From Candidatus Latescibacterota bacterium (GTDB lineage: Bacteria > Latescibacterota > UBA2968 > GCA-2709665), in contig OZ244744.1 in assembly GCA_965219455.1 (NCBI GenBank), positions 4,544,001-4,608,000 of the forward strand: 64,000 nucleotides of DNA, read 5' to 3'. This document shows, piece after piece, positions 1 through 64,000 of this stretch (positions are counted from its first letter, which is position 1; the number at the start of each line of letters is the position of its first letter). The notes under the pieces are model-generated. The model was not told the origin of the DNA. It worked only from the letters and a program-made list of their open reading frames with translations, and ran no database searches. The position numbers and the translations under genes were made by a program.

Positions 1-44
1 TTCCCGCGGTATCCTGGCTTCTGGGCCCGGCCTATCTCCCGGCT

Positions 45-326
45 GTGAATTCCGCCAGGCTTCTTGTCTGGTGTGTGCCGCCCTTTGTGCTGTGCGGCCT
101 GGCGCATACCACGCTGCTCGCGGCCCACCAGCAGGGTCGAGCGGCGGCGTGGATGGTTGTTCTGGTCGCCGCGGGGATGGGCGCCGGTGTTCTGACACAC
201 CATTTCCACGGCGCCACCCTGACGGCGCTTGTGCCCACGATCACCGGATGCGTACTGGCAGTCGTTCTATGGAGGCTTGTGGGGAGCCGGCGAGAGGTGT
301 TCAACCGGCCGGGCGCAGCTTCTTAG
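45..326 (+). CDS. 3' part of a membrane protein (probably starts before the window)
   Basis: Three hydrophobic stretches; stop overlaps the polB stop (convergent genes). Confidence 0.45.
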   Translation: MNSARLLVWCVPPFVLCGLAHTTLLAAHQQGRAAAWMVVLVAAGMGAGVLTHHFHGATLTALVPTITGCVLAVVLWRLVGSRREVFNRPGAAS

Positions 327-2449
327 AACAGGCTGAGTTGCTCACTCGCGGATTGTTTCAGGAGAGGAAAAAGCCGATAGAATTCAGCTTCGTCGAAGAG
401 GTCGCGGAAGCGTCCGGCCATATCGTGCAGTCTTCGTAGCAGATAGCGTCTGTCTTCGTCGTTGGCGTAGGTTTCAATTCGCGCGAGGCTGCCGTCGTTT
501 CTCTGGTAGACGGCAATCCTGTCTCCCACTTCACATCCCTCTGCGGCCGCGGCCAGCCGACGCAGGTTCGGACTCGAAAACGTCTTTTCGGTGATGCTTT
601 CCCTTCGGCAGAATTCTCCGTGATCGAATTGACCCGCCTGCAGACGGTCGGCGAATTCCATGTAGAGGGCCGACGCGGCATCGGATTGTCGGTTGATCAA
701 CAACGGAGCGAGTTTCCGGATAAATTCACGGAAAACGCGCTCGTCGCGGCGGCTGCGCAGACTGCTGCCTTTGATGATCAGGCGCCCGTTGTGGTCAACC
801 AGAACATAGTTTTTGGCTTTGAGAGAGATCATACGCCGGTACCGGCCGTCGTGGGATAGGTGGATGCCCTCTGGCAGTTCTCCGGAGAGTGCTTCGATGA
901 AAAGGTGTTCTTCCCGTTCCGTGTCGATTCCGGGGGGCAGGACGAAATACACGCCGTCGGTATCCGCTTCGATGAGCCGGGCGTTCCTATCCCGCAGCAT
1001 CGTCACAACCTGCCGGGCAATCTGCTGGCCACGGGTTGTGATCTGTTCCGCCGCCTTGTAGTCGTTGAAATTCGCCCTTCCGTACCCCAGGTATCCGTAA
1101 AACGAGTTGATCAGGATCTTGTAACTCCCCTGCAGTCCGTCCCAGTAGGATCGGTCGGCATCGGTATTGGATTCCTTCAGGCGTGATTTGGCTTCCAGGC
1201 GTCGCCGGGTCAGGCGCTGCAGCATGGGCAGGAACACGTTTTCGGTGTCGGAACCGGGCCGGATGCCGTAGTTTAACATGATGGAAGGGTAGAGGCTTTC
1301 CACGTCGGCCTTGACCACCCGGTCGAAAATGCCCGAGTCAAACAGTTCGGTATATCCTCCCCCGAACGGCTCCGGGTGATGGGGGCGTGGAACGGCGAGG
1401 CCCCGGCGGAGGTAGGCCCCGATCATCAGGGCATTGATCTTTTCGCCGGGCCCGGTAATCGCGACGTCCTGAAACCGGTACGGCAGCACCTGGGTCTGGT
1501 AGAATTCGGTGGTGGCGACGATTTCGCTCAACGCGCGAACGTCACGGACGTCGTCCAGCGCGTACTCCGCCACCCGGCCCGGATCGCTACGCCAGATTCT
1601 CCGGATGTCGGCCCCCTCGACGAAGACACGGTCCACGCGCTCCAGACCGAGCGCGTGAACGACGTTCTTCAGGCCGTAACTCTCCAGGCGACCGCCAATG
1701 TCGTATCGCTGCACCTGGTGATAGGTGTCAACAATGTGGCGGCCGTGAATGTAGGCCGGACGAAAGGTGCGACTGCGGGCGCCGACCCTGTATCGACGCA
1801 ACCCGTTTCCGGCTTTCAGTTCGGAGCCGTCCCGGCCCCAGGGCAGGTTGACGTTGAGGGCCCGGGCGCGAACCCGGATGTAGTTGAGGTCGAAGTCGAA
1901 GATGTTGTGGCCTTCGATAATATCGGGGTCGCGGCTCCGAATGCGCTGATTGAGTACCTCGAGGAGGGCGCCTTCGGACATCTCCCGGGCGCCGAGCACT
2001 TCCTCGTAGTTTCTGTTGTCGGAAAGCGCGACCAGGATAATGCCTGCCCCCGGCGCTTCGGGGTTGAGGCCGGTGGTTTCGATATCCAGTTGCAGGCGGT
2101 GGACGTCGTTGTAACGCATGCCCCGAAAGAGCGTGTTTCCGGAGAGCAGCAGGTGTTGTTTGACCGGATTGTTGAAGTCGAAATGGGCAACGCCGTCCGC
2201 GGACAGTTGTCCCCGGGCGTCCAGATAATCGTTCCAGGAGTGGAAGTGGACCAGGAACCGAAGCTGTCCGCCGCCCTTGAGGCGCACAATTTTTCGAACG
2301 CCCGAGAGGCTGGCCCTGTCGCACTCTTCAGGGGCCTCGACCAGCAGCCAGGGCGAAAAGGGATGGGTCTCGCGTCCGGCGCGGGTATAAAACGCCATCT
2401 GGTTCCCGTTGATCAGTTCAACCGCGAGGATTTCGGATTGTGGACGCAC
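323..2449 (-). CDS. Family B DNA polymerase with 3'-5' exonuclease domain (Pol II-like)
   Basis: ExoI LDIETTG, ExoII GHNIFDFD, ExoIII YALDD; polymerase motifs DVESLYPSIM, KILINSFYGYLG, EADTDG. Confidence 0.92.
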   Translation of the reverse strand: MRPQSEILAVELINGNQMAFYTRAGRETHPFSPWLLVEAPEECDRASLSGVRKIVRLKGGGQLRFLVHFHSWNDYLDARGQLSADGVAHFDFNNPVKQHLLLSGNTLFRGMRYNDVHRLQLDIETTGLNPEAPGAGIILVALSDNRNYEEVLGAREMSEGALLEVLNQRIRSRDPDIIEGHNIFDFDLNYIRVRARALNVNLPWGRDGSELKAGNGLRRYRVGARSRTFRPAYIHGRHIVDTYHQVQRYDIGGRLESYGLKNVVHALGLERVDRVFVEGADIRRIWRSDPGRVAEYALDDVRDVRALSEIVATTEFYQTQVLPYRFQDVAITGPGEKINALMIGAYLRRGLAVPRPHHPEPFGGGYTELFDSGIFDRVVKADVESLYPSIMLNYGIRPGSDTENVFLPMLQRLTRRRLEAKSRLKESNTDADRSYWDGLQGSYKILINSFYGYLGYGRANFNDYKAAEQITTRGQQIARQVVTMLRDRNARLIEADTDGVYFVLPPGIDTEREEHLFIEALSGELPEGIHLSHDGRYRRMISLKAKNYVLVDHNGRLIIKGSSLRSRRDERVFREFIRKLAPLLINRQSDAASALYMEFADRLQAGQFDHGEFCRRESITEKTFSSPNLRRLAAAAEGCEVGDRIAVYQRNDGSLARIETYANDEDRRYLLRRLHDMAGRFRDLFDEAEFYRLFPLLKQSASEQLSLF

Positions 2450-2565
2450 GGTTCGCAGCCCGTTTCAATTCTGGACATGATGGGGTCGGGTACCCTACAA
2501 TATAGCCAAGTGAACAGCGTCCTGGAAGGGCTATACGGAAGTATACCCCGAGCGGAGTACCGCAA

Positions 2566-3312
2566 ATGAACCGACTTCAACCGGAATCCGGCGCCTCCGC
2601 GCCCACCCCTGAGCGGTCACGGACTGCCCTTCTGCTTCGTGCCGGCACCTGGATCGTGCTGGCGGTGGCGTTCCTGGCCGCGGTGTGGTGGGCCTGGACA
2701 CAGGACTCCGGTACTGCGGATCGGGCCGTCGGCTTCCTCGCGGGATTGCCTCTGTTTCTGACGCTGGTCGATCTCTGGACACTTGCAATCGCCCGGTTCT
2801 GGCGGCCGGTGCGTTCGCCGCTGAGGGTGCCGGTCCGTACGCCGATCGTCCTCGCGTTCGTGCATGCAGTGCTCTGGTTCTGCATGCGCTATCTGCTTGC
2901 GCCCGAAGTTTTCGATCGCTCCGACCCAGCGGCTGGCGGGCAAGGAGACCCGGCAATTCGATGGGGGGTTGCGCTGCTATTCGGCCTGCTATGGATGGTG
3001 GGAACCGTGGCCGTCTTCTTTGAAATTCGCCTCCTGCGCTGGGTGCTGATTTCGGAGGATACGGCGGTGGTTGAAGAGAAGCAGGAAGAACTCGAATCGG
3101 AGTCGGATATGCCCGCCGGGCCGGAGCACAATTACGAGGTGCAGACGATCCTGAACCGGCTGGGATACGAAACCGGACCGGTCGACGGAGAACTGAACGC
3201 AGCCACACGGGAGGCCTTGAGAAAGTTCCAGGCGGACGCCGGACTGGACCCCACGGGAGAGATGACCATGCTGACTGTCATCGAATTGCGGAATCGGTGG
3301 GGGGACAGGTGA
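2566..3312 (+). CDS. Membrane protein with C-terminal peptidoglycan-binding domain
   Basis: Four TM-like segments, then VQTILNRLGY..GPVDG...T..AL.KFQ...GL.PTG (PG_binding_1 pattern). Confidence 0.75.
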   Translation: MNRLQPESGASAPTPERSRTALLLRAGTWIVLAVAFLAAVWWAWTQDSGTADRAVGFLAGLPLFLTLVDLWTLAIARFWRPVRSPLRVPVRTPIVLAFVHAVLWFCMRYLLAPEVFDRSDPAAGGQGDPAIRWGVALLFGLLWMVGTVAVFFEIRLLRWVLISEDTAVVEEKQEELESESDMPAGPEHNYEVQTILNRLGYETGPVDGELNAATREALRKFQADAGLDPTGEMTMLTVIELRNRWGDR

Positions 3313-3429
3313 CAAAAGTGCATAAGGGTGGAGAAGGCGAGTGACGCTTTCAAGGAACTTGGCAGGGGCGGCATCTTCGACGTGCAATGTCAGACGGGGT
3401 CGCTATAAACCCGATCCGTCGGAAACATA

Positions 3430-3661
3430 AAGCGCTTGACCGGGCATGCGGAAAAACCAATATTAACAAGTGGATATCGATACATATGTTACGACACAAA
3501 AGCTTGAACGCGGGACGGACCTGCGATATATCCAGGTGTTGCTGGGGCATGCAAGCCCAAAAACCACACAGATCTATACTCGGGTGACGAATCGGGATCT
3601 CGCGAAAATCCAGAGCCCGCTGGATGCATTGATGGAAGAAAGGGAGGCAGTTTTTGATTAG
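3430..3661 (+). pseudogene. Tyrosine recombinase C-terminal remnant, copy 1
   Basis: ALDRACGKTNINKWISIHMLRH, then a frameshift/deletion, then [28 protein letters not shown] (box II and catalytic Tyr). Confidence 0.85.
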
Positions 3662-3795
3662 ATACGATGCCACCATAGGAAGCATTCCTGAACATGTTCG
3701 GGCTACAAGCTTCAAAGTGGGATGTTCCCGAACGTTCGCAGATCTTCGGATCAGGTACGCATTACCGTAACTGTTCGGTAATCCCGTAGTTAGCA
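3662..3795 (+). other. attI-like recombination element, copy 1 (crossover G|TT at 3789)
   Basis: Conserved in four copies. Hairpin tacg-cattaccg..cggtaat-ccgta precedes GTTAGCAGCC, the exact reverse complement of GGCTGCTAAC (6736) at the next attC. Confidence 0.8.
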
Positions 3796-4157
3796 GCCAT
3801 GCCAGTCGAATCCAATGATTGCGAATGACCTCCGTGCCGCTCTGGTTGCGGCGTTACCTGCACTCCTGCTTCCATCCTCATGACAGCGGGGAGGGTCGTT
3901 GAGGTCCTCGGGTTAAACGTGGGAGCGCTGGCAACCAGAGCGTTTTTCGTCCATTCTCTGACTTTGCTCCTGTTGCTCGGGACGATCCTGAGTTGACGGC
4001 GACAGCCGAGCTTGGGCTGCTGCTGGCCGGGTTCAGCCTGATATTTCTCGGCTTCTCGATCATGATGAGCGGCCGTGAATCATGGAAGGCCGTTCTCTGC
4101 GTTCTCCGCGGGCTCTGCGGGTAAAAAAAACCGGTACAGATTTTGGAGGTCATCGCT

Positions 4158-6416
4158 ATGATCAAGCCAAGTCACGAGTGGGTACGGCGGGCGCGCACCT
4201 TTCAGATAGAGCAATACCACCCGCCCTTCTGGCCCGACATCGACTTTGACGCGAAGCAGCTCGTCGATGTCGTGCGGAAATACCACGCCAACGCCATTTG
4301 GTTCGGCAGCGCGGGCAAATGGGCGGTCTTCCCCAATGAGTTCTTTCCCCCGCACCCTCAATTAAGTGAGCGCGACCTGCTCGCCGAGACCATCGCCGAG
4401 GCCCATGCGCGGGACGTGCGCGTCATCGGGTACATTCCCGTGGGGCACATTATTCCCGAAGACAACATGCTGATCCATCATCCGGAGTGGATGTACCGCC
4501 CCAGCCCCGAAGGCGACGCTCCTGTCCTGAGGCACCACGGCGGCGGATTTCACCGGCACGTCTGCTTCAACACACCGTACCGAGAGGCCATCTGCGCTTT
4601 CATCGCACAAGTGGTGGACCACGACGTCGACGCGATCTACACCGATTCTGCCTGTCCTTACCATTCGCACCACACCCCGCAGTCGCCCTTGTGCTACTGC
4701 GACTATTGCCTCGAGAAGTTCGAGAGGCAATTCGGCTGCCCAATGCCGTATGCACCCGATCCGCACAGCCTGCCTCGGGAAGACCAGGAGATGCTGGAAG
4801 AGTGGAGCCTGCAGTACGGCAGGATCGTCGGCGATGTCTTTCTCGAATTCGCCGCCGCGACGCGAAAGAAGAAGGACATCCCAGTGCTGACGCACGGCCT
4901 GGGTGTGGGCGACTGGCCCGAACGCAGGATCGTGGAGGTGCACGATGGACTCCTCTACGAGGCCGGGGGCGACTTCCTTCATCGGCTCGAGGCGGCCAGT
5001 CTGGCCGAGTCGTCGGGTTGGGCCATGTGGCAATACGTCGGCGCCTTGACGGGCTGGTCGCGGGCGCAGTGCTTCGGCATGGAACTCGTCGAGGAGGCGG
5101 CAGCCAGCTTTGCTTCCGGAGGGGCCGTCCTGGTGGCGTGCGGCGTGAACCTTTGGCTGTCGCCTCCCCATAAAGCCAATCGTGAGCTGGCGGAGCTCCT
5201 TGAGATCCTGGAGAGGAACGAGTCACTCTTCGAAGATCTCCACCCGTCACCGTTTGTTGCTATTCCGTTTGTTTTGCCGGTGCGGGTGTATGAGATGCTC
5301 GAGCGGGTGCGGTTCCGCGCCGAGCCCCTGGTGATGCGCGATCGTCGGCACGATGTCATCGGCCAGTCCAAGCAGGACCTCGCCGACCGTCCGGGGGAGC
5401 TCGAGGCCCCGCTCTCCGAGGCGGGCTATCTCGTGCGCACGCCCCCGCAGCAATCCTGCCGTCGCGGGGCCTTCTCGACCATGCTGGCCAACCATTTGCC
5501 GACATCGGTGATCGAGGAGCGGGTTCTCTCCGATCCAGCGGCGTTGGCAAAGTATCCCGTTCTGCTTCTGCCCAACGTCGGCCATCTCACGCGGGAGGAA
5601 GTCGAAGGCATCACGGAATATGTGAAGGCGGGCGGGCGGCTCCTGGCGACGTACCGGACGAGCCTGTACGGTGCCGAGCCCGATGAGATGCGCGACAACT
5701 TCGCCTTGGCGGACCTTCTGGGCGTGGACCGCGTGGACCCGAACCCCGACCAATTCGCTGATTACGAACAACACCTCTGGGCCGCCGGGACGTTCGACAC
5801 GTACGGCTGCTGCGTTCCAGGTCAATGGCTGGCCGAGGGGTGCTCGCATGAGCTGTGGCCGCTCAATCGGTTCGAGTTCGTCCAAGCGCGGCCGGGAACC
5901 GACGTGGTGGCGAACATCGTCTTCGGCGGGCGCGAGGACGACGCTCTGTGTCCCGCCGTCACCTGCCGGACGGTTGGCAAGGGCCGCGTCGTCTATCTGG
6001 CCGCGCCGGTGGAGGAGCTTCATTTCGAATATCGCCTGCTGGTGGTCCGCGATCTTCTGGGCGCCGTGGTGGATTGGCTCTACCCGGAGGGCCGGCCTCT
6101 GATGACCGATGGCCCGAACCAACTCGTGATGATTCCGAATGAGAAACCGGGAAGCCAAGTGTTGTTTCTGATCAATCACACCGGCGAGCGCGTCGAGCAT
6201 CTGCCGGGGATCTGGCCGCGCTTCAGCCCACAGTTTGACTATGTGACCACGATACCCGAAGTGAACCTGCGCTGGCAGCTCACGGAGCGGGGCACTCCTC
6301 GTCGCGTGTGGGACGTTTGCACGGGAGATGACCTGGAGGTCACGTTCGACGGAAACCACTTGGAAACCATATTAACGAACATTGGACAGTACGCGATGAT
6401 TGCCGCTGAGTTCTGA
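4158..6416 (+). CDS. Glycoside hydrolase-like protein (TIM-barrel plus beta-galactosidase trimerisation-like domain)
   Basis: ~750 aa; GGAGG RBS; DLLAE.IAEAHAR.VRVIGY, CFNTPYRE, CYCDYC..KF, YPVLLLPN, YVKAGG.LLAT motifs. Confidence 0.7.
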   Translation: MIKPSHEWVRRARTFQIEQYHPPFWPDIDFDAKQLVDVVRKYHANAIWFGSAGKWAVFPNEFFPPHPQLSERDLLAETIAEAHARDVRVIGYIPVGHIIPEDNMLIHHPEWMYRPSPEGDAPVLRHHGGGFHRHVCFNTPYREAICAFIAQVVDHDVDAIYTDSACPYHSHHTPQSPLCYCDYCLEKFERQFGCPMPYAPDPHSLPREDQEMLEEWSLQYGRIVGDVFLEFAAATRKKKDIPVLTHGLGVGDWPERRIVEVHDGLLYEAGGDFLHRLEAASLAESSGWAMWQYVGALTGWSRAQCFGMELVEEAAASFASGGAVLVACGVNLWLSPPHKANRELAELLEILERNESLFEDLHPSPFVAIPFVLPVRVYEMLERVRFRAEPLVMRDRRHDVIGQSKQDLADRPGELEAPLSEAGYLVRTPPQQSCRRGAFSTMLANHLPTSVIEERVLSDPAALAKYPVLLLPNVGHLTREEVEGITEYVKAGGRLLATYRTSLYGAEPDEMRDNFALADLLGVDRVDPNPDQFADYEQHLWAAGTFDTYGCCVPGQWLAEGCSHELWPLNRFEFVQARPGTDVVANIVFGGREDDALCPAVTCRTVGKGRVVYLAAPVEELHFEYRLLVVRDLLGAVVDWLYPEGRPLMTDGPNQLVMIPNEKPGSQVLFLINHTGERVEHLPGIWPRFSPQFDYVTTIPEVNLRWQLTERGTPRRVWDVCTGDDLEVTFDGNHLETILTNIGQYAMIAAEF

Positions 6417-6735
6417 TTGAATCATCGACCTTGCCAGGCTGTTATCCCAACGTCCTTCCCGGAAGCGGGATCGTAAGGCCTCACCACAGAGCCACAGAGG
6501 TCGAATCGTGGAGTAGAGGGGCAGTCGAATGTCTTCCCAGTTCGAATCATGATATGGTGAGACCGACCTCCATCTGCCACCTGGATGGGGGAGGGTCCCC
6601 TATTCCGACGCGATACCTCATCTGAAAGACTACGAAGGTCTTTGGATCCTAGAAGTCCACGAAAGATTCAGGGATAATTGGAGTGGATGCTTGGAAGTGA
6701 TGGAAAGGCTTTTTGAGGCAAAGAACCGAAGCACC

Positions 6736-6847
6736 GGCTGCTAACAGGTCCACTTGCGCTTCGGTCGCTTACGCTCCCTTCGGCCTGACGGCAACCCGCC
6801 TACGCTGACGCTTCGGCGGGTTCGCAAGTGGCCAGAAATCGTTAGCC
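6736..6847 (+). repeat. attC-like site
   Basis: GGCTGCTAAC...cacttgcg/cgcaagtg inner arms...G|TTAGCC at 6841. Confidence 0.85.
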
Positions 6848-6946
6848 GCATTGATTTCCATACGTAGTTAGACAGCACGAGACAGCCTGTCCGCACTTTT
6901 ACAGTCCAATTGCGACGCAATTCTTACAGCAACACAAGAGGATATA

Positions 6947-7867
6947 ATGAGTATTGCTACTGAACCCTGCCCTGGGCAGCTACGCCACCACTCTTACGCC
7001 GTGGTGCGCGGTTTGTTCGACGCAGCGACGACAAAACGGCTGCGCGAGATCTGTGAGCGAGTGCTGGAACAGTGGCGGCGCGCTCCTCGCTGTGACAATC
7101 CACCGGTGGGGCCCCAGGCCAATTACATGAGGCACCTGAACGACCCGGAATATCACCGCGATCACCCCGACGATCTCGCCTTTCTGCTCAATGCCATGGG
7201 GTCGCCCCAAGTTGTCGAATCGCTGAGCGCAGCCTTGGATGAAGAATTCCTCTTCGCCTTGAGCAGTCTCTACTGTAATCCGACCGGAGAAAGCCAGGAC
7301 GGATTTTGGCACAAGGACAAGATCGGTGCAGAAGCAGACGTATCCCGGAGACCGGAGACCGGAGCCGGGTTGCAGATGCAAATCGCATTGGTCCCTACCG
7401 ACGATCTCGAATTGGTGCCGGGGTCTCACCTGCGTGACTACTCCCCCGAAGAGCACGCGATCTGCGTCGCCGATGATGGGATCCACAACCGCTCGAACGA
7501 TATGCCTGGCGCCGTTCGTCTCCACCAGGAACCCGGTGACGCGGTGCTGTTTACCCAGTTGTGCATTCATCGGGGCCGCTATCACACCGACAAGCTCAGG
7601 CGCTCGTTGATGATCTCGGTAAAAAAACGGGCCGCCGCAGAGTTCACGATGCGCCAGCGGGGGCTGAACTACGCCAGTGACCAGCCATGGTTTTTGCTGC
7701 CGCAATACTTCGATGGCGTCAGTGAGGATGCGCGAGCGTTCTTCCAGGAATTCGTCGGCTTCTACGCCCCGCATTGGCGCGCCCGGCTGACGGAGGTGTT
7801 GAAGTACTCGAGTCTGGTACAAAGCCTGGTGGAAGCCGGCGAGCCGTACCCGTTTTTTGGTGAATGA
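6947..7867 (+). CDS. Phytanoyl-CoA dioxygenase (PhyH) family 2OG-Fe(II) oxygenase, copy 1
   Basis: WHKD, LELVPGSH, PGDAVLF....IHRG motifs. Confidence 0.85.
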   Translation: MSIATEPCPGQLRHHSYAVVRGLFDAATTKRLREICERVLEQWRRAPRCDNPPVGPQANYMRHLNDPEYHRDHPDDLAFLLNAMGSPQVVESLSAALDEEFLFALSSLYCNPTGESQDGFWHKDKIGAEADVSRRPETGAGLQMQIALVPTDDLELVPGSHLRDYSPEEHAICVADDGIHNRSNDMPGAVRLHQEPGDAVLFTQLCIHRGRYHTDKLRRSLMISVKKRAAAEFTMRQRGLNYASDQPWFLLPQYFDGVSEDARAFFQEFVGFYAPHWRARLTEVLKYSSLVQSLVEAGEPYPFFGE

Positions 7868-7945
7868 GAAGTCTGTCTGAATGAGTTAGCGGCTACATTT
7901 TGATACATAAGGCCCCGACAATGAACGGATACGAATTAATCACGA

Positions 7946-8047
7946 CGGCTAACACCGGCTTTACGCTTCGGGGCATCCGCCCCTCGGCCCTGCGGGCACA
8001 TGGGCCTTTGGGACTGGCCCACGTCGTAAAGCCAAGAACCGTTAACC
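7946..8047 (+). repeat. attC-like site
   Basis: CGGCTAAC complements GTTAGCCG (6841); ggctttacg/cgtaaagcc arms; GTT at 8041. Confidence 0.85.
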
Positions 8048-8143
8048 GAAAGCGGCACAAAGACAGAGCGGCCATCCCTGGCCGCCAAAAGCAAAGAATC
8101 GCTGATACACCTCGATCCAGCATTTCACCTGAGGTGTAAACCG

Positions 8144-9649
8144 ATGACAGACATCAATCCATCATCGCCGCTGCGGCTCGAATTGTTCGTTGATGACTGG
8201 CTTGTGGAACGCTTCGAGGGCGACGCGGCGCAACATCTGCACGAGCCGTTGGGCAAAGAGGTCGTGCTGATGAACGACAAGCCCTGGGAAGACACTTCTT
8301 TGGGCTACGTCTCGGTACTCAAGGACGGAGATCTGTTTCGCATGTACTACCGCGGCTATCATCACGGCAGCGGCGAAGACGCCCGAGGCGAACCGATGTG
8401 TTACGCGGAAAGCCGCGACGGCATCCGGTGGACGAAGCCAAACCTTGGTCTATTCAAATTCAGAGGATCCTCGGACAACAACATCGTCCTCGGTGGGGAT
8501 GGCAGAAAGTACCTTCCCACCGACAAATGGCAAGGCAAACTGGGAACCCACACTGGCCTAGGATGGCGCGGCGACATGGTCCCGTTCATCGACACCAGCC
8601 CAACTGTAAAACCCGACGCTCGGTACAAGGCACTGGTCCGCGGGGCTCGCGGCGCGCACCAGATTCCGGGAAAATACACCGATTACGGCATGTATCCCTT
8701 CAAGTCGCCGGACGGACTTCACTGGACGTTGATGACCGAAAAGCCCGTGATTACGAAGGGGCGATTCGATTCGCAGAACCTGGCGTTCTGGGATCCGGTT
8801 CGCGGCCGCTACGTCGCATTCGTGCGGGATCTGCTAAAAGGTTATATGCGCAATGTGCACATGGCCGTGTCGGACGATTTTGTGAACTGGACGGAACCCG
8901 TCCCGCTGAAGTATTCGGACAAGGTCGACCGGGAGATGTACACCAACGGCGTCCTTCCGTATGAACGCGCGCCACACATTCTGATCGCCTTTCCCACCGA
9001 ATACACGGACCGGTTTGCCGTCGCCCAGGTCCATCCCATCCTGATGACCAGCCGCGACGGCGGGCACTCGTTCCTGCGACGCCGCGAACCATTGATTCCC
9101 GGCAGTGCGCCCCAGCAACGCGATGGCAACCGCGCCAACTTCATGGCCCACGGTCTGGTTCGTGGCAATGAGCGCGAGTACTTCGTCTACGCCACCGAAG
9201 GGTACGGATATGAGGACCCGGAGTGGAAGAGGAAGTCATTCGTGCCGAGGACGCGGCTCAGGCGTTTTACGTTCCGTGTCGACGGATTCGTTTCCGTCCG
9301 ATTCGGTCCGGACGGCGGAACGATCGTGACAAAACCGTTTGTGCTCAACGGCAGCCAACTGGAGCTCAACTACATCGCCTGGCCCCGACCTGCCGGGGAA
9401 ATCCGGGTCGAAATCCAGGATGCAAACGGCCAGCCCTTGAAGGGCCTAACGCTGAACGACTGCAAGCCACTGCGGGGTGACGAAATCGACCACCCGGTCA
9501 CGTGGCAGTCCGGACTCACTCCCGGGGATTACGCCGGAAAGCCCGCGCGCCTACAGTTCCAATTCAAACACGCGGACCTTTTCAGCTTCAGGTTCGCAGT
9601 CGGTCGTATCACAAAAAACGGCGACGCAGAAATCGAGGGTGATAAGTAG
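8144..9649 (+). CDS. Five-bladed beta-propeller glycoside hydrolase-like protein
   Basis: LELFVDD, FRMYYRG, YAESRDGI.W.KPNLG, SPDGLHW, FDSQN.AFWD, R.DGFVS motifs. Confidence 0.7.
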   Translation: MTDINPSSPLRLELFVDDWLVERFEGDAAQHLHEPLGKEVVLMNDKPWEDTSLGYVSVLKDGDLFRMYYRGYHHGSGEDARGEPMCYAESRDGIRWTKPNLGLFKFRGSSDNNIVLGGDGRKYLPTDKWQGKLGTHTGLGWRGDMVPFIDTSPTVKPDARYKALVRGARGAHQIPGKYTDYGMYPFKSPDGLHWTLMTEKPVITKGRFDSQNLAFWDPVRGRYVAFVRDLLKGYMRNVHMAVSDDFVNWTEPVPLKYSDKVDREMYTNGVLPYERAPHILIAFPTEYTDRFAVAQVHPILMTSRDGGHSFLRRREPLIPGSAPQQRDGNRANFMAHGLVRGNEREYFVYATEGYGYEDPEWKRKSFVPRTRLRRFTFRVDGFVSVRFGPDGGTIVTKPFVLNGSQLELNYIAWPRPAGEIRVEIQDANGQPLKGLTLNDCKPLRGDEIDHPVTWQSGLTPGDYAGKPARLQFQFKHADLFSFRFAVGRITKNGDAEIEGDK

Positions 9650-9703
9650 GTCATCGATGATGGTGTGGAACTGCTTCCGGTTGGACGAATTCACAAAAAG
9701 TAA

Positions 9704-9970
9704 ATGGAAGTCCCGAACATGAGAGTTCCATCAACCCACCAAATTTCTCTTCTAGCGTTGGCCATAATCGCGCTGATCGCGCCGGATTGTTGCCTTGCCG
9801 AGCAACCGAAGATCGGCCGCGGCAAAAGCTGGGTTCGTTCGCATCCGTTTTGGATTAGCGGGCTGACGCAAAATGGAGCGTTGTACGACGTGGAAGAATA
9901 TCGTGGCGCGGGACTCAACACGTTGTTGGCTTGGAAACCGCGGCCCGTCTTGTTCGAAAAGTCGGTGGCC
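9704..9970 (+). pseudogene. 5' fragment of a secreted protein gene, truncated
   Basis: Signal-peptide-like start; the ORF runs into the IS91-like remnant after ~88 codons. Confidence 0.5.
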
Positions 9971-10218
9971 GCCCCTTTGCTCGTGTGATCGAGCTGCCCT
10001 TCACGACCGGTGGAGACACAGCGTCCCTGGACCCGTTCAAGGTGTTGAGGCTCGGGGTGGCGGGGTCAGGAGGCGTCATCGAATTCGGACTGAGGGAGGG
10101 GGGGCGTGGAGGCGCGATGGGCGGCGCGCGTGAGGCCAGGCCGACCCCGTCGAGGTAGGTGCGAATGGCCAGGGGCTCGGCCAGTGCGGCAATGATCTTC
10201 ATCTTGCCGCCACAGGCG
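9971..10218 (-). mobile_element. IS91/ISCR-like (Y2) transposase C-terminal remnant plus 3' flank
   Basis: CGGKMKIIAALAEPLAIRTYLDGVGLASRAPPIAPPRPP resembles the C-terminus of IS91-family transposases. Confidence 0.6.
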
Positions 10219-10322
10219 GATGACATGACGTGTGTAGTTCTGAGAATCGAGTAGATTTTCTGAAGACAAAGACATCCCAAGCTTGCATCCTGCAACCCCA
10301 CCCAACCACCGTGCCGCACGCC

Positions 10323-10398
10323 CGTTAACAAAAGATGTGCGGCTCACTACGTTCGCCCAAACCGCCTGCGGCGGCTTCGCACATCAAGCACGTTATGC
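10323..10398 (+). repeat. attC-like site
   Basis: CGTTAAC...gatgtgcg/cgcacatc...G|TTATGC at 10392. Confidence 0.85.
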
Positions 10399-10534
10399 GA
10401 AACTGGCGCAGAGCAGGAACCGCATCCACCCACCCCTTGTCAAGGCGGGCAAGATCAAACCCAGACCACCCTTGCGCTGAAAGTCACGTGAAACCTCTTA
10501 TGCACTTTACTCTGTCTCCAGGAGAGGACCAAGG

Positions 10535-10987
10535 ATGCCTGCCATTCGCTATCAGGCGGCAATAGTTGCAGACGATCGTCTACTTTTGCTGAAAGTCAAC
10601 GATCGAGGCACCGGAGAAACCTTCTGGGTGATCCCGGGTGGAGCCCGAGAGCCGAACGAAACGGAGGAAGAGTGTATTCGGCGTGAAGTGCTCGAAGAGA
10701 CGCACCTTTGTGTCGAAGTAGATTCGATGATCCTTGACGAGCAGGCGCCTGTTTATGACACGATATATGAGTGGCAGAAAACGTATAGGTGTCGAGTTGT
10801 TTCCGGAGAACCTCAGTCAGGAATTGAACCTGAAGTCGACACCGCAGATCATACCACTATTGCAGAGACTGGGTGGTTCGATCTGCGAACACCTACCACC
10901 TGGGATTCATTGGCGCTGAAGGATCCTATCACATTACCCTTGTTGCAACGCCTCAGGCGTATTTTGGGCTACTCTGGAGAGGGATAG
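10535..10987 (+). CDS. NUDIX hydrolase
   Basis: Nudix box GGAREPNETEEECIRREVLEETHL. Confidence 0.9.
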   Translation: MPAIRYQAAIVADDRLLLLKVNDRGTGETFWVIPGGAREPNETEEECIRREVLEETHLCVEVDSMILDEQAPVYDTIYEWQKTYRCRVVSGEPQSGIEPEVDTADHTTIAETGWFDLRTPTTWDSLALKDPITLPLLQRLRRILGYSGEG

Positions 10988-11106
10988 AGACTTCGGAACC
11001 ATTTCGCAGCTGATTCTGATTCGGGGAACAGCCACAACAAACCTGATATCGTTGCCCGCTCTACGCTGGCCCTATGAGGGCTTCGCCAGAAAGGGACCGC
11101 GCCAGA

Positions 11107-11252
11107 TTCGCATAACAACGGCACCCCCGGCTTCGGCGCGTCCGCGCCTCCGCGCAACCTGCCTGTCGCTGTCACGGCGCTTGCTTGAAGAAAATCGCGA
11201 GGGGCAAGCGCCGCGCCAGCTTGGCAGGTTCGTGGGTGCTTGACCGTTATGC
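11107..11252 (+). repeat. attC-like site (long type)
   Basis: TTCGCATAAC complements GTTATGCGAA (10392); GTT at 11246; close relative of the site at 26995. Confidence 0.85.
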
Positions 11253-11338
11253 GCCATGCCGTTTTTTTGTCTGATTCCTTATCGAAAAGGGGGCAAAAAA
11301 CAACCCAGCCCTACCCTGAAGCGCAAGTCATTAAGTAG

Positions 11339-11367
11339 TTGCATTTTCCTATAAATTATTGTAAAAT
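11339..11367 (+). promoter_or_regulatory. Sigma70-type promoter, probably leaderless transcript
   Basis: TTGCAT-17 nt-TAAAAT ending 6 nt before the ATG at 11374. Confidence 0.55.
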
Positions 11368-11373
11368 ATAATT

Positions 11374-11631
11374 ATGCCGGAGATTAGTCGATTTCTTGGG
11401 ATCGTGATTGGTATGTTTTATCGTGAGCACGGACCACCCCATTTTCACGCCACATACGGTGAATATGACATCACGGTCGATATTGAGACAGGCGTTGTGA
11501 CAGGCCAATTTCCTAGACGGGCTCTGAGGCATGTTCTGGAATGGTATGATCTGCACCAAAGAGAACTGATGGAGAATTGGGAACGCGCAGACCAGCGTCG
11601 TCCGTTGAATAAAATTGCACCCTTGGAGTGA
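11374..11631 (+). CDS. DUF4160 family protein (TA-like pair)
   Basis: MPEISRFLGIVI.M..REHGPPHFHA.YG...L..W pattern. Confidence 0.85.
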   Translation: MPEISRFLGIVIGMFYREHGPPHFHATYGEYDITVDIETGVVTGQFPRRALRHVLEWYDLHQRELMENWERADQRRPLNKIAPLE

Positions 11632-11635
11632 GAAG

Positions 11636-11905
11636 ATGATACCCCGTGTGATTGAAGCTCACTATGTAGGCGACTATGTGATCTGGCTCAAATTCAGTGA
11701 TGGTGTGGAGGGAGAGGTAGAGTTGAAAGATGAACTATGGGGTCCCGTTTTTGAGTCGTTGAAGGATAAAGAGGAATTCAAGAAATTCCGAGTTCACCCT
11801 GACCTACATACGATAATGTGGAAGAATGAAGCCGACTTCGCACCTGAATTTCTCTACAGTATTGTCAAAGTTACGGCCTGTGTGGGAAGTTTCTTTTTTC
11901 TGTAG
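11636..11905 (+). CDS. DUF2442 family protein (TA-like partner)
   Basis: Y.IWLKFSDG..G.V.L...L.GPVFE.LKD...F...TI.W.N.ADFAPE.LY pattern. Confidence 0.85.
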   Translation: MIPRVIEAHYVGDYVIWLKFSDGVEGEVELKDELWGPVFESLKDKEEFKKFRVHPDLHTIMWKNEADFAPEFLYSIVKVTACVGSFFFL

Positions 11906-12084
11906 CTCATTGAGAAGAAAAAGCAACTCTCCACCTCGGCGGTTTGACTTAATACCGCCGATTTATTTTATCTTGGAAGTTTTTGGAGGTCAAAATCAAG
12001 AAAACCAAAAGAAGGTTATGTCGGCCCCGTTATGGCTTTACCCTCTAGACGACGATCCTAGATGTATTAAAGTTCAGCGCGACG

Positions 12085-12417
12085 GTGGGATTGAGTGGAT
12101 TCCTCCTTCTACTCGTAACCTCGATTAAGTCGTGCGACATAGAGGAAAGCCAACTAGCTCAAATCGAGGCGATGCGAGGACAGTTGTCGCAAGCCAGTGC
12201 GCGAATGGAGCACGTCTTAACCGAGTTGCAGTTACAGAGCGAGCTAATGCGTGAACAGGGCGGCACTTCTATGGCTCTCCTTTCGACAATCGAAAGTATC
12301 GACGAGAGAGTTCAGACTATCTCTGTAGTGACGAACCGCATAGACATGATAGGCGATGAACTAAAGGAGACCCACGAGACTGTGGGTGCTTCCCATAAAA
12401 CGAAAACGCAAGATTAG
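12085..12417 (+). CDS. Hypothetical coiled-coil protein or fragment
   Basis: 110-aa ORF with hydrophobic N-terminus and heptad-like pattern. Confidence 0.35.
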   Translation: MGLSGFLLLLVTSIKSCDIEESQLAQIEAMRGQLSQASARMEHVLTELQLQSELMREQGGTSMALLSTIESIDERVQTISVVTNRIDMIGDELKETHETVGASHKTKTQD

Positions 12418-12747
12418 AACGAATGTCAGCGCCGTTTTCGTTCTTGACAGATCCACCGGTTTCTATTTGAACACGATAACAAAGAACTTCCGACAGACGT
12501 CTAGCTTGTACACAGATAGCCAATCTCTATTACAGAATCCGGGCTCAGGGTTGACCAGTTGCAAGGGAATTCGATGGTTCCCGATCCTTCAATTGTAGTG
12601 ATTGCTTTGCTCATTCTTGCTCCCGTTTTTGTGGGGATTCTCTTTAAGCTCTTCAGCCCCCGAATGCGCTCAGTTACCGATGCGCGAATGCTTATGGCAG
12701 ATGAACAACCGGCCTTCCCTACGTGCCCATATAGAGTGAGACAACCC

Positions 12748-13167
12748 AGGGGGTATCGCGCGAAAACGCGAAAAGCGTACCTTGGTCACGTCAGACGATT
12801 TGCCAATTATTGCGGCAAGGCACCTCGATCTTTTGGGGAGATGGAGGTCCGAAATTACGTGTATCACCTCCTTGAAACGGGAGCCTCGCACAGTTACGTC
12901 AATCAGTGCGTAAGTGCATTGAAATTCCTGTTCCTTCGAGTGTTGAAAGATCAGCATCCTCTTGAAAACCTGCCCCGTCCGAAAAAAGAGCACAAATGCG
13001 ACACACCTGCTTGAACGCGGGACCGACCTGCGATATATCCAGGTGTTCCTGGGCATGCAAGCCCAAAAACCACACAGATCTATGCTCGGGTGACGAATCG
13101 GGATCTCGCGAAAATCCAGAGCCCGCTGGATGCATTGATGGATGAAAGGGAGGCAGTTTTTGATTAG
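12748..13167 (+). pseudogene. Tyrosine recombinase remnant, copy 2 (N-terminal SAM-like domain fused to C-terminus, catalytic core deleted)
   Basis: RGYRAKTRKAYLGHVRRF...YVNQCVSALKFLF...LPRPKKEHK joined at ~12996 to [15 protein letters not shown]. Confidence 0.85.
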
Positions 13168-13301
13168 AGACGATGCTACCATAGGAAGCATTCCTGAACA
13201 TGTTCGGGCTACAAGCTTCAGCGTGGAATGTTCCCGAACGTTCGGAGATCCTCAGATCTGGTACGCATTAACGTACATGTTCGCCAATGCCGTAGTTATG
13301 C
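13168..13301 (+). other. attI-like element, copy 2 (G|TT at 13295)
   Basis: Homologous to copy 1; GTTATGCG complements CGCATAAC at 14001. Confidence 0.75.
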
Positions 13302-13365
13302 GCCAGCACGTGAGTACGACACTCATCAAGCCACCCGTTAATAAGCCACCCGTTAATCGACAACG

Positions 13366-14007
13366 TTGATCCAGATAGGCGACTATTCCTTGGACGATGT
13401 TCTGAAGAAGGCAGACGAACTACGGAAGGAAACTGATGACCTGATCCATCGAAGAGGGTTGGGTCAGATTCTTAGCTCTTTCGGGAGGGTGTGGTATAGA
13501 GGCAGCTACGAACTGAATACAATGGCATGGGCCGACCTAGACATCCACATAGTGATGGAACCTGATCCCTGGTCAGTTGATGAGTTCTTCAAGTTGGGGG
13601 CCCGAATTGCGTCACTTGAGGGGGTGATTTCGATGAAGTTCGATGATTGTGCTCATCATCCTCGGGACGTGCTTCCGGAGGGCCTCTATTGGGGTACACG
13701 AATGGCCAGGGGAAAGAGCGAAATTCCCTGGAAGATAGATTTATGGTCCACAAGATCTGAACTTCTTGAAAGGGACAAGCTTCGGATTGCGAGAGTAAAA
13801 GAGCGAATGACTGAGTCACATCGAAGGAAGATCCTCAAAATCAAACACTCGCTCCTGACACCTGAGGGGAGAACGCCGGACTCGACCGGAAGACATATTT
13901 ACGATGCCATTCTTTTTAAAGGTCTTGAAACTCTTGGGGAAGTTAAAGACTACCTCCGAGCCAAAGGCATAAAGGACTTGCAGGGAAAACACGTGCCGGA
14001 CGCATAA
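13366..14007 (+). CDS. Nucleotidyltransferase-fold hypothetical protein
   Basis: GSY.L.TM...DLDI and WKIDLW motifs; stop codon lies in the attC R'' box. Confidence 0.65.
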   Translation: MIQIGDYSLDDVLKKADELRKETDDLIHRRGLGQILSSFGRVWYRGSYELNTMAWADLDIHIVMEPDPWSVDEFFKLGARIASLEGVISMKFDDCAHHPRDVLPEGLYWGTRMARGKSEIPWKIDLWSTRSELLERDKLRIARVKERMTESHRRKILKIKHSLLTPEGRTPDSTGRHIYDAILFKGLETLGEVKDYLRAKGIKDLQGKHVPDA

Positions 14008-14087
14008 CACGACAGGCTGCGGCTCCGGGGCATTCGCCCCTTCGCTCAACCCGCTGCGCGGGTTCGCAGCCTGCGAGAACGTTAACA
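14001..14087 (+). repeat. attC-like site
   Basis: CGCATAAC...caggctgcg/cgcagcctg...G|TTAACA at 14081. Confidence 0.88.
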
Positions 14088-14276
14088 GAAAGCACGCGCC
14101 AAAATCAGAACCAGCGGCCATCCTGGCCGCCAAGAAAACCTTTGATATGCTTCTGTTGCCTGTTGGATTTTTCTACAGCGAATTGGATATGTGGAGTTTC
14201 TGCGACCACGACTGAGATATTCCGCGATTCTTCCGTATGGGCAATAGTTAGCCACCAACCGCGTTGGGAACAGACC

Positions 14277-15449
14277 ATGGGCTCAAATCGGCTCCAGCCA
14301 ACAACCCGGAAGACCTTCGTCAGCGACCGACAAGATGGCCGCTTTATCGACACGGCGGGCTTCATACACGCGTTCATCAAATCCCACCGACCAAAGCTCG
14401 CGTTCGATCCGGATATGGATGCCCGCGAATTTCCTGCCTGGCGCGAACGGCTGCGCAAGAAGGTGCTCGAGTTGATGGCGTTTCCCGAAGTGGTCCGTCA
14501 ACCAGCGCCTAAACGCGTCGGCGTCGAGCAGCGTGCCGGATACCAACTCCAGCGTTGGGAGATATATCCCGAACTGCACTGCGTCGTACCCTTTCTGATG
14601 CTGGTCCCGGATGGCACGAGCGACCAGTCGCCCGCTCCGGCGGTCCTGTGTTTCCCGGGGTACAGCGGCAGCAAAGAAGGAATGGCCGGTGAGCGGGAAT
14701 TGAACGACCGCAAACTCGACTGGAGTGAAGAGAAGTGGCGCGACAACTGCATCGCCTTGCACTTCGTGCGCCAAGGAATGATCGCCGTGGCGGTTGACAA
14801 TCCCGCTCGTGCCGAAGCGGACAGTGCCCTTCGGGATCTTTCGGGAGTTTCGCTGTGCATGCTGTGGACAGGGCGCAACTATCTCGGCATTTCGGTCTTC
14901 CAGAAGACCCAGATCCTGCAGTGGCTGGCCCAATCGAGCATGGTAGACTCGAAGCGCATCGCAACATGTGGTCTATCGCTGGGTTCCGATCCGGCCGATA
15001 TCGTCGGGCTGCTCAATCCGGATCTGGTCGGAGCCGTCATCCATAACGATTTCCTGTGCGACTGGCGCGAACGAACGATTGCCCAGAATGCCTACGGCTC
15101 GACCCCTCACCACGTGGTTCCCGGAATGTATCGTTGGTTTGACGCTCCGGACATTCAAGCGGCACTGGCCCCGCGGCCTCTGCTCTACACAGAAGGTGGT
15201 CGCGCCCCTCATATCAGCAGGATCCGGGCCGCCTATAAAATGGCGGGGGCTCAGGACAACGTGAAGGTCTATCACTACAAGAAGTATGAGACCGCAGACG
15301 CTCGCCTCTACGACGACCAGCCGATCCCAGAAGGGCTGGCGGATGAAGAGTACTTCCTCTATGCCAATGTCGATGTGGCGGAACACCGCTTTCACCCCGA
15401 ACATGCTGTTCCTTGGCTGACGGAAGTTCTTATGCCGAAGACGGACTGA
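14277..15449 (+). CDS. Alpha/beta hydrolase (esterase-like)
   Basis: PAVLCFPG, RIATCGLSLG nucleophile elbow, APRPLL motifs. Confidence 0.8.
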   Translation: MGSNRLQPTTRKTFVSDRQDGRFIDTAGFIHAFIKSHRPKLAFDPDMDAREFPAWRERLRKKVLELMAFPEVVRQPAPKRVGVEQRAGYQLQRWEIYPELHCVVPFLMLVPDGTSDQSPAPAVLCFPGYSGSKEGMAGERELNDRKLDWSEEKWRDNCIALHFVRQGMIAVAVDNPARAEADSALRDLSGVSLCMLWTGRNYLGISVFQKTQILQWLAQSSMVDSKRIATCGLSLGSDPADIVGLLNPDLVGAVIHNDFLCDWRERTIAQNAYGSTPHHVVPGMYRWFDAPDIQAALAPRPLLYTEGGRAPHISRIRAAYKMAGAQDNVKVYHYKKYETADARLYDDQPIPEGLADEEYFLYANVDVAEHRFHPEHAVPWLTEVLMPKTD

Positions 15450-15466
15450 GAGCGGACAAAGTAGAA

Positions 15467-15521
15467 TGGCTAACAGGGCTTGCACCCGACTCGCTTCGCT
15501 CGTGGGAAGCCCTCGCTATAA
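15467..15521 (+). repeat. Short inner attC of a nested cassette
   Basis: TGGCTAAC complements GTTAGCCA at 14247; agggctt/aagccct arms; right end G|CT. Confidence 0.65.
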
Positions 15522-15692
15522 TTGAAGAGAGAAGTCAGAGAGACGATGTAGTTTGCGTTATTTTCGGGGACTGATTTCAGAACTGGCGTAAGGCAAATGG
15601 CAACATGTTTTGTTCAAGAGCTTGATGTAAAAACCAGAAAAGCACCCCGATGCGTGCCTCCTGGCAGGCCCACCCCACCCCGGCGCGTGCCA

Positions 15693-15821
15693 TCTGTTAA
15701 CAGCGCACTCCCGGCTCGCTTCGCTCGACCAAAATGGCCGTGACTGATTCTCTGACTGATTGTAAAACCACTGATTCCTTCCCCAGGCACGGCCACTTCG
15801 GGAGCGCGCGAACCGTTAAAT
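15693..15821 (+). repeat. attC-like site
   Basis: TCTGTTAAC complements GTTAACAGA (14081); GTT at 15815; related to the site at 49937. Confidence 0.8.
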
Positions 15822-15958
15822 GCAAGCAGCGCAGGAATCTTGAAAACCCAAACCGTGTAAGAATCGCGATGGCGGTAGATGTCCGCGCTACGCGAGTTCA
15901 CGTTCGGGCATCGTTACAGGTTCGCTCCGGAGGGATTGCGAGGGTCACAGATACAGGC

Positions 15959-16402
15959 GTGGATAAGAGGATTGCGTTCGTCCAATCGTGCTGGCACAAG
16001 GACATAGTCGACCAGGGTAAGATCGGATTTTTAGATAGGGCGAACACCCTCGGGATAGCGGCCGAGGGAGTCGAGTTTTTCGAAGTGCCCGGGAGTTTTG
16101 AGATTCCTCTATTGGCCAAACTCCTCGCCGAATCTGGAAAGTACTCTGCCATTGTAGCGGTGGGGCTGGTAGTTGATGGAGGCATATATAGGCATGAGTT
16201 CGTAGCTGAAGCGGTGATCAGTGGGATCATGAAACTCCAGCTTGAAACAGATATTCCAATAATCTCAGTTGTGCTGATCCCCCATAATTTCCACGAAACA
16301 GAAGATCATAGAGAGTTCTTTCGGCAGCACTTCATGGTCAAGGGCGAAGAAGCAGCTGACGCCTGCGCTAAGACCTTAGAGAACCTTGCTGCTATCGCTT
16401 GA
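15959..16402 (+). CDS. ribH: 6,7-dimethyl-8-ribityllumazine synthase (RibH2-like; start uncertain)
   Basis: RIAFVQSCWHKDIVDQ, VPGSFEIPL, LVVDGGIYRHEFVA, PHNFHE, KGEEAA motifs. Confidence 0.88.
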   Translation: MDKRIAFVQSCWHKDIVDQGKIGFLDRANTLGIAAEGVEFFEVPGSFEIPLLAKLLAESGKYSAIVAVGLVVDGGIYRHEFVAEAVISGIMKLQLETDIPIISVVLIPHNFHETEDHREFFRQHFMVKGEEAADACAKTLENLAAIA

Positions 16403-16540
16403 GTGCAATGGCGAAACTAAGGGGGGGTGACTGCGATCCGAAAACTGAACGGCTCAGATCGATCAGGTTGGGACGGGCCATCTATTGAGACAATTCCTGA
16501 GTTGCTGTTGCTCTTCCAAGAGGTGAGGCTCGGACCCTTG

Positions 16541-16984
16541 ATGGACCAAAGGAAAAATGAGCTGGAAGGGTACATGACCGCAGCGCTTGTCGAAGGGCGA
16601 AAGGCACTGCCAGCCTGTCTTCCAAATCCACCAGTTGGATGCGTAATAGTACATTCTGACAGGATCATCTCGCGCGGATTCACAAATGCGCCTGGCGAGT
16701 GGCACGCCGAAACGATGGCACTGAGTCAGGTAGACGGACCCTTAGTGAGCTCAGCCGCATTCGTAACCCTTGAGCCCTGTTCATTTCACGGGAGAACACC
16801 CTCCTGTGCTTTGGCACTCATTGAGCGGAAGATTGGCCAAGTATTCGTAGGCATTCTGGATCCCCACCCCCGAAACCAGGGACGAGGCATTCAGCTCATG
16901 CAAGATGCTGGAATACAGGTGGAGGTAGGGCTGCTTGCCGATGAAGTCCTAAGGGATCTTGGCCAGTACCTCGCAATGGGCTAG
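16541..16984 (+). CDS. ribD: RibD-type deaminase domain (no reductase domain)
   Basis: PNPPVGCV, HAE, VTLEPCS..GRTP.C, DP.P...G.G motifs. Confidence 0.8.
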   Translation: MDQRKNELEGYMTAALVEGRKALPACLPNPPVGCVIVHSDRIISRGFTNAPGEWHAETMALSQVDGPLVSSAAFVTLEPCSFHGRTPSCALALIERKIGQVFVGILDPHPRNQGRGIQLMQDAGIQVEVGLLADEVLRDLGQYLAMG

Positions 16985-17041
16985 GCACTGGCTCTATAGA
17001 TTCCGCCCGCCGATGGATCTGCTACCGAGGGCGCGCTGCCA

Positions 17042-17142
17042 GCATTTAACATGACGGGCTGAGGCTCCGGCGCTTTCGCGCCTCCGACCCAACCTGCCTA
17101 CGCTGCGCTTCGGCAGGTTCGCAGCCCGCTTGAACGTTAGGG
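17042..17142 (+). repeat. attC-like site
   Basis: GCATTTAAC complements GTTAAATGC (15815); GTT at 17136. Confidence 0.88.
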
Positions 17143-17145
17143 GCC

Positions 17146-18365
17146 ATGCGATCGGATGTTAGGTTTCCGATGACACAGAGGAGAGATGTGAAGGCGTACA
17201 AGGTAGGGCTACCCGGGCTGTTCCTCTTCTTATTTGCGCTCGCCGGCAGTTCCGAATCGATAAAGGAAGAAGGAGGAGCCTTGATGCTTAACGCGTGGGT
17301 TGTCTCGACCCTCAAGGCCGAAGGTCTAGCCCCGGAGCTGATTGCTGACCTAACGGCCAGAATAAGAAACCAGGACTATAAGAATATTCACAGCCTTTTG
17401 ATCGCTCGAAATGGCAACCTGGTTTATGAGGAGTACTTTCCTGGTGCCGATGGAAGGAGAGGAGTCGTCGAATTCGATAAGGAAACTCTGCACGATACAA
17501 GGTCTGTCTCGAAGAGCATCGCATCATCGTTGATAGGCATCGCAATTGACCAAGGATATATCGGGTCAGTTGATGAACCCATGTACCAATATTTTCCGGA
17601 CTACACGAACCACCTGACCGAGCAGAAGAAACGCGTAACTTTGGAACACCTGCTGTCAATGACGGCGGGGTTCAAATGGGATCAATCCGGTTCACATCAG
17701 TCCGAACTCGGATCGGCCAACACGGAAGCGCAAATGGAAAACAGCTTTGATTTCATCGACTACGTGCTGTCCGCCGATATGTCAGCCACAGCTTTGATTT
17801 CATCGACTACGTGCTGTCCGCCGATATGTCAGAGGAGGGAGAGCGTTTCAATTACAATAGCGGCTGCGCCATTCTCCTCGCTGGTGTGATCAGGAACGTA
17901 TCGGGAATGCACGCAGATAAGTTCGCTGACAAGTATCTCTTTGGGCCATTGGGCATCGATCGTAATGAATGGTGGCGAACAAAGACCGGTTTACCACAGA
18001 CACATGCGGGTCTGCGGCTTCGCCCTCGGGATATGGCCAAGATCGGACAGCTTTATCTCAACAATGGGAGATGGAAAGGTCTGCAAATTCTACCCGCATC
18101 GTGGGTTGAGGAGTCCATAAAGCCACACTTCGTAAACGATCGATATGGATACGCCTGGTGGCTCGACCGCTTTCCTTTCCACGAGGGATCCGTCAAGAGT
18201 TACGTCGCTGAGGGCAACGGAGGACAATTCATTTTTGTAATCCCAGACTTGGATTTAGTGGTCGTCTTTACAGGCGGCAACTACGGCTCCTCCACTGCGA
18301 ACCAGGCTTTCAAAATCGTAATCAATCACGTATTGAAAGCTGTTAGCCAAGAAACGAGTGAGTAG
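17146..18365 (+). pseudogene. Serine hydrolase (class C beta-lactamase-like), frameshifted
   Basis: SVSKS (SxxK), LLSMTAG, FNYNSG, GNGGQ; split by a 45-bp tandem duplication (17741-17785 and 17788-17832). Confidence 0.85.
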
Positions 18366-18444
18366 CCGTCAAGGCTCGACTTGGGTTGACCATCACCGCT
18401 TCCCCTGTACGAAAAGAAGCTGACCAGCGGACCGACCGCACGGT

Positions 18445-18540
18445 CCCCTAACAGGTCCACTTGCGCTTCGGTCGCGTTCGCTCCCTTCGGCGTGAAGGCA
18501 ACCCGCTAAAGCGGGTTCGCAAGTGGCCAGAACGTTAAGC
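18445..18540 (+). repeat. attC-like site
   Basis: CCCCTAAC complements GTTAGGGG (17136); relative of the 6736 site; GTT at 18534. Confidence 0.88.
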
Positions 18541-18629
18541 GACATGGGATAGAACAAGTTGAGGTTGTTCGGTGCATCGCACACAATAGATTGAGATTTA
18601 CCGCATTTCTTTCTGTTCAATCGCTAGCC

Positions 18630-19367
18630 ATGCAAAGCGAACGGAGGCATGATTTGAGCGAGCCAGAGCGAACCCAGGAGTTTTTCGCCAAGCGCGCAGC
18701 CAGGTGGGAGCATTTCGTAAAAAAAGAGTGGCTACCCGATGATTACGAGCACTATTATACGCTTCTCGCTTCAGGGATTTTATCCACTCAAGACGCAATA
18801 AGAATTCTGGACCTTGGGTGCGGTGGTGGTATCGAGTTTGAGTGGATTTTCCGGCAAGCCCCGAATGCCCACATAACCGCCGTCGATCGATCCGGACCAA
18901 TGCTCGATTGTTTGCGCGAGAAATACGGTGAGTGTCTCGACCAGTTCCAAATCATTCAAGACAACTACCTCACCTGTCCTCTGTCGGAGGAAGCATACGA
19001 CTACGTCGTGACGAGTATGTCGGTGCACTACTTCCCTCCTTCCAAACGTCGTGAGATCTATGAACGCATCGAACGGGTGCTGAAACCTGGCGGCGCTTAC
19101 GTAGAAGGGACCTATTGTAGCGACTCTGAAGAGGAAGAGCGCCAAGTGCTCAATGCGTTCGAACACCGAACTGCAGGACTGGATGGCGCAGATTCTGGGG
19201 AGTGGAAGGTCAACATCCCCCTGCAACCTACAACGATTAGCCGTCACTTGAAACAAGCCGGTTTTGCCGGCGGCGAATGGTTGGCTGGCGAGCGTTGGGT
19301 TGTTTTGGCACGAAAGGCAGCCTCTCAGGGCTCAGGATGCGACTACGACCAGCGGGAGTTAATTTGA
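18630..19367 (+). CDS. Class I SAM-dependent methyltransferase
   Basis: ILDLGCGGG and LKPGG motifs. Confidence 0.88.
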   Translation: MQSERRHDLSEPERTQEFFAKRAARWEHFVKKEWLPDDYEHYYTLLASGILSTQDAIRILDLGCGGGIEFEWIFRQAPNAHITAVDRSGPMLDCLREKYGECLDQFQIIQDNYLTCPLSEEAYDYVVTSMSVHYFPPSKRREIYERIERVLKPGGAYVEGTYCSDSEEEERQVLNAFEHRTAGLDGADSGEWKVNIPLQPTTISRHLKQAGFAGGEWLAGERWVVLARKAASQGSGCDYDQRELI

Positions 19368-20345
19368 GTGGATAAGCGATCTCTGCAGGCTCTAGCAAAA
19401 GACGAAAGAACAGCAGCATTGCACGCGCTGGCCGAAGCCAGTCTTGCTGACTTTGATTTGACGGGAGGCTCGCTCCTGTTGCTGCAGGATCTAGTGAATA
19501 GCTCATTCCGGGTTCAACATGACAGCCGACGGTGGTATCTTCGTATTTACGATCCCGACAGGCATGATACATCAGTTATCGAGTCTGAACTCTTGTTCTT
19601 GGAAGCTCTCGCCAAAGGCGGCTTTCCAGCGCCTCGCCCGTTGCGTAAGCACAGTGATGGGATGCTTTGGGTGGCGTCGCAGAGCCCTGTTGTGGACGTA
19701 ATTCGAATATCAGTATGCTCTTGGCTTCCGGGAGAGATTTTGCAGCATGGCAAGACACCACCGCACTATGCCAACGTAGGAACCATGTTAGCAGAACTCC
19801 ACGAGTTCTCCGTCAAATGGAATCCACCCGAGGGGTTCGTACGTCCCCGTTGCGACAGTGAAGGTGTATACGGCAATCACGGTGCTTCAGGAGAGCAAAT
19901 CATGCGAGGCTGGGACAACATTGACGATCCGCTTCGCTCGGATCTTGAAGATGCGAAGAGAGCACTTGAACAGGCCGAGAGCGCTATTGGGACGGATTGC
20001 GGTGTCTACGGTTTGATCCACGCTGATCCAAGTTTCAGCAACGTCCTGTTTGATGGCGAAATACCATACCTGATCGATTTCGATGATTTCGGGTACGGCC
20101 ACTATGTCTTCGATCTCGCAGTTGTCTTGGCTGGCGCATGGGGCAAGCCTGGTTTCGAAGAGAATCGCGCTGCTTTGTTCGAAGGATACGGGCAAATACG
20201 AGAACTGTCGCAGGCAGAAATGAGGGCATTGCCCACAGCCATGGCAGCACGAGCTGCCTCGCTCATTTTCTGGGCTGCGACTCAGTCATCGCAGCATCCA
20301 TGGATTGAAGGGCAGTGGAAACGCCTCAAGAAATACATGGGGTAG
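19368..20345 (+). CDS. Phosphotransferase (APH/homoserine kinase type II-like)
   Basis: GLIHAD...NVL and IDFDDFG motifs. Confidence 0.88.
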   Translation: MDKRSLQALAKDERTAALHALAEASLADFDLTGGSLLLLQDLVNSSFRVQHDSRRWYLRIYDPDRHDTSVIESELLFLEALAKGGFPAPRPLRKHSDGMLWVASQSPVVDVIRISVCSWLPGEILQHGKTPPHYANVGTMLAELHEFSVKWNPPEGFVRPRCDSEGVYGNHGASGEQIMRGWDNIDDPLRSDLEDAKRALEQAESAIGTDCGVYGLIHADPSFSNVLFDGEIPYLIDFDDFGYGHYVFDLAVVLAGAWGKPGFEENRAALFEGYGQIRELSQAEMRALPTAMAARAASLIFWAATQSSQHPWIEGQWKRLKKYMG

Positions 20346-20354
20346 AAATCCACA

Positions 20355-20443
20355 TCGCTTAACACCGTGTTTTCGCTGCGCCGCCTACGGCGGCTTGGCC
20401 TTCGGCAACCCCTTCGGGGTTCGCAAACCCTGAAACGTTATGC
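20355..20443 (+). repeat. attC-like site
   Basis: TCGCTTAAC complements GTTAAGCGA (18534); GTT at 20437. Confidence 0.85.
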
Positions 20444-20456
20444 GCCAGACTGGGGG

Positions 20457-20489
20457 TTGATATAGCATGCGTTTGTTGATATATTCAAC
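20457..20489 (+). promoter_or_regulatory. Promoter overlapped by a palindromic operator
   Basis: TTGATA-17 nt-TATATT; palindrome GTTGA-tatat-TCAAC over the -10 box. Confidence 0.55.
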
Positions 20490-20492
20490 TAA

Positions 20493-20879
20493 ATGAATTA
20501 TTCAACCGATTGGCTAGGCCAGATTCGCCGTTTGCCGTCCAATAAAAGGGCTGTGGCTCACGAACCGGAAACTGCCAGATATGCCAAGGCGCGAGCGAAG
20601 CATCGGTATTTGATCAACCAGGGTACATACCTCGGCTTCCAGCGGACTCCAGGAAGGCAAACGGAAATTGAGGTTGCTGTCTGGGCACCCCCTGATACGG
20701 GAAGAGGATACGGGCACTACGGTTGCTTTCGGGTATTCGTAAAGGATGGGGAGGTGCTGAGCTCTGTCCTTTTCTGTTACTATGACGGAACGGAGGCATC
20801 TCCGGGTTTCAGATCCCTTGAGAAGGCGCAAGCTTTCGCGAAACAGCAGGGTTTCGTTAAAGGAGATACAAATGGCTAA
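20493..20879 (+). CDS. Hypothetical protein (putative toxin of a TA-like pair)
   Basis: 128-aa basic ORF overlapping a downstream HTH gene, with its own promoter/operator. Confidence 0.5.
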   Translation: MNYSTDWLGQIRRLPSNKRAVAHEPETARYAKARAKHRYLINQGTYLGFQRTPGRQTEIEVAVWAPPDTGRGYGHYGCFRVFVKDGEVLSSVLFCYYDGTEASPGFRSLEKAQAFAKQQGFVKGDTNG

Positions 20880-21342
20880 ACTGAGCGAGAGAAATTATAA
20901 GTATCAGGCAGCTGGACGGACTTGGGTGGTACCAAAGCTCCATCTCGAAGAAATGCCTGATGGTACAGTAGCGGTGCTAGAGGAAGAGATCGATAGGATT
21001 CATCGAGCGATTGCAAATGAGATCTGCGGGTCACCTGAGAATCTCTCGAAGGAGGAGCTAGAATTCCTCTGTGATGTTGCTGAGACCCCCTTTTCACAAG
21101 TTGCAGGCTACCTTGGTGTACACAAAAGTACACTCACTAAGTGGCGTAGAAGTGAGCTACCAAAAAACGCATTGAATCTTCTTCTCAAGAGATGGTTCTG
21201 GTTCAAGCTCTTTGGTTCATTTGTTGGAAACAACACAGTTAGGTACAGAGAGCTAGAAGATGAAACCACATTCTTGGCGCACGCAAGGAATGAAGCAATT
21301 GGTAAGAAACTCGCCGAGTCGATAAAGAAGATGACAGCATAG
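20872..21342 (+). CDS. HTH-domain protein (MqsA-like antitoxin candidate)
   Basis: AGGAG RBS; FSQVAGYLGVHKSTLTKW helix-turn-helix. Confidence 0.6.
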   Translation: MAKLSERNYKYQAAGRTWVVPKLHLEEMPDGTVAVLEEEIDRIHRAIANEICGSPENLSKEELEFLCDVAETPFSQVAGYLGVHKSTLTKWRRSELPKNALNLLLKRWFWFKLFGSFVGNNTVRYRELEDETTFLAHARNEAIGKKLAESIKKMTA

Positions 21343-21350
21343 AGCAATCC

Positions 21351-21455
21351 GGCGCATAACACGCCCACTTGCGCTGCGGCGCATACGCGCCTTGGCCTTC
21401 GGCAACCCACCTTCGCTACGCTTCGGTGGGTTCGCAAGTGGCGAGAACGATATAT
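21351..21455 (+). repeat. attC-like site followed by a G|AT core
   Basis: GGCGCATAAC complements GTTATGCGCC (20437); right core GATATATG at 21449. Confidence 0.85.
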
Positions 21456-21478
21456 GGAATGAGAAAGGAGACAATGGA

Positions 21479-22339
21479 ATGACCTTGGTCGCGGCTTGGC
21501 GAGAGGGCGATACCCTTCATCTCGCCTCGGACTCACGCATTTCTTTCTCCCAACAAGGAAGTGCAGATATTTGCCTCAAGGTCCACCCTCTACCGCTTCG
21601 AATCTTCCTTCCTAAGCCCTTGAACAAGCCTTTCCACGATGGAAGCATAGGCGTCGGCTTGGTTGGGAGTTTCGTATCGACCGTCTCGGTTAAGGATCCA
21701 TTAATGACTCTGCTTGGCAATCTACAGTTCGCGCCGGGCTATATGAATCCATCTCTTGAAGAAGTAGCAAAGGTAGTAGCTTACCTACTCAAGAATGTCG
21801 GAGGTGAAGTTTGCAAGGTGATGGCTTACCGCGGCACAGGTCAAGTAATCCTAGTTGGCAAGTGCCCACAGAAACGAAAGCAGCAGTGCTTCTCAATCTC
21901 ACTTAAACCTATCGATAATCACCTCGAAGCGGAAATCAAGCAGGAACTTAAGGACGTTGAGGTGTCCTTCTTTGGTGATCGAGAGGCTAAGGAAGCTGCA
22001 ACTAAAAAGCTTGGCCGCCAAGCCCCCACGAGTATAAATGTCTTGAGAGCTCTGAAGTCGATATGCTTGGACCAGTGCTATAGTAGTGTCGGCGGTCCAA
22101 TCCAATATGGCCGGACCGAAAACCACAGGTTTTTTCAGAAGGGAGTGCGAGACTATTTCCCCGATACAGAGGGGAAGAAGATTCGGGTAGGTTTCTTCAT
22201 CGGCGGTATTGAGCTCTATTCGCAGAAGTACATGCGCGACGGTACTCCTCTCCATCTTCATACAACATCAATTTGCCCTTTCGAGAAGGAGATCTCAGAT
22301 TACTTGAAGTCAGGCGAGTTTGCGCTCATTACTGACTGA
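21479..22339 (+). CDS. Hypothetical protein, possible Ntn-hydrolase/proteasome-like fold
   Basis: N-terminal M-T-L-V...ASDSR and later SVGG.I. Confidence 0.5.
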   Translation: MTLVAAWREGDTLHLASDSRISFSQQGSADICLKVHPLPLRIFLPKPLNKPFHDGSIGVGLVGSFVSTVSVKDPLMTLLGNLQFAPGYMNPSLEEVAKVVAYLLKNVGGEVCKVMAYRGTGQVILVGKCPQKRKQQCFSISLKPIDNHLEAEIKQELKDVEVSFFGDREAKEAATKKLGRQAPTSINVLRALKSICLDQCYSSVGGPIQYGRTENHRFFQKGVRDYFPDTEGKKIRVGFFIGGIELYSQKYMRDGTPLHLHTTSICPFEKEISDYLKSGEFALITD

Positions 22340-22391
22340 ATGTAGTTGTGTTGATCCGTGTTGCTTCGCACAGGAGCGCAGAATCCCACTT

Positions 22392-22483
22392 CATATATCA
22401 CATCCATTTACGCTACGGGGCATTCGCCCCTTGGCCTTCGGCACCCCGCATACGCGGGGTCGTAAATGGTGAGAACGTTAAAC
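22392..22483 (+). repeat. attC-like site with ATC-type R'' box
   Basis: CATATATC complements GATATATG (21449); ccatttacg/cgtaaatgg arms; GTT at 22477. Confidence 0.85.
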
Positions 22484-22521
22484 GACATGGGAAATACAAC
22501 GTGTTGAGGCCAATATAGATC

Positions 22522-22977
22522 ATGGCCAGACAACCGCTTCAAGTTCTTGTAATTCCATTCCGAGTTCGCTCTGAACCAGAGTTCGCGGTCTTTCACCGTG
22601 CTGATGGTGAAATGTGGCAGTTTATTGCTGGTGGCGCTGAGGATCACGAGAATGCAGCGCAAGCAGCGCAGCGGGAGGCCGCAGAGGAGGCCGGCATTCC
22701 AGGTAATATACCGGTAGTTCGACTTGATTCAGTCGCCTCCATTACGAGATCGTCGTTCTCGCCAACTGAGCACTGGCCGGAAGATCTGCTTGTTGTCCGC
22801 GAGTATTCGTTTGCCATAGATGTTGGAGACCGGAGGTTGGCATTGTCCTCTGAACACGACGATGTGAGGTGGCTGCCCTATGAAGATGCATCATCTCTCC
22901 TCACATGGGACAGCAACCGGGTTGCCCTTTGGGAGCTAAACGAAAGGCTGGCGAGAGTCGCGACCCGAAGATCTTGA
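22522..22977 (+). CDS. NUDIX pyrophosphatase (NudB-like)
   Basis: WQFIAGGAEDHE...AAQREAAEEAGI and LSSEH motifs. Confidence 0.88.
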   Translation: MARQPLQVLVIPFRVRSEPEFAVFHRADGEMWQFIAGGAEDHENAAQAAQREAAEEAGIPGNIPVVRLDSVASITRSSFSPTEHWPEDLLVVREYSFAIDVGDRRLALSSEHDDVRWLPYEDASSLLTWDSNRVALWELNERLARVATRRS

Positions 22978-22996
22978 TGGAATTTGTTGATCCCAC

Positions 22997-23103
22997 GTCG
23001 GCTAACAACACGTTTGCCGCTACGGCGGCCTCCGCCGCCTTGGCCTTCGGCAACCCACCTTCGCTACGCTTCGGTGGGTTCGCAAGTGGCGAGAACGTTG
23101 GCC
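22997..23103 (+). repeat. attC-like site
   Basis: GTCGGCTAAC; 3' half identical to the 21351 site; GTT at 23097. Confidence 0.85.
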
Positions 23104-23124
23104 GAAATTGCCCCACCGCCTTAG

Positions 23125-24805
23125 CCCCAATTATTCACAAAAAAGGTAGTTTCCTTACCCAAGTCATTGTATTATATTATGGTTAGGTGAATAACCATAC
23201 AACAATGAACTGGGAGGAAACTACCGTGAAAGTTCAAGATAATCAACTCGCACTTCCTTTCGCAAGTGTTTCGGGCAAGCCGGTGGAAGCCGTCTTCGAT
23301 GGCGGTGTGCTCACCAGCGATATGGGGTTGATGCTGCTGCGAGAGGTGGCGTCCAAAATCGGCATCCTGTCTCGGATCGTCGAGGCGTTAACGGACCGTC
23401 GGCATCCAAGTTATGTGGATCACACGATGATGGACCTGATCAGCCAGCGTGTCTTTCAGATCGCGTGCGCGTATGAAGATGCGAACGATTGCAATGCGTT
23501 GCGCGAGGACCCTGCGTTCAAGGCGGCCTGTGATCGGTTGCCGATATCAGGGGCGCCGTTGGCCAGCCAACCCACGATGAGTCGATTGGAAAACGGGATT
23601 CGTCGCAGGGACTTATATCGTATTGCCGAGGCCCTTGTGGACGGATTTATCGCGTCCTACAAAAGGCCTCCCGACGCGGTCGTTCTGGATATCGATGACA
23701 CCGATGACGAGGTTCACGGCAAGCAACAGTTGTCGTTGTTCAATGGCTATTACGATGAACGCTGTTACTGTCCCTTGCACATTTATGAAGGCCGGACAGG
23801 AAGACTGATCACGACGCTGCTGCGTCCGGGCGCCCGTCCTACCGGCAAACAGATTGTCAGCATTCTTAAGCGACTGGTGAAAATCCTTCGTAAGGCGTGG
23901 CCGGACGTGCGTATCTTTTTGCGTGGCGATGGCCATTTTTCCTGTCCTGAGGTCCACGACTTTTGCGACGAGCAAGACGTGTATTTTGTGCTGGGACAGA
24001 CGGGCAATGCCAGGCTTGCACAACGGGGACACGCGTTGATCGAGCAGGCAAAGGCCCAGTATCGGGAAACCGGACAGCCCTTGCAGTTATTTACCTGTTT
24101 CGCTTACCAGGCAGATACTTGGGCCGTGCCAAGGCGCATCATCTACAAAGCTGAAATCACCGCTTCCGGACAAGCCAATACACGCTTTGTCGTCACCAAC
24201 CTGAAAAGTAGCCAGCCCTCATTCATCTACAAAACCGTCTATTGCGCGCGCGGCAGGATGGAAAACTTCATCAAGAATCACAAAACCTTCCTCCATTCCG
24301 ATCGTACCTCCTGCCACACCTTCGAAGCCAATCACTTCCGTCTCTTCCTGCATAGTGCCGCTTATGTCTTGATGCATACCCTTACCGAAAAAGGACTCCG
24401 GGCTACCCAATGGACGCACGCCCAGTTTAATACCATTCAGAATCGCATTCTCAAAGTCGCCGGGCGAGTGTCCGAACTCAAGACCAAAATCAAACTCCAT
24501 TTGCCAACATCATTTCCCTTGAAACACCTTTATGACACCATCCTCTGTAATTTGGCAAAGGCATATCCATAACGCCGTTTCGCGCCGGCCGATCCATCCC
24601 TTTCTCATCGCCACAAAGTAAGACCAAGGCATCCGTCTGTCCTTTCCACACCCTAAATAAAGAACTCGACACCCCTCAATGCTGACGGCACATCCAATAT
24701 TACTCATCATCGCGTCACCAACACGTCATTCGAATATTTCCCCTCCTCCAGAACACTTTCTGCTTCCACAGACACTGCTCTATTCATTTTCATGAATTAA
24801 TCGGG
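23125..24805 (+). mobile_element. IS1380-family insertion sequence
   Basis: TTAG target duplication (23121-23124, 24806-24809); imperfect TIRs CCCCAATTATTCA / CCCGATTAATTCA. Confidence 0.88.
23187..24572 (+). CDS. IS1380-family DDE transposase
   Basis: FDGG.LTSD.G, LASQPT.SRLEN, LDIDDTDD..HG.QQ, LRGDGHF, Y..RG.MEN.IK motifs. Confidence 0.93.
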   Translation: MNNHTTMNWEETTVKVQDNQLALPFASVSGKPVEAVFDGGVLTSDMGLMLLREVASKIGILSRIVEALTDRRHPSYVDHTMMDLISQRVFQIACAYEDANDCNALREDPAFKAACDRLPISGAPLASQPTMSRLENGIRRRDLYRIAEALVDGFIASYKRPPDAVVLDIDDTDDEVHGKQQLSLFNGYYDERCYCPLHIYEGRTGRLITTLLRPGARPTGKQIVSILKRLVKILRKAWPDVRIFLRGDGHFSCPEVHDFCDEQDVYFVLGQTGNARLAQRGHALIEQAKAQYRETGQPLQLFTCFAYQADTWAVPRRIIYKAEITASGQANTRFVVTNLKSSQPSFIYKTVYCARGRMENFIKNHKTFLHSDRTSCHTFEANHFRLFLHSAAYVLMHTLTEKGLRATQWTHAQFNTIQNRILKVAGRVSELKTKIKLHLPTSFPLKHLYDTILCNLAKAYP

Positions 24806-24880
24806 TTAGAAACTGCTTGTGAGAAATTTATCTCCATTTCCAAACATCCAATCCCATATTCCTGAAGGAGCGTGTAATTC

Positions 24881-25846
24881 ATGATTTCTAAAGAACAAAT
24901 CCGTTCGCAGCTGGACAACTGTTTGTTGGATGCCAAATTTGATCGGTGGGAGAGTCAGTATCAGAAGGGCAAGGTTCGAGATATTTATCTGTTAGACGAC
25001 AAACGCATTCTGATTACGACAGATCGCCAGAGTGCGTTTGATCATGTACTGGGTGCGATTCCGCTTAAGGGCCAGGTCTTGAACCGAACAGCGAAGTACT
25101 GGTTTGATCAGACTACGGATATTGTGCCCAATCAGGTGATTGATGTGCCCGATCCCAATGTGACGGTTGCACATGAACTCGACATGCTGCCCGTCGAGAT
25201 TGTTATGCGGCGATATCTTACGGGCAGCACTGATACGGCGGTTTGGACGAATTATAATAAGGGGGTGCGAAAGTTTTGTGGCGTTGATTTGCCTGACGGG
25301 ATGGTGAAGAACCAAAAGTTTGACGAAGCAATTATTACGCCGACGACCAAGGCCGACGACCACGATGAATCCATTTCACCACAGGAAATTGTTGAGCGTG
25401 GGTTGGTCGATGCTAATCGGTGGGAAGAAGTGGAGAAGGTTGCACTGGATCTGTTCGCCCGTGGAACCGAGTTGGCAGCGCAGCGGGGTTTGATTTTGGT
25501 GGATACAAAATATGAGATGGGTGTGGATCCGGATGGAAATCTGACGGTTGCGGATGAAATTCATACACCGGATTCTTCGCGGTATTGGGTTTTGGATTCT
25601 TATGAAAAACGCCATGCACGCGGTGATGAACCCGAGAGTTTGGATAAAGAGTTTTTGCGGCTCTGGCTTGTGGATAAGGGTATTTCGGACGATAATCTTC
25701 CGGAGCTGGACGATGATATTCGAGCGCAGGTTTCGGAGCGATATATCGATTTGTTCGAGCGGGTGACGGGGGAAGATTTTGAGACGGAATTGGATGATAC
25801 GCCAATTCTGAAACGGATTGAGAGGAATATTGAGCAGTATTTTTAA
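24881..25846 (+). CDS. purC: SAICAR synthase
   Basis: KGKVRDIY, TDRQSAFD, KGQVLN, ITPTTKA, LILVDTKYE.G, DEIHTPDSSRYW, SLDKEF.R motifs. Confidence 0.95.
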   Translation: MISKEQIRSQLDNCLLDAKFDRWESQYQKGKVRDIYLLDDKRILITTDRQSAFDHVLGAIPLKGQVLNRTAKYWFDQTTDIVPNQVIDVPDPNVTVAHELDMLPVEIVMRRYLTGSTDTAVWTNYNKGVRKFCGVDLPDGMVKNQKFDEAIITPTTKADDHDESISPQEIVERGLVDANRWEEVEKVALDLFARGTELAAQRGLILVDTKYEMGVDPDGNLTVADEIHTPDSSRYWVLDSYEKRHARGDEPESLDKEFLRLWLVDKGISDDNLPELDDDIRAQVSERYIDLFERVTGEDFETELDDTPILKRIERNIEQYF

Positions 25847-25871
25847 CTGGTGGAGGCAACCACCCCCAAAC

Positions 25872-25978
25872 TTCGGCCAACACGAGCATCTGCGCTGCGC
25901 TCCACTTCGTTCCGCTCGGGGCTTCGCCCAACCCGCCCAAAAAGCCGGGCGGGTTCGCAGGTTTGCGGGCCGTTAACC
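25872..25978 (+). repeat. attC-like site
   Basis: TTCGGCCAAC complements GTTGGCCGAA (23097); GTT at 25972. Confidence 0.85.
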
Positions 25979-26010
25979 GAACGCGGCGCTGAGTCTGAAA
26001 GATCCTTTAA

Positions 26011-26952
26011 ATGGCAAGAGAGAAGCTTGAAGGTGTGGAAGAACATCAATCTCAGAAGGGCTTGGCGGTCGCTCGGACATTCTTCACGGAGTGGGGTCTG
26101 CCCTACTTGCGTTCAGAGTTCTCCAGCGTCTCAGAGCGCGCCGCGTGTTTCCTGTTCGGTGGTTCGCAGAGTTTGGGAAACGATGACGAAATGTCCCGGG
26201 ACCACGGGTGGGGTCTCGAATTCTCGATTGTCCTGCCGCCAGAGGACATGCACGGAGCAGGCAGGCGATTACGGAAGGAAGTTGACCAAGCTGCACCGAC
26301 AGAGTGGCGTGGGATTCGGTTCCGGAAGGGCGGGATCACTATCCATTCTCTCAATTGGTGGTTCCGACGGTACACGAAATTCAGTCATGCCCCCAAGACA
26401 ACCAAGGCCTGGTTGCGAACTAGCGAGGACCATCTGTATATGCTACGCCGTTCGACAGTGTTTCATGATCCACTGGGCGAGTGGACAGCTCGGAAGGCAA
26501 CCTTCCACTACTATCCTCGCAAAGCATGGTTGACCCGTATACGCGATGAGACGTTCGATGTTCATCATTTTGGGCAGTACAACTTTCTGGACCGAATGGC
26601 AAAACGTAGAAAGCCAATCTCTCTCTCTGTTTGCTTGGCAAGTTTCATGCATGCGACCATGAAGCTATGCATGCTCCTTAACGAAGATTTCACTCCTTAC
26701 TGGAAGTGGCTATCGGCCGAGTTGCGGAAGCAACCAAACGTCGCCAATCTGACCACCTGTCTGACTGATCTTGCATCCGCAAGTGACATTGACAAACAGG
26801 TGAGACTTGTTGACGTGATTTGCCAGGACGTTTATTCTCGACTTGTCGAGAAGAATTTTGTCAGTAACAACCCAACTGGCCACCCCCACCCTTTGATGTG
26901 TGCATATCAAGATCTGAGTACTTTGTGCGAGCAGTGCCCTGATGATGAATAG
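26011..26952 (+). CDS. DUF4037-like nucleotidyltransferase-fold protein
   Basis: GGSQSLG.DDE.SRDH.WG, VF.DPLG, GQYN..R, PYWKW motifs. Confidence 0.7.
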   Translation: MAREKLEGVEEHQSQKGLAVARTFFTEWGLPYLRSEFSSVSERAACFLFGGSQSLGNDDEMSRDHGWGLEFSIVLPPEDMHGAGRRLRKEVDQAAPTEWRGIRFRKGGITIHSLNWWFRRYTKFSHAPKTTKAWLRTSEDHLYMLRRSTVFHDPLGEWTARKATFHYYPRKAWLTRIRDETFDVHHFGQYNFLDRMAKRRKPISLSVCLASFMHATMKLCMLLNEDFTPYWKWLSAELRKQPNVANLTTCLTDLASASDIDKQVRLVDVICQDVYSRLVEKNFVSNNPTGHPHPLMCAYQDLSTLCEQCPDDE

Positions 26953-26994
26953 AGCGGAAGCGTCGATAAACCGCGCTTTGTCTCCGCGCCGCCA

Positions 26995-27141
26995 TCGGCT
27001 AACAACGGGCACCCCCGGCTTCGGGGCTTGCACCCCTTCGCGCAACCTGCCTGGCGCTGTCACGGGCGCTTGCTTGATGAGAATCGTGAGGGGCAAGCGC
27101 CGCGCCAGCTGGGCAGGTTCGTGGGTGCTTGACCGTTAGAT
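26995..27141 (+). repeat. attC-like site (long type)
   Basis: TCGGCTAAC approximates GTTAACCGA (25972); same family as 11107; GTT at 27135. Confidence 0.85.
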
Positions 27142-27244
27142 GAAATGGGAAAAGTTAAGTAGGCCTTGCAGTGTATCTCCCGATATTCTGGAGATATACT
27201 GCATATTCGCCGTTCAATCACAAGTTGGCCGCAGAGAATACCGG

Positions 27245-27712
27245 ATGACCCGAAAGAATTCCGAGTGTGAATTCCACGATCCAGGACACTTGGTCGACGG
27301 AGACCTTGAGCTCGTCCTCACCGAGACGCTTCCATCTGATCCTGACACGGGACGGGTGCCGGAGTACCGTTTCGAGATGCGGCTTATTGGCAGCGACGTG
27401 AAGATCGGCAGTATCCGCCTCAGAACGCGGTGCACGGAAAGGCTCGAGCAGTATGGAGGAAATCTGAGCTACGACGTGGACGACGAATATCGCGGGAACA
27501 GATACGCTGCCCGCAGCTGTCGCCTGTTGTTTCCCCTCGCCCTGCGCCATGGGATCAACTCGGTGTTAATCACTTCCCGATCCGATAATCTCGCATCCAG
27601 GAGAACATGTGAGTTGATCGGCGCAGAGTATGTGGACACGATCGAAACGGAACGGGAACCAGGTGAGCATGGGCCGACGTGTCGGTACAGAGTGAACTTG
27701 CGGCCTGAGTAA
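27245..27712 (+). CDS. GNAT acetyltransferase
   Basis: IG.I.LR, GN.SY.V...YRG..YA, N.AS.RTCE..GA motifs. Confidence 0.85.
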   Translation: MTRKNSECEFHDPGHLVDGDLELVLTETLPSDPDTGRVPEYRFEMRLIGSDVKIGSIRLRTRCTERLEQYGGNLSYDVDDEYRGNRYAARSCRLLFPLALRHGINSVLITSRSDNLASRRTCELIGAEYVDTIETEREPGEHGPTCRYRVNLRPE

Positions 27713-27751
27713 CACCGGCGAATCAAGGGCTGCAGCCGACGCCAGGCCTTT

Positions 27752-28246
27752 ATGCGCCCGGGTCCCGACGGTCGTTTCGATTCGCGCCAGATTTGGGCCC
27801 TGCCCAACCCGATTGTGATGGGCGACGAAATCTGGTTTTACTATGCCGGCATCAACTACGACCGGGCGGGTCGCAGCGATGCAGCCAACGGCGAGCACAT
27901 CGGCGGCATCGGGCGGGCGGTCATGCGCCTGGACGGCTTTGTTTCGCTCGACGCCCCTTACGAAGGGGGCAAGTTCACCACACCGGCGCTGATATTCGAC
28001 GGATCGCGCCTCGAACTCAATGTCGACACAGCCGCCGGAGGCAGCGTGCGCGTTGAACTACTCGCCGAAGACGGAAGTCCGCTTGAGGGGTATAGTGGCG
28101 CAGATTCAATATGGCACGTCGGCAATTCCGTCAGGCTGCCCGTTTCGTGGCCCGCTGGCGACCTTCGCCAACTCGCCGGCCAACCGGTCAGGATACGCTT
28201 CATCATGCGCGACGCGAAGCTCTACGCATTTCAGTTCTGCGAGTGA
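27752..28246 (+). pseudogene. 3' fragment of a beta-propeller GH-like gene
   Basis: GDEIWFYYAG and RLDGFVSL; homologous to the C-termini of 8144 and 33689 but lacks the N-terminal part. Confidence 0.7.
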
Positions 28247-28303
28247 GAATTTCGACGGGGTTCTGGATGGACACCGAGCCAGCGAGCACGGGCTCTACAA
28301 CAT

Positions 28304-28828
28304 ATTGGTCCAGGAACTCACCTGCTTTGGTCGGCGAAGTCTGGCCTTCGCTCTGGAGCCGTTGTAAGACCTGGAGACTTCCAGACCCATTTAATGCGTC
28401 AGATCCTGATCGAAGTCCAAACGGACTCTCTCGCGGTAACGGTTCCAAATGCCGCCGAGACAGGTCGTGTCATGATGGAACTCGCGTGGGAGACTGTTCG
28501 TCTACGGGAATTTCCCCATAGGCCAAGTCGGTTTGATTGCCTGTTTCTCTGGCCGGAAGCGAGTGCTGCCAGACGATTCGACTCCCATAGGGAAGCGTGC
28601 GAACTGTATGATATCGAGATTCTTGAATGCGCGCGCGCGTTCGCTGCTGATATGAACCTGATAAGTTACTTCAAAGAGTTTGAAACCCTTGCATCGATGT
28701 TCGAGAGAGCGCGCCGATACTGGCAGAACGAGAGGAAGGACGAGAACAGGGAGATTCTGTTGGAAGGTACAATTCAGATTCAGTGTCGATCCGTTGGTTT
28801 CGACTGCGTATCGAATATATCAACATAG
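28304..28828 (+). pseudogene. DUF2441-like protein, 5'-truncated duplicate of 55908-56414
   Basis: Near-identical DNA to about 55920-56400; no start codon upstream in frame before the homology begins. Confidence 0.65.
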
Positions 28829-28962
28829 ACCTCCGTCAGTTGCTATCAGGCGAGGAATCGGTACAACAGTAATCTTCTTGTTGAAAAGCAGAAAAACCGG
28901 AAAAACAGAGAAAGTGATGTCCGCTCTTTTATTACATTCCTGATGACAAAAAACAACACGGA

Positions 28963-29067
28963 CGCTTAACACGCGATGCCCGCTACACTCCCTTCGGTCA
29001 TTCGGCCCTCCGGGCACATTACCTCCGCTACGCTCCGGCAACGTTGGGTATCGCGAGGCCGTTAACG
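28963..29067 (+). repeat. attC-like site
   Basis: CGCTTAAC...cgcgatgccc/gggtatcgcg...GTT at 29061. Confidence 0.75.
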
Positions 29068-29100
29068 GAAATCGCCCCTTTTACCTCACAGGAGGGAAAA

Positions 29101-30414
29101 ATGAAACTCTGGGTATTCACCTGCAGTGACAGCCCGTTCGAACACTGGCTCGACGGGTTCGAGGAGCGGTTCGACGCCTGGGCGGATGGCGGCGTGCGCG
29201 GTCTGGCCGTCGGCCGCATGGCATTCCTCCAGGAGGATGGCACCGCCATTCCGGCGTGGGCTCCCGACCCGAAGGTGTACGAGGCCCTGGGGGCGGAAGT
29301 CCCGGAGCAGCGTCCGCGCGACCTCTCGAAAGAGAAGAAGCTGCACGCAATGCTGGAAAACGCCGCGGAGCGGGGCTGGCGACTGCTGATTTTCGCCGGA
29401 GGCGGCCCGACCGCCCACGTGCAGGACCTAATGAACGCCTTTCCGCAGGTGCACGGCGTCATTGTCGACGGTCCGGGCGAAAACCACTACGAGCTTGCCT
29501 TCCACCACGGGGGCGAACTCCTGGAGATCCGTCCGGGTGAGGAGGGCCGCTTCGCCCAGGTCGGCGCCGAGATTGGTCGAATACAACGCGGCATCACCCA
29601 CTTTCGGGAGCGTTTGCACAATCTGACACCGGAAATGGTGCGGTACCACGCCGACGGGGGGATGCTGGGGGCAATGCTCCTGTTCGACGTCAACGAGGAC
29701 GTGCTCTACTGGCTGCGCAAGCGTCAGGAGCGCTCTCGCTTCGACTGGCAGTACATGCGGCAACAGGTCGACGCCGTCGATCGCAAGGTGGAGTTGGGCG
29801 GTATCCCGCGGGCCGTGACGTGGTCATCGCTCACCGGACAGAATTACTGTCAGATGGCGGAGTATTTCGACTATATCTTTCCGAAACACTATTTTTGGCA
29901 CCGCGGCATGGACGGCATGTACGGAACCATATCCCGCTGGGTAAGACGGTTGCGAAAGTGGAATCCGTCCCTGAGCGAGGCGGAGTGTTTCGCCGTCGTG
30001 AAGGCGCTGTTGGGCATCGAGCTGCCTGGCATCAACTCGCTTATGGACATGGAGATGGGTTTCCCCGACGAATTCTTCTCCAGGGTGGTCTACAACGAGA
30101 CTCGGCGGGCCCTGGCGGCCATAGGTGATCCCGACAAGGTGATAGCCTGGGTGTCCACGGGGCGCCGCCCCCACGGCGGCGACCCGATGCAGGCGCGCGA
30201 TCTCTACGGCATCCTGACTGCTTCGCAGGAGGCGGGGTTGAAGCGCTTCCTATACCATCCCGAGCCGGATTTCGGGGCGGCGGAATGGACCGTCATCTCG
30301 TCGCTGTGCGGAAACCAATGGGATGAAGACGCCGACGGGTACTGGCCGACGGGGACCGACAAGCCAGGCGTCTGGGACGGCGGGCGCGAGGGACCCGAAG
30401 GGGGCCGAATATGA
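29101..30414 (+). CDS. Uncharacterised protein, paralog of 41732-43108
   Basis: GGAGG RBS; shared FPKHYFWHRG.DG.YGT and IAWVSTGRRPHGG motifs. Confidence 0.75.
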   Translation: MKLWVFTCSDSPFEHWLDGFEERFDAWADGGVRGLAVGRMAFLQEDGTAIPAWAPDPKVYEALGAEVPEQRPRDLSKEKKLHAMLENAAERGWRLLIFAGGGPTAHVQDLMNAFPQVHGVIVDGPGENHYELAFHHGGELLEIRPGEEGRFAQVGAEIGRIQRGITHFRERLHNLTPEMVRYHADGGMLGAMLLFDVNEDVLYWLRKRQERSRFDWQYMRQQVDAVDRKVELGGIPRAVTWSSLTGQNYCQMAEYFDYIFPKHYFWHRGMDGMYGTISRWVRRLRKWNPSLSEAECFAVVKALLGIELPGINSLMDMEMGFPDEFFSRVVYNETRRALAAIGDPDKVIAWVSTGRRPHGGDPMQARDLYGILTASQEAGLKRFLYHPEPDFGAAEWTVISSLCGNQWDEDADGYWPTGTDKPGVWDGGREGPEGGRI

Positions 30415-30528
30415 GCAGGATCTCTGACTCGTTGCGGGAGGGTTTCCCGCGGGCGCGAACGATGCGCGGCAAAAACTGAAAGCGCGCAAGAACCACTCCC
30501 CGCCATCTCGAAATTTTGGAGATGTGAA

Positions 30529-31290
30529 ATGAATGATTCCCTGTCATATTCAGTTGCGGTCATTGCAGATATTCACGGCAACGTCGCTGCACTCAACGCT
30601 GTTCTTGAGGATCTGCAAAGCCAACCCTATGATCGTCTGGTGGTCGCTGGCGACCTGGTGCTGAGCGGACCCCGCCCGGTCGAGAGTCTTGACGCAATAC
30701 GAAATCTGGGCGCTCCCACGATTTACGGGAACACAGACCTGTTGGTCTTTGATGAACAGGTTTCCGAGGAAAGACTGGACTGGGTGAGAGAGAAGCTGGG
30801 AACAGATGGCTTGAGCTATCTGAAGGGTCTGCCCTTTGAGTACAGGATAACGCCACCAGGAGGGCAGTCTCCGGAGGATGATCTTCTCATTGCGCACGCA
30901 ACGCCTACTGATGTGACCGGTGTATTGGTTCTTCAACCTGATCAGGATCCGTTCAGGCTTCTGACCGTTACGCCAGAAGAGGAAGCCAGGACACTGATGG
31001 GGGATGCGAAGGCCAATCTGATTGTGGCAGGACACCTTCACTACGCGTCCTATGGCGTTCCGTGCGGTCAGCGATATAGCATCATTGATTCAGTTGGGTT
31101 TCCGTTTGATGGGGATCATCAAGTTGGATATGCCAGAGTGTGGTGGGATGGGCAGGAATGGCTTGTGGAAAACCACAGATTAAGTTACGATTACCACATG
31201 GTTGTGGAGGATGTCAGGTGTTGTGGTGCGCCTTTTGGTGAGTTGTCAGCCCAAAGGATCCTTCAAGCCAGATTCAGGCCGGTCATGTAG
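30529..31290 (+). CDS. Metallophosphoesterase
   Basis: ADIHGN, AGDLV, GNTD, GHLH motifs. Confidence 0.88.
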   Translation: MNDSLSYSVAVIADIHGNVAALNAVLEDLQSQPYDRLVVAGDLVLSGPRPVESLDAIRNLGAPTIYGNTDLLVFDEQVSEERLDWVREKLGTDGLSYLKGLPFEYRITPPGGQSPEDDLLIAHATPTDVTGVLVLQPDQDPFRLLTVTPEEEARTLMGDAKANLIVAGHLHYASYGVPCGQRYSIIDSVGFPFDGDHQVGYARVWWDGQEWLVENHRLSYDYHMVVEDVRCCGAPFGELSAQRILQARFRPVM

Positions 31291-31405
31291 AATCAGAAGC
31301 CTGATGGTGCGCGCTTTATCTCTGCCCGTGACAGGCTTCGCCGTGATGGGGCTGCCAGCGGTTTACAGGCCGTTATGCGAAGCGGCGAAAAGGAAATAAA
31401 GCGCC

Positions 31406-32056
31406 ATGCTGAATGCCATTCTTTGGGACAACGACGGCGTCCTGGTCGACACCGAAGGCCTGTACTTCCAGGCCTGCCGCGAAACCCTGGAACGCCTCGG
31501 CGTCCGCCTGAGCGAAGCCCGTTTCATCGAGCTCTTCCTCAAGGCCAGCGAAGGCCTTACCAGGATCGGCGCCGAACACGGCATAGACGAACAGGCGCTG
31601 GAGCCCGCCCGCATCTGGCGCAACGCCCGCTACACCGAACTCTTGCGCGCCGGCGTACCCGTCATCGACGGCGCCCGCCAAGTGCTGCGCCAACTCCACG
31701 GCACGGTGCGCATGGGCATCGTCACCAGTTCGCGGCGGGAGCACTTTGAGATCATCCACGCCGCCACCGCCCTGCTGGACTGCATCGATTTCACGCTCGT
31801 GCGCGAAGACTACCGGCATTCCAAGCCCGACCCCGAGCCCTACCTCACGGCCATGCGGCAAAACGGCCTCAGCGCCGCCGAATGCGTCGTAATCGAAGAC
31901 TCGGACCGGGGGCTGCGCGCCGCACTGGCGGCCGGGCTGCGCTGCATCGTCATACCGCAGGGCCTGACGCGCGGCCTGGACTTCACCGGTGCCCTGCGGC
32001 AACTGACCGATATCCGTCAGGTCCCACCGCTGATCCATGAGCTTATGCAAACTTAG
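31406..32056 (+). CDS. HAD-family phosphatase
   Basis: WDNDGVLVDTE, VTSS, KPDPEPY, IEDS motifs. Confidence 0.9.
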   Translation: MLNAILWDNDGVLVDTEGLYFQACRETLERLGVRLSEARFIELFLKASEGLTRIGAEHGIDEQALEPARIWRNARYTELLRAGVPVIDGARQVLRQLHGTVRMGIVTSSRREHFEIIHAATALLDCIDFTLVREDYRHSKPDPEPYLTAMRQNGLSAAECVVIEDSDRGLRAALAAGLRCIVIPQGLTRGLDFTGALRQLTDIRQVPPLIHELMQT

Positions 32057-32254
32057 TACTGTTTCAATTAAGTTTCTTGCGTTCAATTCCACCCGTTACG
32101 GACGAAAAGCTTGAGGGGTAGGATTTGGGTGGAATGGATTTCTGATCTCCGGAAAGAGTGGGTGGACTCCGGCAGTGAAATCGGCTGACGTACATCAAGT
32201 TAACTGACAGTGAGGTCATCCTTCTGTTTGTCCGGGGAACTGGAAATCGCACAT

Positions 32255-32345
32255 CATATATCACAGCAATTCCCACTGCGCGCCATTCGGCGCTTGGCCA
32301 AACGGCACAGCCCTTCGGGCTGTCGGGAATTGTCTAACGTTAACA
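32255..32345 (+). repeat. attC-like site with ATC-type R'' box
   Basis: CATATATC...caattccc/gggaattg...GTT at 32339. Confidence 0.75.
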
Positions 32346-32550
32346 GAAAGCACGCGCCAAAGTCAAAACAGGCGGCCGTCCCGGCCGCCAGGAAAATCTT
32401 TGAACCACTTCTCTTGCTTGATGGATTTGTTCTACAGCGAATGAGCTATACGGAGTTTTTTCGACCAGATTTTTCCGTAAAGGCAAGAGTTGGCGGCGAG
32501 AAGACCAATATGAGTGCACAATAAGTGAAAGGCTACCCGGTGACGGTCAA

Positions 32551-33426
32551 ATGAAGCTACACATTCTCGGTAACGGTGGTCCGCGTCCCAGCCGTATGGG
32601 TGAACGCTACGGGTGTTCCTGCATTCTCGAGATCGGTGACGATCGTATCATGGTTGATTGCGGCCCCGGCACCACCTACAAGATGGCACGCATGGGAATG
32701 AGTCCTACACAGGTGAATTCGGTTTTCCTAACTCACCATCATTCGGATCATATCGTTGATTTCCCGTGTTTTGCCTTGCTACGGTTCGATCTAGACCCCG
32801 GCGATCTTCCTCCCCTCAGAGTCTTTGGTCCGCCTCCGACTGTCGAATTCGTCGATCGCCTTTTTGGCAAGGACGGCGCCTTCCTTTCCGACGTCGTTGC
32901 GCGTCGAGAACACCACATCAGCCACCACGGGCACGTGGGGAGAGGCGGAACGCTTCCCCGTCCGGGCATGAAGGTCGATGTATCCGACATCAGTTCGGGA
33001 GCGGTTGTCGAGGGGAAAGGTTGGAAGGCGACGGCTGTACAGGTTCCTCATGTCGAGCCTTACCTAACCGAGCTAGCGTACCGGATCGATACGGATAGCG
33101 GCAGCGTACTCTTCCTGTGCGATGCAGCGGACTGTCCCGAACTGAGGCCATTGGCCAGGGGGGTTGATACATTCGTTACGGGGCTCTCTATGCGCAATTT
33201 CAAGGAGAATGACGAAGATGCTTCGCATCCGATCCGGGGCGTCAGCGCGGACATATCAGAGGTCGTTGACATCGCTAATGAAGCTGGAATATCGAGGGTC
33301 GTGGTCATCCACTGCGGTTCGCCGCGCAGTGAGGACATCGTCGGCAGGCTCCGCCGAGGCTACCATGGGAATGGATATAGCGGTTGTATCGTGCGTCCTG
33401 ACGAGCTTACGACTGTTGAGATATAG
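32551..33426 (+). CDS. Metallo-beta-lactamase-fold hydrolase (RNase Z-like)
   Basis: VDCGPG and FLTHHHSDH motifs. Confidence 0.85.
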   Translation: MKLHILGNGGPRPSRMGERYGCSCILEIGDDRIMVDCGPGTTYKMARMGMSPTQVNSVFLTHHHSDHIVDFPCFALLRFDLDPGDLPPLRVFGPPPTVEFVDRLFGKDGAFLSDVVARREHHISHHGHVGRGGTLPRPGMKVDVSDISSGAVVEGKGWKATAVQVPHVEPYLTELAYRIDTDSGSVLFLCDAADCPELRPLARGVDTFVTGLSMRNFKENDEDASHPIRGVSADISEVVDIANEAGISRVVVIHCGSPRSEDIVGRLRRGYHGNGYSGCIVRPDELTTVEI

Positions 33427-33688
33427 GTTGTGTAAGAGCGAGGAATCGGCCTTAACCCGGCACGGATAATTGATCTTCGACATTCTACCGTATGTTGGGG
33501 ATTTCTATGGAGCAGCTGTGGCGCCTGGCGCAAGAAACCCAACACCCCCACCCAGAAAATCGCGCACAAGAAACAATAACCACTCCATCCTGATTTCTTC
33601 ACAGCGAATGGATTTACCTCTCGATCTCATTGTAAGCTCTGCGAGCTCACGCGAAGATCAGGGAGTAATTCAATACCAGGAGAAACCA

Positions 33689-35146
33689 ATGACGGACGAG
33701 AAAGCGGCCTTCCTATTCATCGACAATACGTTAATCGAGAATCTCGACGGCGTCGTGCAAGGGGTCGTACCCGCAAAGAAGGCTTCGCAACAGCCGCTGA
33801 TTGAGAAGGATCGGGCCTGGGAAGAGGAGTGGCTGATCGGCGGCTACGTCAACGTCCTGTACGACGACGACGAAGATATCTTCAAGATGTGGTACGGCGT
33901 GGGCCGAAGATTGAGCGAAGCGCGTGGCGACGTGGCGGACGGACTGGCCTACGCCGTGTCCCAAGACGGGATCCACTGGGAAAAACCCGTCCTCAACCTC
34001 GTCGAGGACAGCGGCAGCAAAGAGAATAACCTGGTCTTTCCCTTTTTGAGGTGGGGGGCCGGGACAGGCGTCATGAAAGACCCCATCGAAACAGACCCAG
34101 CCAAGCGCTACAAGATGCTCTTTATGTTCCAGAGCGGAGACATGATATTCGCCGGCATTGTCCAGCCGGTCTGTGTGGCGTATTCTGCCGACGGAATTCA
34201 TTGGAACGTGCCCCAACGCTGGCTCAACCCGGTCATTCCACAGGGCTCGGATACCCACCTGGTCGCATATTGGGATGCAAAAATTCACCGCTACGTCGTT
34301 TATCTGCGGGGCCGGCCTAACGTGCGCATCATTTGCATGGCCGAGAGCGATGATTTCGAAAACTGGACCCCGCGCAAGATCATCGTCGCACCCGATGAGC
34401 ACGATCCCCCGCAGGACCAGGAGTTTTACGGCATGAGTTCGCTGGCGTATCGCGACTTTCGTATCGGCTTCCTGTCCGTGTTTCACACGCTCCACGAGGG
34501 GTGGATCGCCCGAAACCGGATCGAAGATTGGATGCCCGAATGGATGAACCGGATGGACATTCAGTTGACCTACTCGAAGAACGGCCGGACCTGGCATCGG
34601 GCGGGCAACCGTGAACCCATTCTGGAATGTGGCCCCCGCGGTAGCCACGACAGTGGAAATGTCTATCCGTCTCATGCCCCCTTTGTCCGTGGCGACGAGA
34701 TCTGGGTCTATCACAGCTGCTCAAACGAATTGCACGGCGAGGGGACGCGCTACGGCGAAGAATCCCGGCGGGGAATCAATCTGGCAAAGATCGAAAAGGA
34801 TCGGCTGGTCTGTCTGAAGACGGAGGCGCAGGGGGTCGTGACCACGGTCCCGCTGAGTATCGAGCCCAATGCATTGTGGATCAACGCCGATGCGACCGGC
34901 GGGTCACTGCGAGTGGAGATAGTCGATCCGTTTGACCGGGTCGTGCCGGGTTTTGGCAAAGAAGACTGCAGACTCTTCTCAGCGAATGAAACAGAATACC
35001 GGGTACAATGGAAAAGCGATCCGCAAGGCGCAGTCGGGGATAAAGAGGGTGGGCTCGAAGAGAAGATGGTCTCACAGGCACGCGGGGGGGTCAAGGTCAA
35101 AGTGTACCTTGACCGCGCCAAGCTATTTGCTCTTTATGCGTCCTAA
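33689..35146 (+). CDS. Five-bladed beta-propeller glycoside hydrolase-like protein
   Basis: LFIDN, FKMWY, YAVSQDGIHWEKP, SADGIHW, GDEIWVY motifs. Confidence 0.7.
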   Translation: MTDEKAAFLFIDNTLIENLDGVVQGVVPAKKASQQPLIEKDRAWEEEWLIGGYVNVLYDDDEDIFKMWYGVGRRLSEARGDVADGLAYAVSQDGIHWEKPVLNLVEDSGSKENNLVFPFLRWGAGTGVMKDPIETDPAKRYKMLFMFQSGDMIFAGIVQPVCVAYSADGIHWNVPQRWLNPVIPQGSDTHLVAYWDAKIHRYVVYLRGRPNVRIICMAESDDFENWTPRKIIVAPDEHDPPQDQEFYGMSSLAYRDFRIGFLSVFHTLHEGWIARNRIEDWMPEWMNRMDIQLTYSKNGRTWHRAGNREPILECGPRGSHDSGNVYPSHAPFVRGDEIWVYHSCSNELHGEGTRYGEESRRGINLAKIEKDRLVCLKTEAQGVVTTVPLSIEPNALWINADATGGSLRVEIVDPFDRVVPGFGKEDCRLFSANETEYRVQWKSDPQGAVGDKEGGLEEKMVSQARGGVKVKVYLDRAKLFALYAS

Positions 35147-35267
35147 AGCCATTTGGGGGTTCAACAATCATCCACGGCGAATAAACTGCATCAAGTTTTT
35201 CGGCTACGAATGGAATATGCCGAACTTTCTACGCAGAATCACAAGTCAGGCCGTACGGAGGTCCACT

Positions 35268-36395
35268 ATGAAGTGGGAACTGCTGCATCCGGACCAGGAG
35301 CAAGCCGAGGATGTACCCTGTAAGCGGGCGGCCTTCGGCGGGATGTTGAGCTACAATGGATGCGTCTACCTGTTCGGGGGGATAAAAGTGATGTACGGCC
35401 GGCCGAAAGGGCCTGGAGATCTTTCCGTCCAGGGCTCATTGAACGACCTGTGGCGCTACGACCCGGGTCGAGGCCGGTGGACGCGGTTGGAAGACCACGA
35501 TGGGCGCATCGGGTTCAGTCCGTCCGATACCAGACCGTGTACTCGGAAGCTCACGACCTGGCTGCCCGTGAACGGCAGGCTCTATCTTTTTGGAGGGTCC
35601 TCGGTGCGGGGCCCCGGCAAAGGGGCGATCAAGCTGAACGATCTCTGGGCCTACGATCCGAAGACAGCCTCGTGGGAGCTGATAGAGCCCGACGACGGGC
35701 GCGCATCAGGAATAACGGCGGATGGGCATCGTCCCGCCGGGTCGGGCGGGATGGGGGCGGCCGTTCTGGGTGATTACCTGTACCTGATGGGGGGACATGG
35801 CGCGATGACGCACGCACAGCTGTGGACCTACAAGGCGCCGGCCGGGAAATGGGAGCACCTGGGGCCTGCGTCGAATGGGCGCAACGGTTGGCCGCCGAAA
35901 CGATACTGTCCCGTGCTGGCCGGCTGGAACGGCAGGCTCTACCTGTGGGGCGGTCGGGACAGTCAGGGTCGAGCGCCGGAGTTCTACAACGATCTGTGGG
36001 AATACGATCCCGACGGAGGCGCCTGGACCTGCATTCAGGAGAACCGGGCAGATGACGTTGCACGGCCTTCCCCTCGGTACGGGCTGGGATACGCTGTGAT
36101 CGGAGATCACCTGTATCTGTTCGGAGGATTTGCAGGAGGGGAAGGGGAGCACCCCCAGCTGAACGATCTGTGGCAGTACGATCTTCGTGCCGGCCGGTGG
36201 GACTGTCTATATCCACACAACGGTGCGGAGGATTGCTCTGCTGGCGCCGAACGTCCCGGTGTCAGGCGAATCCCCGTTATGACAGTGGGGGGCGAGTCCG
36301 TCTATCTCTTCGGGGGGCTGGACCTGGCTACCGGGCCGCACGGGGACGGGCCGCTGGCGGCGTACAACGATTTCTGGCGCGGAACACCGGCCTGA
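35268..36395 (+). CDS. Kelch-repeat protein, copy 1
   Basis: Repeated LYLFGG...NDLW.YD....W units. Confidence 0.9.
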   Translation: MKWELLHPDQEQAEDVPCKRAAFGGMLSYNGCVYLFGGIKVMYGRPKGPGDLSVQGSLNDLWRYDPGRGRWTRLEDHDGRIGFSPSDTRPCTRKLTTWLPVNGRLYLFGGSSVRGPGKGAIKLNDLWAYDPKTASWELIEPDDGRASGITADGHRPAGSGGMGAAVLGDYLYLMGGHGAMTHAQLWTYKAPAGKWEHLGPASNGRNGWPPKRYCPVLAGWNGRLYLWGGRDSQGRAPEFYNDLWEYDPDGGAWTCIQENRADDVARPSPRYGLGYAVIGDHLYLFGGFAGGEGEHPQLNDLWQYDLRAGRWDCLYPHNGAEDCSAGAERPGVRRIPVMTVGGESVYLFGGLDLATGPHGDGPLAAYNDFWRGTPA

Positions 36396-36424
36396 CAGGG
36401 CATTTCTTAAAGGAGATTCCGTAG

Positions 36425-36476
36425 TTGCATGCGAAGACCGAAGTCAATCCGATCCAGTTCGAGGTGATCCGCAACG
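36425..36476 (+). pseudogene. Hydantoinase B/oxoprolinase N-terminal stub
   Basis: MHAKTEVNPIQFEVIRN; a longer copy lies at 48605. Confidence 0.5.
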
Positions 36477-36500
36477 GATGATCATCAAGGTGATGGACGT

Positions 36501-36929
36501 TTGCGCCTTGTGGACGACGTGAGGCAGTCGTTCCATGACAAAGTGATCCGTCTGACCATAATCGGGCGAGGTGGGCCATTGCAGGAATTGGAAGGCGCAA
36601 TCAAAACAAGGTGCAATGGTGCGGTGGAGACACATTGCTTCGAGAATTGGTATTCTCCTGGATGGTACTGGTTGACAGTGCACGATGAGAAGGCCACAAA
36701 AGACCAGGCTATTCGCATTGTGATGCGAGAGTGGGGTCTGGAAGGATCAGAGCTAGTGGTGTTCGGAGATGGTGACAACGATATTCGTATGCTTCAAATG
36801 GCTGACCGCGCGATTGTCGTCTCGAATGCAACAGATGAAGTGAAGAGGCATGCCACCGAAGTGATTGGCAGCAACAACGAGGATAGCGTTGCGAAGTTCA
36901 TTCGGGAGGATTGGACAGGGGCTGCCTAA
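36501..36929 (+). pseudogene. Cof-type HAD hydrolase, C-terminal fragment
   Basis: ATKDQAI, VFGDGDNDI.M, NNEDSVA; motif I is absent. Confidence 0.75.
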
Positions 36930-37080
36930 CACACGCTGCACCCGACCTGGCTATCGGACTGGCACTCAAAGCACTCGAAGCCGGCCATCGCGTCTACTTC
37001 ATCACCCTTCACGACCTCGTCGCAATGCGCCAATCCGGCTTCCCCGGGCCAGTCCCCTTCGCAGACGCCAAACGTTAGCT
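36924..37080 (+). repeat. Disrupted attC-like site containing an IstB-like coding fragment
   Basis: GCCTAAC...GTT at 37074; 36947-37023 translates to LAIGLALKALEAGHRVYFITLHDLV. Confidence 0.55.
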
Positions 37081-37477
37081 GCAATCAGACTCCGAGCCAA
37101 TCTGACAACATGAGCCTTCCAGGTTACAGCACGGGAATCCATCCTATTCTCAGCTTGCATTCAATGCGTCGGGGATCCCCTGGGGTCGTCTTGACCATGG
37201 ATACAATATGGCGAGAACTCGAAGGGAAGGATGCGGATAAGTATGGCGAGTTCTGTAGGTTTGCCAGAGAGTATCCGAGGTGTTACAGGTACCCTCTGGA
37301 ATGTGCCGACTTCCGACTAAGGACCATCCACAACCTCTGCAAGTCGGCGCACAAGGGACTTTCAACAATGCAGGAGCCGAAATTTGAGTCCTTTGAGGTG
37401 TCGATCGGCAATGTCAGGGTACAGCGATAATTTCAGAGCGAGACAAAATTCCAATGGTGTGCGTTGAAGGTCAGCCG

Positions 37478-37577
37478 CTCTAATGCTTCGCTCTATCGGG
37501 GAGCGCTGCTGTCGCGACGCTCCGTCGGCCATTCGGCAACCCGCTACGCGGATGCGCGAGTGGCCAGAAGGTTAGAC
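37478..37577 (+). repeat. Degenerate attC-like site
   Basis: ggccattcggcaacccgc...gtggccagaag G|TTAGAC at 37571. Confidence 0.6.
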
Positions 37578-37668
37578 GAAAGGCAGCAATGGCGTCGAGT
37601 CAGGCCCGTGGATTGGGACGCGGGGCAGGATATTTGCGGCATATCGCTTATTACGATATATTATGTAG

Positions 37669-37956
37669 GTGCACGTAATCTCACGCAAAGCCCTCCGAGC
37701 GTTTTGGGCACGGCATCCCGAAAGCGAGAAGCCTCTGAGTCGCTGGTTCAAGATCATGCGGCAAACTCAGTTTGGGAGTTTCGCGGCATTGCGCCACACC
37801 TTTCCTTCGGCCGACAAGGTCGGCGAATTCGTTGTGTTCAACATCGCCGGCAGCAAGTAACGTCTTATTGTATCTATACACTTCAACCGGGGCAAAGTAT
37901 ACATCCGTCATGTGCTTACACACCAAGCCTACGACCGTGGAGGATGGAGGACATGA
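37669..37956 (+). pseudogene. higB: HigB toxin with in-frame stop
   Basis: MHVISRKAL..FW..HP...FPSADKVG..VVFNIAG, TAA at 37858, then RLIVSIHF...VYIRHVLTH..YD. Confidence 0.85.
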
Positions 37957-38351
37957 GTGTCATTACCCCACAGCTTCAGCGATCCTGGACGCAAGTGAGT
38001 GCGTTACTCAAGATTCAGAATGAGCAGGAATACGACCTGGCCCTGGCGCGGCTCAACAGCCTGATCGATGAAGTAGGCACTGATGAACGGCATCCGCTTT
38101 ATTCTCTGCTCGATACGTTGGGCACCATTGTCCACGCTTGGGAAGAACAACACCATTCCATGCCCAGGTTGGAGGGCGCCGATCCACTCCGGCTTCTCAT
38201 CGAGGAGCATGAATTGACCCAGTCGGATTTGCCGGAGGTGGGTTCGCAAGGGGTGGTTTCTGAGATTCTGGAAGGTAAGCGAGAGCTAAACGTCCGGCAG
38301 ATACGTGCTTTGTCCAGGCGATTTGGCGTCTCGCCCTCAGTATTCGTATAG
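37953..38351 (+). CDS. higA: HigA-type antitoxin (HTH)
   Basis: LTQSDLPEVGSQGVVSEIL.GKRELN.RQI..L..RF.VSP.VF; ATGA overlap with higB. Confidence 0.88.
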   Translation: MSVITPQLQRSWTQVSALLKIQNEQEYDLALARLNSLIDEVGTDERHPLYSLLDTLGTIVHAWEEQHHSMPRLEGADPLRLLIEEHELTQSDLPEVGSQGVVSEILEGKRELNVRQIRALSRRFGVSPSVFV

Positions 38352-38387
38352 GCCAAGGTGTAGGGACATTCTCCGAAACTGCCCGAG

Positions 38388-38470
38388 GTCTAACACCGTG
38401 CCCCCGCCTTCGGGTTTACGCCCGTCCCCCAACCTGCTTCGCAGGTTCACGGCCCGTGAGATCGTTGACT
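38388..38470 (+). repeat. attC-like site
   Basis: GTCTAAC complements GTTAGAC (37571); GTT at 38464. Confidence 0.8.
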
Positions 38471-38566
38471 GCACGCAAGAAATCAAAGAATGGCACACAC
38501 CGACTACCGTGGGGTTCCTTTTTCGTATGTCATAATAACTTTTTCACAAAGCAATGTGGGGACTGG

Positions 38567-38998
38567 ATGGATGAAACGAAATGTGTTTTCTGTGAGATCG
38601 TGGAAGGAACTAAGAGCGCAAGGATTGTATACGAGACGGACTCTGTCATCGCGATGATAGATCCAAGGCAAGCAATTCCTGGGCACATTCTGGTCATTCC
38701 CAAAGAGCACTTTCAGGACATCTATGCCCTGTCAGAGGAAGCAGGATTCGGGATTATGAAAGCTATGATCCTACTTTCTCAAACCGTCAAAAAAGCATTC
38801 GCGCTTGACGGATTAAGCATATGGCAGAGCAATGGGCCAGGCGCTCACCAGGAAGTCCCCCATGTGCATTTTCATATCCACCCAAGGATGATAGACGATG
38901 GTTTATTGAGAGTTTATCCACGGTGGTTAGATCGTCTACCTGATCAAGAGTTGGATTCATATGCAGAACGGATCAGGCAAGCTCTGATCGACAACTGA
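38567..38998 (+). CDS. HIT family hydrolase
   Basis: CVFCEI, GHILVIPK.H, QEVPHVHFHIHPR motifs. Confidence 0.92.
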   Translation: MDETKCVFCEIVEGTKSARIVYETDSVIAMIDPRQAIPGHILVIPKEHFQDIYALSEEAGFGIMKAMILLSQTVKKAFALDGLSIWQSNGPGAHQEVPHVHFHIHPRMIDDGLLRVYPRWLDRLPDQELDSYAERIRQALIDN

Positions 38999-39312
38999 CG
39001 AACTATGCATACTGCTGGATTTCAAGTGCATTGTCAGCCCGTATAATGTGTATGCCCACGACGGTAATTGGGCTGAGGGAGTATCACGTGTGGAATGATG
39101 ATCCAAGGAAGGCGACTGCCTCCACGGATTTTGTTCATGGCTTTGTAGGACGGGAGGACGCGGTGAGCTATCAAGACAAGGCTCTCGATGATATTGTTGA
39201 ATGGATGCGGTTCGAGTGAGTGGCGATATTTGAGACTTGGGATTTCAGTTTCACGACTAAATTGCTCCCGTTTTTTGTGCCCCAATGGGTTGGCGAAATC
39301 CGATAGCACAGG

Positions 39313-39567
39313 GAGAGGTCGGTACAGACCGCGTTTGACCGGGCTTGCGAGAGAGCGAAAATTGTCCAGCGGATACCGACGCTACGGCATTCCTTTGCGA
39401 CACACCTGCTTGAACGCGGGACGGACCTGCGATATATCCAGGTGTTGCTCGGGCACGTAAGACCAAAGACCACACAGATCTATACTCGGGTGACGAATGG
39501 GGATCTCGCGAAAATCCAGAGCCCGCTGGATGCATTGATGGAAGAAAGGGAGGCAGTTTTTGATTAG
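39313..39567 (+). pseudogene. Tyrosine recombinase C-terminal remnant, copy 3
   Basis: [17 protein letters not shown]...[37 protein letters not shown]. Confidence 0.88.
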
Positions 39568-39697
39568 AGACCCACCATAGGAAGCATTCCTGAACATGTT
39601 CGGGCTACAAGCTTCAGCGTGGAATGTTCCCGAACGTTCGCAGATCTTCGGATCAGGTACGCATTACCGTAACTGTTCGGTAATACCGTAGTTAGCA
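39568..39697 (+). other. attI-like element, copy 3 (G|TT at 39691)
   Basis: GTTAGCAGAA complements TTCTGCTAAC at 44147. Confidence 0.8.
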
Positions 39698-39827
39698 GAA
39701 ATCGCCCCCACCACCCCCAGAAGAACCGTGATTGCGTGCAAAAATAGCCCCACCCTCCCCACCATCAACACTCGTTCCTATACTTGGATTTATGCGACAG
39801 CGGAGAAATCCCGAGTCAGATCTTCCC

Positions 39828-41535
39828 TAGCGCGGCTTCGCTTTGCTCAGCCGCAACCAAATAGGTGGTAGTCAAGAGCAGATAGTTTTAGGGTATGCAA
39901 AACGGCGTTCATCCCCTATGATGGTGGTACCCACCGCCATCAATGGAAGGAGGAACGCCGTGAAAGACTTCGTGGACCAATGTAGTGAAAAAATCACCGG
40001 AGTGGTATCCTGTTTTGATCGGGTTCTGTTCAAAGGGTACCTGCCGCTGGGATTTGGAACTGCGATGGAGCGGTTCATCAGCAATCAGGGTTTATTGTTG
40101 AAGGACTTCAAGCGTTTTGTGATGACGCATTCCGATACGATCAAAGCCCACGCGGAGGCGATGGCAAACAAGCACGAGCGCCCGTTCATCTATCTGCAAC
40201 GCAACACCATCAGGAAAGAGGACGAAGCGCGACGGTTGGCAAAACACGATGGGATCACGCAAGGCCTGGTCTGTGTGTTTCGGGCCCTGGAAGGCTGCCA
40301 GAGTTTCAAGCTGGTTCCAGGGGAAGGAAGGCCTCGCCTGATCAACGCACAACGGAAATGCCTATGCTACTACTTTTACTGGATTGACCGGGAGTTCGGG
40401 TTGATGCATATCCGCATCCAGTCCTGGTTCCCGCTGGTGGTGCAGATCTGTCTCAATGGCCACGAGTTCTTGGCGCGCAAGCTCGAGCAACACGGCATCG
40501 CCTATGAAAAATCAGACAACGCTTTTCTATGGATTGCCGATGTGGACCGGGCGCAACGCTTTGCCGATCGTTTTGTGGGCAAGAATTGGCCGCGCATTCT
40601 CTCGGCGTTCGCCCGCAAGGTCAACCCCCTGCTCAAAGACCTGCTTTCGGGCATGGACTACTACTGGGTCGTTGACCAAGCCGAGTTCGCCACCGACGTG
40701 ATGTTCCAAAGCCCCCACGCCCTGAAGGTGCTGTATGAAAACCTGCTCAGACACACGGTGCTGTGCTTCTCTCCCCAGGACATCTTGACCTTCCTGGGCC
40801 GCAAACTCCACGGCAATTTTCAGGGCGAAGTCCTCACGGACTTCAAAAACAAACGCCACAAAGGCGCAAGAGTCAAACACCGGATGTGCGAGAACTGGAT
40901 TAAAATGTACGACAAACACGGGTGCGTACTACGCGTCGAAACAGTGATCAACCATCCAAGGCAGTTCAAGGTCCGCCGCTGGGGCATACGGCGAGGACAA
41001 CGCGTGATGGGCTGGTATCCCATGGCCAAAGGCGTGGCCAACCTCTACCGCTATCGGGAAATCTCGTTGACGGCCAACCAACGCTACTTTCAGGCGCTGT
41101 CCGCAGCCCCTGACGCCGCTACCGGACATCAAAGCCTCACCACACTGGCGCGGCCACGCAGGCACAAGGGACGTACCTATCGGGGCTTCAACCCCGCCGA
41201 CCCTGCCGACCTCGCCCTGTTTACCGCTGTGTTGAAAGGCGAACACGCCCTGATGGGCTTCCGCAACCAGGACATCCGAACACACCTCTTCCAACATCCA
41301 GCATCCCTGCTGCAACGCACTCGGCACGCCAATGCCACCAGCCGCCGCCTCAAACGCCTACACGTCCGCGGCCTTATTGCAAAAATCCCACGGTCCAGAC
41401 GGTGGCGCGTCACACCCGAAGGGCACAAAATACTCGCCTTGTCTTTGACCCTTTACCATCAACACCCTACAACTAAACAAGCAGCATGAATAATTATCTA
41501 CGCATTTTGCGTAGAAGTCACACTGTAAGACTCTA
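39828..41535 (+). mobile_element. Putative IS-like element with terminal hairpins and no TIRs
   Basis: CTA at both junctions; left hairpin gcggct..agccgc; right hairpin TCTACGCA-ttt-TGCGTAGA; one long ORF inside a cassette leader. Confidence 0.55.
39960..41489 (+). CDS. Uncharacterised putative transposase with C-terminal winged helix
   Basis: GGAGG RBS and GTG start; SCFDRV, WIKMYDK.G.VLRVET.IN, L.RL...GLI.KIP.S.R.RVT. Confidence 0.6.
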   Translation: MKDFVDQCSEKITGVVSCFDRVLFKGYLPLGFGTAMERFISNQGLLLKDFKRFVMTHSDTIKAHAEAMANKHERPFIYLQRNTIRKEDEARRLAKHDGITQGLVCVFRALEGCQSFKLVPGEGRPRLINAQRKCLCYYFYWIDREFGLMHIRIQSWFPLVVQICLNGHEFLARKLEQHGIAYEKSDNAFLWIADVDRAQRFADRFVGKNWPRILSAFARKVNPLLKDLLSGMDYYWVVDQAEFATDVMFQSPHALKVLYENLLRHTVLCFSPQDILTFLGRKLHGNFQGEVLTDFKNKRHKGARVKHRMCENWIKMYDKHGCVLRVETVINHPRQFKVRRWGIRRGQRVMGWYPMAKGVANLYRYREISLTANQRYFQALSAAPDAATGHQSLTTLARPRRHKGRTYRGFNPADPADLALFTAVLKGEHALMGFRNQDIRTHLFQHPASLLQRTRHANATSRRLKRLHVRGLIAKIPRSRRWRVTPEGHKILALSLTLYHQHPTTKQAA

Positions 41536-41594
41536 AATCCAAAGCTCGAGATAATTATCAACCATTCGATTGACCGAAAACAAGGGAGGCGAGA

Positions 41595-41711
41595 ATGTTC
41601 GGCATAGGTCTTTGGGAAATCCTGCTTGTCCTCCTCTTGGGCATGATAGGTTTCTGGCTGTGGATGCTCATTGAATGTGCAGTTAAGGAACCGTCCACTA
41701 AACTGGGGTAA
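41595..41711 (+). pseudogene. Small membrane protein 5' stub (PLDc_N-like)
   Basis: GGAGG RBS; MFGIGLWEILLVLLLGMIGFWLWMLIECAVKEPS, then an abrupt stop. Confidence 0.45.
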
Positions 41712-41731
41712 CCCCAGAGAGAGGTGACGCG

Positions 41732-43108
41732 ATGGTACCCTGGATCTTCGTGCACAATCCCCTGGAGCACTGGCTGGACGACTACCCGCGCATCTTCGAC
41801 GCGTGGGAGGCGGGAGGGGTGGGCGGCATCGTGGTGGGACGGATGTGGCTCAGGAACGAGGCCGGCATGCCGTTGTGGGGGGACACCCTCACCCCCTCGT
41901 TTGCGGCGGACCCAAAGGTGTACGCCGCGTTCGGCATCAAGCCGCCCCCGGAAACGGCCCGCACCCCCGAGAGGGAGAAGCAGCTCCACGCGCTCCTCGA
42001 CAACGCCGCCTCCCGGGGCTGGCACATCATGATCTTCGACTCCAGAGACGGGCTCCGGCTGCTCTACCAGCGGGGCCAGGGTACCACCAGCGGCCTAGCC
42101 GAGGAGGAGGACCCTTTCGGGGCCATCGAGGTGGCCGCCGGGGTGCACGACCTGGCCAGTGCCTATCCCCAGGCCCACGGCGTCATCCTGGACCAGCCCG
42201 GTGAGACCTTCTACGAACTTGCCTTCCATCGGGGTAAGGCCCTACTGGAACTGGACGGTCGCATGCGGCACCGCTTGGAAGCCATCGGCGCCGATGTGGA
42301 GCGCGTCGCCCGCGGCATGGCGCACCTGAACGAGCGTTTCCACAACCTGACTCCGGATCTGGTGCGCTACCACGCGTCCGGCGGCATGCTGGGGGCACTG
42401 AACCTGTTCGACCTGAACGAGGATGCCCTGTACTGGCTGCGCGCCCGCCGCGAAGCGGCGCGGGGGTTCATGCGCGCCGTGCACGCGCAGATGCAGAGAG
42501 TGGGAGGGAAGGTGGAGCTGGGGGGCATTCCGCGCACCGCCGCTTTCTCGTCACTGACCGGGCACGAATTTGGCGAGATGGCGGAGTACTTCGACTACGT
42601 CTTCCCCAAGCACTACTTCTGGCACCGCGGGAATGACGGCCTCTACGGCACCATGGCCCGCTGGGTGCAGCAGGTCCTGGACTGGAACCCGACCCTGTTG
42701 GAGGCAGACGGCTTCGCCGTGGTCAAGGCCTTCCTGGGGCTGGAGCTTCCCGGGGTGCAGACCCTGGCGGACATGGAACTGGGGTTCCCCGAGGAGTTCT
42801 ACTCGGAGCTGGTGTACAACGAGACGCGCCGAGCGCTGGAGGCCATCGGGGATGTGAACAAGGTGATCGCCTGGGTGTCGACGGGGCGCCGTCCGCACGG
42901 GGGCGAGCCCATGACCGCCCGCGACCTGCACGGCATCCTGACCGCCTCCGAGCGGGCCGGCCTGCAGCGCTTCCTGTTCCAGCCGGACCCTGATCTGAGC
43001 GCCCCCGAATGGAGCGTGATCTCCGACCTGTGCGGCAAGCGCTGGCACCCGAGCCGCGACGGGTACTGGCCCTCGGACTCCAGCAGGCCCGACGCGTTCA
43101 GCAGGTAG
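41732..43108 (+). CDS. Uncharacterised protein, paralog of 29101-30414
   Basis: 458-aa ORF with high GC3 and shared motifs. Confidence 0.75.
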   Translation: MVPWIFVHNPLEHWLDDYPRIFDAWEAGGVGGIVVGRMWLRNEAGMPLWGDTLTPSFAADPKVYAAFGIKPPPETARTPEREKQLHALLDNAASRGWHIMIFDSRDGLRLLYQRGQGTTSGLAEEEDPFGAIEVAAGVHDLASAYPQAHGVILDQPGETFYELAFHRGKALLELDGRMRHRLEAIGADVERVARGMAHLNERFHNLTPDLVRYHASGGMLGALNLFDLNEDALYWLRARREAARGFMRAVHAQMQRVGGKVELGGIPRTAAFSSLTGHEFGEMAEYFDYVFPKHYFWHRGNDGLYGTMARWVQQVLDWNPTLLEADGFAVVKAFLGLELPGVQTLADMELGFPEEFYSELVYNETRRALEAIGDVNKVIAWVSTGRRPHGGEPMTARDLHGILTASERAGLQRFLFQPDPDLSAPEWSVISDLCGKRWHPSRDGYWPSDSSRPDAFSR

Positions 43109-44146
43109 GCATGCGCCCGTTGCGGGACTTATCTGCGGGATTCGTCGCTTCGCCGACTCGGGGAATCGACGTCCCCAGGAACCGGCTAATCACAACGTGA
43201 TTCACCCAATGCGCCGGAAGGCCCGATCCGCCGCGACCCCTTGGCAACGGACGCCACAGGCCCTGATCCCCGGCCGGCGTTTCCTCCCTGGCACATTGAC
43301 ATCAGGAGACCCCTTACGTATCGTTCAGAGAGATATGACACGTAAGGGAGACTTGACCATTTGTTGCCATCCTGGTCCTGTCTTCTCGCGTTTCCTCGGG
43401 TCTCTGATCTGCCCCTGCGAGCGCATCATGCTGTTGCTGGCATTGGGCGCCCGTCAATGTCAGTGGTAGCCTGGGCAGAAGTTGGGTTGGGGCATTACAA
43501 TTCTTGGCTCCAATGTCCTTGGTGCTTCTATCTATTTCTTATTTCGAAGACCTAAGCGGATTCGGGAACGCAATCAGGAATCACTTGAGCCGTAGCGAAC
43601 ATATCGAGCCTCCCATACACTTCGTGCGTGGTGCTCCGAAGTGACGGCCTCGGACATCGACGTAGAAGATCTGTATTGTCGGGCCATGAGCGCCGTCGCA
43701 AAATAAAGCGCTCCTGGACCCACCTCAACACCACTACCCACACATTGGCCTGTGTCACACCGGTTGCTTGATTTTTACACCTATCGAAGTGGCGAAAAGG
43801 CGACGGAGAAAATTGAATATCCGGCGGAATGCACCTTCGTCTTGTCCAAAAGCTCACTTGCTAATGACTTGACTATGCCGAAGGCTGCGCCCCTACCCAG
43901 AGGGCATGCCGCTAAGTTCGGGATCACTTTGCTCGCGTGCCGCTTGGAGGGGCCACTGCCCTTGCTGGTCCTGACGTGAAGGTTTTGGAGAGATGTCGTG
44001 ATCTCTTCGGTATTGCCTAGGGCTAAACCATTTTTTCGAATCGGATCTCAGGTCATCCCAATCAGATGAGAGGAACCAAACCTATGTCGCACGCTGTATG
44101 TACGCGCCGATCTCCAGGACCGAGAGGGGCGCCACCCCGATGCGAC

Positions 44147-44301
44147 TTCTGCTAACACGGGCTATTCGCTCCGGTCGCTTCGCTCCCTCCGGCCCTTCGG
44201 GCACATTCCCCTTTGTCACGTCGCTTGCTGAGAGACGCAAGCGCCGCGCCAATCCGGCTTCGCCGGACCGGGGAACGTCGTATAGCCCGGGAACGTTATC
44301 T
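44147..44301 (+). repeat. attC-like site (long type)
   Basis: cgggctat/atagcccg arms; GTT at 44295. Confidence 0.85.
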
Positions 44302-44330
44302 GCAATTGCCCCAGAGATCGCGATGTCTAC

Positions 44331-44870
44331 GTGAAAACACCTCAACCCCCATCGAAGTGTTGGTTGCATAGCGAAGTGGGAGTCCGAAGATCCGAGATTG
44401 AGGGATCCGGTCTTTTCGCTGAGACCTTAATCACTGCCGGCACGAGGATTCTGCAGTTCGGCGGCGAGATTATCTCTCGAGATAACCTGCTGAAGATGAT
44501 CTCCGCAAGAGAAAGCAACCCTGATCTGCCTTACGTTGACAGTATCAGCGTTGCTGAAGGTCTTGATCTGTTCATTGTACCGAGACAGCAAGTCCATTTC
44601 TTGAATCACAGCTGTGATCCGACTGTTTGGCACGTTGATGCCTTCACTCTGGAATCCCGGAGAGACATACTAAAAAACGAAGAGATTTCAGTAGACTATG
44701 CCACGCAGGCGGATAGTTTTGAGTTCGCGATGAACTGCAATTGTGATTCATCCGAGTGCCGCGGTCTGATTACCGGAGAGGATTGGATGTCAACAATCCT
44801 TCGCACTCGGTACGGCGATCATTGGGTTCCGGTTTTACTCGCTCGAATTCGGGCAACCAAAAACGTTTAA
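44331..44870 (+). CDS. SET domain protein
   Basis: S.IEG.GLFA, FLNHSCDP, EEISVDY, post-SET CNC.S.ECRG. Confidence 0.9.
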   Translation: MKTPQPPSKCWLHSEVGVRRSEIEGSGLFAETLITAGTRILQFGGEIISRDNLLKMISARESNPDLPYVDSISVAEGLDLFIVPRQQVHFLNHSCDPTVWHVDAFTLESRRDILKNEEISVDYATQADSFEFAMNCNCDSSECRGLITGEDWMSTILRTRYGDHWVPVLLARIRATKNV

Positions 44871-44928
44871 TAAAAAACACTGAAGACGACTTCGAGATTC
44901 TTAACGCATCGCATTAGCTAGGGACAAC

Positions 44929-45019
44929 TGCAGCTAACACGTCGGGCTGCGGCTCCGGCCCTTTCGGGCCTCCGCAGCAACCTGCTGGCGCAGGTTCGCA
45001 GCCCGCGGGAACGTTATAA
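44929..45019 (+). repeat. attC-like site
   Basis: TGCAGCTAAC approximates GTTATCTGCA (44295); GTT at 45013. Confidence 0.85.
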
Positions 45020-45209
45020 GCCATGCCAGCGTTCCTCCAAAAGCAGGCGGCCGTCCTGGCCGCCCAAGAGAATCTCACTACGTTCTTCAGTAGCGGAAAT
45101 TTCGCTTGAAGAACTTAATTAAGATATGTAGATTTATAGCAGGTCTATAGGTGACCAATCGCAGCAGAATTGAACCGTCTTTACCATATTAAAAACAATA
45201 TGATATATA

Positions 45210-45695
45210 ATGATTCCTAAGGTCAACATCGAGACATCTATTCCCAGTTTCTATTACGAAACACGTACAGAACCCGAGATGGCTGCAAAGCGGACTTGGA
45301 CACGCCAGTGGTGGGACGAACGGCGTGAGGGTTATGAGATTTTCACCAGTGAAGCGGTTATCGATGAACTCAGTGGAGGAGAGTATCCTAACAAGGACCG
45401 AGTATTGGCCCTGGTTGCTCCTTTGCCACTGCTGCCAATTGAACGAGAAATCGCTGAGATTGTAGAAGCATATATCCAACACCAGATGATGCCTAGTGAT
45501 CCCCTGGGCGATGCACTCCATCTTGCTACAGCCTCTTATCATAAGTGTGAATTTTTGCTCACATGGAATTGCAATCATCTGGCTAACGCGAATAAGTTTG
45601 CCCACATCAAGCGAGTCAACACTATTCTTGGCTTATATGTGCCCACGTTGGTGACTCCGCTGGAACTCCTAGGAGATATTGAAGATGAAAGATGA
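45210..45695 (+). CDS. PIN-domain (VapC-like) protein
   Basis: IETSIPSFY, S..VIDE, DALHLA.A, LLTWNC.HLAN motifs. Confidence 0.88.
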   Translation: MIPKVNIETSIPSFYYETRTEPEMAAKRTWTRQWWDERREGYEIFTSEAVIDELSGGEYPNKDRVLALVAPLPLLPIEREIAEIVEAYIQHQMMPSDPLGDALHLATASYHKCEFLLTWNCNHLANANKFAHIKRVNTILGLYVPTLVTPLELLGDIEDER

Positions 45696-45855
45696 TCCGA
45701 CCATTCGTAGGATTCGTGAAGTGCGTCATAGGATTTCGGAGCAATGTGATCACGACCCAGAGAAATTGGTGGCGTATTACATAAGACGCCAGAAAGAGCA
45801 TCCTGAGAAGCTGGTGCGGAAAAGTAGAGAAGAATCGGTGAAACGGGAGACATAA
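45685..45855 (+). CDS. Small putative antitoxin partner
   Basis: MKDDPTIRRIREVRHRIS..CDHD..KL..YY (56 aa), overlapping the PIN gene. Confidence 0.6.
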   Translation: MKDDPTIRRIREVRHRISEQCDHDPEKLVAYYIRRQKEHPEKLVRKSREESVKRET

Positions 45856-45974
45856 TCCCTCGTTCTTCTTTCAAGATTTCCGCTGAATAATTCATTTAGC
45901 GGAAATTCTGTTTCAGCGACAAAGCGGCCTTGCCATCCGTGGCAAGGCCGCCCCCGCCCCCCGGCTGGCACAAC

Positions 45975-46058
45975 ACATAACACGTCCGTGCCCGGCTACG
46001 GGCCATACGGCCCTTCGCGCAACCGCTTCGCGGTTCGGGCACGGCGAAAACGTTAGCC
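45975..46058 (+). repeat. attC-like site
   Basis: ACATAAC...ccgtgcccg/cgggcacgg...GTT at 46052. Confidence 0.88.
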
Positions 46059-46169
46059 GCAATTAATAGAGCATTGATTTCCATACGTAGTTAGACAGCA
46101 CGAGACAGCCTGTCCGCACTTTTACAGTCCAATTGCGACGCAATTCTTACAGCAACACAAGAGGATATA

Positions 46170-47090
46170 ATGAGTATTGCTACTGAACCCTGCCCTGGGC
46201 AGCTACGCCACCACTCTTACGCCGTGGTGCGCGGTTTGTTCGACGCAGCGACGACAAAACGGCTGCGCGAGATCTGTGAGCGAGTGCTGGAACAGTGGCG
46301 GCGCGCTCCTCGCTGTGACAATCCACCGGTGGGGCCCCAGGCCAATTACATGAGGCACCTGAACGACCCGGAATATCACCGCGATCACCCCGACGATCTC
46401 GCCTTTCTGCTCAATGCCATGGGGTCGCCCCAAGTTGTCGAATCGCTGAGCGCAGCCTTGGATGAAGAATTCCTCTTCGCCTTGAGCAGTCTCTACTGTA
46501 ATCCGACCGGAGAAAGCCAGGACGGATTTTGGCACAAGGACAAGATCGGTGCAGAAGCAGACGTATCCCGGAGACCGGAGACCGGAGCCGGGTTGCAGAT
46601 GCAAATCGCATTGGTCCCTACCGACGATCTCGAATTGGTGCCGGGGTCTCACCTGCGTGACTACTCCCCCGAAGAGCACGCGATCTGCGTCGCCGATGAT
46701 GGGATCCACAACCGCTCGAACGATATGCCTGGCGCCGTTCGTCTCCACCAGGAACCCGGTGACGCGGTGCTGTTTACCCAGTTGTGCATTCATCGGGGCC
46801 GCTATCACACCGACAAGCTCAGGCGCTCGTTGATGATCTCGGTAAAAAAACGGGCCGCCGCAGAGTTCACGATGCGCCAGCGGGGGCTGAACTACGCCAG
46901 TGACCAGCCATGGTTTTTGCTGCCGCAATACTTCGATGGCGTCAGTGAGGATGCGCGAGCGTTCTTCCAGGAATTCGTCGGCTTCTACGCCCCGCATTGG
47001 CGCGCCCGGCTGACGGAGGTGTTGAAGTACTCGAGTCTGGTACAAAGCCTGGTGGAAGCCGGCGAGCCGTACCCGTTTTTTGGTGAATGA
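46170..47090 (+). CDS. PhyH-family dioxygenase, copy 2
   Basis: Identical translation to 6947-7867. Confidence 0.85.
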   Translation: MSIATEPCPGQLRHHSYAVVRGLFDAATTKRLREICERVLEQWRRAPRCDNPPVGPQANYMRHLNDPEYHRDHPDDLAFLLNAMGSPQVVESLSAALDEEFLFALSSLYCNPTGESQDGFWHKDKIGAEADVSRRPETGAGLQMQIALVPTDDLELVPGSHLRDYSPEEHAICVADDGIHNRSNDMPGAVRLHQEPGDAVLFTQLCIHRGRYHTDKLRRSLMISVKKRAAAEFTMRQRGLNYASDQPWFLLPQYFDGVSEDARAFFQEFVGFYAPHWRARLTEVLKYSSLVQSLVEAGEPYPFFGE

Positions 47091-47168
47091 GAAGTCTGTC
47101 TGAATGAGTTAGCGGCTACATTTTGATACATAAGGCCCCGACAATGAACGGATACGAATTAATCACGA

Positions 47169-47270
47169 CGGCTAACACCGGCTTTACGCTTCGGGGCATC
47201 CGCCCCTCGGCCCTGCGGGCACATGGGCCTTTGGGACTGGCCCACGTCGTAAAGCCAAGAACCGTTAACC
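47169..47270 (+). repeat. attC-like site (copy of 7946)
   Basis: Same sequence as the 7946 site; GTT at 47264. Confidence 0.85.
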
Positions 47271-47447
47271 GAAAGCGGCGCAAGTGTTCCCAGCCACATT
47301 ACCCCAAAAAATCGCGCACAAAAGGCAACAACCACCTTATTTTGAAGTCTTCCACGGCGAATAAACTGTATCAAGTTTTTCGGCTACGAATGGAATATGC
47401 CGAACTTTCTCCGCAGAATCACAAGTCAGGCCGTGCGGAGGTCCACT

Positions 47448-48575
47448 ATGAAGTGGGAACTGCTGCATCCGGACCAGGAGCAAGCCGAGGATGTACCCTG
47501 TAGGCGGGCGGCCTTCGGCGGGATGTTGAGCTACAATGGATGCGTCTACCTGTTCGGGGGGATAAAAGTGATGTACGGCCGGCCGAAAGGGCCTGGAGAT
47601 CTTTCCGTCCAGGGCTCATTGAACGACCTGTGGCGCTACGACCCGGATCGAGGCCGGTGGACGCGGTTGGAAGACCACGATGGGCGCATCGGGTTCAGAC
47701 CGTCCGATACCAGACCGTGTACCCGGAAGCTCACGACCTGGCTGCCCGTGAACGGCAGGCTTTATCTTTTTGGCGGGTCCTCAGTGCGGGGCCCCGGCAA
47801 GAGGGAGATCAAGCTGAACGATCTCTGGGCCTACGATCCGAAGACAGCCTCGTGGGAGCTGTTAGAGCCCGACGACGGGCGGGCATCAGGAATAACGGCG
47901 GATGGGCATCGTCCCGCCGGTTCGGGCGGGATGGGGGCGGCCGTTCTGGGTGATTACCTGTATCTGATGGGGGGACATGGCGCGATGACGCACGCACAGC
48001 TGTGGACCTACAAGGCGCCGGCCGGGAAATGGGAGCACCTGGGGCCTGCATCGAATGGACGCAACGGTTGGCCGCCGAAACGATACTGTCCCGTGCTGGC
48101 CGGCTGGAACGGCAGGCTCTACCTGTGGGGCGGTCGGGACAGTCAGGGTCGAGCGCCGGAGTTCTACAACGATCTGTGGGAATACGATCCCGACGGAGGC
48201 GCCTGGACCTGCATTCAGGAGAACCGGTCGGATGATGTTGCACGGCCTTCCCCTCGGTACGGGCTGGGATACGCTGTGATCGGAGATCACCTGTATCTGT
48301 TCGGAGGATTTGCAGGAGGGGAAGGGGAGCACCCCCAGCTGAACGATCTGTGGCAGTACGATCTTCGTGCCGGCCGGTGGGACTGTCTATATCCACACAA
48401 CGGTGCGGAGGATTACTCTGCTGGCGCCGAACGTCCCGGTGTCAGGCGAATCCCCGTTATGACAGTGGGGGGCGAGTCCGTCTATCTCTTCGGGGGGCTG
48501 GATCTGGCTACCGGGCCGCACGGGGACGGGCCGCTGGCGGCGTACAACGATTTCTGGCACGGAACACCGGCCTGA
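47448..48575 (+). CDS. Kelch-repeat protein, copy 2
   Basis: Near-identical to 35268-36395. Confidence 0.9.
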   Translation: MKWELLHPDQEQAEDVPCRRAAFGGMLSYNGCVYLFGGIKVMYGRPKGPGDLSVQGSLNDLWRYDPDRGRWTRLEDHDGRIGFRPSDTRPCTRKLTTWLPVNGRLYLFGGSSVRGPGKREIKLNDLWAYDPKTASWELLEPDDGRASGITADGHRPAGSGGMGAAVLGDYLYLMGGHGAMTHAQLWTYKAPAGKWEHLGPASNGRNGWPPKRYCPVLAGWNGRLYLWGGRDSQGRAPEFYNDLWEYDPDGGAWTCIQENRSDDVARPSPRYGLGYAVIGDHLYLFGGFAGGEGEHPQLNDLWQYDLRAGRWDCLYPHNGAEDYSAGAERPGVRRIPVMTVGGESVYLFGGLDLATGPHGDGPLAAYNDFWHGTPA

Positions 48576-48604
48576 TAGGGCATTTCTTAAAGGAGATTCC
48601 GTAG

Positions 48605-48695
48605 TTGCATGCGAAGACCGAAGTCGATCCGATCCGGTTCGAGGTGATCCGCAACGCGCTGCTGAAAGCGACGGAGGAGATGGCGATTGCGCTAC
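48605..48695 (+). pseudogene. Hydantoinase B/oxoprolinase N-terminal stub
   Basis: AGGAG RBS; VDPIRFEVIRNALLKATEEMAIAL, then unrelated sequence. Confidence 0.6.
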
Positions 48696-48860
48696 TGGAA
48701 TTCATGCCGAGATCCCATTTCACGGTTGAGGAACTTGACACGTTCGAGGCCAAAGTTGAGCGAGGGAAGCCCTTACTCTCACCCCTGGCCTACAAAGCGA
48801 CCAAGGCAGGAATAGGATCGAAACGCCTTACCATAGCCTCGTAGGGAGAGAGGTGACTTC

Positions 48861-48941
48861 ACATAACACGACCGTGCCCGGCGACGGGCTGCGCCCTTCG
48901 CGCAAACGCTACGCGGTTCGGGCACGGCGAGAACGATATCT
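48861..48941 (+). repeat. attC-like site followed by a G|AT core
   Basis: ccgtgcccg/cgggcacgg arms; GATATC at 48935. Confidence 0.8.
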
Positions 48942-49032
48942 TGAAGAGACCAAAATCACAGTATCGGCCTGCAAATCAAGATAACAAGGTTTGTTATCAA
49001 ACACCCGAATTAACAACCGCATGGAGGACCCA

Positions 49033-49230
49033 ATGAGGTACAAAGTTGCCCTTCATAAATCCGACGAAGGCTTTAGCGTTTCGGTGCCTGGCTTGCCAGG
49101 TTGTTGGTCACAAGGAAACACGGAAGATGAGGCGGTTGCAAACATCGAAACAGCAATTCGTGAATATCTTACTGTCGTTGACGATCTGTTAGATGGCGCG
49201 GAGATACGAGAGATCGAGTTGACGGTATAG
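49033..49230 (+). CDS. hicB: HicB-family antitoxin
   Basis: EGFSVSVPGLPGCWSQG.TE.EA..NI..AI.EYL. Confidence 0.88.
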   Translation: MRYKVALHKSDEGFSVSVPGLPGCWSQGNTEDEAVANIETAIREYLTVVDDLLDGAEIREIELTV

Positions 49231-49231
49231 G

Positions 49232-49303
49232 ATGCCAAAAATTCCAGGTGTCAGCCATTTGAATGCCGTGCGAGCTTTTGAGAAAGCGGGGTTTCGCATT
49301 TGA
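49232..49303 (+). pseudogene. hicA: HicA toxin 5' stub
   Basis: MPKIPGVSHLNAVRAFEKAGFRI, then stop. Confidence 0.65.
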
Positions 49304-49643
49304 TGTGTTCAACCCGAGCCTGTCATGGCACCGTCTCGATCCTGACAGGTGGTCCCCGGTCAAGACCATCTCAGATCCACGAACAGGTTATCGGCTCCGC
49401 ATTGAATTACAGGGGCGGTACGACCGTGCGCTTCAGGTAAGTGCAGGCACGTACCGGATTCTCGACGAAGCCGACCAAGAGGTCTCTCGGCATGAGTTGC
49501 GATTAAGAATGCTGTTCCCCGCCGAGCTTGAAGCTCTACTTCACTACAATGGATTTCTCATTGAATCCCGAGTTGGGAACTTCGACGGCGCGGCATTCTC
49601 CGGTAACGCGAGCAAGCAAGTGGTCACCTGCAAGATTCGATAG
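49304..49643 (+). pseudogene. Methyltransferase-like C-terminal fragment
   Basis: FDVFNP...LRM.FP.EL..LL.YNGF......G.FDG..F. Confidence 0.55.
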
Positions 49644-49741
49644 AGAGCAGCGCAACGCCAAATGACTGAGAGCCATTCCAGAGGCACAACGGGCAGAGAG
49701 CCAAAAACCTTTCGGGCGTGCATTGTGTTCCAGCACCCTTA

Positions 49742-49903
49742 GAAGCTGTTTTAAAATCCCCGGTGAGTTCCCGAGCGCAAGCGAAAAGGTATCGGTCCAG
49801 GCGGCCGAATCCGCCCGTATCTAGGGATACGGGCGGATTTGGCCAACGCCGACCGACGCATTTGCAGCCGCGCGAAGACCGCTGGGGGTTTTAAAACAGC
49901 TTC
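49742..49903 (+). mobile_element. MITE (IS5-family-like ends)
   Basis: TIR GAAGCTGTTTTAAAA / TTTTAAAACAGCTTC, TTA duplication, internal 14-bp hairpin. Confidence 0.75.
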
Positions 49904-49936
49904 TTAGGGCTTGGCCTGAAGGGGGCGCGCCGCAAT

Positions 49937-50062
49937 CGTGTAACACATGGCCCCCGGCTCGCCTCGCTCGACCAAAAGAGCCGTGAGCGAAGAGTTGGCT
50001 GACTGCAAAAACACTGATTTCTTGTCTGATGCACGGCTCCTTTGGGGCCATCACCGTTATGC
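49937..50062 (+). repeat. attC-like site
   Basis: CGTGTAAC..atggcccc/ggggccat..GTT at 50056; same family as 15693. Confidence 0.82.
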
Positions 50063-51121
50063 GAAAGTGAGTTCGATTTGTTTAGAGCGGATCTCTTCCA
50101 GGCGCACCTGGAAAACTGGGAACTCATTCTGCAGGAGCGAACCGTTGAAGCCATCGAACGGATCGCGTCTGTTCCTGGCGTTGCGGGTGTGATTCTTGGG
50201 GGTAGCGTTGGGCGAGGAATGGCGTGGCCTATATCAGATATAGACCTCATCTACATTACTACCAGGGCGGCGGACAACAGTCTTCCAAAAGCAGTGGACG
50301 AGCTTGCGTTGTCCATCACAAGGGAGTGGGCTCGGGACACGTGGCCGACGTCTGTTGACGCAGGCCGACTCCATTTTACAGCCGATGAGGCAGACGACTT
50401 GATCAAAGGCAAGCGTCACTTGGATAAGCTGATGGCCAGTGAGAGGACTTTCCATGCGACCGACAAGAGCCACCTCGGTCAATCAGTTCACGCGTCTGAG
50501 GATTGCGATACTCCTGCATTTGTTGTGCTACTTTCCGATGGTCGATTTGACCCAACGGTTGTCCGGGCACGCCAAATCGAGCGAGTCAGACGTGTAACCA
50601 GGCTCGCCCATCGAGTGAAGTCACATCTGCAGGCAGGTCGTCTGATTGAGGCAGGGATCTCTATACAGGAACTCGCGCGTGTTATAATCCCATATCTGAA
50701 GGAAAGGTGGGGGCATGGAGATCGGTCCTTTGGAAGGGTTTTCACTCGTTTTTGCGTTCTGGCTCACGAGCACCAGGAAGAAGGAATTGCGAATCGCCTC
50801 ATTCGACTGTTCTCTCTTACGGCGGATGAGGTAGAAGCAAGGTACGCCAAGGCTCCCGCTAATGTTGAGGAGCGGCACATCACATCGTATCTATCCCGCC
50901 TGGCCGTGGGCGAGGAGATCACGGAGCTCGATGACAAACGCGATGTCCTGTATGCCTATACGTGGTATGCAGTTCGTACTGGTGAAACTGGTTCGTGGCT
51001 CCTCAATGAGGATCTGCACAAGTCTCAACTCAAGTTGTCACTGGATCAAACAGCATCCATATGGGCCGAGGTGGTCTCGAAGGAGCCGGATTGCGTATCC
51101 AGCGAACTCACCTTCGCATAA
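50057..51121 (+). CDS. Nucleotidyltransferase-domain protein (start uncertain)
   Basis: GGSVGRG..WP.SDIDL; stop lies in the R'' box. Confidence 0.7.
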   Translation, partial: LCESEFDLFRADLFQAHLENWELILQERTVEAIERIASVPGVAGVILGGSVGRGMAWPISDIDLIYITTRAADNSLPKAVDELALSITREWARDTWPTSVDAGRLHFTADEADDLIKGKRHLDKLMASERTFHATDKSHLGQSVHASEDCDTPAFVVLLSDGRFDPTVVRARQIERVRRVTRLAHRVKSHLQAGRLIEAGISIQELARVIIPYLKERWGHGDRSFGRVFTRFCVLAHEHQEEGIANRLIRLFSLTADEVEARYAKAPANVEERHITSYLSRLAVGEEITELDDKRDVLYAYTWYAVRTGETGSWLLNEDLHKSQLKLSLDQTASIWAEVVSKEPDCVSSELTFA

Positions 51122-51199
51122 CACGTCCGTGCCCGGCTTCGGGCCATTCGGCCATTCGCGCAACCGCTACGCGGTTCGGGCACGGAGAAAACGTCGCAC
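51113..51199 (+). repeat. attC-like site followed by a G|TC core
   Basis: TTCGCATAAC complements the 50056 end; GTCGCAC at 51193. Confidence 0.85.
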
Positions 51200-51256
51200 G
51201 AAAAATGAGGGCCTGGTCAATCAATTGGCCGGCACTGTTCACAGATAGCGTGAAAT

Positions 51257-52024
51257 ATGGGTTTAGACGAGCATGTTGCTACATGGAAAGGTGAAGAGGA
51301 ACAACCCTTCTTGGGATGGGACTTTTCCTATCTGGATGGCAGGATGTTAGAAGGGCAAGCTCCATGGTCGTATTCTTCACGGGCTGCCGAGCTCATGCGT
51401 CGATGCTCGTCTGTCATTGACCTGGGAACAGGTGATGGTGAGAGGTTCCTGAACTTACAGGAATTTTGGCCAAAAGTGGTTGTGGCAACGGAGGAATATG
51501 CACCTAACCTCAAGTTGGCAACAGAACGTCTCGTTCCATTGGGAGCGAAAGTTGTAGATGTTCGATTGACTGATTGCGATTCAGTGCCTCTTTTCGATCG
51601 CAAGTTTGATCTCGTTCTAAATCGCCATTCCGCCTTCAATCCCAATGAAGTTGCCCGTATTCTCACGCCTGGCGGTACATTCCTGACACAGCAAGTTCAC
51701 GGGTTATGGGCCTATGACTTACTGGCAGCGTTTGACGCTAAACCGCAATGGCCCGGATCCACCCTTGAAAGGTATGTGGCTCAATTGAGAACGACGGGCC
51801 TGACTATTCTCAATGCCGAAGACTGGTCTGGCCGGCTGGCTTTCGCCGACGTGGGCGCCGTGGTCTATTACTTGAAGGCTGTTCCCTGGCTGGTTCCTGG
51901 GTTTTCAGTCGAAACGCACGTGGAGTTCCTGTTAAGGCTGCAACGCCGTCTTGACAGCGGCGATGGGTTGGCTTTCGCAGCGAGGAAATTCCTGATTGAA
52001 GGGCAAAAGGAGGGGCCAGCTTGA
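51257..52024 (+). CDS. Class I SAM-dependent methyltransferase
   Basis: F.GWDFSYL, IDLGTGDGE, FDLVLNRH, L.PGG.FLTQQV motifs. Confidence 0.88.
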   Translation: MGLDEHVATWKGEEEQPFLGWDFSYLDGRMLEGQAPWSYSSRAAELMRRCSSVIDLGTGDGERFLNLQEFWPKVVVATEEYAPNLKLATERLVPLGAKVVDVRLTDCDSVPLFDRKFDLVLNRHSAFNPNEVARILTPGGTFLTQQVHGLWAYDLLAAFDAKPQWPGSTLERYVAQLRTTGLTILNAEDWSGRLAFADVGAVVYYLKAVPWLVPGFSVETHVEFLLRLQRRLDSGDGLAFAARKFLIEGQKEGPA

Positions 52025-52053
52025 AAGGCGCCAAATGGTATCGATTGTGATCG

Positions 52054-52171
52054 TTTTCGTGTGACAGCGCGGTGTTGTGCTGCGGCGCGGAGCCTGTCCT
52101 GAGCCTGCCGAAGGGCGCCCTGGCCTTCGGCAACCCGCTTCGCTGGTTCGGCAATCGGTGAGACGTCACAC
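52054..52171 (+). repeat. attC-like site with GAC-type R'' box
   Basis: TTTTCGTGTGAC approximates GTCGCACGAAAA; right core GTC at 52165. Confidence 0.7.
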
Positions 52172-52240
52172 GCAAGCGGGGCCAGATATGGTAAGGATAT
52201 GAGTGGTGTGTCCTCCACCGCTTCTGACGGAGGTCTTTTT

Positions 52241-52867
52241 ATGCATGTATACGTAGTCTTCGCGCACCCTACGAGGAGGTCTTTTACCGGGGAGGTTTTG
52301 GACGAATTGTGTCGAGGATTCGACGATGGAGGACATTCATACGAGATCGGGGACTTGTATGAAATGGACTTCAAATGCGAAATGCACCTGGATGAGTACA
52401 CTCGCGAGATGAACGTCCAGGGTAATCGCTCCGCCCTCCCCATACCATCGGACGTGGAAGTCGAACACAGCAAGATCAGCAGGGCAGACGGCCTGGCCTT
52501 TGTTTTTCCCGTTTGGTGGAGCGACTGTCCGGCAAAGTTGAAGGGATGGTTCGACCGGGTTTGGGTCTGCGGATACGCCTACGAGTACCAGTTTGCCAGG
52601 GAGACCTATCCGTTTCCGCGACTCTCAGTCGAAAGGGCTCTCGTTCTCTGTCCGGTGGGTAATACTCTAGAGGGTCTGGAAGAGACTGGTATTGCTGAAG
52701 CCATGAGGCGGTTATACACACATGATCGCCTCCGCCCTGACGCGGGTGTGAAGCATTGTGAGTTCGCACTCCTTCCCGGAATGGCAGATCACTTTGCAAC
52801 ATCGAGCAACAGGGCAAGGAATCTTGAGACCGCGTATCAGTATGGCAGGAACTTCCTGATGAAGTGA
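52241..52867 (+). CDS. NAD(P)H-dependent oxidoreductase (flavodoxin-like fold)
   Basis: AHP...SF, DLY, FPVWW...PA.LKGWFDRV motifs. Confidence 0.9.
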   Translation: MHVYVVFAHPTRRSFTGEVLDELCRGFDDGGHSYEIGDLYEMDFKCEMHLDEYTREMNVQGNRSALPIPSDVEVEHSKISRADGLAFVFPVWWSDCPAKLKGWFDRVWVCGYAYEYQFARETYPFPRLSVERALVLCPVGNTLEGLEETGIAEAMRRLYTHDRLRPDAGVKHCEFALLPGMADHFATSSNRARNLETAYQYGRNFLMK

Positions 52868-52958
52868 AGCAACGTGAAACGCCAGCCTCATTCGATCTGA
52901 GGATGTAGCTGGTTTGCGGCCTCGTCTTCCTGGAAAGCAGCACGATAGTCCCTGGCAC

Positions 52959-53047
52959 GCGTGTATCAGCAGCACGTGCGGCTCGGGCCATCCCGGCCCT
53001 CACCCAACTTGCCTTCGGCAGGTTCGCAAGTGCGCGGAACGTAATCG
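52959..53047 (+). repeat. attC-like site (ATC-type R'', GTA right core)
   Basis: gcacgtgcg/cgcaagtgc arms; GTAATCG at 53041. Confidence 0.7.
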
Positions 53048-53056
53048 GCAATAGTT

Positions 53057-53941
53057 TTGGGGCAGGTCATGATTTATGGCTGCGACGGACTTGAATCGCG
53101 AATAGCGGACCTGACCGGACGAGAAGTGGACCGGCTGCTACCGGTTCAGGGAGGTTACACAAACGCCTGCCGAAGAATCGTGAAATTCCGGGACGGAAAC
53201 ACGGCATTTGCGAAGTGTGCTACGGACCGGCGCACCAGTGGGTGGCTATATTCTGAGATTTCGATCTATCGCCAGCTTTCCGGCGATTTCATGGCGGCCG
53301 TTTTAGCGTGGGATGAGGAGGAACCTCCGTTGCTTCTATTGGAAGATCTGAGCGGGAACCCATGGCCTCCGCCCTGGACTGCTCCTGGTGTCGATATGGT
53401 TCTCGACAGCCTGGCGATGATACATGAAAGCCAGGCGAGTGTGCCCGAATATCGCGAGATCTTCACTCATGGAGGTTGGCACGAAGTTGCGGCGCACCCG
53501 GAGGCCTTCCTGTCGATACGCGTTGCAAGTGAATCGTGGTTGACAACGTGTCTACCCACCCTCCTGGAGGCGCATGATAGCGTTGAACCTGGAGGCAAAG
53601 CGCTTGTCCATCTTGACGTGAGAAGCGATAACGTCTGCTTTCGTGCCGACCGGGCCGTTTTAATCGACTGGAACAACGCCTGCTCCGGCAATCCCGATCT
53701 CGACATTGCCTTCTGGCTGCCCAGCCTTCACCACGAGGGCGGGCCGCCTCCACAGGATATTCTTTCGGGCGCCGGTCACCTGGCGTCGTACGTTACGGGG
53801 TATTTGGCTTCGCGTGCGGGGTTGCCGGACCTGCCTCATACACCGTTGGTTCGCAATCTGCAGAAGGCGCAGCTGAATGCAGGGCTTCAGTGGACGGTTC
53901 AGGAACTTGGACTACCTGAACCGGACATGATGGGAAGATGA
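53057..53941 (+). CDS. APH-like phosphotransferase
   Basis: LLLEDL, HLDVRSDN, LIDW motifs. Confidence 0.85.
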   Translation: MGQVMIYGCDGLESRIADLTGREVDRLLPVQGGYTNACRRIVKFRDGNTAFAKCATDRRTSGWLYSEISIYRQLSGDFMAAVLAWDEEEPPLLLLEDLSGNPWPPPWTAPGVDMVLDSLAMIHESQASVPEYREIFTHGGWHEVAAHPEAFLSIRVASESWLTTCLPTLLEAHDSVEPGGKALVHLDVRSDNVCFRADRAVLIDWNNACSGNPDLDIAFWLPSLHHEGGPPPQDILSGAGHLASYVTGYLASRAGLPDLPHTPLVRNLQKAQLNAGLQWTVQELGLPEPDMMGR

Positions 53942-53977
53942 ATGTCTTTGGCGTGACCCGAACGGGAAGGAGGTAAC

Positions 53978-54754
53978 GTGGCTGGGAAAGATTTCGACAG
54001 GTTTGTCAATCTCGACTCCATCGCGGATGGCTTCTTCAGAGACGCCGTCGTGGGCCACGTCTCGGTGTATTGCGAAGTATTCGCAGAACGGCTTGTCTCA
54101 GTCTATGTGTGGGGAAGTGTTCACCGGAATGAAGCAGTACCCGAAGTTTCCGATCTTGACCTGCATCCGTTTATCCTGGACTCCGTCACCGATGCGGACA
54201 GGTTCCAGTTGCGGGATTCCGAGGCATCCCTTCAAGAGGAGTTCCTCGCGACTCATGGGCTTGTGACACCGCGATCTGTTGACAGGGTATCCGAGGTCGC
54301 AACGCGCCTCCGCTACGACGCCACGCTCGTCTGGGGAGAGGATCTGATTAAAGGGATGGAGATTCCACCCCCCGATCCCGTCGGCGCGTTCCGCGACCCA
54401 CGGGAGCTTGTTCGATATGCAGCGGGATTGCGGGAGGAGAACACAACCGACTTCTCCCTTCCTGACGAGCCCTCATTGCGCCTCCGTAAGCTCGGACGCC
54501 TGGCCGTGCTGGGTGGCGGGTATCTCCTCATGGCAAGCGGAGGCGGGTATTCCCTCAAGGGGTCGGAGGTTCTTCCGCTGCTGGAAGAGGTCTCTCCAGA
54601 TTGGCGAGGATTTCTGAGGAAAACTTCTGAAATCTATGTTCATCCCGTCCAACCGAGCGAGAGCGAGGTAGACGAATATCTGTCTCAACTGGTTGAGTGG
54701 ATGGAATGGATCGAAGATCAACTGCAGGATGAGTCAGCTGTGAGCCGCACCTGA
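53978..54754 (+). CDS. Nucleotidyltransferase-domain protein
   Basis: SVYVWGSV.R.EA....SDLDL; GGAGG RBS. Confidence 0.75.
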   Translation: MAGKDFDRFVNLDSIADGFFRDAVVGHVSVYCEVFAERLVSVYVWGSVHRNEAVPEVSDLDLHPFILDSVTDADRFQLRDSEASLQEEFLATHGLVTPRSVDRVSEVATRLRYDATLVWGEDLIKGMEIPPPDPVGAFRDPRELVRYAAGLREENTTDFSLPDEPSLRLRKLGRLAVLGGGYLLMASGGGYSLKGSEVLPLLEEVSPDWRGFLRKTSEIYVHPVQPSESEVDEYLSQLVEWMEWIEDQLQDESAVSRT

Positions 54755-54781
54755 TCCGCGCCATCATCGCGAATGGGCGAT

Positions 54782-54909
54782 CATTAACACTGAACGAAAG
54801 AGGCTGGCAAGGGCGACTTCCGCGAACAAGCAGGACTTCGGCTCCGGCGCATTCGAACGTCCGACCTGACTTGCTTGCGGAAAGTTCGCAGCCCGAGCGG
54901 GCGTTTTCG
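54782..54909 (+). repeat. Degenerate attC-like site
   Basis: CATTAAC...gttcgcagcccg...G|TTTTCG at 54903. Confidence 0.6.
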
Positions 54910-54940
54910 GAAATAGACTCATTCGAGGGAGTTACCAACG

Positions 54941-55708
54941 TTGAGCGAAGACGTCAGACGTTTTTACGATGACTTAGCTGCTGATTACCATCACGTTTAC
55001 GCAGAGTGGGAATCGGCAATCGAACGGCAGTCGTGTGTACTGGATCGGTTGATTCAACGTGAATCGTCAGTAGATGCATCGCTTGTCCTGGACTGTACAT
55101 GTGGAATAGGCACCCAGGCAATTGGCCTGGCGCGGCGAGGATACGAAGTCTTCGCGTCCGATCTTAGTCCGAAGGCGATTGCCAGGGCGAAATCAGAAGC
55201 AGCTAACCGGGGACTGACGGTTGAATTCGCCGTTGCCGATGTTCGTGAGGTGGAATGTGCCTTCGCCCACAAATTTGACGTCGTAATAAGTTGTGATAAC
55301 TCACTACCGCATCTCTTGACTGACGAAGACTTGACCCTCGCTCTCCGAAGCATTCGGCGCACACTTGCGGGTAATGGACTGTTTATTGCCAGTACTCGCG
55401 ATTACGATTGGCTGCTCGCGGAAAGACCGTCGTTTATGGGTGCGAACGTTCAGGATGTACCGGAGCGCGAGGTCATATCGTTTCAGATCTGGGACTGGTC
55501 GAAGGAATCAGATACCTATTTGATTCGGCTTTTCATAATGAGCCAGAAACCGAGTGGATGGCAAGTAAGAGAGGTTAGGACTCGCTACCGGGCGATTCGG
55601 CGCAAGGAGCTCACTCTAGCCCTGGAGTCCGCCGGATTCTCGAAAATCGCCTGGCATACACCTGAACAGTCTGGTTATTTTCAACCCGTTGTGACGGCGC
55701 ATGCCTAA
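54941..55708 (+). CDS. Class I SAM-dependent methyltransferase
   Basis: VLDCTCGIGTQ and DNSLPHL motifs. Confidence 0.9.
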   Translation: MSEDVRRFYDDLAADYHHVYAEWESAIERQSCVLDRLIQRESSVDASLVLDCTCGIGTQAIGLARRGYEVFASDLSPKAIARAKSEAANRGLTVEFAVADVREVECAFAHKFDVVISCDNSLPHLLTDEDLTLALRSIRRTLAGNGLFIASTRDYDWLLAERPSFMGANVQDVPEREVISFQIWDWSKESDTYLIRLFIMSQKPSGWQVREVRTRYRAIRRKELTLALESAGFSKIAWHTPEQSGYFQPVVTAHA

Positions 55709-55718
55709 TAGAGTCTAC

Positions 55719-55810
55719 TTCCGATAACAGCACGTTTTGCGCTACGGCGCTGATCGCGCCTTGGCCTTCGGCAACCGCTTCGCGGTTCCCAAACCGGCAT
55801 AACGTTACAC
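55719..55810 (+). repeat. attC-like site
   Basis: TTCCGATAAC; ggccttcggcaacc..ggttc; GTT at 55804. Confidence 0.82.
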
Positions 55811-55907
55811 GCAAGGGCCGTCTTTCCTGAATTGGAGCAAGACAATACCGTGATAACCCTGAAAAACCAACCTGCAACCCGTGACCGAGTGGGGGGAGCC
55901 CTAATCA

Positions 55908-56414
55908 ATGCCTCGTGACATTGGTCCAGGAACTCACCTGTTTTGGTCGGCGAAGTCCGGCCTTCATTCAGGAGCCGTTGTAAGACCTGGGGACTTCCAA
56001 ACCCGTTTAATGCGTCAGGTCCTGATCGAAGTCCAAACGGACTCTCTCGCGGTAACGGTTCCAGATGCCGCCGAGACAGGTCGTGTCATGATGGAACTCG
56101 CGTGGGAGACTGTTCGTCTACGGGAATTTCCCCATAGGCCAAGTCGGTTTGACTGCCTCTTTCTCTGGCCGGAAGCGAGTGCTGCCAGACGATTCGACTC
56201 CCATAGGGAAGCGTGCGAACTGTATGACGTCGAGATTCTTGAATGCTCACGCGCGTTCGCTGCTGATATGAACCTGATAAGTTACTTCGAAGAATTCGAA
56301 ACCCTTCAATCGATGTTCGAGCGGGCGCGACGATACTGGCAGAACGAGAGAAAGGACGAGCACGGGGAGATCCTGTTGGAAGGTACAATTCGGATTCAGG
56401 GGACAATCTTGTAG
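55908..56414 (+). CDS. DUF2441-like protein
   Basis: E.VR..EFP.RPSR..CLF...Y.VE...F.ADM...A.RYW...E.L..G pattern. Confidence 0.6.
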   Translation: MPRDIGPGTHLFWSAKSGLHSGAVVRPGDFQTRLMRQVLIEVQTDSLAVTVPDAAETGRVMMELAWETVRLREFPHRPSRFDCLFLWPEASAARRFDSHREACELYDVEILECSRAFAADMNLISYFEEFETLQSMFERARRYWQNERKDEHGEILLEGTIRIQGTIL

Positions 56415-56419
56415 ATGAA

Positions 56420-56587
56420 TACCGGGGCAGACTTGCTGTTCTCGAATTGCAGCGTGACCGCGCAGGGCAAGCGATACACATTGTGTGGGGCATCCCGGCC
56501 GGAAATACCTCACCCGCCGTTGTAGTGACGGCCTATCGCCCCAACAGACAGGATTGGGACGAGGGTTTCATCAGGAGGCGAACATGA
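56420..56587 (+). pseudogene. DUF4258-like toxin, C-terminal half
   Basis: LQRDRAG.AIHIVWGIP.G.TSPAVVVTAYRP...W...F; ATGA overlap with the next gene. Confidence 0.6.
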
Positions 56588-56799
56588 CGAGCAGAGTGAC
56601 TACGAAACTCGTGCGCGCAGGGGAATATGCTGCGGAAGTGGAAGTGGAGTTGATCGATGGTGACGCGGGATGGCCGCCCAATCTTTCGGTCAGAGATGCT
56701 GAAAAGCTGGATGATGTTCGTGAGGCTCTACGGATCTGTAACCTGGAGCAGGCGGCTCAGATGGCTCGGGTATTCCGGCTGACCCCGATTGAGGCGTGA
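56584..56799 (+). CDS. Small TA-partner-like protein
   Basis: GGAGG RBS; TKLV..GEYAAEVEVELI....W.P.LS..DA.KLD.VR.AL. Confidence 0.6.
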   Translation: MTSRVTTKLVRAGEYAAEVEVELIDGDAGWPPNLSVRDAEKLDDVREALRICNLEQAAQMARVFRLTPIEA

Positions 56800-56860
56800 A
56801 GCACCTCAACTTCCCGAAGGACATTGTCCATCGCCCGGACATTAAAAGGAACCATATAGC

Positions 56861-57500
56861 GTGAAAGTGGCTCTTGGTGTCCCCCAAGTAAGACTAAACC
56901 GGCAGGATAATCTCTCCGGCTTGATGCAGATGACTGAGGATGCCGCAGACGTCAATGCAGAGATGATTGTTTTTTCCGAAGCGGCGATTACAGGATTTGT
57001 AAATACCGGGGACCCCGATTATGATCTGTCTCTTGGTCAATCGATTCCCGGAGTTGCTTCAGAGGCACTTTGCCAGCTTGCTGCCAGATGCCGAATTTGG
57101 GTGGCAACAGGTTTCTTTGAACGAGTTGAGGATCGCCTCTACACCGATTGGAACCGCTGCCTTTTTGCTTTGTGGCGATCTATTCAATAATACCTGCTTT
57201 TCTCGGTTGAAGGCACTAAATCCGGACTGGTTGTTGTATCCTATGGCTCGCGGGTTTGATGAAGATGTTGCAGATACGGCTATGTGGCATAGACAGGAAA
57301 AGTACCTTTATGCCCGGCGAGCGCGAGAGGCCGGCGTCAATATGATGTTGGTCAATCAGTTGACAGACGACGAAATGGGAGGTTTCTTCGGCGCTGCTTT
57401 ATTTGTCTCAAGATCAGGTGAGATTCTGGGTGAATTTCCTTTAAAAGAAGAAGGCATGTTGCTCATCGATATACCAGAATGTACCCAACAGCACGCACGG
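56861..57500 (+). pseudogene. Carbon-nitrogen hydrolase with internal deletion and frameshift
   Basis: IVFSEAA.TG in the first frame and LLCGDLF in a second frame; the catalytic Lys region is missing at ~57143. Confidence 0.75.
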
Positions 57501-57640
57501 CGGGGCGCGTCAGGTCCGCAGCACGGGATTGTCCCACCTGCCCCAGGAGAGCCGCGCTGCCCATAATCTCTTTTTCAGCCCGTTTTCGGCGGACATAGGG
57601 CGTCGGCCACACGCCTCGTGGCCAGGAATAGCAGGTCGTG

Positions 57641-59303
57641 ATGACCAAATCTCTCCTGAATCACCCCACTCTCGAGGTCAATCGCAAACAGGCCAAAGCT
57701 CTCGTTCGGGATTTCGCCGCCGGCATCCCCGAAAGCCATCGCTTGTGTCCCGGAGCAGCTTCCCGGACGTGTGAAACCCATCACGGGACGCGACGCTCAG
57801 TTCGTGATCGCACGGGAGTCCGGTTATCACGGATGGACAGCGTAGAGGTCGGCTACTATGGGCAAATCTGCTGAATTGAAGTGGGCAGTAGAAGCGGCCG
57901 AGAAGGCCATCCACGCCAACGATACCGCTCGCCTGGACAGCCTCCTTGCGGAGCACCCGGGTCTGCTCACGTGGCGCAATCCGGACGACGAGCGCCCCGT
58001 TCTGCTTTACGCTACCACCTCCTACGCCAACTTTCCCGGCGCCGAGAATGAAGTTGTCTTCAACCGGCCCGACTGTGCCCGCCTGTTGATTGAAGCTGGC
58101 GCGGTTATGCATCCCCGGGTCTACTTGAGGGCAATCGACACCGGTGCACACGGCATGCTGGCGCTGTTTGACGAATACGGCGTACTGCCGGAAAACCTGC
58201 GTACGTTGACCGCGAGGGGCGATCTCGATAGGGTGCGGGGATGTTTCGACCCTGCCGGCGTCCTGCGCAACGTCGGTCGCCCGGAGGCGGAACTGCGCAC
58301 CGGGTACACCGGCGCCGAGGCGGACTGGCCCGATCCCGCGGATGATCGGTTGATCGTCGCCGACGCGTTTCTCTACGCCTGCCGGCTGGGTCATCGCGAC
58401 ATCGCGCATTTACTGATGGATCGTTGCCTTCAGCTCGACGACAATCTTCGGACGCGCGTGGCGGCATGGCAGGGGAAAACGGCCTTTGTCGATTACCTGC
58501 TGGAGAAGCGGCCAGAGGGGGGAAGACAGGCGCGTTCCTACCGGGAGGCGAACGACGACCCCGGTCTGATCTGGCGTCGGGCCGTGGAACTGCGCCTGCT
58601 CGCCGCCCTGGACGAGGGCAACGCGGAATCCATCCGCGATCTGCTCGCGACCGAATCTTTCCTCCTGGGCCCCCGCTATCTCGAGACCCAGGAAATGATG
58701 CTTGCAGCCGCGGCCTGCTCCGAGGGAAAACTGCCGGTAATCGAAGCCGTGATCACGGCCGGCGCGGCCATCGCCACGGTGGATGAACCGCCGGTGTCTC
58801 GCGCCGTCCTCTATGCTCTCGAATACGGGAATGCCGACTACGTTCCGGCCTTGTCGCAAATCTGGCCCGTGCCTGACGATCTGCCCCACGCTGCCGGTCT
58901 GGGCAACCTGGAGGCAGTCGAAAAGAGGTTCGCCGACGGCTATCCGCAGTTGGGCGATCCATCCTTGTATGCCTGCCCACCCGGGGAATCACCATTGGCC
59001 AGCGTTCAGGAGATCGTCGATAGGGCTTTGGCCTGGGCGGTGCAGAACGGGAACTACCAGATCGCGGACTATCTCCTGGATCACGGCGCGAATATCAACA
59101 CGAGATGGAGTACCCACGAGCCGGCAAGCATCCTGCACGAATGCGTCTTCGCCGGCCGCATGGAACAGGTCGTGTATCTCGTTCGCAAAGGGATCGACGT
59201 GACCCTCAGGGATCATCGACACGATGCCACCCCGGAAGACTGGGCACGGCACGCGGGACAAAAGGAAGTCGCCGAATATCTGGCGGGATTGAAAGGTACG
59301 TGA
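57641..59303 (+). CDS. Ankyrin-repeat protein (5' region frameshifted; main ORF 57858-59303)
   Basis: AL.WA...G...I..YLLDHGANIN, LH.....G....V.YLV.KG.D; upstream P.LE..RKQAK and DAQFVIARE.G..W lie in other frames. Confidence 0.75.
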
Positions 59304-59461
59304 TCTGCGGTTTCGTTTGCCCTGTTTAACAAGCTCATCCGGCGGACTGTGGAGAATCCCGGCTGTTTCGACCAGCCTTGACGGGGGTGAAGCTGAGTCA
59401 AATTCAAATTACATGCGCCGGCATCGGGAAATAACCTTCATGTTGGGCAATTCTGCATACG

Positions 59462-59527
59462 GATCTCGCAAGAACCCAAAGGCACCTTGATGTAATAATG
59501 AATGAGAATGAAGCAGAATGCGATTAA
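59462..59527 (+). pseudogene. Tyrosine recombinase extreme C-terminus, diverged copy 4
   Basis: DLARTQRHLDVIMNENEAECD* aligns with [21 protein letters not shown] of copies 1 and 3. Confidence 0.6.
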
Positions 59528-59659
59528 GGACGGTAGCTGATTAATTGCATTCCTGAACATCTTCGGCTACAAGCTCCAACGTAACATGCTTTCGAACGTT
59601 CGCAGATCCTCCGACCAGATACGAATTACCGTTGCTGTTTTGTAATACCGTAGTTATAG
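59528..59659 (+). other. attI-like element, copy 4 (G|TT at 59653)
   Basis: gcattcctgaacat..gctacaagct..cgaacgttcgcagatc..taccgta GTTATAG; complements CTATAAC at 60370. Confidence 0.75.
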
Positions 59660-59669
59660 GAAATGCCAA

Positions 59670-60335
59670 ATGACCCCAAGCGACGATGCTTCTTACGGCG
59701 ATTCCTCGGTGTGGGATAGCCGCTTCAAACGCGAAGGTGATTTGGATTGGGGAGGGTTCTGGATAGATCCTTTTGTGGACACTTTAGCCGAGAGCAATTG
59801 CAGGAAGGTTCTGGATCTGGGATGTGGGTCGGGGAACGACGTACGTCGTCTTGCAAATTTAAACCTCCAAGTCACGGGTCTGGATTTTTCGAAAATAGCG
59901 CTAGACATCGCCCGTTCGCAGCGGAATCCGAGAGCCGGTTTTGTGAGGGCTGATATGGCTAGGGGGCTTCCGTTTCTCAAACGGTGCTTCGATGCCGTCT
60001 TTTCGAACGTGGCGCTTCACATGTTCGACGACATGATGACGAGGGCTGTCATTCAGGAGGTAAAGCGCATTCTCCGCCCCTCAGGGATTTTTGTCTTTCA
60101 CGTGAACTCAGTTGATGACCGTGAGCTACGAGCACGCCGGAGGCAGGTATCCGAGAAACTGGGGCCGAACCGGGTGCGTGAAGCGGATGGCCAGACAGTT
60201 CACTTTTTCTCTCAATCCGAGCTTGAAGGTCACTTTCAAGAGTGGACGCATCTTGAGATCGAGCACCTATTCGTACCTGATGGAATAACAGGAAAGCCTT
60301 TCAAAGCCGTCTGGCGAGGATGTGCGCGGAATTGA
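59670..60335 (+). CDS. Class I SAM-dependent methyltransferase
   Basis: VLDLGCGSG and GLDFS motifs. Confidence 0.9.
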   Translation: MTPSDDASYGDSSVWDSRFKREGDLDWGGFWIDPFVDTLAESNCRKVLDLGCGSGNDVRRLANLNLQVTGLDFSKIALDIARSQRNPRAGFVRADMARGLPFLKRCFDAVFSNVALHMFDDMMTRAVIQEVKRILRPSGIFVFHVNSVDDRELRARRRQVSEKLGPNRVREADGQTVHFFSQSELEGHFQEWTHLEIEHLFVPDGITGKPFKAVWRGCARN

Positions 60336-60369
60336 GATTGCTGTGGCAAGGAAAAAGGTTTAGCACTAG

Positions 60370-60452
60370 CTATAACGCGTCCGTGCCCGGCTGCGGGACA
60401 TTCGGCCCTTCGCGCAACCACCGTGCGGATCGGGCACGGCGAGACGTTAGCT
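60370..60452 (+). repeat. attC-like site
   Basis: ccgtgcccg/cgggcacgg arms; GTT at 60446. Confidence 0.85.
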
Positions 60453-60519
60453 GAGAATAGCCGCGAAGACATTCTCTTCCTCTTTTTCATTGCAGGCAAT
60501 GCGTGAATCGGAGACCAGT

Positions 60520-61572
60520 ATGATATTTACCAGACGTATATGGCCCATGTTGGCGGTATTATTTATGGCATCGGACGCCAAGGCCAATGGCTTCGCCATG
60601 GGTCATCGCCATGTTCCAATAGTGGTGGACGTAGACGTAACCCTTCACACCGGGGAAACCGTGCGCTTGCGAGCTGGTCAGCCCATCTACGTTAACGACG
60701 AATTCCGGACGTATTATCGCGAACAACCTGTCGAGATCCCTTCAAGTGCCCTGCCGGCATCACTCGATGGATACCGTCTTTATAGACAAAGGAGCTTGAA
60801 ACGGAGCGCCAGCCTACTTTCGTTGGAGGCCTCAGAGGAGGCAAATCCGATTGCGAGGACATGGCTATACCTCTTGGCCGGGCACTCATATGTAATAGGT
60901 GGCGGCTTTACCGACAAGAGAGCAAATGAGGCTTACCAAAGGGCAACCGAGCCGCCATTGAACGTGTACAGTCCATACGGTCTATTCTTCAACGCAAAGC
61001 TTCTCGCAGGCAATAGGGACTATCGAAGGGCGAAGCGGGTGCTGCGGCGAATCAGGGAGAAGTTTGGTGAAGACGCAATTGATGCAGTTGGATCGACAAA
61101 GAGTGTCATGCTATTCACGACCTATACTCATGGATCTGCCATAACCGAGGGATATTTTAGGGGATTTCGCGGTCTCAGTTGGTCGATCCAAATTTTGGAT
61201 AGACTGCTTAAGGCACAGCAGAAATATCAAATGGGCGATCAAAGGGTTGAGTCTGAGGATTTGTGGAAGTACTTCCCTCCGAAAGCATCCTTGGGAGTCC
61301 CAAAGCCTGATGAGGCGCAGGAGTTGCTCCGACGTATTGTCACAGAATACCATGCGTCGGACGTGGCACCCGTGGCCTACTTCCGGCTCCTGACTTACTA
61401 CGAGGCTCCTTATGAATTCAATGGGGACGACATTGCCAGATACCGATTCGAATTTTGCCAAATGACGAAGTTCCTATCGAAGTATCCAGACAGCAAAATA
61501 AGCGATGATGCGCGGAAGAGACTGGCCAAGGCGGGGAAGTTCTTGAAGGACAGAGGAATCCTGCCAAGGTAG
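60520..61572 (+). CDS. Secreted hypothetical protein with TPR-like helices
   Basis: Signal-peptide-like start; F..KYP.S.....A C-terminal motif. Confidence 0.55.
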   Translation: MIFTRRIWPMLAVLFMASDAKANGFAMGHRHVPIVVDVDVTLHTGETVRLRAGQPIYVNDEFRTYYREQPVEIPSSALPASLDGYRLYRQRSLKRSASLLSLEASEEANPIARTWLYLLAGHSYVIGGGFTDKRANEAYQRATEPPLNVYSPYGLFFNAKLLAGNRDYRRAKRVLRRIREKFGEDAIDAVGSTKSVMLFTTYTHGSAITEGYFRGFRGLSWSIQILDRLLKAQQKYQMGDQRVESEDLWKYFPPKASLGVPKPDEAQELLRRIVTEYHASDVAPVAYFRLLTYYEAPYEFNGDDIARYRFEFCQMTKFLSKYPDSKISDDARKRLAKAGKFLKDRGILPR

Positions 61573-61600
61573 TCGATACGTATCACCCGGGCGGCAACTC

Positions 61601-61687
61601 CAGCTTTCACGACGGGCTTCGGCTCCGGCGTATTCGCGCCTTCGCCAATCCTGCTTCGCAGGTCCGCGGCCTGCGAGGACGATATAT
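61601..61687 (+). repeat. Degenerate attC-like site followed by a G|AT core
   Basis: Resembles the 14001 site; GATATAT at 61681. Confidence 0.7.
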
Positions 61688-61722
61688 AAAATGGGAAGAG
61701 AGAATCAACATAACTTGAGGTA

Positions 61723-62625
61723 GTGACGATGAATGACCAGTTCAGGCTAAACTGCGGGCTGTTACGCTTGTTTGACGAGTTTGACTTGGTTCCAGATGAG
61801 TTGGCGCCTGGCTTCCAATATGAACTCTCACATCCTGAACTCGAGCGTCTGCGCGAAGCATATAGACTTGATCAGGTTGCAGGAGGTGGAGACGAATGGT
61901 CCAGGGTCCTGAACCTAATGCAGTGGATGTCAGAAGGCGTATGCCACAGAGGCGACATTACCAAATCGTTGCCCGAAGTCTGTAAATCCCTGCCCATGAA
62001 CGCTTCGGAACTTCTCAGATATTCGTTCGGCAAAGGTAAGGACTATGGCATCAACTGCTACATGCTGTCTATCGTGCTGACAGAGGCCTGCCTATCTCTG
62101 GGATTGCAGAGCCGAATAGTGTCTCTGAATCCATTGAATCCATACGACTATGACAATCATTTGGTTACGGTGGTTTGGTGTACTTCTCGCTCGAAGTGGG
62201 TGATGGTCGACCCCTCGTACAATGCATATCTATGTGACTCTGAAGGACTGATCCTGAGCCCATGGGAGACCAGGGACCGACTATGCCGACACAAGACCAT
62301 CTTCTGCAACGACGAGCTGAGTTACAATGGAGCCAGGTACAACCCAGAAGACTATCTGACGTACATGGCGAAGAACTTGCTCTACATGCACTCCCCATGT
62401 TTTAACGGATTCGGAAGCGTTACTTCAGGTAAGACGTGGCTCACGCTGGCCCCGAAGCACCTGGACGTTTGCAAGCGAGAGACATACAACATGAAGTGGC
62501 GTGAGGAGGCCGAGAGCGGGAACTGGGAGTACGAAGAACTTCGTAGTAGTCTCGAGAAGCGAAGGCTGGCGGGAGGCCACGCGTACACGTCATCTGTCGC
62601 GTCTTTTGCGCAAGCGCCGAACTGA
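61723..62625 (+). CDS. Transglutaminase-like domain protein
   Basis: Cys-His-Asp triad candidates INCY, DNHLV, WVMVDPS.N. Confidence 0.78.
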   Translation: MTMNDQFRLNCGLLRLFDEFDLVPDELAPGFQYELSHPELERLREAYRLDQVAGGGDEWSRVLNLMQWMSEGVCHRGDITKSLPEVCKSLPMNASELLRYSFGKGKDYGINCYMLSIVLTEACLSLGLQSRIVSLNPLNPYDYDNHLVTVVWCTSRSKWVMVDPSYNAYLCDSEGLILSPWETRDRLCRHKTIFCNDELSYNGARYNPEDYLTYMAKNLLYMHSPCFNGFGSVTSGKTWLTLAPKHLDVCKRETYNMKWREEAESGNWEYEELRSSLEKRRLAGGHAYTSSVASFAQAPN

Positions 62626-62666
62626 GCAATACACCGGCAGAGAATTGCCCGAGCGAAAATTCCCAC

Positions 62667-62763
62667 TTTATATATCACGTCCATTTGCGCTGCACGGCAT
62701 ACGGTGCCTGGCGCTTGCGCGCACCCCGCATGCACGGGGTCGCAAATGGTGAGGACTTTAGAG
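62667..62763 (+). repeat. attC-like site with ATC-type R'' box
   Basis: TTTATATATC complements GATATATAAA (61681); ccatttgcg/cgcaaatgg arms; right G mutated. Confidence 0.8.
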
Positions 62764-62800
62764 GCCATGCGAAGCAGGCCGATTAAAACGGAAGTTTCAG

Positions 62801-63379
62801 ATGAGGATTTCAGTCGTCAGCAGCAGTCTCAATGCCGATAGTCTCAGCAGGGTGCTTGCCGCCATGTGTCGGACCGCTCTGGAGGACATGGGCATTTCCG
62901 TTGATTTCATCGATCTTCGACAACTTGATCCACCGAATTTCGACGACGACGAGATCTATTCATCCGAGGTGTACCAATCGTGCCACAGGATCATTGCGGC
63001 ATCTGATGCGGTAATATTGGCCAGTCCGGTATACAACTGGGCGTGCTGCTCTGAGCTCAAGAAATTTGTCGAGTATATAGGCTCTACGCCACCAAACGGA
63101 TCGCTCAGAGGAGCATTCTATGACAAGGTCGTGATGTTTGTCAATTCGGGTGGCTTGCCGCACAGCTATATGGCGTTTGCGTCGCTGGCAACGTCCCTTA
63201 TGCTGGATTTCAAGTGCATTGTCAGCCCGTATAATGTGTATGCCCACGACGGTAATTGGACTGAGGGAGGCGAACTCGACGACGCAACTACGGCCAGGTT
63301 AAAGAAGTCACTTTCTGTACTGATTGAGCTTGCGGAGCGACTCAAGAGCCGATCATATGGGTCGAACTGGGAAATCTGA
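62801..63379 (+). CDS. NADPH-dependent FMN reductase
   Basis: SSL...S.S, IDLR, ASPVYNW....LK motifs. Confidence 0.88.
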   Translation: MRISVVSSSLNADSLSRVLAAMCRTALEDMGISVDFIDLRQLDPPNFDDDEIYSSEVYQSCHRIIAASDAVILASPVYNWACCSELKKFVEYIGSTPPNGSLRGAFYDKVVMFVNSGGLPHSYMAFASLATSLMLDFKCIVSPYNVYAHDGNWTEGGELDDATTARLKKSLSVLIELAERLKSRSYGSNWEI

Positions 63380-63389
63380 GTCGTGTACA

Positions 63390-63471
63390 GCCTATAACAC
63401 CGTGCCCCCGGCTTCGGGCTTACGCCCCTCGCGCAACCGCTTCGCGGTTCGGGGGCACGAAGACGTTACAC
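63390..63471 (+). repeat. attC-like site
   Basis: GCCTATAAC..cgtgcccccg/cgggggcacg..GTT at 63465. Confidence 0.88.
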
Positions 63472-63545
63472 GACATGGGAAGACTGCGGCCAGAGAGCGC
63501 GCGCCGCCATCCACAACATTTGACAATATCTCGTTCGGGGGCACA

Positions 63546-64000
63546 ATGTCTGATCATCGAATGAATTTCCTAATCAGAGAAATGACAAAAGAGTTTCGAA
63601 ACGTTTGTGCCAGCGTGGCAATGGTTGTCCGTACTGCCCCAAGTCAGACAGTGCGCCTGGTTGTCCTAACGCTAGGCCTCGGGTCAGGACCAGCTGCGAT
63701 CCTGTACATTCAGAAGATAGTCATTGATGAAGTCGTGGAGCACAAGGACTATTCAGTTGATGCATCTTTGTCAGTTGCTCTTATCGTGGGGATGATTGCC
63801 TTTGTTACATGCAATCTTCTGATGGACTCCATCGAGACGATTCAGGGATTCCGAGTGCAGATTTTTGGGCGGGTTGTTGAGGGCAGAATAAAGGAGAGGG
63901 TATATCATAAGGTCGCAACGTTTAACGATATAGCACTTTTTGAGACACCCGAGCTATTGAACGAACTCGAGCTTGCGCTTCGCGGAGTTGGTAGACTAAG
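63546..64000 (+). CDS. Probable ABC transporter membrane subunit, partial at window end
   Basis: Open frame from ATG 63546 with TM segments, K.VID.V and D...FE.PE..N.LE.A. Confidence 0.55.
   Translation, partial: MSDHRMNFLIREMTKEFRNVCASVAMVVRTAPSQTVRLVVLTLGLGSGPAAILYIQKIVIDEVVEHKDYSVDASLSVALIVGMIAFVTCNLLMDSIETIQGFRVQIFGRVVEGRIKERVYHKVATFNDIALFETPELLNELELALRGVGRL

Follow-up and report, generated by a model that had tools for sequence, protein, structure and literature searches.

A chromosomal cassette array in Latescibacterota, probably part of an integron-like platform with a recombinase outside the IntI clade

The window, that is, the whole 64,000-nt stretch analysed here (contig OZ244744.1 of assembly GCA_965219455.1 from a Candidatus Latescibacterota bacterium, positions 4,544,001-4,608,000, forward strand), begins in non-array chromosomal DNA and runs into a long series of gene cassettes (Table 1). 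The flank gives no attC covariance-model match and is syntenic with two genomes of the same genus, G011 (87% identity) and G013 (90%), the synteny extending up to a recombinase gene remnant. All 30 attC matches in the window lie on the plus strand; the whole array, of which the window covers a part, occupies about 190 kb on one strand and reaches approximately genome position 4,736,800. The window attCs, the only ones used to train our covariance model, display the R''-L''...L'-R' structure on one strand that characterizes an attC array, with L''/L' stem covariation in 7/7 pairs and bottom strands folding with z values of -3.7 to -3.9. R''/R' footprints connect neighbouring attCs: read by eye, some 10 of the 26 adjacent pairs agree across at least 8 contiguous bases, and several match poorly. 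Repeats at 6848 and 46071 were considered as insertion sequences and rejected; they stem from the duplication of a PhyH cassette that carries its own attC. As part of the overall explanation developed below, we think it likely that the window covers the opening 60 kb of a cassette array that is chromosomal and sedentary and belongs to an integron-like platform.

Table 1. Features of the window (positions counted from its first nucleotide; a slash in G/TT marks the crossover)
Feature	Position	Strand	Details
Non-array chromosomal flank	1-3312		Contains both genes listed next; Pfam, synteny
Family-B DNA polymerase-like gene	323-2449	-	Pfam
Peptidoglycan-binding-domain gene	2566-3312	+	Pfam
Copy 1, recombinase 3' remnant	3426-3661	+	Last ~55 codons in frame; stop 3659-3661
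Copy 1, site	3662-3791	+	Crossover G3789/TT; repeat family D5 at 3701-3815
First cassette	3790-6855	+	Glycosyl-hydrolase-like ORF 4143-6416; terminal attC 6740-6855
attC array in the window	6740-63479	+	30 covariance-model matches, E <= 0.001
Copy 2, recombinase pseudogene	12745-13167	+	Codons ~105-193 fused to last ~55 codons; frameshifts
Copy 2, site	13168-13297	+	Crossover G13295/TT; D5 at 13207-13321; next attC 14003-14095
Copy 3, 86-codon 3' remnant	39307-39567	+	80.6 bits to TIGR02249 positions 229-315
Copy 3, site	39568-39693	+	Crossover G39691/TT; D5 at 39603-39717; next attC 44151-44309
Copy 4, short diverged remnant and site	59462-59655	+	~Last 20 codons; site 76% identical to copy 1
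Copy 4, site	within 59462-59655	+	Crossover G59653/TT; D5 at 59565-59679; next attC 60371-60460

A 3' remnant of a tyrosine recombinase gene, joined to an element of about 130 bp, occurs four times in the window and twice more elsewhere in the genome; the six copies are spread across three array regions, and all six are dead (pseudogenes). A sequence-only reading of the window had described a conserved element after each of four remnants, and our repeat search and alignments agree. Three of the four window copies share a longer homology reaching into the recombinase 3' end (repeat family D1), no two copies have the same upstream boundary, and the gene is truncated at different codons. Copy 1 stands at the array origin, where positions 3426-3792 align to the 3' end of a near-intact G011 gene and its site, with orthologous flanks. 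The G011 gene is full-length at this orthologous origin, its sole lesions being two 1-nt insertions close to codon 107; flank, gene and site are common to three congeners, and the first cassettes differ. From this alignment, copy 1 appears to be the array's own recombinase gene, reduced by an internal deletion. Copy 2 is joined on its upstream side to a truncated cassette (11247-12042 plus 12042-12745). G013 has the copy 2 unit without the 392-bp internal deletion, and carries the unit 11247-13295 and the block 3790-11246 in swapped order, with junctions at the GTT of sites. The N-terminal piece translated from copy 2 ends in LPRPKKE, as the LPRPKK ending read earlier had indicated. Upstream of copy 3 there is a further in-frame stop, and its enclosing cassette starts after the attC at 38389-38478.

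The element beyond the stop codon is attI-like: in copy 1 it comprises three GAAC/GTTC palindromic boxes and a terminal 12/13-bp inverted repeat. Homology between copies stops at ...CCGTA-G/TTA in 17/17 copies, taken from 8 genomes or records, and at least 13 different sequences follow; the element adjoins the recombinase gene and has varied cassettes joined to it at G/TT, as an attI does. In all four window copies, the bases after the G complement the R'' box of the next covariance-model attC downstream, over 10 bp for 3789/6740, 8 bp for 13295/14003, 14/15 for 39691/44151 and 7 bp for 59653/60371. Both the arrest of homology at the GTT core and these four complementarities had been noticed from the sequence, with the caveat, which is true, that the R'' at 14003 also matches the GTT at 11246 (8 bp). 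Set against the attC-to-attC neighbours, several of which match poorly, the site boundaries follow the rule no less well than those between ordinary cassettes.

The recombinase might instead be ordinary cassette cargo, the 130-bp element being a degenerate attC of its own cassette and no special attI being needed. Copies 2-4 do lie within the array, bounded upstream by the GTT of an attC and closed by a GTT of their own, and the element resembles the attCs in its terminal GTTA core and in a GTTCG motif, which in the attCs lies in the L' arm. However, the attC covariance model does not recognise the element at E <= 0.1, and therefore the site is not an attC; nor does the 3' end of the element find a complementary R''/L'' arm within it. 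Gene and element are conserved as a unit, at 74-100% identity, while cassettes swap, and copy 1, at the array origin, and the copies in G011, L031 and L034 come after non-cassette DNA. Moreover, the 130-190-bp tails of distant homologs, although unrelated, also finish with GTTA, after which a cassette begins. We consider the cargo reading improbable.

With its arms of 12 and 13 bp around an 8-bp spacer, the terminal inverted repeat also invites an Xer/dif-like or IMEX-type reading, in which it would be a double-stranded core site cut in the spacer, inside TAACTGTT, and not related to cassette capture. The palindrome geometry resembles the core sites of simple tyrosine recombinases, and the intact protein, described below, aligns end to end and without gaps with XerA, whose family supplies its best NCBIfam model. 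Yet copy homology breaks after the right arm, at G/TT, and not within the spacer, spacer and both arms remain linked to the gene in 17/17 copies, what follows downstream is in every case a cassette whose R'' matches, and XerC and XerD are encoded separately in the genome. This makes a dif-like core site very improbable in our judgement. The site had been described from the sequence as a 3' palindromic hairpin: a site with an inverted repeat does lie directly 3' of the gene, but the hairpin finds no covariation. Variation in the palindrome is one-sided (compensatory double changes in 0/11 pairs among 14 distinct copies), so the hairpin is putative; the predicted fold is weak (-7.6 kcal/mol, z -2.8).

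Intact homologs of the remnants, such as P0008 and L031 (376 aa each), belong to a group that we call clade N: tyrosine recombinases of about 375 aa with an extra N-terminal domain of about 95 aa, a SAM_4 core-binding domain and a catalytic domain. Against TIGR02249, the canonical IntI model (cut-off 265 bits), P0008 scores 213.1, L031 214.2 and L098, from a second group termed clade S, 224, all below the cut-off; a control canonical IntI from G017 reaches 464.6 bits. The matches of P0008 and L031 each fall into two parts, with model positions ~176-234 left out between them. Compared with the canonical enzyme VchIntIA (PDB 2a3v), clade N has 25 residues opposite 67, about 42 missing at the I2 region, and some 41 alignment columns, gapped in clade N, are occupied solely by the 4 canonical IntI shown. 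By alignment, clade N lacks the IntI-specific insertion (I2 region near patch III). In a tree built by a quick method, with IntI drawn from Latescibacterota only, it falls outside a clade of 12 canonical IntI supported by an SH-aLRT of 100; an AU test of the tree joining IntI and the P0008 clade, a group named after the tree had been seen, does not reject the sister position (p 0.069). The intact homologs support the proposal of a distinct recombinase clade.

VchIntIA is nonetheless the best solved-structure match for clade N (E 5e-43) and has the SAM_4 plus Phage_integrase architecture in common with it, the N-terminal domain being absent from IntI. The XerA structures 5hxy and 4a8e give a colinear, gapless alignment. 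XerA acts on dif, in chromosome resolution; clade N differs in the location of its gene at the head of a cassette array, in the extra N-terminal domain, and in coexisting with separate XerC and XerD. The best NCBIfam model for P0008 is the XerA model NF040815, "site-specific tyrosine recombinase/integron integrase" (cut-off 220 bits), which P0008 (222.7), P0013 (227.3) and P0012 (220.1) reach, with P0011 (211.8), L031 (215.7) and P0017 (207.3) below. P0008 does not reach the XerC and XerD equivalog cut-offs (189 and 181 bits for 335 and 330), and the genome's own XerD (366 bits) and XerC (337 bits) are its sole other recombinases of this kind. The earlier label "XerD-like" was imprecise, the nearest solved structure being VchIntIA and the best NCBIfam model XerA/integron-integrase.

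The N-terminal domain is weakly HARP/XPB-DRD-like. It matches Pfam HARP (PF07443) at E 0.057, with 13.4 bits for a gathering threshold of 25, and the homolog P0084 has a precomputed PF07443 match. For the domain model (pLDDT 83-90 across residues 11-70), the Foldseek matches are weak, the best being XPB 2fwr_B (E 0.064, prob 0.96), with the SMARCAL1 HARP domain 4o66 at E 0.2; VIA returned Z 4.5 (rmsd 3.3, 62 aligned) and Z 3.9 (rmsd 1.7, 44 aligned), with unrelated rows equally good, and an ESM Atlas look-up a single, uninformative 0.79 match to an unnamed cluster. The same domain architecture is present in many proteins of Bacillota, and the family as a whole need therefore not be array-linked; integrons are reported to be nearly absent from Bacillota.

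In most Latescibacterota loci with enough sequence context, clade-N genes stand at the start of arrays. Counting loci with at least 2 kb of sequence downstream of the gene (four more, with less than 1.1 kb, were excluded), 12 of 15 have window-type attCs downstream and co-oriented, and none of the 15 has any upstream; the order gene, site, array is strict across genera, which upholds the predicted linkage of homologs to attC arrays. The other three loci, L030, L079 and L081, give no attC-model match. In L081, homology to a window cassette begins about 10 nt beyond the junction, and in L075, whose protein is 46% identical, at a GTT about 180 bp past the stop codon. Outside the phylum, sequence context exists for one homolog, L035 from Tenacibaculum, which shows no array, and direct-repeat scans of L035, L079, L081 and L030 found no array-like repeats. 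Clade S, which likewise lacks the insertion, is found in divergent orientation at arrays of a similar kind; the quick tree places it beside IntI with modest support (SH-aLRT 82). In 45 of 60 genomes with window-type attCs (151 of the 168 phylum genomes were sampled), neither a clade-N nor a clade-S gene is found at E <= 1e-70; for this reason the link is one of the gene with the array start, not with array presence.

A more serious competitor assigns these arrays to a canonical IntI, lost or acting in trans, and makes the recombinase and its 130-bp site a passenger, an IS91-related mobile element targeting the GTT of attI or attC. The six copies scattered over three array regions would suit a mobile element, as would the GTT found on either side of internal copies 2 and 3. 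Close paralogs, 46-51% identical, likewise without the IntI insertion and from the same wider radiation, are accessory recombinases of IS91-family elements, some lying in or beside integrons and arrays: G020 has 6, one inside an attC array, and in G017 a 2.5-kb element with an IS91 transposase occurs 3 times, in two cases directly after canonical intI. These accessories, however, have no N-terminal domain, are followed by the transposase (NF033538, 466 bits) and are multi-copy with identical ends; clade-N genes have no transposase after them and are single at array origins. The copies described here have no second conserved end, given their variable upstream boundaries and truncation points, and the origin gene adjoins syntenic non-array DNA. 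Random insertion would not produce 12/12 positive loci with all attCs 3' of the gene. Canonical IntI is known in the phylum (17/168 genomes, of which G017, G098, G150 and G153 carry both kinds), but none scores above the cut-off in the present genome or in 14 congeners, that is, in 15 genomes of the genus, and 13 of those 14 congeners have window-type attCs. Window-type attCs were found within ~9 kb of canonical IntI at 0/6 phylum loci, a result that may reflect model bias, as the attC model was trained on the window alone; repeat scans of four canonical IntI loci revealed attC-like repeats, of another kind, in L105 only. On balance we hold a passenger element to be unlikely.

We therefore favour, as the probable explanation, an integron-like platform run by a non-IntI recombinase and dead in the present genome. 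The array integrase would be the clade-N protein, its gene pointing the same way as the cassettes, and the attachment site the ~130 bp immediately past the stop codon. Circular cassettes would recombine at the G/TT closing this site, so that its left part stays constant and the cassette's own TT... start is placed beside it. Copy 1 would be the platform's own gene, destroyed by deletion; copies 2-4 and the two other genome copies would be decayed duplicates of gene plus site, moved into arrays by rearrangement or site-by-attC events. As the genome keeps no working copy, the array would be frozen unless a recombinase is supplied in trans. The clade-N protein would catalyse both site x attC and attC x attC recombination, and its N-terminal domain may help to recognise folded or branched DNA. 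Where the sequence-only interpretation was most exposed, namely on the insertion and placement of the protein, on linkage to arrays and on a canonical integrase elsewhere, all three tests came out in its favour, and we regard it as supported.

A close likeness is to the integrons of Treponema and other Spirochaetota and of archaea with a co-oriented ("inverted") integrase, in which the gene also points towards the cassettes, the site is directly 3' of the gene, insertion occurs at G/TT and a long attC array occupies one strand. Those integrases are stated to carry the IntI-specific additional domain; clade N has none and bears the extra N-terminal domain. Standard criteria demand the intI_Cterm profile of an integron integrase, so the present array would score as a CALIN, a cluster of attC sites lacking an integrase. 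It differs in having its origin marked by a specific recombinase remnant together with a conserved site, which offers a cause for at least some CALINs.

The extra domain of IntI is the feature by which the field recognises integron integrases; it is called necessary in Ghaly 2022 (citing Messier & Roy 2001), and a preprint links it to single-strand recombination. A systematic survey (Cury 2016, PMC4889954) reports 21 domain-less integrases near attC sites, which might include clade-N relatives, and concluded that domain-less recombinases beside attC sites are not integron integrases. Within the literature outside subscription journals and supplementary files, we found no paper describing such a system or integrons in Latescibacterota. 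A broader proposition, on which we are evenly divided, is that the IntI-specific insertion is dispensable for a cassette array, two insertion-less Latescibacterota lineages, N and S, being integrases for their own attC type. Clade N would be co-oriented, its HARP/DRD-like N-terminal domain perhaps taking over the recognition of folded attCs, and clade S divergent, as in classical integrons.

If this is true, gene capture of the integron type arose before the I2 domain or does not depend on it, current detection tools miss whole integron classes, and part of the unexplained CALIN excess has a cause. The protein-site-attC trio, coming from harmless environmental bacteria, is directly testable. 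A domain-less clade at the head of arrays that reach ~190 kb, in several families of the phylum, would change the detection of integrons, the explanation of the many attC clusters lacking an integrase, and the picture of how Xer-like enzymes evolved towards single-strand recombination.

From about 3.8 kb onwards the window is filled by a one-strand attC array, with ORFs lying mostly on the plus strand. An nhmmer profile that started from seven sites was run on the organism's own genome (one contig, 5.84 Mb, of which the window is G000:C1:4544001-4608000) and retrieved 43 attC on the plus strand, 40 of them within 4,550,737-4,736,810 and three near 2.54 Mb. A covariance model built from 22 window sites (R1) finds 30 attC in the window at E <= 0.001, 30/30 on the plus strand. 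Covariation is seen in 7/7 predicted pairs of the L''/L' stem, and the folded bottom strand (z -3.9 and -3.7) has an R box and an unpaired spacer, an L stem with a bulge and a three-way junction. These repeated sites are attC in the structural sense.

The array contains duplicated stretches and a transposase gene that looks like an IS inserted into the array (table). Many cassette starts have leader-like sequences in common: TTA...GCCATGC, AATCGCCCCCACCACCCC...GTGATTGCGTGCAAA and AAGCACGCGCCAAAATC...GGCCGCCAAGAAA. Since such starts are seen again at first cassettes of other genera (L075, L077, L081), cassettes may have a conserved module at the 5' end.

Coordinates of attachment-site copies and other features (window positions unless marked genome)
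Feature	Position	Remark
Site copy 1 (array origin), G of terminal GTT	3789	10 bases after G complement next R''
Site copy 2, G of terminal GTT	13295	8 bases
Site copy 3, G of terminal GTT	39691	14/15 bases
Site copy 4, G of terminal GTT	59653	7 bases
Extra site copy	genome 4,733,671-4,733,805	
Extra site copy	genome 2,047,697-2,047,888	~0.9 kb downstream, just a weak nhmmer attC match (E 0.54)
Family-B DNA polymerase-like gene	323-2449, minus	exonuclease domain; directly adjoins array origin, kept there in congeners
PhyH-dioxygenase cassette + attC, duplicated	6848-8055 / 46071-47278	near-exact; first 300 nt 100% identical
Duplicated stretch	35168/47348	98%
Duplicated stretch	28304/55920	96%
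Duplicated stretch	29561-30084/42285-42808	70-75%
Tandem duplication	17741-17832	perfect, 45 nt, spacing 47, within ORF of one cassette
DDE transposase gene	23187-24572	DDE_Tnp_1_4, 518 bits; between attCs 23001-23111 and 25876-25986
Leader-like cassette starts	e.g. 3790, 11247, 14090, 32348, 39692	

The sequence-only reading had described four recombinase 3' remnants in the window, each with an element of about 130 bp, and a repeat search with alignment recovered all four; the own genome has a further two outside the window (table). The alignment took in 17 copies of the element, which come from the own genome, from three congeners, from a different genus (L031, L034) and from a contig with the label Gemmatimonadota (L044). 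The copies align along the entire element and, as had been claimed for the window, homology is lost at the GTT core, between G and TT, in 17/17, with at least 13 different sequences beyond. The proposed complementarity between the bases after the G and the R'' box of the next attC was likewise found in 4/4 window copies. Ordinary attC-to-attC neighbours obey the same rule in roughly 10/26 cases at >=8 contiguous bases, the others matching poorly (read by eye); as cassette boundaries, the sites therefore do no worse than the attCs. The L044 contig (JAPPFJ010000002.1) carries three site copies (90-94% identical) and seven window-type attCs; their presence on a contig binned to another phylum reflects either mis-binning or transfer.

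The element consists of three inverted GAAC/GTTC boxes (CCTGAACATGTTCGGG, CCCGAACGTTCG and CCGTAACTGTTCGG), a small GATC palindrome and a terminal inverted repeat (12/13-bp arms, 8-bp spacer), followed by the GTT; it has a GTTCG motif in common with the attC L' arm and no match to the attC covariance model. Of the hairpin attI first proposed, the terminal inverted repeat is present, but the hairpin pairing gains no support: compensatory changes occur in 0/11 pairs (14 distinct copies) and folding is weak. Multiple IntI-binding boxes are present in attI1, and the boxes of the element could be read as duplex-DNA protein-binding sites of this kind equally well as a hairpin.

No intact recombinase copy was found in the own genome. 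Searching with the 86-residue remnant yielded full-length homologs: the protein P0008 (376 aa) shows 83% identity across the remnant and 93% to the N-terminal piece of copy 2, and the L031 locus has an intact 376-codon gene (78% identity to P0008) with an element behind it that is 74% identical to window copy 1. Pfam assigns Phage_int_SAM_4 and Phage_integrase domains; the best NCBIfam models are the XerA / 'integron integrase' model, about at cut-off, and the IntI model TIGR02249, below cut-off. The TIGR02249 match falls into two stretches that skip positions ~176-234. The best solved structure, VchIntIA, again matches in two stretches, 25 residues filling a place taken by 67 in that chain, and direct alignment has about 41 columns occupied in canonical IntI alone. 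The 12 canonical IntI, all from this phylum, group as one clade (100) in a quick 52-row maximum-likelihood tree, which puts P0008 elsewhere, among IS91-linked paralogs and database relatives. A tree joining IntI and the P0008 clade was not rejected by the AU test (p-AU 0.069), so a sister position is still conceivable. The assignment to a non-IntI type thus holds for the intact homologs, which lack the IntI insertion and fall outside the IntI clade. Of the relatives aligned (345-437 aa), 39/39 share their extra N-terminal ~95 residues, in which one Trp never varies and a GRxW...W.IP signature occurs. The model of this domain is confident for residues 11-70, in the order bb-a-bb-a; Pfam and structure comparison of the model relate it weakly to the damage-recognition domain of XPB and the HARP domain of SMARCAL1, and a HARP/XPB-like identity is a possible lead only.

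The main rival explanation is that the recombinase is carried by a passenger related to these IS91-linked paralogs. One such element occurs in G017 (L026 7505-11234, L027, L028), where a 2.5-kb element of the IS91 family, encoding a 284-aa tyrosine recombinase and a 399-aa IS91 transposase, stands ~180 bp past the stop of a canonical 338-aa IntI; there are three identical copies of the element, two of them after intI copies, and its right end is a hairpin, then CCGTTA. At L029 (G020:C1:2064000-2080000), one of six near-identical 314-aa paralog copies is embedded in an attC array (13 model matches, lying to both sides of it and on the same strand), which points to insertion of these elements into arrays.

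The passenger explanation is weakened by the syntenic array origin. Window -1139..3313, with family-B polymerase-like and peptidoglycan-binding genes, is syntenic with two genomes of the same genus, G011 (87% identity) and G013 (90%). Next after this flank, G011 has a 376-codon recombinase gene, whose sole breaks are two single-base insertions near codon 107, then the element and attCs; the same place in the window holds just the last ~55 recombinase codons and the element. Flank, gene or remnant, and site are common to three congeners; the first cassettes differ. Directly after the origin site, G013 has a unit made of a truncated cassette (X), recombinase codons 107-373 and a site, and the block that adjoins the origin site in the window stands after this unit, with junctions at GTT. 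This is how an insertion point would behave. Copy 1 represents the gene of the platform itself.

The constant order of gene, site and array also speaks against a passenger. Recombinase homologs at E <= 1e-70 occur in 25/168 genomes of the phylum, and loci with the N-terminal domain (clade N) were fetched. R1-type attCs are present at 12/15 Latescibacterota clade-N loci with >=2 kb downstream, always downstream and co-oriented, none upstream, which bears out the predicted linkage of homologs to arrays; four of the 12 have a single attC match each, two of these weak (E 3e-4 and 1e-3), and four loci with <1.1 kb downstream were left uncounted. None were found by R1 at L030, L079, L081 or a Tenacibaculum locus. 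Among distant clade-N homologs, the sequence of the 130-190 bp past the stop is unrelated, yet ends GTTA. Homology to the cassette following window copy 3 begins, at L075, at the GTT ending the post-stop tail; at L081, homology to another window cassette begins about 10 nt past the junction.

Recombinases of ~300 aa without the N-terminal domain or the insertion (clade S: L097-L101, L107; G106, G102, G105, G107, G016, G101; 56-57% identical to P0008) have R1-type attCs in 6/6 loci, divergent from the array in five (L097-L100, L107) and inside it in one (L101). They score 224 bits on TIGR02249 and are placed beside canonical IntI in the quick tree (SH-aLRT 82). As in classical integrons, the recombinase is divergent at the array head; the attCs are of the window type. 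Canonical IntI loci (L026, L027, L102-L105) have R1-type attCs within ~9 kb in 0/6 cases, with other attC-like repeats in L105 only; since the training sites of R1 all come from this window, its misses count as weak evidence. Above the cut-off, canonical IntI is present in 17/168 genomes of the phylum and 0/15 of this genus, so that neither the own genome nor its 14 congeners offers the canonical intI that might have explained the array; R1-type attCs are present in 13/14 congeners.

According to Ghaly 2022 and Cury 2016 (PMC4889954), Treponema-type and archaeal integrons have a co-oriented integrase with attI after the gene; their integrases carry the additional IntI domain, unlike clade N. 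Cury 2016 reports 50 domain-less recombinases beside attC sites, places four of them between IntI and Xer, each with <3 attCs, and concludes that domain-less recombinases beside attC are not IntI. Escudero 2016 states that IntI owes the single-strand pathway to a domain specific to it, yet keeps ancestral double-strand activity. Our literature search, subscription journals and supplementary files aside, turned up no publication about Latescibacterota integrons, HARP-bearing recombinases or domain-less integron integrases.

On insertion and clade, array linkage and canonical intI alike, the interpretation of the sequence-only reading came through. We regard a recombinase-carrying passenger as improbable. 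Probably the window belongs to an integron-like platform whose predicted operating enzyme is a non-IntI tyrosine recombinase, with the attachment site on the 3' side of its gene; in this genome the platform is dead.

Follow-up and report, generated by a model that had tools for sequence, protein, structure and literature searches.

A hydrolase gene cassette probably nested at a recurrent non-attC site of a non-coding cassette in a Latescibacterota integron array

RESULTS

The locus and its integron array

The 64,000-nucleotide stretch of Candidatus Latescibacterota DNA analysed here, which we call the window, is a sedentary chromosomal integron array, very large and running on the plus strand. 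We located its attC sites with R1, a covariance model trained on 25 long attC sites that were collected by hand, instead of a strict R''/R' regular expression with a scan for arm complementarity, which failed or was noisy. At E values up to 1, R1 gave 35 matches in the window, among them 32 credible plus-strand attC sites. The genes between the attC sites are mixed: methyltransferases, NUDIX proteins, APH-type kinases, PIN/HicB proteins, kelch proteins and others. Four attI-like copies are also present, each ending CCGTAG|TTA, and three of the four follow fragments of integron-integrase genes and are oriented as cassettes are. All intI genes in the window are broken, and we found no intact intI elsewhere in the genome, where nothing scored above the TIGR02249 cut-off. 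A related genome, G013, has an open intI copy of 346 aa, relative to which the window copy at 12559-13370 lacks 391 bp.

The features of the locus under study, and of a second place in the window where part of it recurs, are as follows.

13998..14088, plus strand: upstream canonical attC (R1 94.4 bits, E 3.7e-20)
14081..14100, plus strand: start of the outer cassette, complementary to 15682-15701
14082..14247, plus strand: leader, the non-coding 5' part of the outer cassette, ending ...TTCCGTATGGGCAATAG, with copies elsewhere
14082-14258, minus strand: short unconserved ORF of 58 aa from the ORF list
14114..14130, plus strand: GC hairpin GCGGCC-ATCCT-GGCCGC, found by pattern search
14242..14254, plus strand: putative internal attachment site, CAATAG|TTAGCCA, where leader homology ends
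14248..15515, plus strand: inner cassette, 1268 nt, whose start matches its own R''
14277..15449, plus strand: hydrolase gene, 390 aa plus stop (PF12715 Abhydrolase_7, E 1.8e-101)
15467..15515, plus strand: inner short attC, 49 nt, with R'' TGGCTAAC, stem AGGGCTT/AAGCCCT and a final G
15516..15690, plus strand: trailer, the non-coding 3' part of the outer cassette, unique in the genome
15597-15743, plus strand: short unconserved ORF of 48 aa from the ORF list
15691..15822, plus strand: outer attC with a long variable loop (R1 21.4 bits, E 0.0058)
32339..32489, plus strand: second leader copy, ending GGCAAGAG|TTGGCGG, from alignment with the first leader
32490..33536, plus strand: MBL-fold gene block travelling with the second leader, 95-98.7% identical elsewhere

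The outer unit has the matching ends of a single cassette

Across 31 consecutive attC pairs in the window, we tested the rule that the first bases of a cassette are complementary to the R'' box of the attC it carries. All five variable box bases agreed in 14 of the 31 own pairs and in 26 of 993 non-self pairs; at a threshold of at least four of five, the counts were 21 of 31 and 131 of 993. This complementarity often extends 12 bases past the box. Pairs that fail the rule are mostly several genes long, and a cassette boundary is probably missing in these multi-gene spans.

The attC upstream of the locus folds well on the bottom strand (−27 kcal/mol, z −4.92), and since its R' G is nucleotide 14081, the crossover lies between 14081 and 14082. 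The 20 nucleotides from 14081 to 14100 (GTTAACAGAAAGCACGCGCC) agree at 18 of 20 positions with the reverse complement of 15682-15701, the 20 nucleotides ending at the R'' box of the outer attC (CTGTTAAC, 15694-15701), whose R' G is at 15815. A match of this quality is unique in the 5.84-Mb genome, with one further place at 17, and it bears out the earlier claim that the unit 14082-15815 has matching ends. In the circle form, with the cassette ends joined as they would be after excision, the outer attC, which has a z of −2.96 in situ, reached −46.5 kcal/mol (z −7.31) with the start of the leader and −28.3 kcal/mol with the start of the trailer, as a tandem arrangement would have it. The unit scored five of five box bases and 10 of 12 bases in the extension, and 10 of 12 was reached by only 1 of the 993 non-self pairs; by the array's own grammar, 14081 to 15815 is therefore a single cassette. 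It is bounded by G|TT, carries its attC at the 3' end, starts with the complement of its own R'' and lies in an array with attI copies and intI fragments. Its leader and trailer hold only short, unconserved ORFs, and Rfam gave no matches in the window or the studied region. Because an independent 4036-nt contig of another study (run X5, record 11) covers 13900-15900, with four differences and none at 15516, the unit is not an assembly artefact.

The hydrolase gene has a cassette of its own

It had been claimed that the sequence at 14247 complements that at 15467, which opens a short attC ending G|CT at 15515. We found GTTAGCCA at 14247-14254 to be the exact complement, at eight of eight bases, of the R'' box TGGCTAAC at 15467-15474, and the hairpin ends at G15515, followed by CT. 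The 8-mer occurred in 44 of 20,000 shuffles of 14082-14276. In situ, where R' reads G|CTATAA, the inner attC forms a weak hairpin no better than those of shuffled sequences (z −0.5), since it lacks its R' partner in that position. In the circle form, where 14248 follows it, the folded bottom strand has an inner stem, an unpaired base and a paired R''/R' box (−17.1 kcal/mol, z −3.8), a value matched by 2 of 300 shuffles; with 14082 following instead, it reaches only −10.4 kcal/mol. R1, trained on long sites only, gave no match to this attC. No attC other than the inner and the outer one has the loop/core motif CTCGCTTCGCTCG. The start match agrees with the view that the hydrolase gene and its short attC are a cassette in their own right, within a unit whose two ends belong together.

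That these resemblances are chance, or that the assembly is chimeric, seems very improbable. Short hairpin patterns are indeed common, and the poor in situ fold of the inner attC would suit such an explanation, but contigs of two other studies span the unit, the same structure is found in the congeneric genome G003 and in the metagenome contig L149, and only one site in the genome pairs at 18 of 20.

Leader homology ends at one nucleotide, before different cargo

Between the leader (14081-14247) and 32339-32489, 124 of 150 aligned bases agree (82.7%), with one 17-nt gap. Both copies end ..TTCCGTA..GGCAA.AG|TT, and the genes that follow, encoding an Abhydrolase_7 protein (PF12715) and an MBL-fold protein, are unrelated, just as the original prediction described. 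The crossover point at the left junction lies between 14247 and 14248.

We looked across 61 related genomes with the leader and the trailer, counting the window's own genome for the leader, to see how far these sequences are distributed. The leader was present in 12 of the 61 (window's own included), in 10 of the 21 other genomes of the same family and, as a weak match in G058, in 1 of 39 genomes from three other families of the same class. Copies with 72-99% identity occur in seven other loci. Counting loci with the leader or its 3' half, there are 15 (two in the window, L019-L027, L149, L138, L016 and L010), and A[GT/GC]G|TT marks the end of the homology in all 15. Beyond it come nine different continuations.

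TTAGCCA: window and metagenome contig L149, hydrolase
TTAGCCC: G003, a 185-nt ORF-less element preceding the hydrolase cassette
TTGTGCG: G009, with aldo-keto reductase and ADH genes downstream
TTCGCAG: G020, BNR_2
TTGGCGG or TTCGCGG: six loci, MBL gene
TTGGGCA: G021
TTCTGTG: G018
TTGGCTG: G021, second locus
TTAAGAG: G058

The leader does recur with other cargo, as had been foreseen, and the breakpoint is always G|TT, so the outcome named beforehand as refuting the original prediction did not occur.

The putative attachment site itself has no attC fold. The 3' end of the leader (14135-14256) has a minimum free energy of −7.1 kcal/mol (z +0.97), equalled or bettered by 171 of 200 shuffles; the 3' end of the second copy likewise forms no attC hairpin (z +0.39), and R1 gave no match at the site. 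Aligned with the attI of the array, it scored 16 locally against a shuffle mean of 15.7, and 239 of 500 shuffles scored as high; only TAG|TTA is common to the two (CAATAG|TTA versus CCGTAG|TTA), and the site is not adjacent to intI. Judged by fold and alignment, the putative insertion site is neither an attC nor a recognisable attI of this integron.

The trailer and the right junction

The trailer (15516-15697) has no second copy in this genome. G003 has the first 80 nt of it at 100% identity, and G020 has 15597-15700 at 78%. It is complete in only two loci and is replaced after 80 nt in G003 and L149. We found no support for trailer homology at the second leader copy, where the alignment is ridden with gaps and 662 of 1000 shuffles score as well.

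The right junction can be read in four loci, as G|CTATAATTG in the window, G|TTATAATTG in G003 and L149 and G|TTAAATTGGAAGA in G020. Since both the congener and the metagenome contig read G|TTATAATTG, the G|CT of the window is a point change; it spans 15515-15517 and also appears in runs X5 and X16, from two other studies. The R' box of the inner cassette in situ thus carries GCT in place of the conserved GTT. The GTT triplet of the attC core is conserved, and GCT should disable the inner attC. Because the window reads G|CT where G003 and L149 read G|TT, the inner attC is probably inactive in the window. The junction of an empty carrier, predicted earlier as ggcaatag|ctataattg, should on the evidence of G003 and L149 continue G|TTATAATTG instead.

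Related loci with homologous carriers

In G020, which belongs to another genus, a leader is followed by a BNR_2 gene and its short attC, after which the junction G|TTAAATTGGAAGA leads into a homologous trailer and then an outer attC. The start of the BNR_2 cargo matches its R'' at six of seven bases, and its circle form folds with a z of −4.3. The ends of the outer unit match at 16 of 20, and the R'' region of the outer attC again reads ..GCCATCTGTTAAC. This locus and that of the window are the only two in which a complete carrier surrounds cargo with its own attC. Homologous carriers with unrelated cassettes at one nucleotide, in two genera, are the strongest support for nesting.

In G003, two inserts lie in tandem at the carrier site. 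One of them, an ORF-less module of about 185 nt ending AAGG|TT, behaves alike in two contexts. G058 has a leader-like module with a different start, directly behind an attI-like core, and the gene behind it has no attC of its own. A far attC in G058 is 73% like the outer attC of the window, and its R'' extension appears, by eye, to have changed together with the leader-like start (16 of 18). This co-change, read from the two sequences, again ties the leader to the far attC.

It is unlikely, though a real alternative, that nothing is nested here and that the locus consists of three ordinary neighbours, namely an ORF-less leader cassette with a non-hairpin 3' site, the hydrolase cassette and an ORF-less trailer with its attC. 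Varied cargo after the leader would then reflect the shuffling of adjacent cassettes, and the leader does have a G|TT at each of its ends in all loci, follows attC sites or, in G058, the attI-like core, and mostly occurs without the trailer; the G003 module acting alike in two contexts also fits. However, the leader would be a cassette without an attC, as its fold and the R1 result indicate, and the complement of its start lies in the R'' extension of the far attC, with none inside the leader. By eye, the start of the trailer fits the outer R'' at only two of five variable bases, the tandem circle forms fold much worse, and leader and trailer together flank different cargos in two genera. We therefore retain nesting as the preferred reading.

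No empty carrier was found in the 61 relatives, the 22 genomes of the family, two DNA runs or the metagenome matches listed, although contigs can miss rare forms; the search for empty shells with leader and trailer that had been proposed thus came back negative. A degenerate pattern of the junction gave 97 stretches among genome contigs, nearly all from unrelated taxa and with only the known Latescibacterota loci real, and at least 119 stretches in metagenomes. Among the metagenome matches listed, only L149 fitted the leader profile; the five others that did (L056, L064, L107, L125 and L138) came from genome contigs. We rejected as an empty carrier a run X16 contig with the joint 14103>15675 (side 25), since an empty carrier would join 14247 to 15516. 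A different cassette sharing these ends would account for the joint; G016 has an ordinary gene cassette of this sort, with the two ends (16 of 20) and no leader body.

The MBL gene block

Four other loci have the block 32335-33536, comprising leader and MBL gene, at 95-98.7% identity. Taken alone, the gene reaches 93% identity or more in 15 relatives, where it is preceded by a whole leader, a 5'-truncated leader or about 13 nt of it, and 6 of these loci have no attC within 1.5 kb. In this lineage the upstream breakpoints are not at G|TT, and the G|TT of the leader is never a breakpoint. The start of the block matches no downstream R'' within 6.5 kb.

The window's block has lost its attC through a deletion between 12-nt direct repeats, as in cassette fusion, and where this deletion lies G020 still has an attC-like piece. 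As an attC this piece is ambiguous and was set aside: its R'' CGCCAAC matches the cargo start, and its arms do not pair.

In the MBL lineage, the leader may simply have stood upstream of that gene for a long time. The broader possibility that the leader originated with the MBL gene, as a conserved regulatory region or 5' untranslated region, and spread by duplication or homologous exchange strikes us as rather improbable. Homology would then end at AGTT merely because gene-specific sequence begins there, and the presence of the MBL gene with leader or leader remnants in so many relatives, several of them lacking a nearby attC, speaks for it, as does the recurrence of the central TTCTACAGCGAAT block, in weaker copies, ahead of other genes (near 33600 and 47350 in the window, and in G058). 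What it cannot explain is that the bases after the G complement the R'' of the cargo, at eight of eight positions in the window and six of seven in G020, or that the right junction again reads G|TT and leads into a homologous trailer.

The GC hairpin and possible expression signals

The GC hairpin of the leader had been said to recur near 8068 and 45047. The pattern GCGGCC-N5/6-GGCCGC is indeed present there, as well as at 14114 and 32372, each time 27-34 nt past an attC R' box, and the module is found again at genome position 2543071; it opens four cassettes of the array and one elsewhere. By itself the pattern is not rare, with 20 matches genome-wide and at least one match in 37 of 100 shuffles, and 5 of the 20 matches have flanks and cassette-start position in common. 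Together with an upstream A-rich run, the hairpin looks like a minus-strand terminator.

No sigma-70-like sites were found in the leader against 0.7 expected, with a pattern that may not be that of the host. RNA-library contigs (174 and 192 nt) map only to 15019-15217, inside the hydrolase gene and none over the leader; they cannot show where a transcript starts and are a weak hint that the hydrolase gene is transcribed. We rejected a conserved RNA structure for the leader: the consensus fold has 30 pairs with one compensatory change, and divergent copies break the second stem (by eye).

DISCUSSION

The sequence evidence leads us to conclude that the hydrolase cassette was probably inserted into a carrier cassette at a recurrent site that is not an attC. 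In the mechanism we propose, the integron integrase would have inserted the circular hydrolase cassette into the non-coding carrier by a crossover between the short attC of the cassette and the internal G|TT of the carrier (..GGCAATAG|TTATAATTG..). The left hybrid junction would join the G of the carrier to TTAGCCA of the cassette, and the right one would join ..GCCCTCG of the cassette to TTATAATTG of the carrier. A later mutation of the right junction to G|CT in the window lineage probably locks the insert in place. The same site would have been reused in relatives, where other cargos lie at the same nucleotide.

Without its insert, the carrier would be about 466 nt long and consist of non-coding leader and trailer plus its own long attC. 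Of the original prediction, which held that ORF-less carrier cassettes with an internal secondary attachment site exist, the nested cassette, the common G|TT and the alternative cargo stand. The carrier as an ORF-less entity is inferred rather than seen, since no empty shell was found.

With an inner attC in it, the carrier would also be divided into two parts that can each be mobilised. Recombination between the two attC sites would excise the trailer and leave leader, cargo and attC as a new composite cassette, which would explain the many leader copies without a trailer. The MBL block, which moves as a unit and whose start is unmatched downstream, fits a composite cassette left after such trailer excision.

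The nested unit is a variant of known secondary-site insertion, and what is new is the recurrent, conserved target. In the passages of PMC3518468 that deal with them, secondary sites fit GNT and are used at very low rates in experiments, and one (GTTAAGT) lies within a cassette-borne gene. An aadB cassette at a secondary site in RSF1010 is mentioned in PMC1382264, where it is cited as reference B3. As in the cases these passages describe, the crossover here is at a core-like G|TT outside an attC hairpin, and the partner is an attC; unlike them, which are rare one-offs at arbitrary places, the carrier offers a conserved site within a conserved non-coding cassette, with nine continuations in 15 loci and a tandem in G003.

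Non-coding cassettes are familiar from other arrays. PMC1382264 treats conserved, paralogous non-coding cassette families in Vibrio arrays, suggested there to be selfish or to bear promoters, and PMC6557892 reports promoter activity of ORF-less cassettes in Treponema. The carrier parts are likewise short, conserved, paralogous and devoid of ORFs; the known cassettes, as presented in the relevant parts of these papers, are not described as insertion targets. Fused cassettes, the subject of PMC4670013, arise when two cassettes are joined through the loss of an attC. Such a fusion also gives a composite unit, with a start that does not match the final attC. The case here is one of insertion and not fusion because both attC sites remain, each matching its own start.

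IS1111-attC elements and group IIC-attC introns also land site-specifically within integron arrays; they target attC and encode a transposase or a reverse transcriptase. The insert here differs from both in being an ordinary cassette, at a target that is not an attC. In the literature searched, a cassette nested in a carrier cassette is not described, and we found no paper on integrons or attC sites in Latescibacteria.

Like attI, the carrier site has no hairpin and a G|TT breakpoint behind which cassettes accumulate, and it may act, as attI does, as a double-strand site. It differs from attI in lying away from intI and inside a cassette, and in that the likeness ends at TAG|TTA. We tentatively raise the possibility that the leader serves as a docking platform that is itself portable, an attI-like site borne on a cassette and perhaps equipped with expression signals. 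With such a platform, the integrase could conceivably place genes far inside a sedentary array, and a docked leader might, more speculatively than the nesting itself, then ride as the leader of its cargo whenever the composite cassette moves.

Textbook integrons take up cassettes at attI, beside the only strong promoter, and the distal genes of large arrays are thought to be mostly silent. If our reading is true, these arrays would have a second way in besides attI, through mobile secondary "entry ports", and a route to composite cassettes having a common leader. Asking whether a start matches its own R'' offers a computational means of finding cassettes that are nested or chimeric. At least one of the puzzling families of ORF-less cassettes would, if the reading holds, have a concrete function.

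Multiple attI-like sites and integrase remnants

The window carries four copies of a sequence resembling attI, the primary insertion site of an integron. The sequence that they share stops at CCGTAG|TTA, and the cassette behind differs in each. Fragments of the integron-integrase gene, intI, precede three of the four copies in the same orientation as the cassettes. The array resembles a mosaic of several integron heads. Measured against the open 346-aa gene of the related genome G013, an intI pseudogene in the array is missing 391 bp and carries a frameshift; no intI above the family cut-off was found in the window's genome.

3660-3822, attI-like sequence
12559-13370, integron-integrase pseudogene
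13166-13330, attI-like sequence
39562-39720, attI-like sequence
59524-59680, attI-like sequence

Outside the window, 2 Mb off at genome position 2543071, the sequence that opens the cassette at window position 45013, hairpin included, recurs as a close copy, a similarity that hints at a second cassette cluster.

Cassette ends

Some cassettes of the array have the core G|AT in place of G|TT. These variant cassettes start with G|ATATAT and their own R'' box is ATATATC, so that the variant triplet is inherited together with the cassette. In many cassettes, the start pairs with sequence 5' of R'' for about 12 nt past the classical 7-nt box.

21449, 48935, 61681, R' boxes of G|AT cassettes
22395, 32258, 62672, R'' boxes of G|AT cassettes
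10392 with 11246, 25972 with 27135, 54903 with 55804, examples of extended start/R'' complementarity

Loss, duplication, and disruption

At 33525-33536, relative to the related genome G020, an attC-like piece of about 160 nt has been deleted from the window between two 12-nt direct repeats, fusing the unit of the MBL-fold gene with the following cassette. Cassettes with PhyH-type and kelch-repeat genes are duplicated within the array at 98 to 100% identity. One gene, of PF00144 (serine beta-lactamase family), is broken up into two open reading frames that overlap, and it is probably frameshifted. The array also contains a DDE transposase gene.

6848-7147, equal to 46071-46370, duplicated cassettes
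35168-35467 and 47348-47647, duplicated cassettes
17146-18362, split PF00144 gene
23187-24569, DDE transposase gene (PF13701, E 1e-155)

The PF12715 hydrolase of the inner cassette has a 93% identical homologue at about 1500-2680 of L264, a locus (G053:C118) from another family of the same class. There it is without an attC, and its start codon and the upstream gene's stop codon overlap. It may be a source gene, or a cassette whose site was lost.

Leader-like modules

The related genome G003 has, at two places (L019 3378-3570 and L020 4150-4347), an element of about 185 nt that contains no ORF, ends in AAGG|TT and lacks an attC-like fold. One copy separates the leader from the hydrolase cassette; the other follows the MBL gene and stands ahead of a further gene. 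In its behavior this element is a second leader-like module. The central block of the leader itself (TTCTACAGCGAAT and its surroundings) recurs as weak copies 5' of other cassette genes in the window.

33590-33615, 35171-35244, 47344-47426, weak copies of the leader central block

The block may be a common regulatory motif.

What the first reader, a model, noticed from the sequence alone, without database searches (positions are those of the whole stretch)
14081..62676. Cassette ends are inverted repeats extending well beyond the 7-bp R box
Seen: cassette 5' end versus reverse complement of the sequence ending at R''. 14081/15682-15701 match 18 of 20; 50056/51103-51122 match 19 of 20; 54903/55711-55728 match 16 of 18; 61681/62661-62676 match 15 of 16; 39691/44142-44156 match 14 of 15. 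Looser extensions occur at 17136, 22477, 25972 and 44295. Established: attC needs only R''/R' pairing. Inference: in the excised circle the attC stem is lengthened, favouring integration over excision. Alternatively the arms record cassette genesis by insertion of a gene into a pre-existing hairpin.
Basis: partly seen in the sequence, partly recalled or inferred. Interest (0 to 1): 0.75.

Follow-up and report, generated by a model that had tools for sequence, protein, structure and literature searches.

The report
Long split stems at integron cassette ends
Each gene cassette in this long integron-like array carries at its two ends the halves of an about 18-base stem that can only close when the cassette is cut out as a circle; a shorter form of this is already known, but this longer form with one fixed wobble pair may be a new variant.

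Summary
All five quoted matches check exactly. Over all 32 consecutive cassette intervals, a cassette's own ends pair far better than 1156 shuffled pairings (0 of 20000 permutations reach the observed mean) and better than the pairing available in the array.

The premise is not new. Pairing beyond the 7-nt R box is published as usual (9-11 nt), and 14 class 1 cassettes measured here pair for 8-12 nt.

Three things differ here:
- Cassette-specific pairing runs to about position 18.
- Position 11 is almost always A on the 5' arm opposite C on the 3' arm. That is a mismatch on the top strand and a T.G wobble on the recombined bottom strand.
- The same layout recurs in arrays of Gemmatimonadota, Ignavibacteriota and Bacteroidota.

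All these arrays lie downstream of an IntI-like recombinase that lacks the IntI-specific insertion. Only remnants of it survive in this window.

In silico, the circularised attC bottom strand is about 5.4 kcal/mol more stable than the array form. That this favours integration over excision is plausible but untested.

Verdict: a new variant of a known feature, of moderate interest.

The parts
6739..63471 (+). Array of 33 attC-like sites (a01-a33), all in one orientation. No intact integrase gene lies in the window.
   Evidence: Sites were found by AAC...GTT plus L-stem duplex scans and by reading the intergenic DNA. They are tabulated. Pfam scans of the flanking ORFs found no integrase.
14081..14100 (+). 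5' arm of the cassette 14081-15815. It pairs with 15682-15701.
   Evidence: 18 of 20 match; the mismatches are at positions 10-11. 19 arm-to-arm pairs form in the folded circle form.
15682..15701 (+). 3' arm ending at R'' of attC a06, partner of 14081-14100.
10392..10409 (+). 5' arm of the cassette 10392-11246. It pairs with 11099-11116.
   Evidence: 17 of 18 match; the only mismatch is at position 11.
11099..11116 (+). 3' arm ending at R'' of attC a04.
15815..15832 (+). 5' arm that pairs with 17033-17050.
   Evidence: 16 of 18 match; the mismatches are at positions 10-11.
17033..17050 (+). 3' arm ending at R'' of attC a07.
39691..39705 (+). 5' arm of the first cassette after an attI-like junction. 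It pairs with 44142-44156.
   Evidence: 14 of 15 match; the mismatch is at position 11.
44142..44156 (+). 3' arm ending at R'' of attC a19.
44295..44312 (+). 5' arm that pairs with 44921-44938.
   Evidence: 15 of 18 match. 17 arm-to-arm pairs form in the circle fold and 0 in the array fold.
44921..44938 (+). 3' arm ending at R'' of attC a20.
50056..50075 (+). 5' arm that pairs with 51103-51122.
   Evidence: 19 of 20 match; the mismatch is at position 11. 20 arm-to-arm pairs form in the circle fold and 0 in the array fold.
51103..51122 (+). 3' arm ending at R'' of attC a25. It overlaps the last codons and the stop codon of ORF 50042-51121.
54903..54920 (+). 5' arm that pairs with 55711-55728.
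   Evidence: 16 of 18 match.
55711..55728 (+). 3' arm ending at R'' of attC a29.
61681..61696 (+). 5' arm that begins G|ATATAT, a non-canonical R'. It pairs with 62661-62676, whose R'' is ATATATC.
   Evidence: 15 of 16 match. The R-box triplet co-varies, GAT with ATC.
62661..62676 (+). 3' arm ending at the non-canonical R'' ATATATC of attC a32.
21449..22399 (+). A second cassette with a co-varying non-canonical R box: G|ATATATG at its start and CATATATC as its R''.
   Evidence: pair a10/a11: 7 of 7 R-box positions match.
51193..52065 (+). A cassette with a co-varying GTC/GAC R box: G|TCGCACGAAAA at its start and TTTTCGTGTGAC as its R''.
   Evidence: pair a25/a26: 11 of the first 12 positions match.
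13168..13295 (+). attI-like region, copy 1 of 3. It ends at CCGTAG|TTA, where the next cassette starts.
   Evidence: The repeated element was read. The cassette that follows pairs with its own R'' (aI1/a05: score 14 over 18 nt).
39568..39691 (+). attI-like region, copy 2.
59540..59653 (+). attI-like region, copy 3. No recombinase remnant was recognised before it.
12697..13165 (+). Remnant of an IntI-like tyrosine recombinase gene: the SAM-like N-terminal domain joined, out of frame, to the C-terminal end.
   Evidence: Pfam PF13495, E 2.7e-15. Three-frame translation. 86% identity to P0009 over the aligned part.
39307..39564 (+). C-terminal 86-residue remnant of the same recombinase (P0001).
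   Evidence: 83-86% identical to proteins of 214-376 aa in the protein collection.

Best explanation
The inverted repeats are the two halves of the outer stem of each cassette's own attC hairpin. Recombination cuts at G|TT inside R'. One half (TT plus about 17 bases) therefore travels at the cassette's 5' end. The other half lies just before R'' at its 3' end. They lie next to each other only in the excised circle.

The layout, shown directly by the sequences:
- Positions 1-4 and 8 are conserved (GTTA...G).
- Positions 5-7, partly 9-10, and 12-18 are cassette-specific and complementary.
- Position 11 is A on the 5' arm opposite C on the 3' arm. This is a mismatch on the top strand and a T.G wobble on the bottom strand.

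This is a longer, two-part version of the known R-arm extension, which is 9-12 nt in classical cassettes. It goes with arrays served by an IntI-like recombinase that lacks the IntI-specific insertion.

Inferred mechanism:
- The duplex out to about position 10-12 is the binding arm for the recombinase subunit that cleaves R'.
- The extra helix at 12-18 stabilises folding of the bottom strand in the circle.
- The wobble biases folding towards the bottom strand.
- In the array the outer stem cannot form. Resident attC sites would then be poorer substrates than a free circle, which would favour capture over loss.
For: 1. Pairing is specific to a cassette's own ends. At positions 8-20 own ends match 6.19 of 13, against 4.04 for non-own pairs (n=1156) and 3.48 in array context. 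None of 20000 permutations reaches the own mean.
2. Per-position profile: own-match is 0.69-0.75 at positions 5-7, 0.03 at position 11, and falls from 0.75 to 0.38 over positions 12-18 against a background of 0.24-0.41. It is at background from position 19. The 5' arm has A at position 11 in 33 of 36 arms. The reverse-complemented 3' arm has G there in 25 of 33.
3. Non-canonical R boxes co-vary within a cassette: GAT with ATC twice and GTC with GAC once. This places the crossover after base 1.
4. Folding of the bottom strand: circle -34.1 kcal/mol, array context -28.7, other cassettes' arms -28.6. The circle is the more stable in 24 of 32 cases (Wilcoxon p = 6e-5). The bottom strand beats the top strand by 2.8 kcal/mol, in 27 of 32 cases.
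5. The same layout appears in five arrays from other phyla (L006, L008, L034, L027, L017). Their 23 distinct cassettes sum to an own-pair score of 287, which none of 20000 stratified draws reaches (maximum 213). Position 11 is A in 28 of 28 distinct 5' arms. The 3' arm has G at that position in 20 of 27, or a TCG variant with one extra base in 7 of 27.
6. Away from position 11, mismatches that give a wobble on the bottom strand outnumber those that give one on the top strand, 24 to 8.
7. Only a few 3' arms overlap coding sequence, for example a05 and a25.
Against: - No experiment supports any of this. Every folding result is a computation on naked DNA.
- 13 of 32 intervals in the window show no extension.
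- By alignment score the class 1 cassettes (mean 10.1) are no weaker than the window's (mean 9.8 with the broken intervals included). The difference lies in length and layout, not in overall strength.
- Positions 11 on both arms are conserved bases. They could be sequence contacts, or mean nothing for pairing.
- I set the attC boundaries by eye, so degenerate sites may have been missed.
- No orthologous copies of the same cassette were available. The covariation here is across different cassettes, not along a lineage.
Confidence: 0.7

Rival explanations
1. A relic only. The arms record the hairpin from which each cassette was built, or the ancestral attC, and have no present function beyond the usual 9-12 nt.
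For: Complementarity decays gradually from position 12 to 18 (0.75 to 0.38), and 13 of 32 intervals have lost it. Class 1 cassettes function with 8-12 nt.
Against: The end point near position 18 is fixed. The A/C at position 11 is nearly invariant in six arrays from four phyla, although the arm sequences differ in every cassette. The arms are mostly non-coding DNA and would decay if they were neutral.
Confidence: 0.15
2. The outer helix, or its wobble, is a docking site for an extra protein part: the HARP-like N-terminal domain found on many recombinases of this family. It would stand in for the missing IntI insertion that reads extrahelical bases in classical attC sites.
For: P0009 lacks about 43 residues within IntI1 residues 181-245 and has about 90 extra N-terminal residues. 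5 of 11 family members give weak Pfam HARP hits (best E 8.7e-4, below the curated cut-off). A profile of 11 N-terminal domains has the SMARCAL1 HARP domain (4O66) as its best PDB hit, at E 0.012. The model shows a small beta/alpha domain at residues 13-75 with pLDDT of about 77-87.
Against: The Ignavibacteriota recombinase at L008 (316 aa) has no N-terminal domain at all, yet its array has the longest arms. The HARP similarity is weak. The fold search matched only the recombinase core.
Confidence: 0.15
3. The arms act in RNA. Pairing of the 5' and 3' ends of a cassette transcript would insulate it or regulate its translation.
For: The arms flank the ORF. Several cassettes also carry a conserved G+C-rich hairpin in their leader.
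Against: On the sense strand position 11 is an A.C mismatch. Wobble-type mismatches favour the antisense (bottom) strand 24 to 8. The bottom strand is the more stable in 27 of 32 cases. Rfam finds nothing in the window.
Confidence: 0.05
4. An artefact of an array-wide consensus or of chance. On this view any 5' end would pair with any R'' flank.
For: Positions 1-4 and 8 are conserved, and a GAAAG-like motif recurs. Non-own pairs therefore already match 4.04 of 13 positions.
Against: None of 20000 permutations reaches the own mean in the window, and none of 20000 stratified draws does in the related arrays.
Confidence: 0.01

Closest known systems
Extension of R''/R' self-pairing in classical integron cassettes (Bouvier et al. 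2009, PMC2727003, passage read; it cites Rowe-Magnus 2003 and Sundstrom 1991, which I did not see)
   Same: A cassette's own 5' end is complementary to the sequence before its own R'' beyond the 7-nt box. This is seen only in the circular form, and the crossover is at G|TT. I measured it in 14 class 1 cassettes: uninterrupted runs of 12 in 5, 11 in 1, 8 in 4 and 7 in 1. Three more have one early mismatch and resume to position 10-12.
   Different: In class 1 the own-match rate falls to background at position 13. Here it continues to about position 18, and to 21-23 in L008. Position 11 is a fixed A/C non-pair, whereas in class 1 it pairs in 0.71 of cassettes.
Unpaired features of attC that set strand choice: extrahelical bases, unpaired central spacer, variable terminal structure (Bouvier 2009; Nivina 2016, search listing only)
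   Same: A conserved departure from perfect pairing that makes the bottom-strand hairpin differ from the top-strand one.
   Different: The known features lie inside the R box, between R and the loop. This one lies outside it, 10 bases beyond the cleavage point. It is a wobble pair, not a bulged base.
Integron integrases (VchIntIA, PDB 2A3V; IntI1)
   Same: 2A3V is the best structural match of the family model (E 1e-14, 33% identity). P0009 is 34% identical to IntI1 and shares the C-terminal SPLDAL motif. The integron integrase model TIGR02249 matches at 213 bits.
   Different: The TIGR02249 score is below its cut-off of 265, and the match is in two pieces that skip model positions 176-234. The IntI-specific insertion is absent and there is an extra N-terminal domain. 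The gene points the same way as the cassettes, and the attI-like site lies after its 3' end.
CALIN (cluster of attC sites lacking an integron integrase; Cury et al. 2016, search listing only)
   Same: A long attC array with no intact integrase gene in 64 kb.
   Different: Three attI-like junctions and two recombinase remnants lie inside the array. It looks like several decayed platforms joined together, not a detached array.

Membership tests
Integron attC site / gene cassette | Inverse core R'' ending in AAC and core R' beginning with GTT at the two ends of an imperfect palindrome of about 57-150 nt. | tested here: met
   27 of 33 sites end R'' with AAC and 26 of 33 begin R' with GTT. The rest are co-varying or degenerate variants. 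Lengths are 76-157 nt.
Integron attC site / gene cassette | Inner L''/L' stem that gives a folded hairpin. | tested here: met
   Duplex energies of -8 to -18 kcal/mol between the bases after AAC and those before GTT.
Integron attC site / gene cassette | Crossover at G|TT, so that the bases after G belong to the next cassette. | tested here: met
   Own-end pairing versus array-context pairing. Cassettes whose second base is A or C carry the matching R''.
Integron attC site / gene cassette | Extrahelical bases and an unpaired central spacer on the bottom strand. | tested here: inconclusive
   The predicted folds show a one-base bulge and an asymmetric internal loop between the R and L stems. I did not analyse them site by site.
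Integron (complete) | An adjacent intI gene that encodes a tyrosine recombinase with the IntI-specific additional domain. | tested here: not met
   Only remnants are present. Their full-length relatives lack the insertion.
Integron (complete) | An attI site next to the integrase gene at which cassettes are inserted. | tested here: inconclusive
   Three copies of a conserved element end at G|TTA, and each is followed by a cassette whose R'' matches its start. Function is inferred only.
Known R-arm extension of cassettes (9-11 nt) | Own-end complementarity that ends at about position 9-12. | tested here: not met
   Pairing continues to position 18 with a fixed non-pair at position 11. In class 1 it stops at position 12.
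CALIN | Two or more attC sites with no integron integrase nearby. | tested here: met
   33 attC sites and no intact recombinase gene in the window.
HARP domain (N-terminal part of the recombinase family) | A match to Pfam PF07443 at its curated score. | tested here: not met
   5 of 11 members match, with a best E of 8.7e-4. The one score shown is 13.4 bits (P0009) against a cut-off of 25. The best PDB profile hit is 4O66 at E 0.012.
Transposon or MITE terminal inverted repeats | Inverted repeats at the ends of a unit flanked by target-site duplications, with a transposase. | tested here: not met
   The units lie head to tail, are separated by attC hairpins, and share the G|TT junction. I saw no direct duplications at the ends.

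The most novel reading that the evidence does not exclude
These arrays belong to a separate, so far unclassified branch of integron-like systems. Its recombinase is IntI-like but lacks the IntI insertion and often carries a HARP-like N-terminal domain, and its attI site lies 3' of the gene. In this branch the split outer stem would act as a cassette identity and strand-choice device. Only a circle made of one cassette's own two ends closes the 18-bp stem with its T.G wobble at position 11. Correctly excised single cassettes would then be preferred for re-insertion, multi-cassette circles and array-resident sites would be disfavoured, and the wobble would replace the extrahelical-base reading of classical IntI.
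Probability: 0.25. Interest if true: 0.8.

Novelty: new variant of a known kind. Interest (0 to 1): 0.55.

Why it matters
If the outer helix and its wobble are functional, two things follow.
- They would show how a recombinase without the IntI-specific domain recognises a folded attC site.
- They would give a simple physical reason why a free cassette circle is a better substrate than the same site in the array. That bears on the balance between capture and loss in large chromosomal arrays.

There is also a practical use. The arms and the position-11 A/C give a sequence signature for setting cassette boundaries. They could also help recognise this family of arrays, which, having no integrase with the IntI-specific insertion, would probably be called integrase-less clusters.

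Tried and rejected
- A strict RYYYAAC...GTTRRRY search found only 3 hairpins.
- RNAalifold on a MAFFT alignment of 13 attC sites gave no consensus structure. I dropped the covariance-model route and set the sites by duplex scans and by reading the sequence.
- The same hairpin scan on all 79 related loci was too noisy in G+C-rich genomes. Only five arrays with clear repeated attC sites were used: L006, L008, L034, L027 and L017. The other 74 loci were left out of the counts.
- Rfam found nothing at gathering thresholds.
- Locus L080 held no usable class 1 array, and L083 lacked the usual attI1 junction motif. Both were left out. The two repeat copies aadA1b and aadA2b were dropped from the 16 class 1 pairs, which leaves 14.
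- The scan of genome contigs found no close relative of the recombinase (best 49% identity). Orthologous cassettes therefore could not be compared.
The only named relative of a flank gene is a Phycisphaeraceae protein at 58% identity.
- Rowe-Magnus 2003 (PMC430272) is not held. Vibrio arrays were not examined.
- Larouche and Roy 2011 and the 2024 Sci Adv paper hold nothing on pairing outside the R box under my search terms.
- Literature searches turned up no description of an 18-nt arm, a position-11 wobble or a HARP-bearing integrase. That holds for those searches of that library only.
- The fold search of the whole recombinase model matched only the recombinase core.

Full report
WHAT THE WINDOW HOLDS

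From about 6.7 kb to the right end, the + strand carries a head-to-tail array of gene cassettes separated by attC-like hairpins. I located 33 of them. I used scans for AAC...GTT with a paired inner stem and then read the intergenic DNA.

There is no intact integrase gene. Inside the array lie three copies of an element of roughly 115-130 bp that ends at CCGTAG|TTA (13168-13295, 39568-39691, 59540-59653). Two of them are preceded by remnants of a + strand tyrosine recombinase gene. One keeps a SAM-like domain (Pfam E 2.7e-15). The other keeps an 86-residue C-terminal piece.

Each of these junctions is followed by a cassette whose own R'' matches its first bases. I therefore read them as attI-like sites of decayed platforms.

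The only named relative of a flanking gene is from a Phycisphaeraceae bacterium, at 58% identity.

THE OBSERVATION

All five quoted matches reproduce exactly, and the four looser ones are real.

To avoid picking cases, I scored all 32 consecutive intervals. For each I compared the 5' arm, starting at the G of G|TT, with the reverse complement of the bases ending at the cassette's own R''.
- At positions 8-20 own pairs match 6.19 of 13. The 1156 non-own pairs match 4.04. The 33 array-context pairs, each of the same attC with the start of the next cassette, match 3.48. No permutation out of 20000 reaches the own mean.
- With a gapped extension score, 19 of 32 own pairs exceed the 95th percentile of non-own pairs, and 14 of 32 align over 18 nt or more.
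- 13 of 32 show nothing. These are long multi-ORF or rearranged stretches, or have degenerate sites.

THE LAYOUT

- Positions 1-4 (GTTA) and 8 (G) are conserved in all sites, so they can pair in any context.
- Positions 5-7 are variable but match within a cassette (0.69-0.75 against 0.27-0.32 for non-own pairs).
- Positions 9-10 match partly.
- Position 11 almost never matches (0.03). The 5' arm has A in 33 of 36 arms, and the reverse-complemented 3' arm has G in 25 of 33. The top strand therefore has A opposite C, and the bottom strand has T opposite G.
- Positions 12-18 match again (0.75 falling to 0.38, against 0.24-0.41).
- From position 19 there is only background.

Cassettes with unusual R boxes carry both halves. 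G|ATATAT goes with ATATATC twice, and G|TCGCAC goes with GTGTGAC once. This is natural covariation. It also places the crossover directly after the first G.

Few 3' arms overlap coding sequence, so the arms are mostly dedicated non-coding DNA.

FOLDING

I circularised each cassette in a script and folded the bottom strand with DNA parameters.
- Mean energies are -34.1 kcal/mol for the circle form, -28.7 for the array form and -28.6 with other cassettes' arms.
- The circle form is the more stable in 24 of 32 cases (Wilcoxon p = 6e-5).
- The bottom strand is more stable than the top strand by 2.8 kcal/mol, in 27 of 32 cases.
- In four examples, 17-20 pairs form between the arms in the circle form and 0-17 in the array form.
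- Away from position 11, mismatches that give a bottom-strand wobble outnumber those that give a top-strand wobble, 24 to 8 (binomial p = 0.007). That count includes some misregistered, gapped cases.

RELATIVES

The recombinase remnant is 83-86% identical to proteins of 214-376 aa.

The full-length form (P0009, 376 aa) has these properties:
- It scores 213 bits on the integron integrase model TIGR02249, below the cut-off of 265. The match is in two pieces that skip model positions 176-234.
- It is 34% identical to IntI1 but lacks about 43 residues of the IntI1 region 181-245, and it has about 90 extra N-terminal residues.
- Its best structural match is the Vibrio integron integrase 2A3V.

A scan of one genome per species found no close relative (best 49% identity). 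It did find homologues followed, in the same orientation, by attC-like arrays in a Gemmatimonadaceae genome (L006), an Ignavibacteriota genome (L008), two Flavobacterium genomes (L034, L017) and an Algibacter genome (L027).

In their 23 distinct cassettes, own ends again pair far better than non-own ends. The array means are 10.0-14.9 against 3.7-6.6, and none of 20000 stratified draws reaches the observed sum. 17 of 23 align over 15 nt or more, and 9 over 18 nt or more.

Position 11 is A in 28 of 28 distinct 5' arms. The 3' arm has G at that position in 20 of 27, or a TCG variant with one extra base in the other 7.

The layout is thus kept across phyla while the arm sequences differ in every cassette. 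The other 74 loci were not used, because the hairpin scan was too noisy to define their arrays.

WHAT IS ALREADY KNOWN

Bouvier et al. 2009 state that for most cassettes self-pairing extends beyond the 7-nt R' and R'' to 9-11 consecutive nucleotides (PMC2727003, passage read). I could not see the two papers they cite.

I measured 14 distinct class 1 cassettes from six plasmid loci.
- Uninterrupted runs are 12 nt in five, 11 in one, 8 in four and 7 in one.
- Three more have one early mismatch and then resume to position 10-12.
- The own-match rate is 0.50-0.93 at positions 8-12 and at background from position 13 (0.14-0.43 against 0.20-0.31). Position 11 pairs in 0.71 of them.

What is not matched in class 1 is the second helix at 12-18 and the fixed non-pair at position 11. 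By raw alignment score the class 1 arms (mean 10.1) are as strong as the window's (mean 9.8 with broken intervals included).

The comparison covers only one classical integron class and 14 cassettes. Vibrio and other chromosomal arrays were not examined.

MECHANISM

Shown: the arms are halves of the cassette's own attC stem, split at G|TT. They can pair only in the circle, and they have a conserved two-part layout with a bottom-strand wobble.

Inferred:
- The duplex out to about position 10-12 is the binding arm of the recombinase subunit that cleaves R'. This rests on general knowledge of tyrosine recombinase arms of about 11-13 bp, which is recalled and not tested here.
- The extra helix stabilises bottom-strand folding of the circle.
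- The wobble adds strand bias.
- Array-resident sites pair only at positions 1-4 and 8, so they would be weaker substrates. That would favour capture over loss and would disfavour circles made of two cassettes.

I considered whether the N-terminal domain reads the outer helix. It gives weak HARP matches: 5 of 11 members with a best E of 8.7e-4, and 4O66 as the best PDB profile hit at E 0.012. However, the L008 enzyme has no such domain and its array has the longest arms. This link is weak.

An RNA-level role is unlikely, because the asymmetries favour the antisense strand.

LIMITS

- The sites were set by eye.
- There was no lineage-level covariation to examine.
- No experiments were done.
- Literature searches found no earlier description of the long arm or the position-11 feature. 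They cover only the held library.

Noticed in passing
12697-13295, 39307-39691, 59540-59653: Three attI-like junction elements lie inside one array, and two of them follow decayed recombinase genes that point the same way as the cassettes. The array looks like several platforms fused or duplicated. The element contains repeated ACATGTTCG-like motifs and an inverted repeat, ATTACCG...CGGTAAT, just before the crossover.
   Followed up: partly
P0009 and relatives; loci L006, L017, L027, L034: The associated recombinase family is IntI-like but lacks the IntI-specific insertion. It usually carries an N-terminal domain of about 60-90 aa with weak HARP similarity. The L034 ORF (584 aa) appears to hold more than one such stretch, and L008 has none.
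   Followed up: partly
21449/22393-22399, 61681/62670-62676, 32256-32262, 48935, 51193/52059-52065, 52961-52967: Some cassettes have non-canonical R-box triplets (GAT/ATC, GTC/GAC) in place of GTT/AAC, co-varying between the two ends of a cassette. In the array they sit next to canonical sites, which gives hybrid sites with a mismatch in the conserved triplet.
   Followed up: partly
8070-8090, 14116-14136, 32374-32394, 45049-45069: A conserved G+C-rich hairpin (GCGGCC-A/G-TCC..GGCCGCC) lies about 25-35 nt downstream of the cassette start in four cassettes. Two of them (14081 and 32339) share about 110 nt of leader. Rfam has no match.
   Followed up: no
6841-8041 and 46052-47264; 34932-36395 and 47397-48575; about 28400-28650 and 56020-56260: There are duplicated cassettes or segments within the array, for example two 306-aa PhyH-family ORFs. 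The copy that starts at 6841 has lost 11 bases of its 5' arm relative to the copy at 46052.
   Followed up: partly
15470-15525: A short attC-like hairpin (GCTAAC...AAGCCC) without a recognisable R' lies inside the cassette 14081-15815. It may be a decayed attC.
   Followed up: no
11374-11905 and 48991-49230: Some cassettes carry small paired genes typical of toxin-antitoxin-like modules. One pair is DUF4160 with DUF2442 (Pfam). A small ORF at 48991-49230 looks HicB-like to me from its translation alone; it was not scanned. A palindrome lies just upstream of it at 48976-49000.
   Followed up: no
L008 12579-12783, 12900-13104, 14033-14237: The Ignavibacteriota array holds three copies of a cassette of about 200 bp plus attC that is too short for a normal gene. 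All three have identical arms.
   Followed up: no
323-2449 (- strand): A family B DNA polymerase gene lies just left of the array (Pfam PF00136, PF03104).
   Followed up: no
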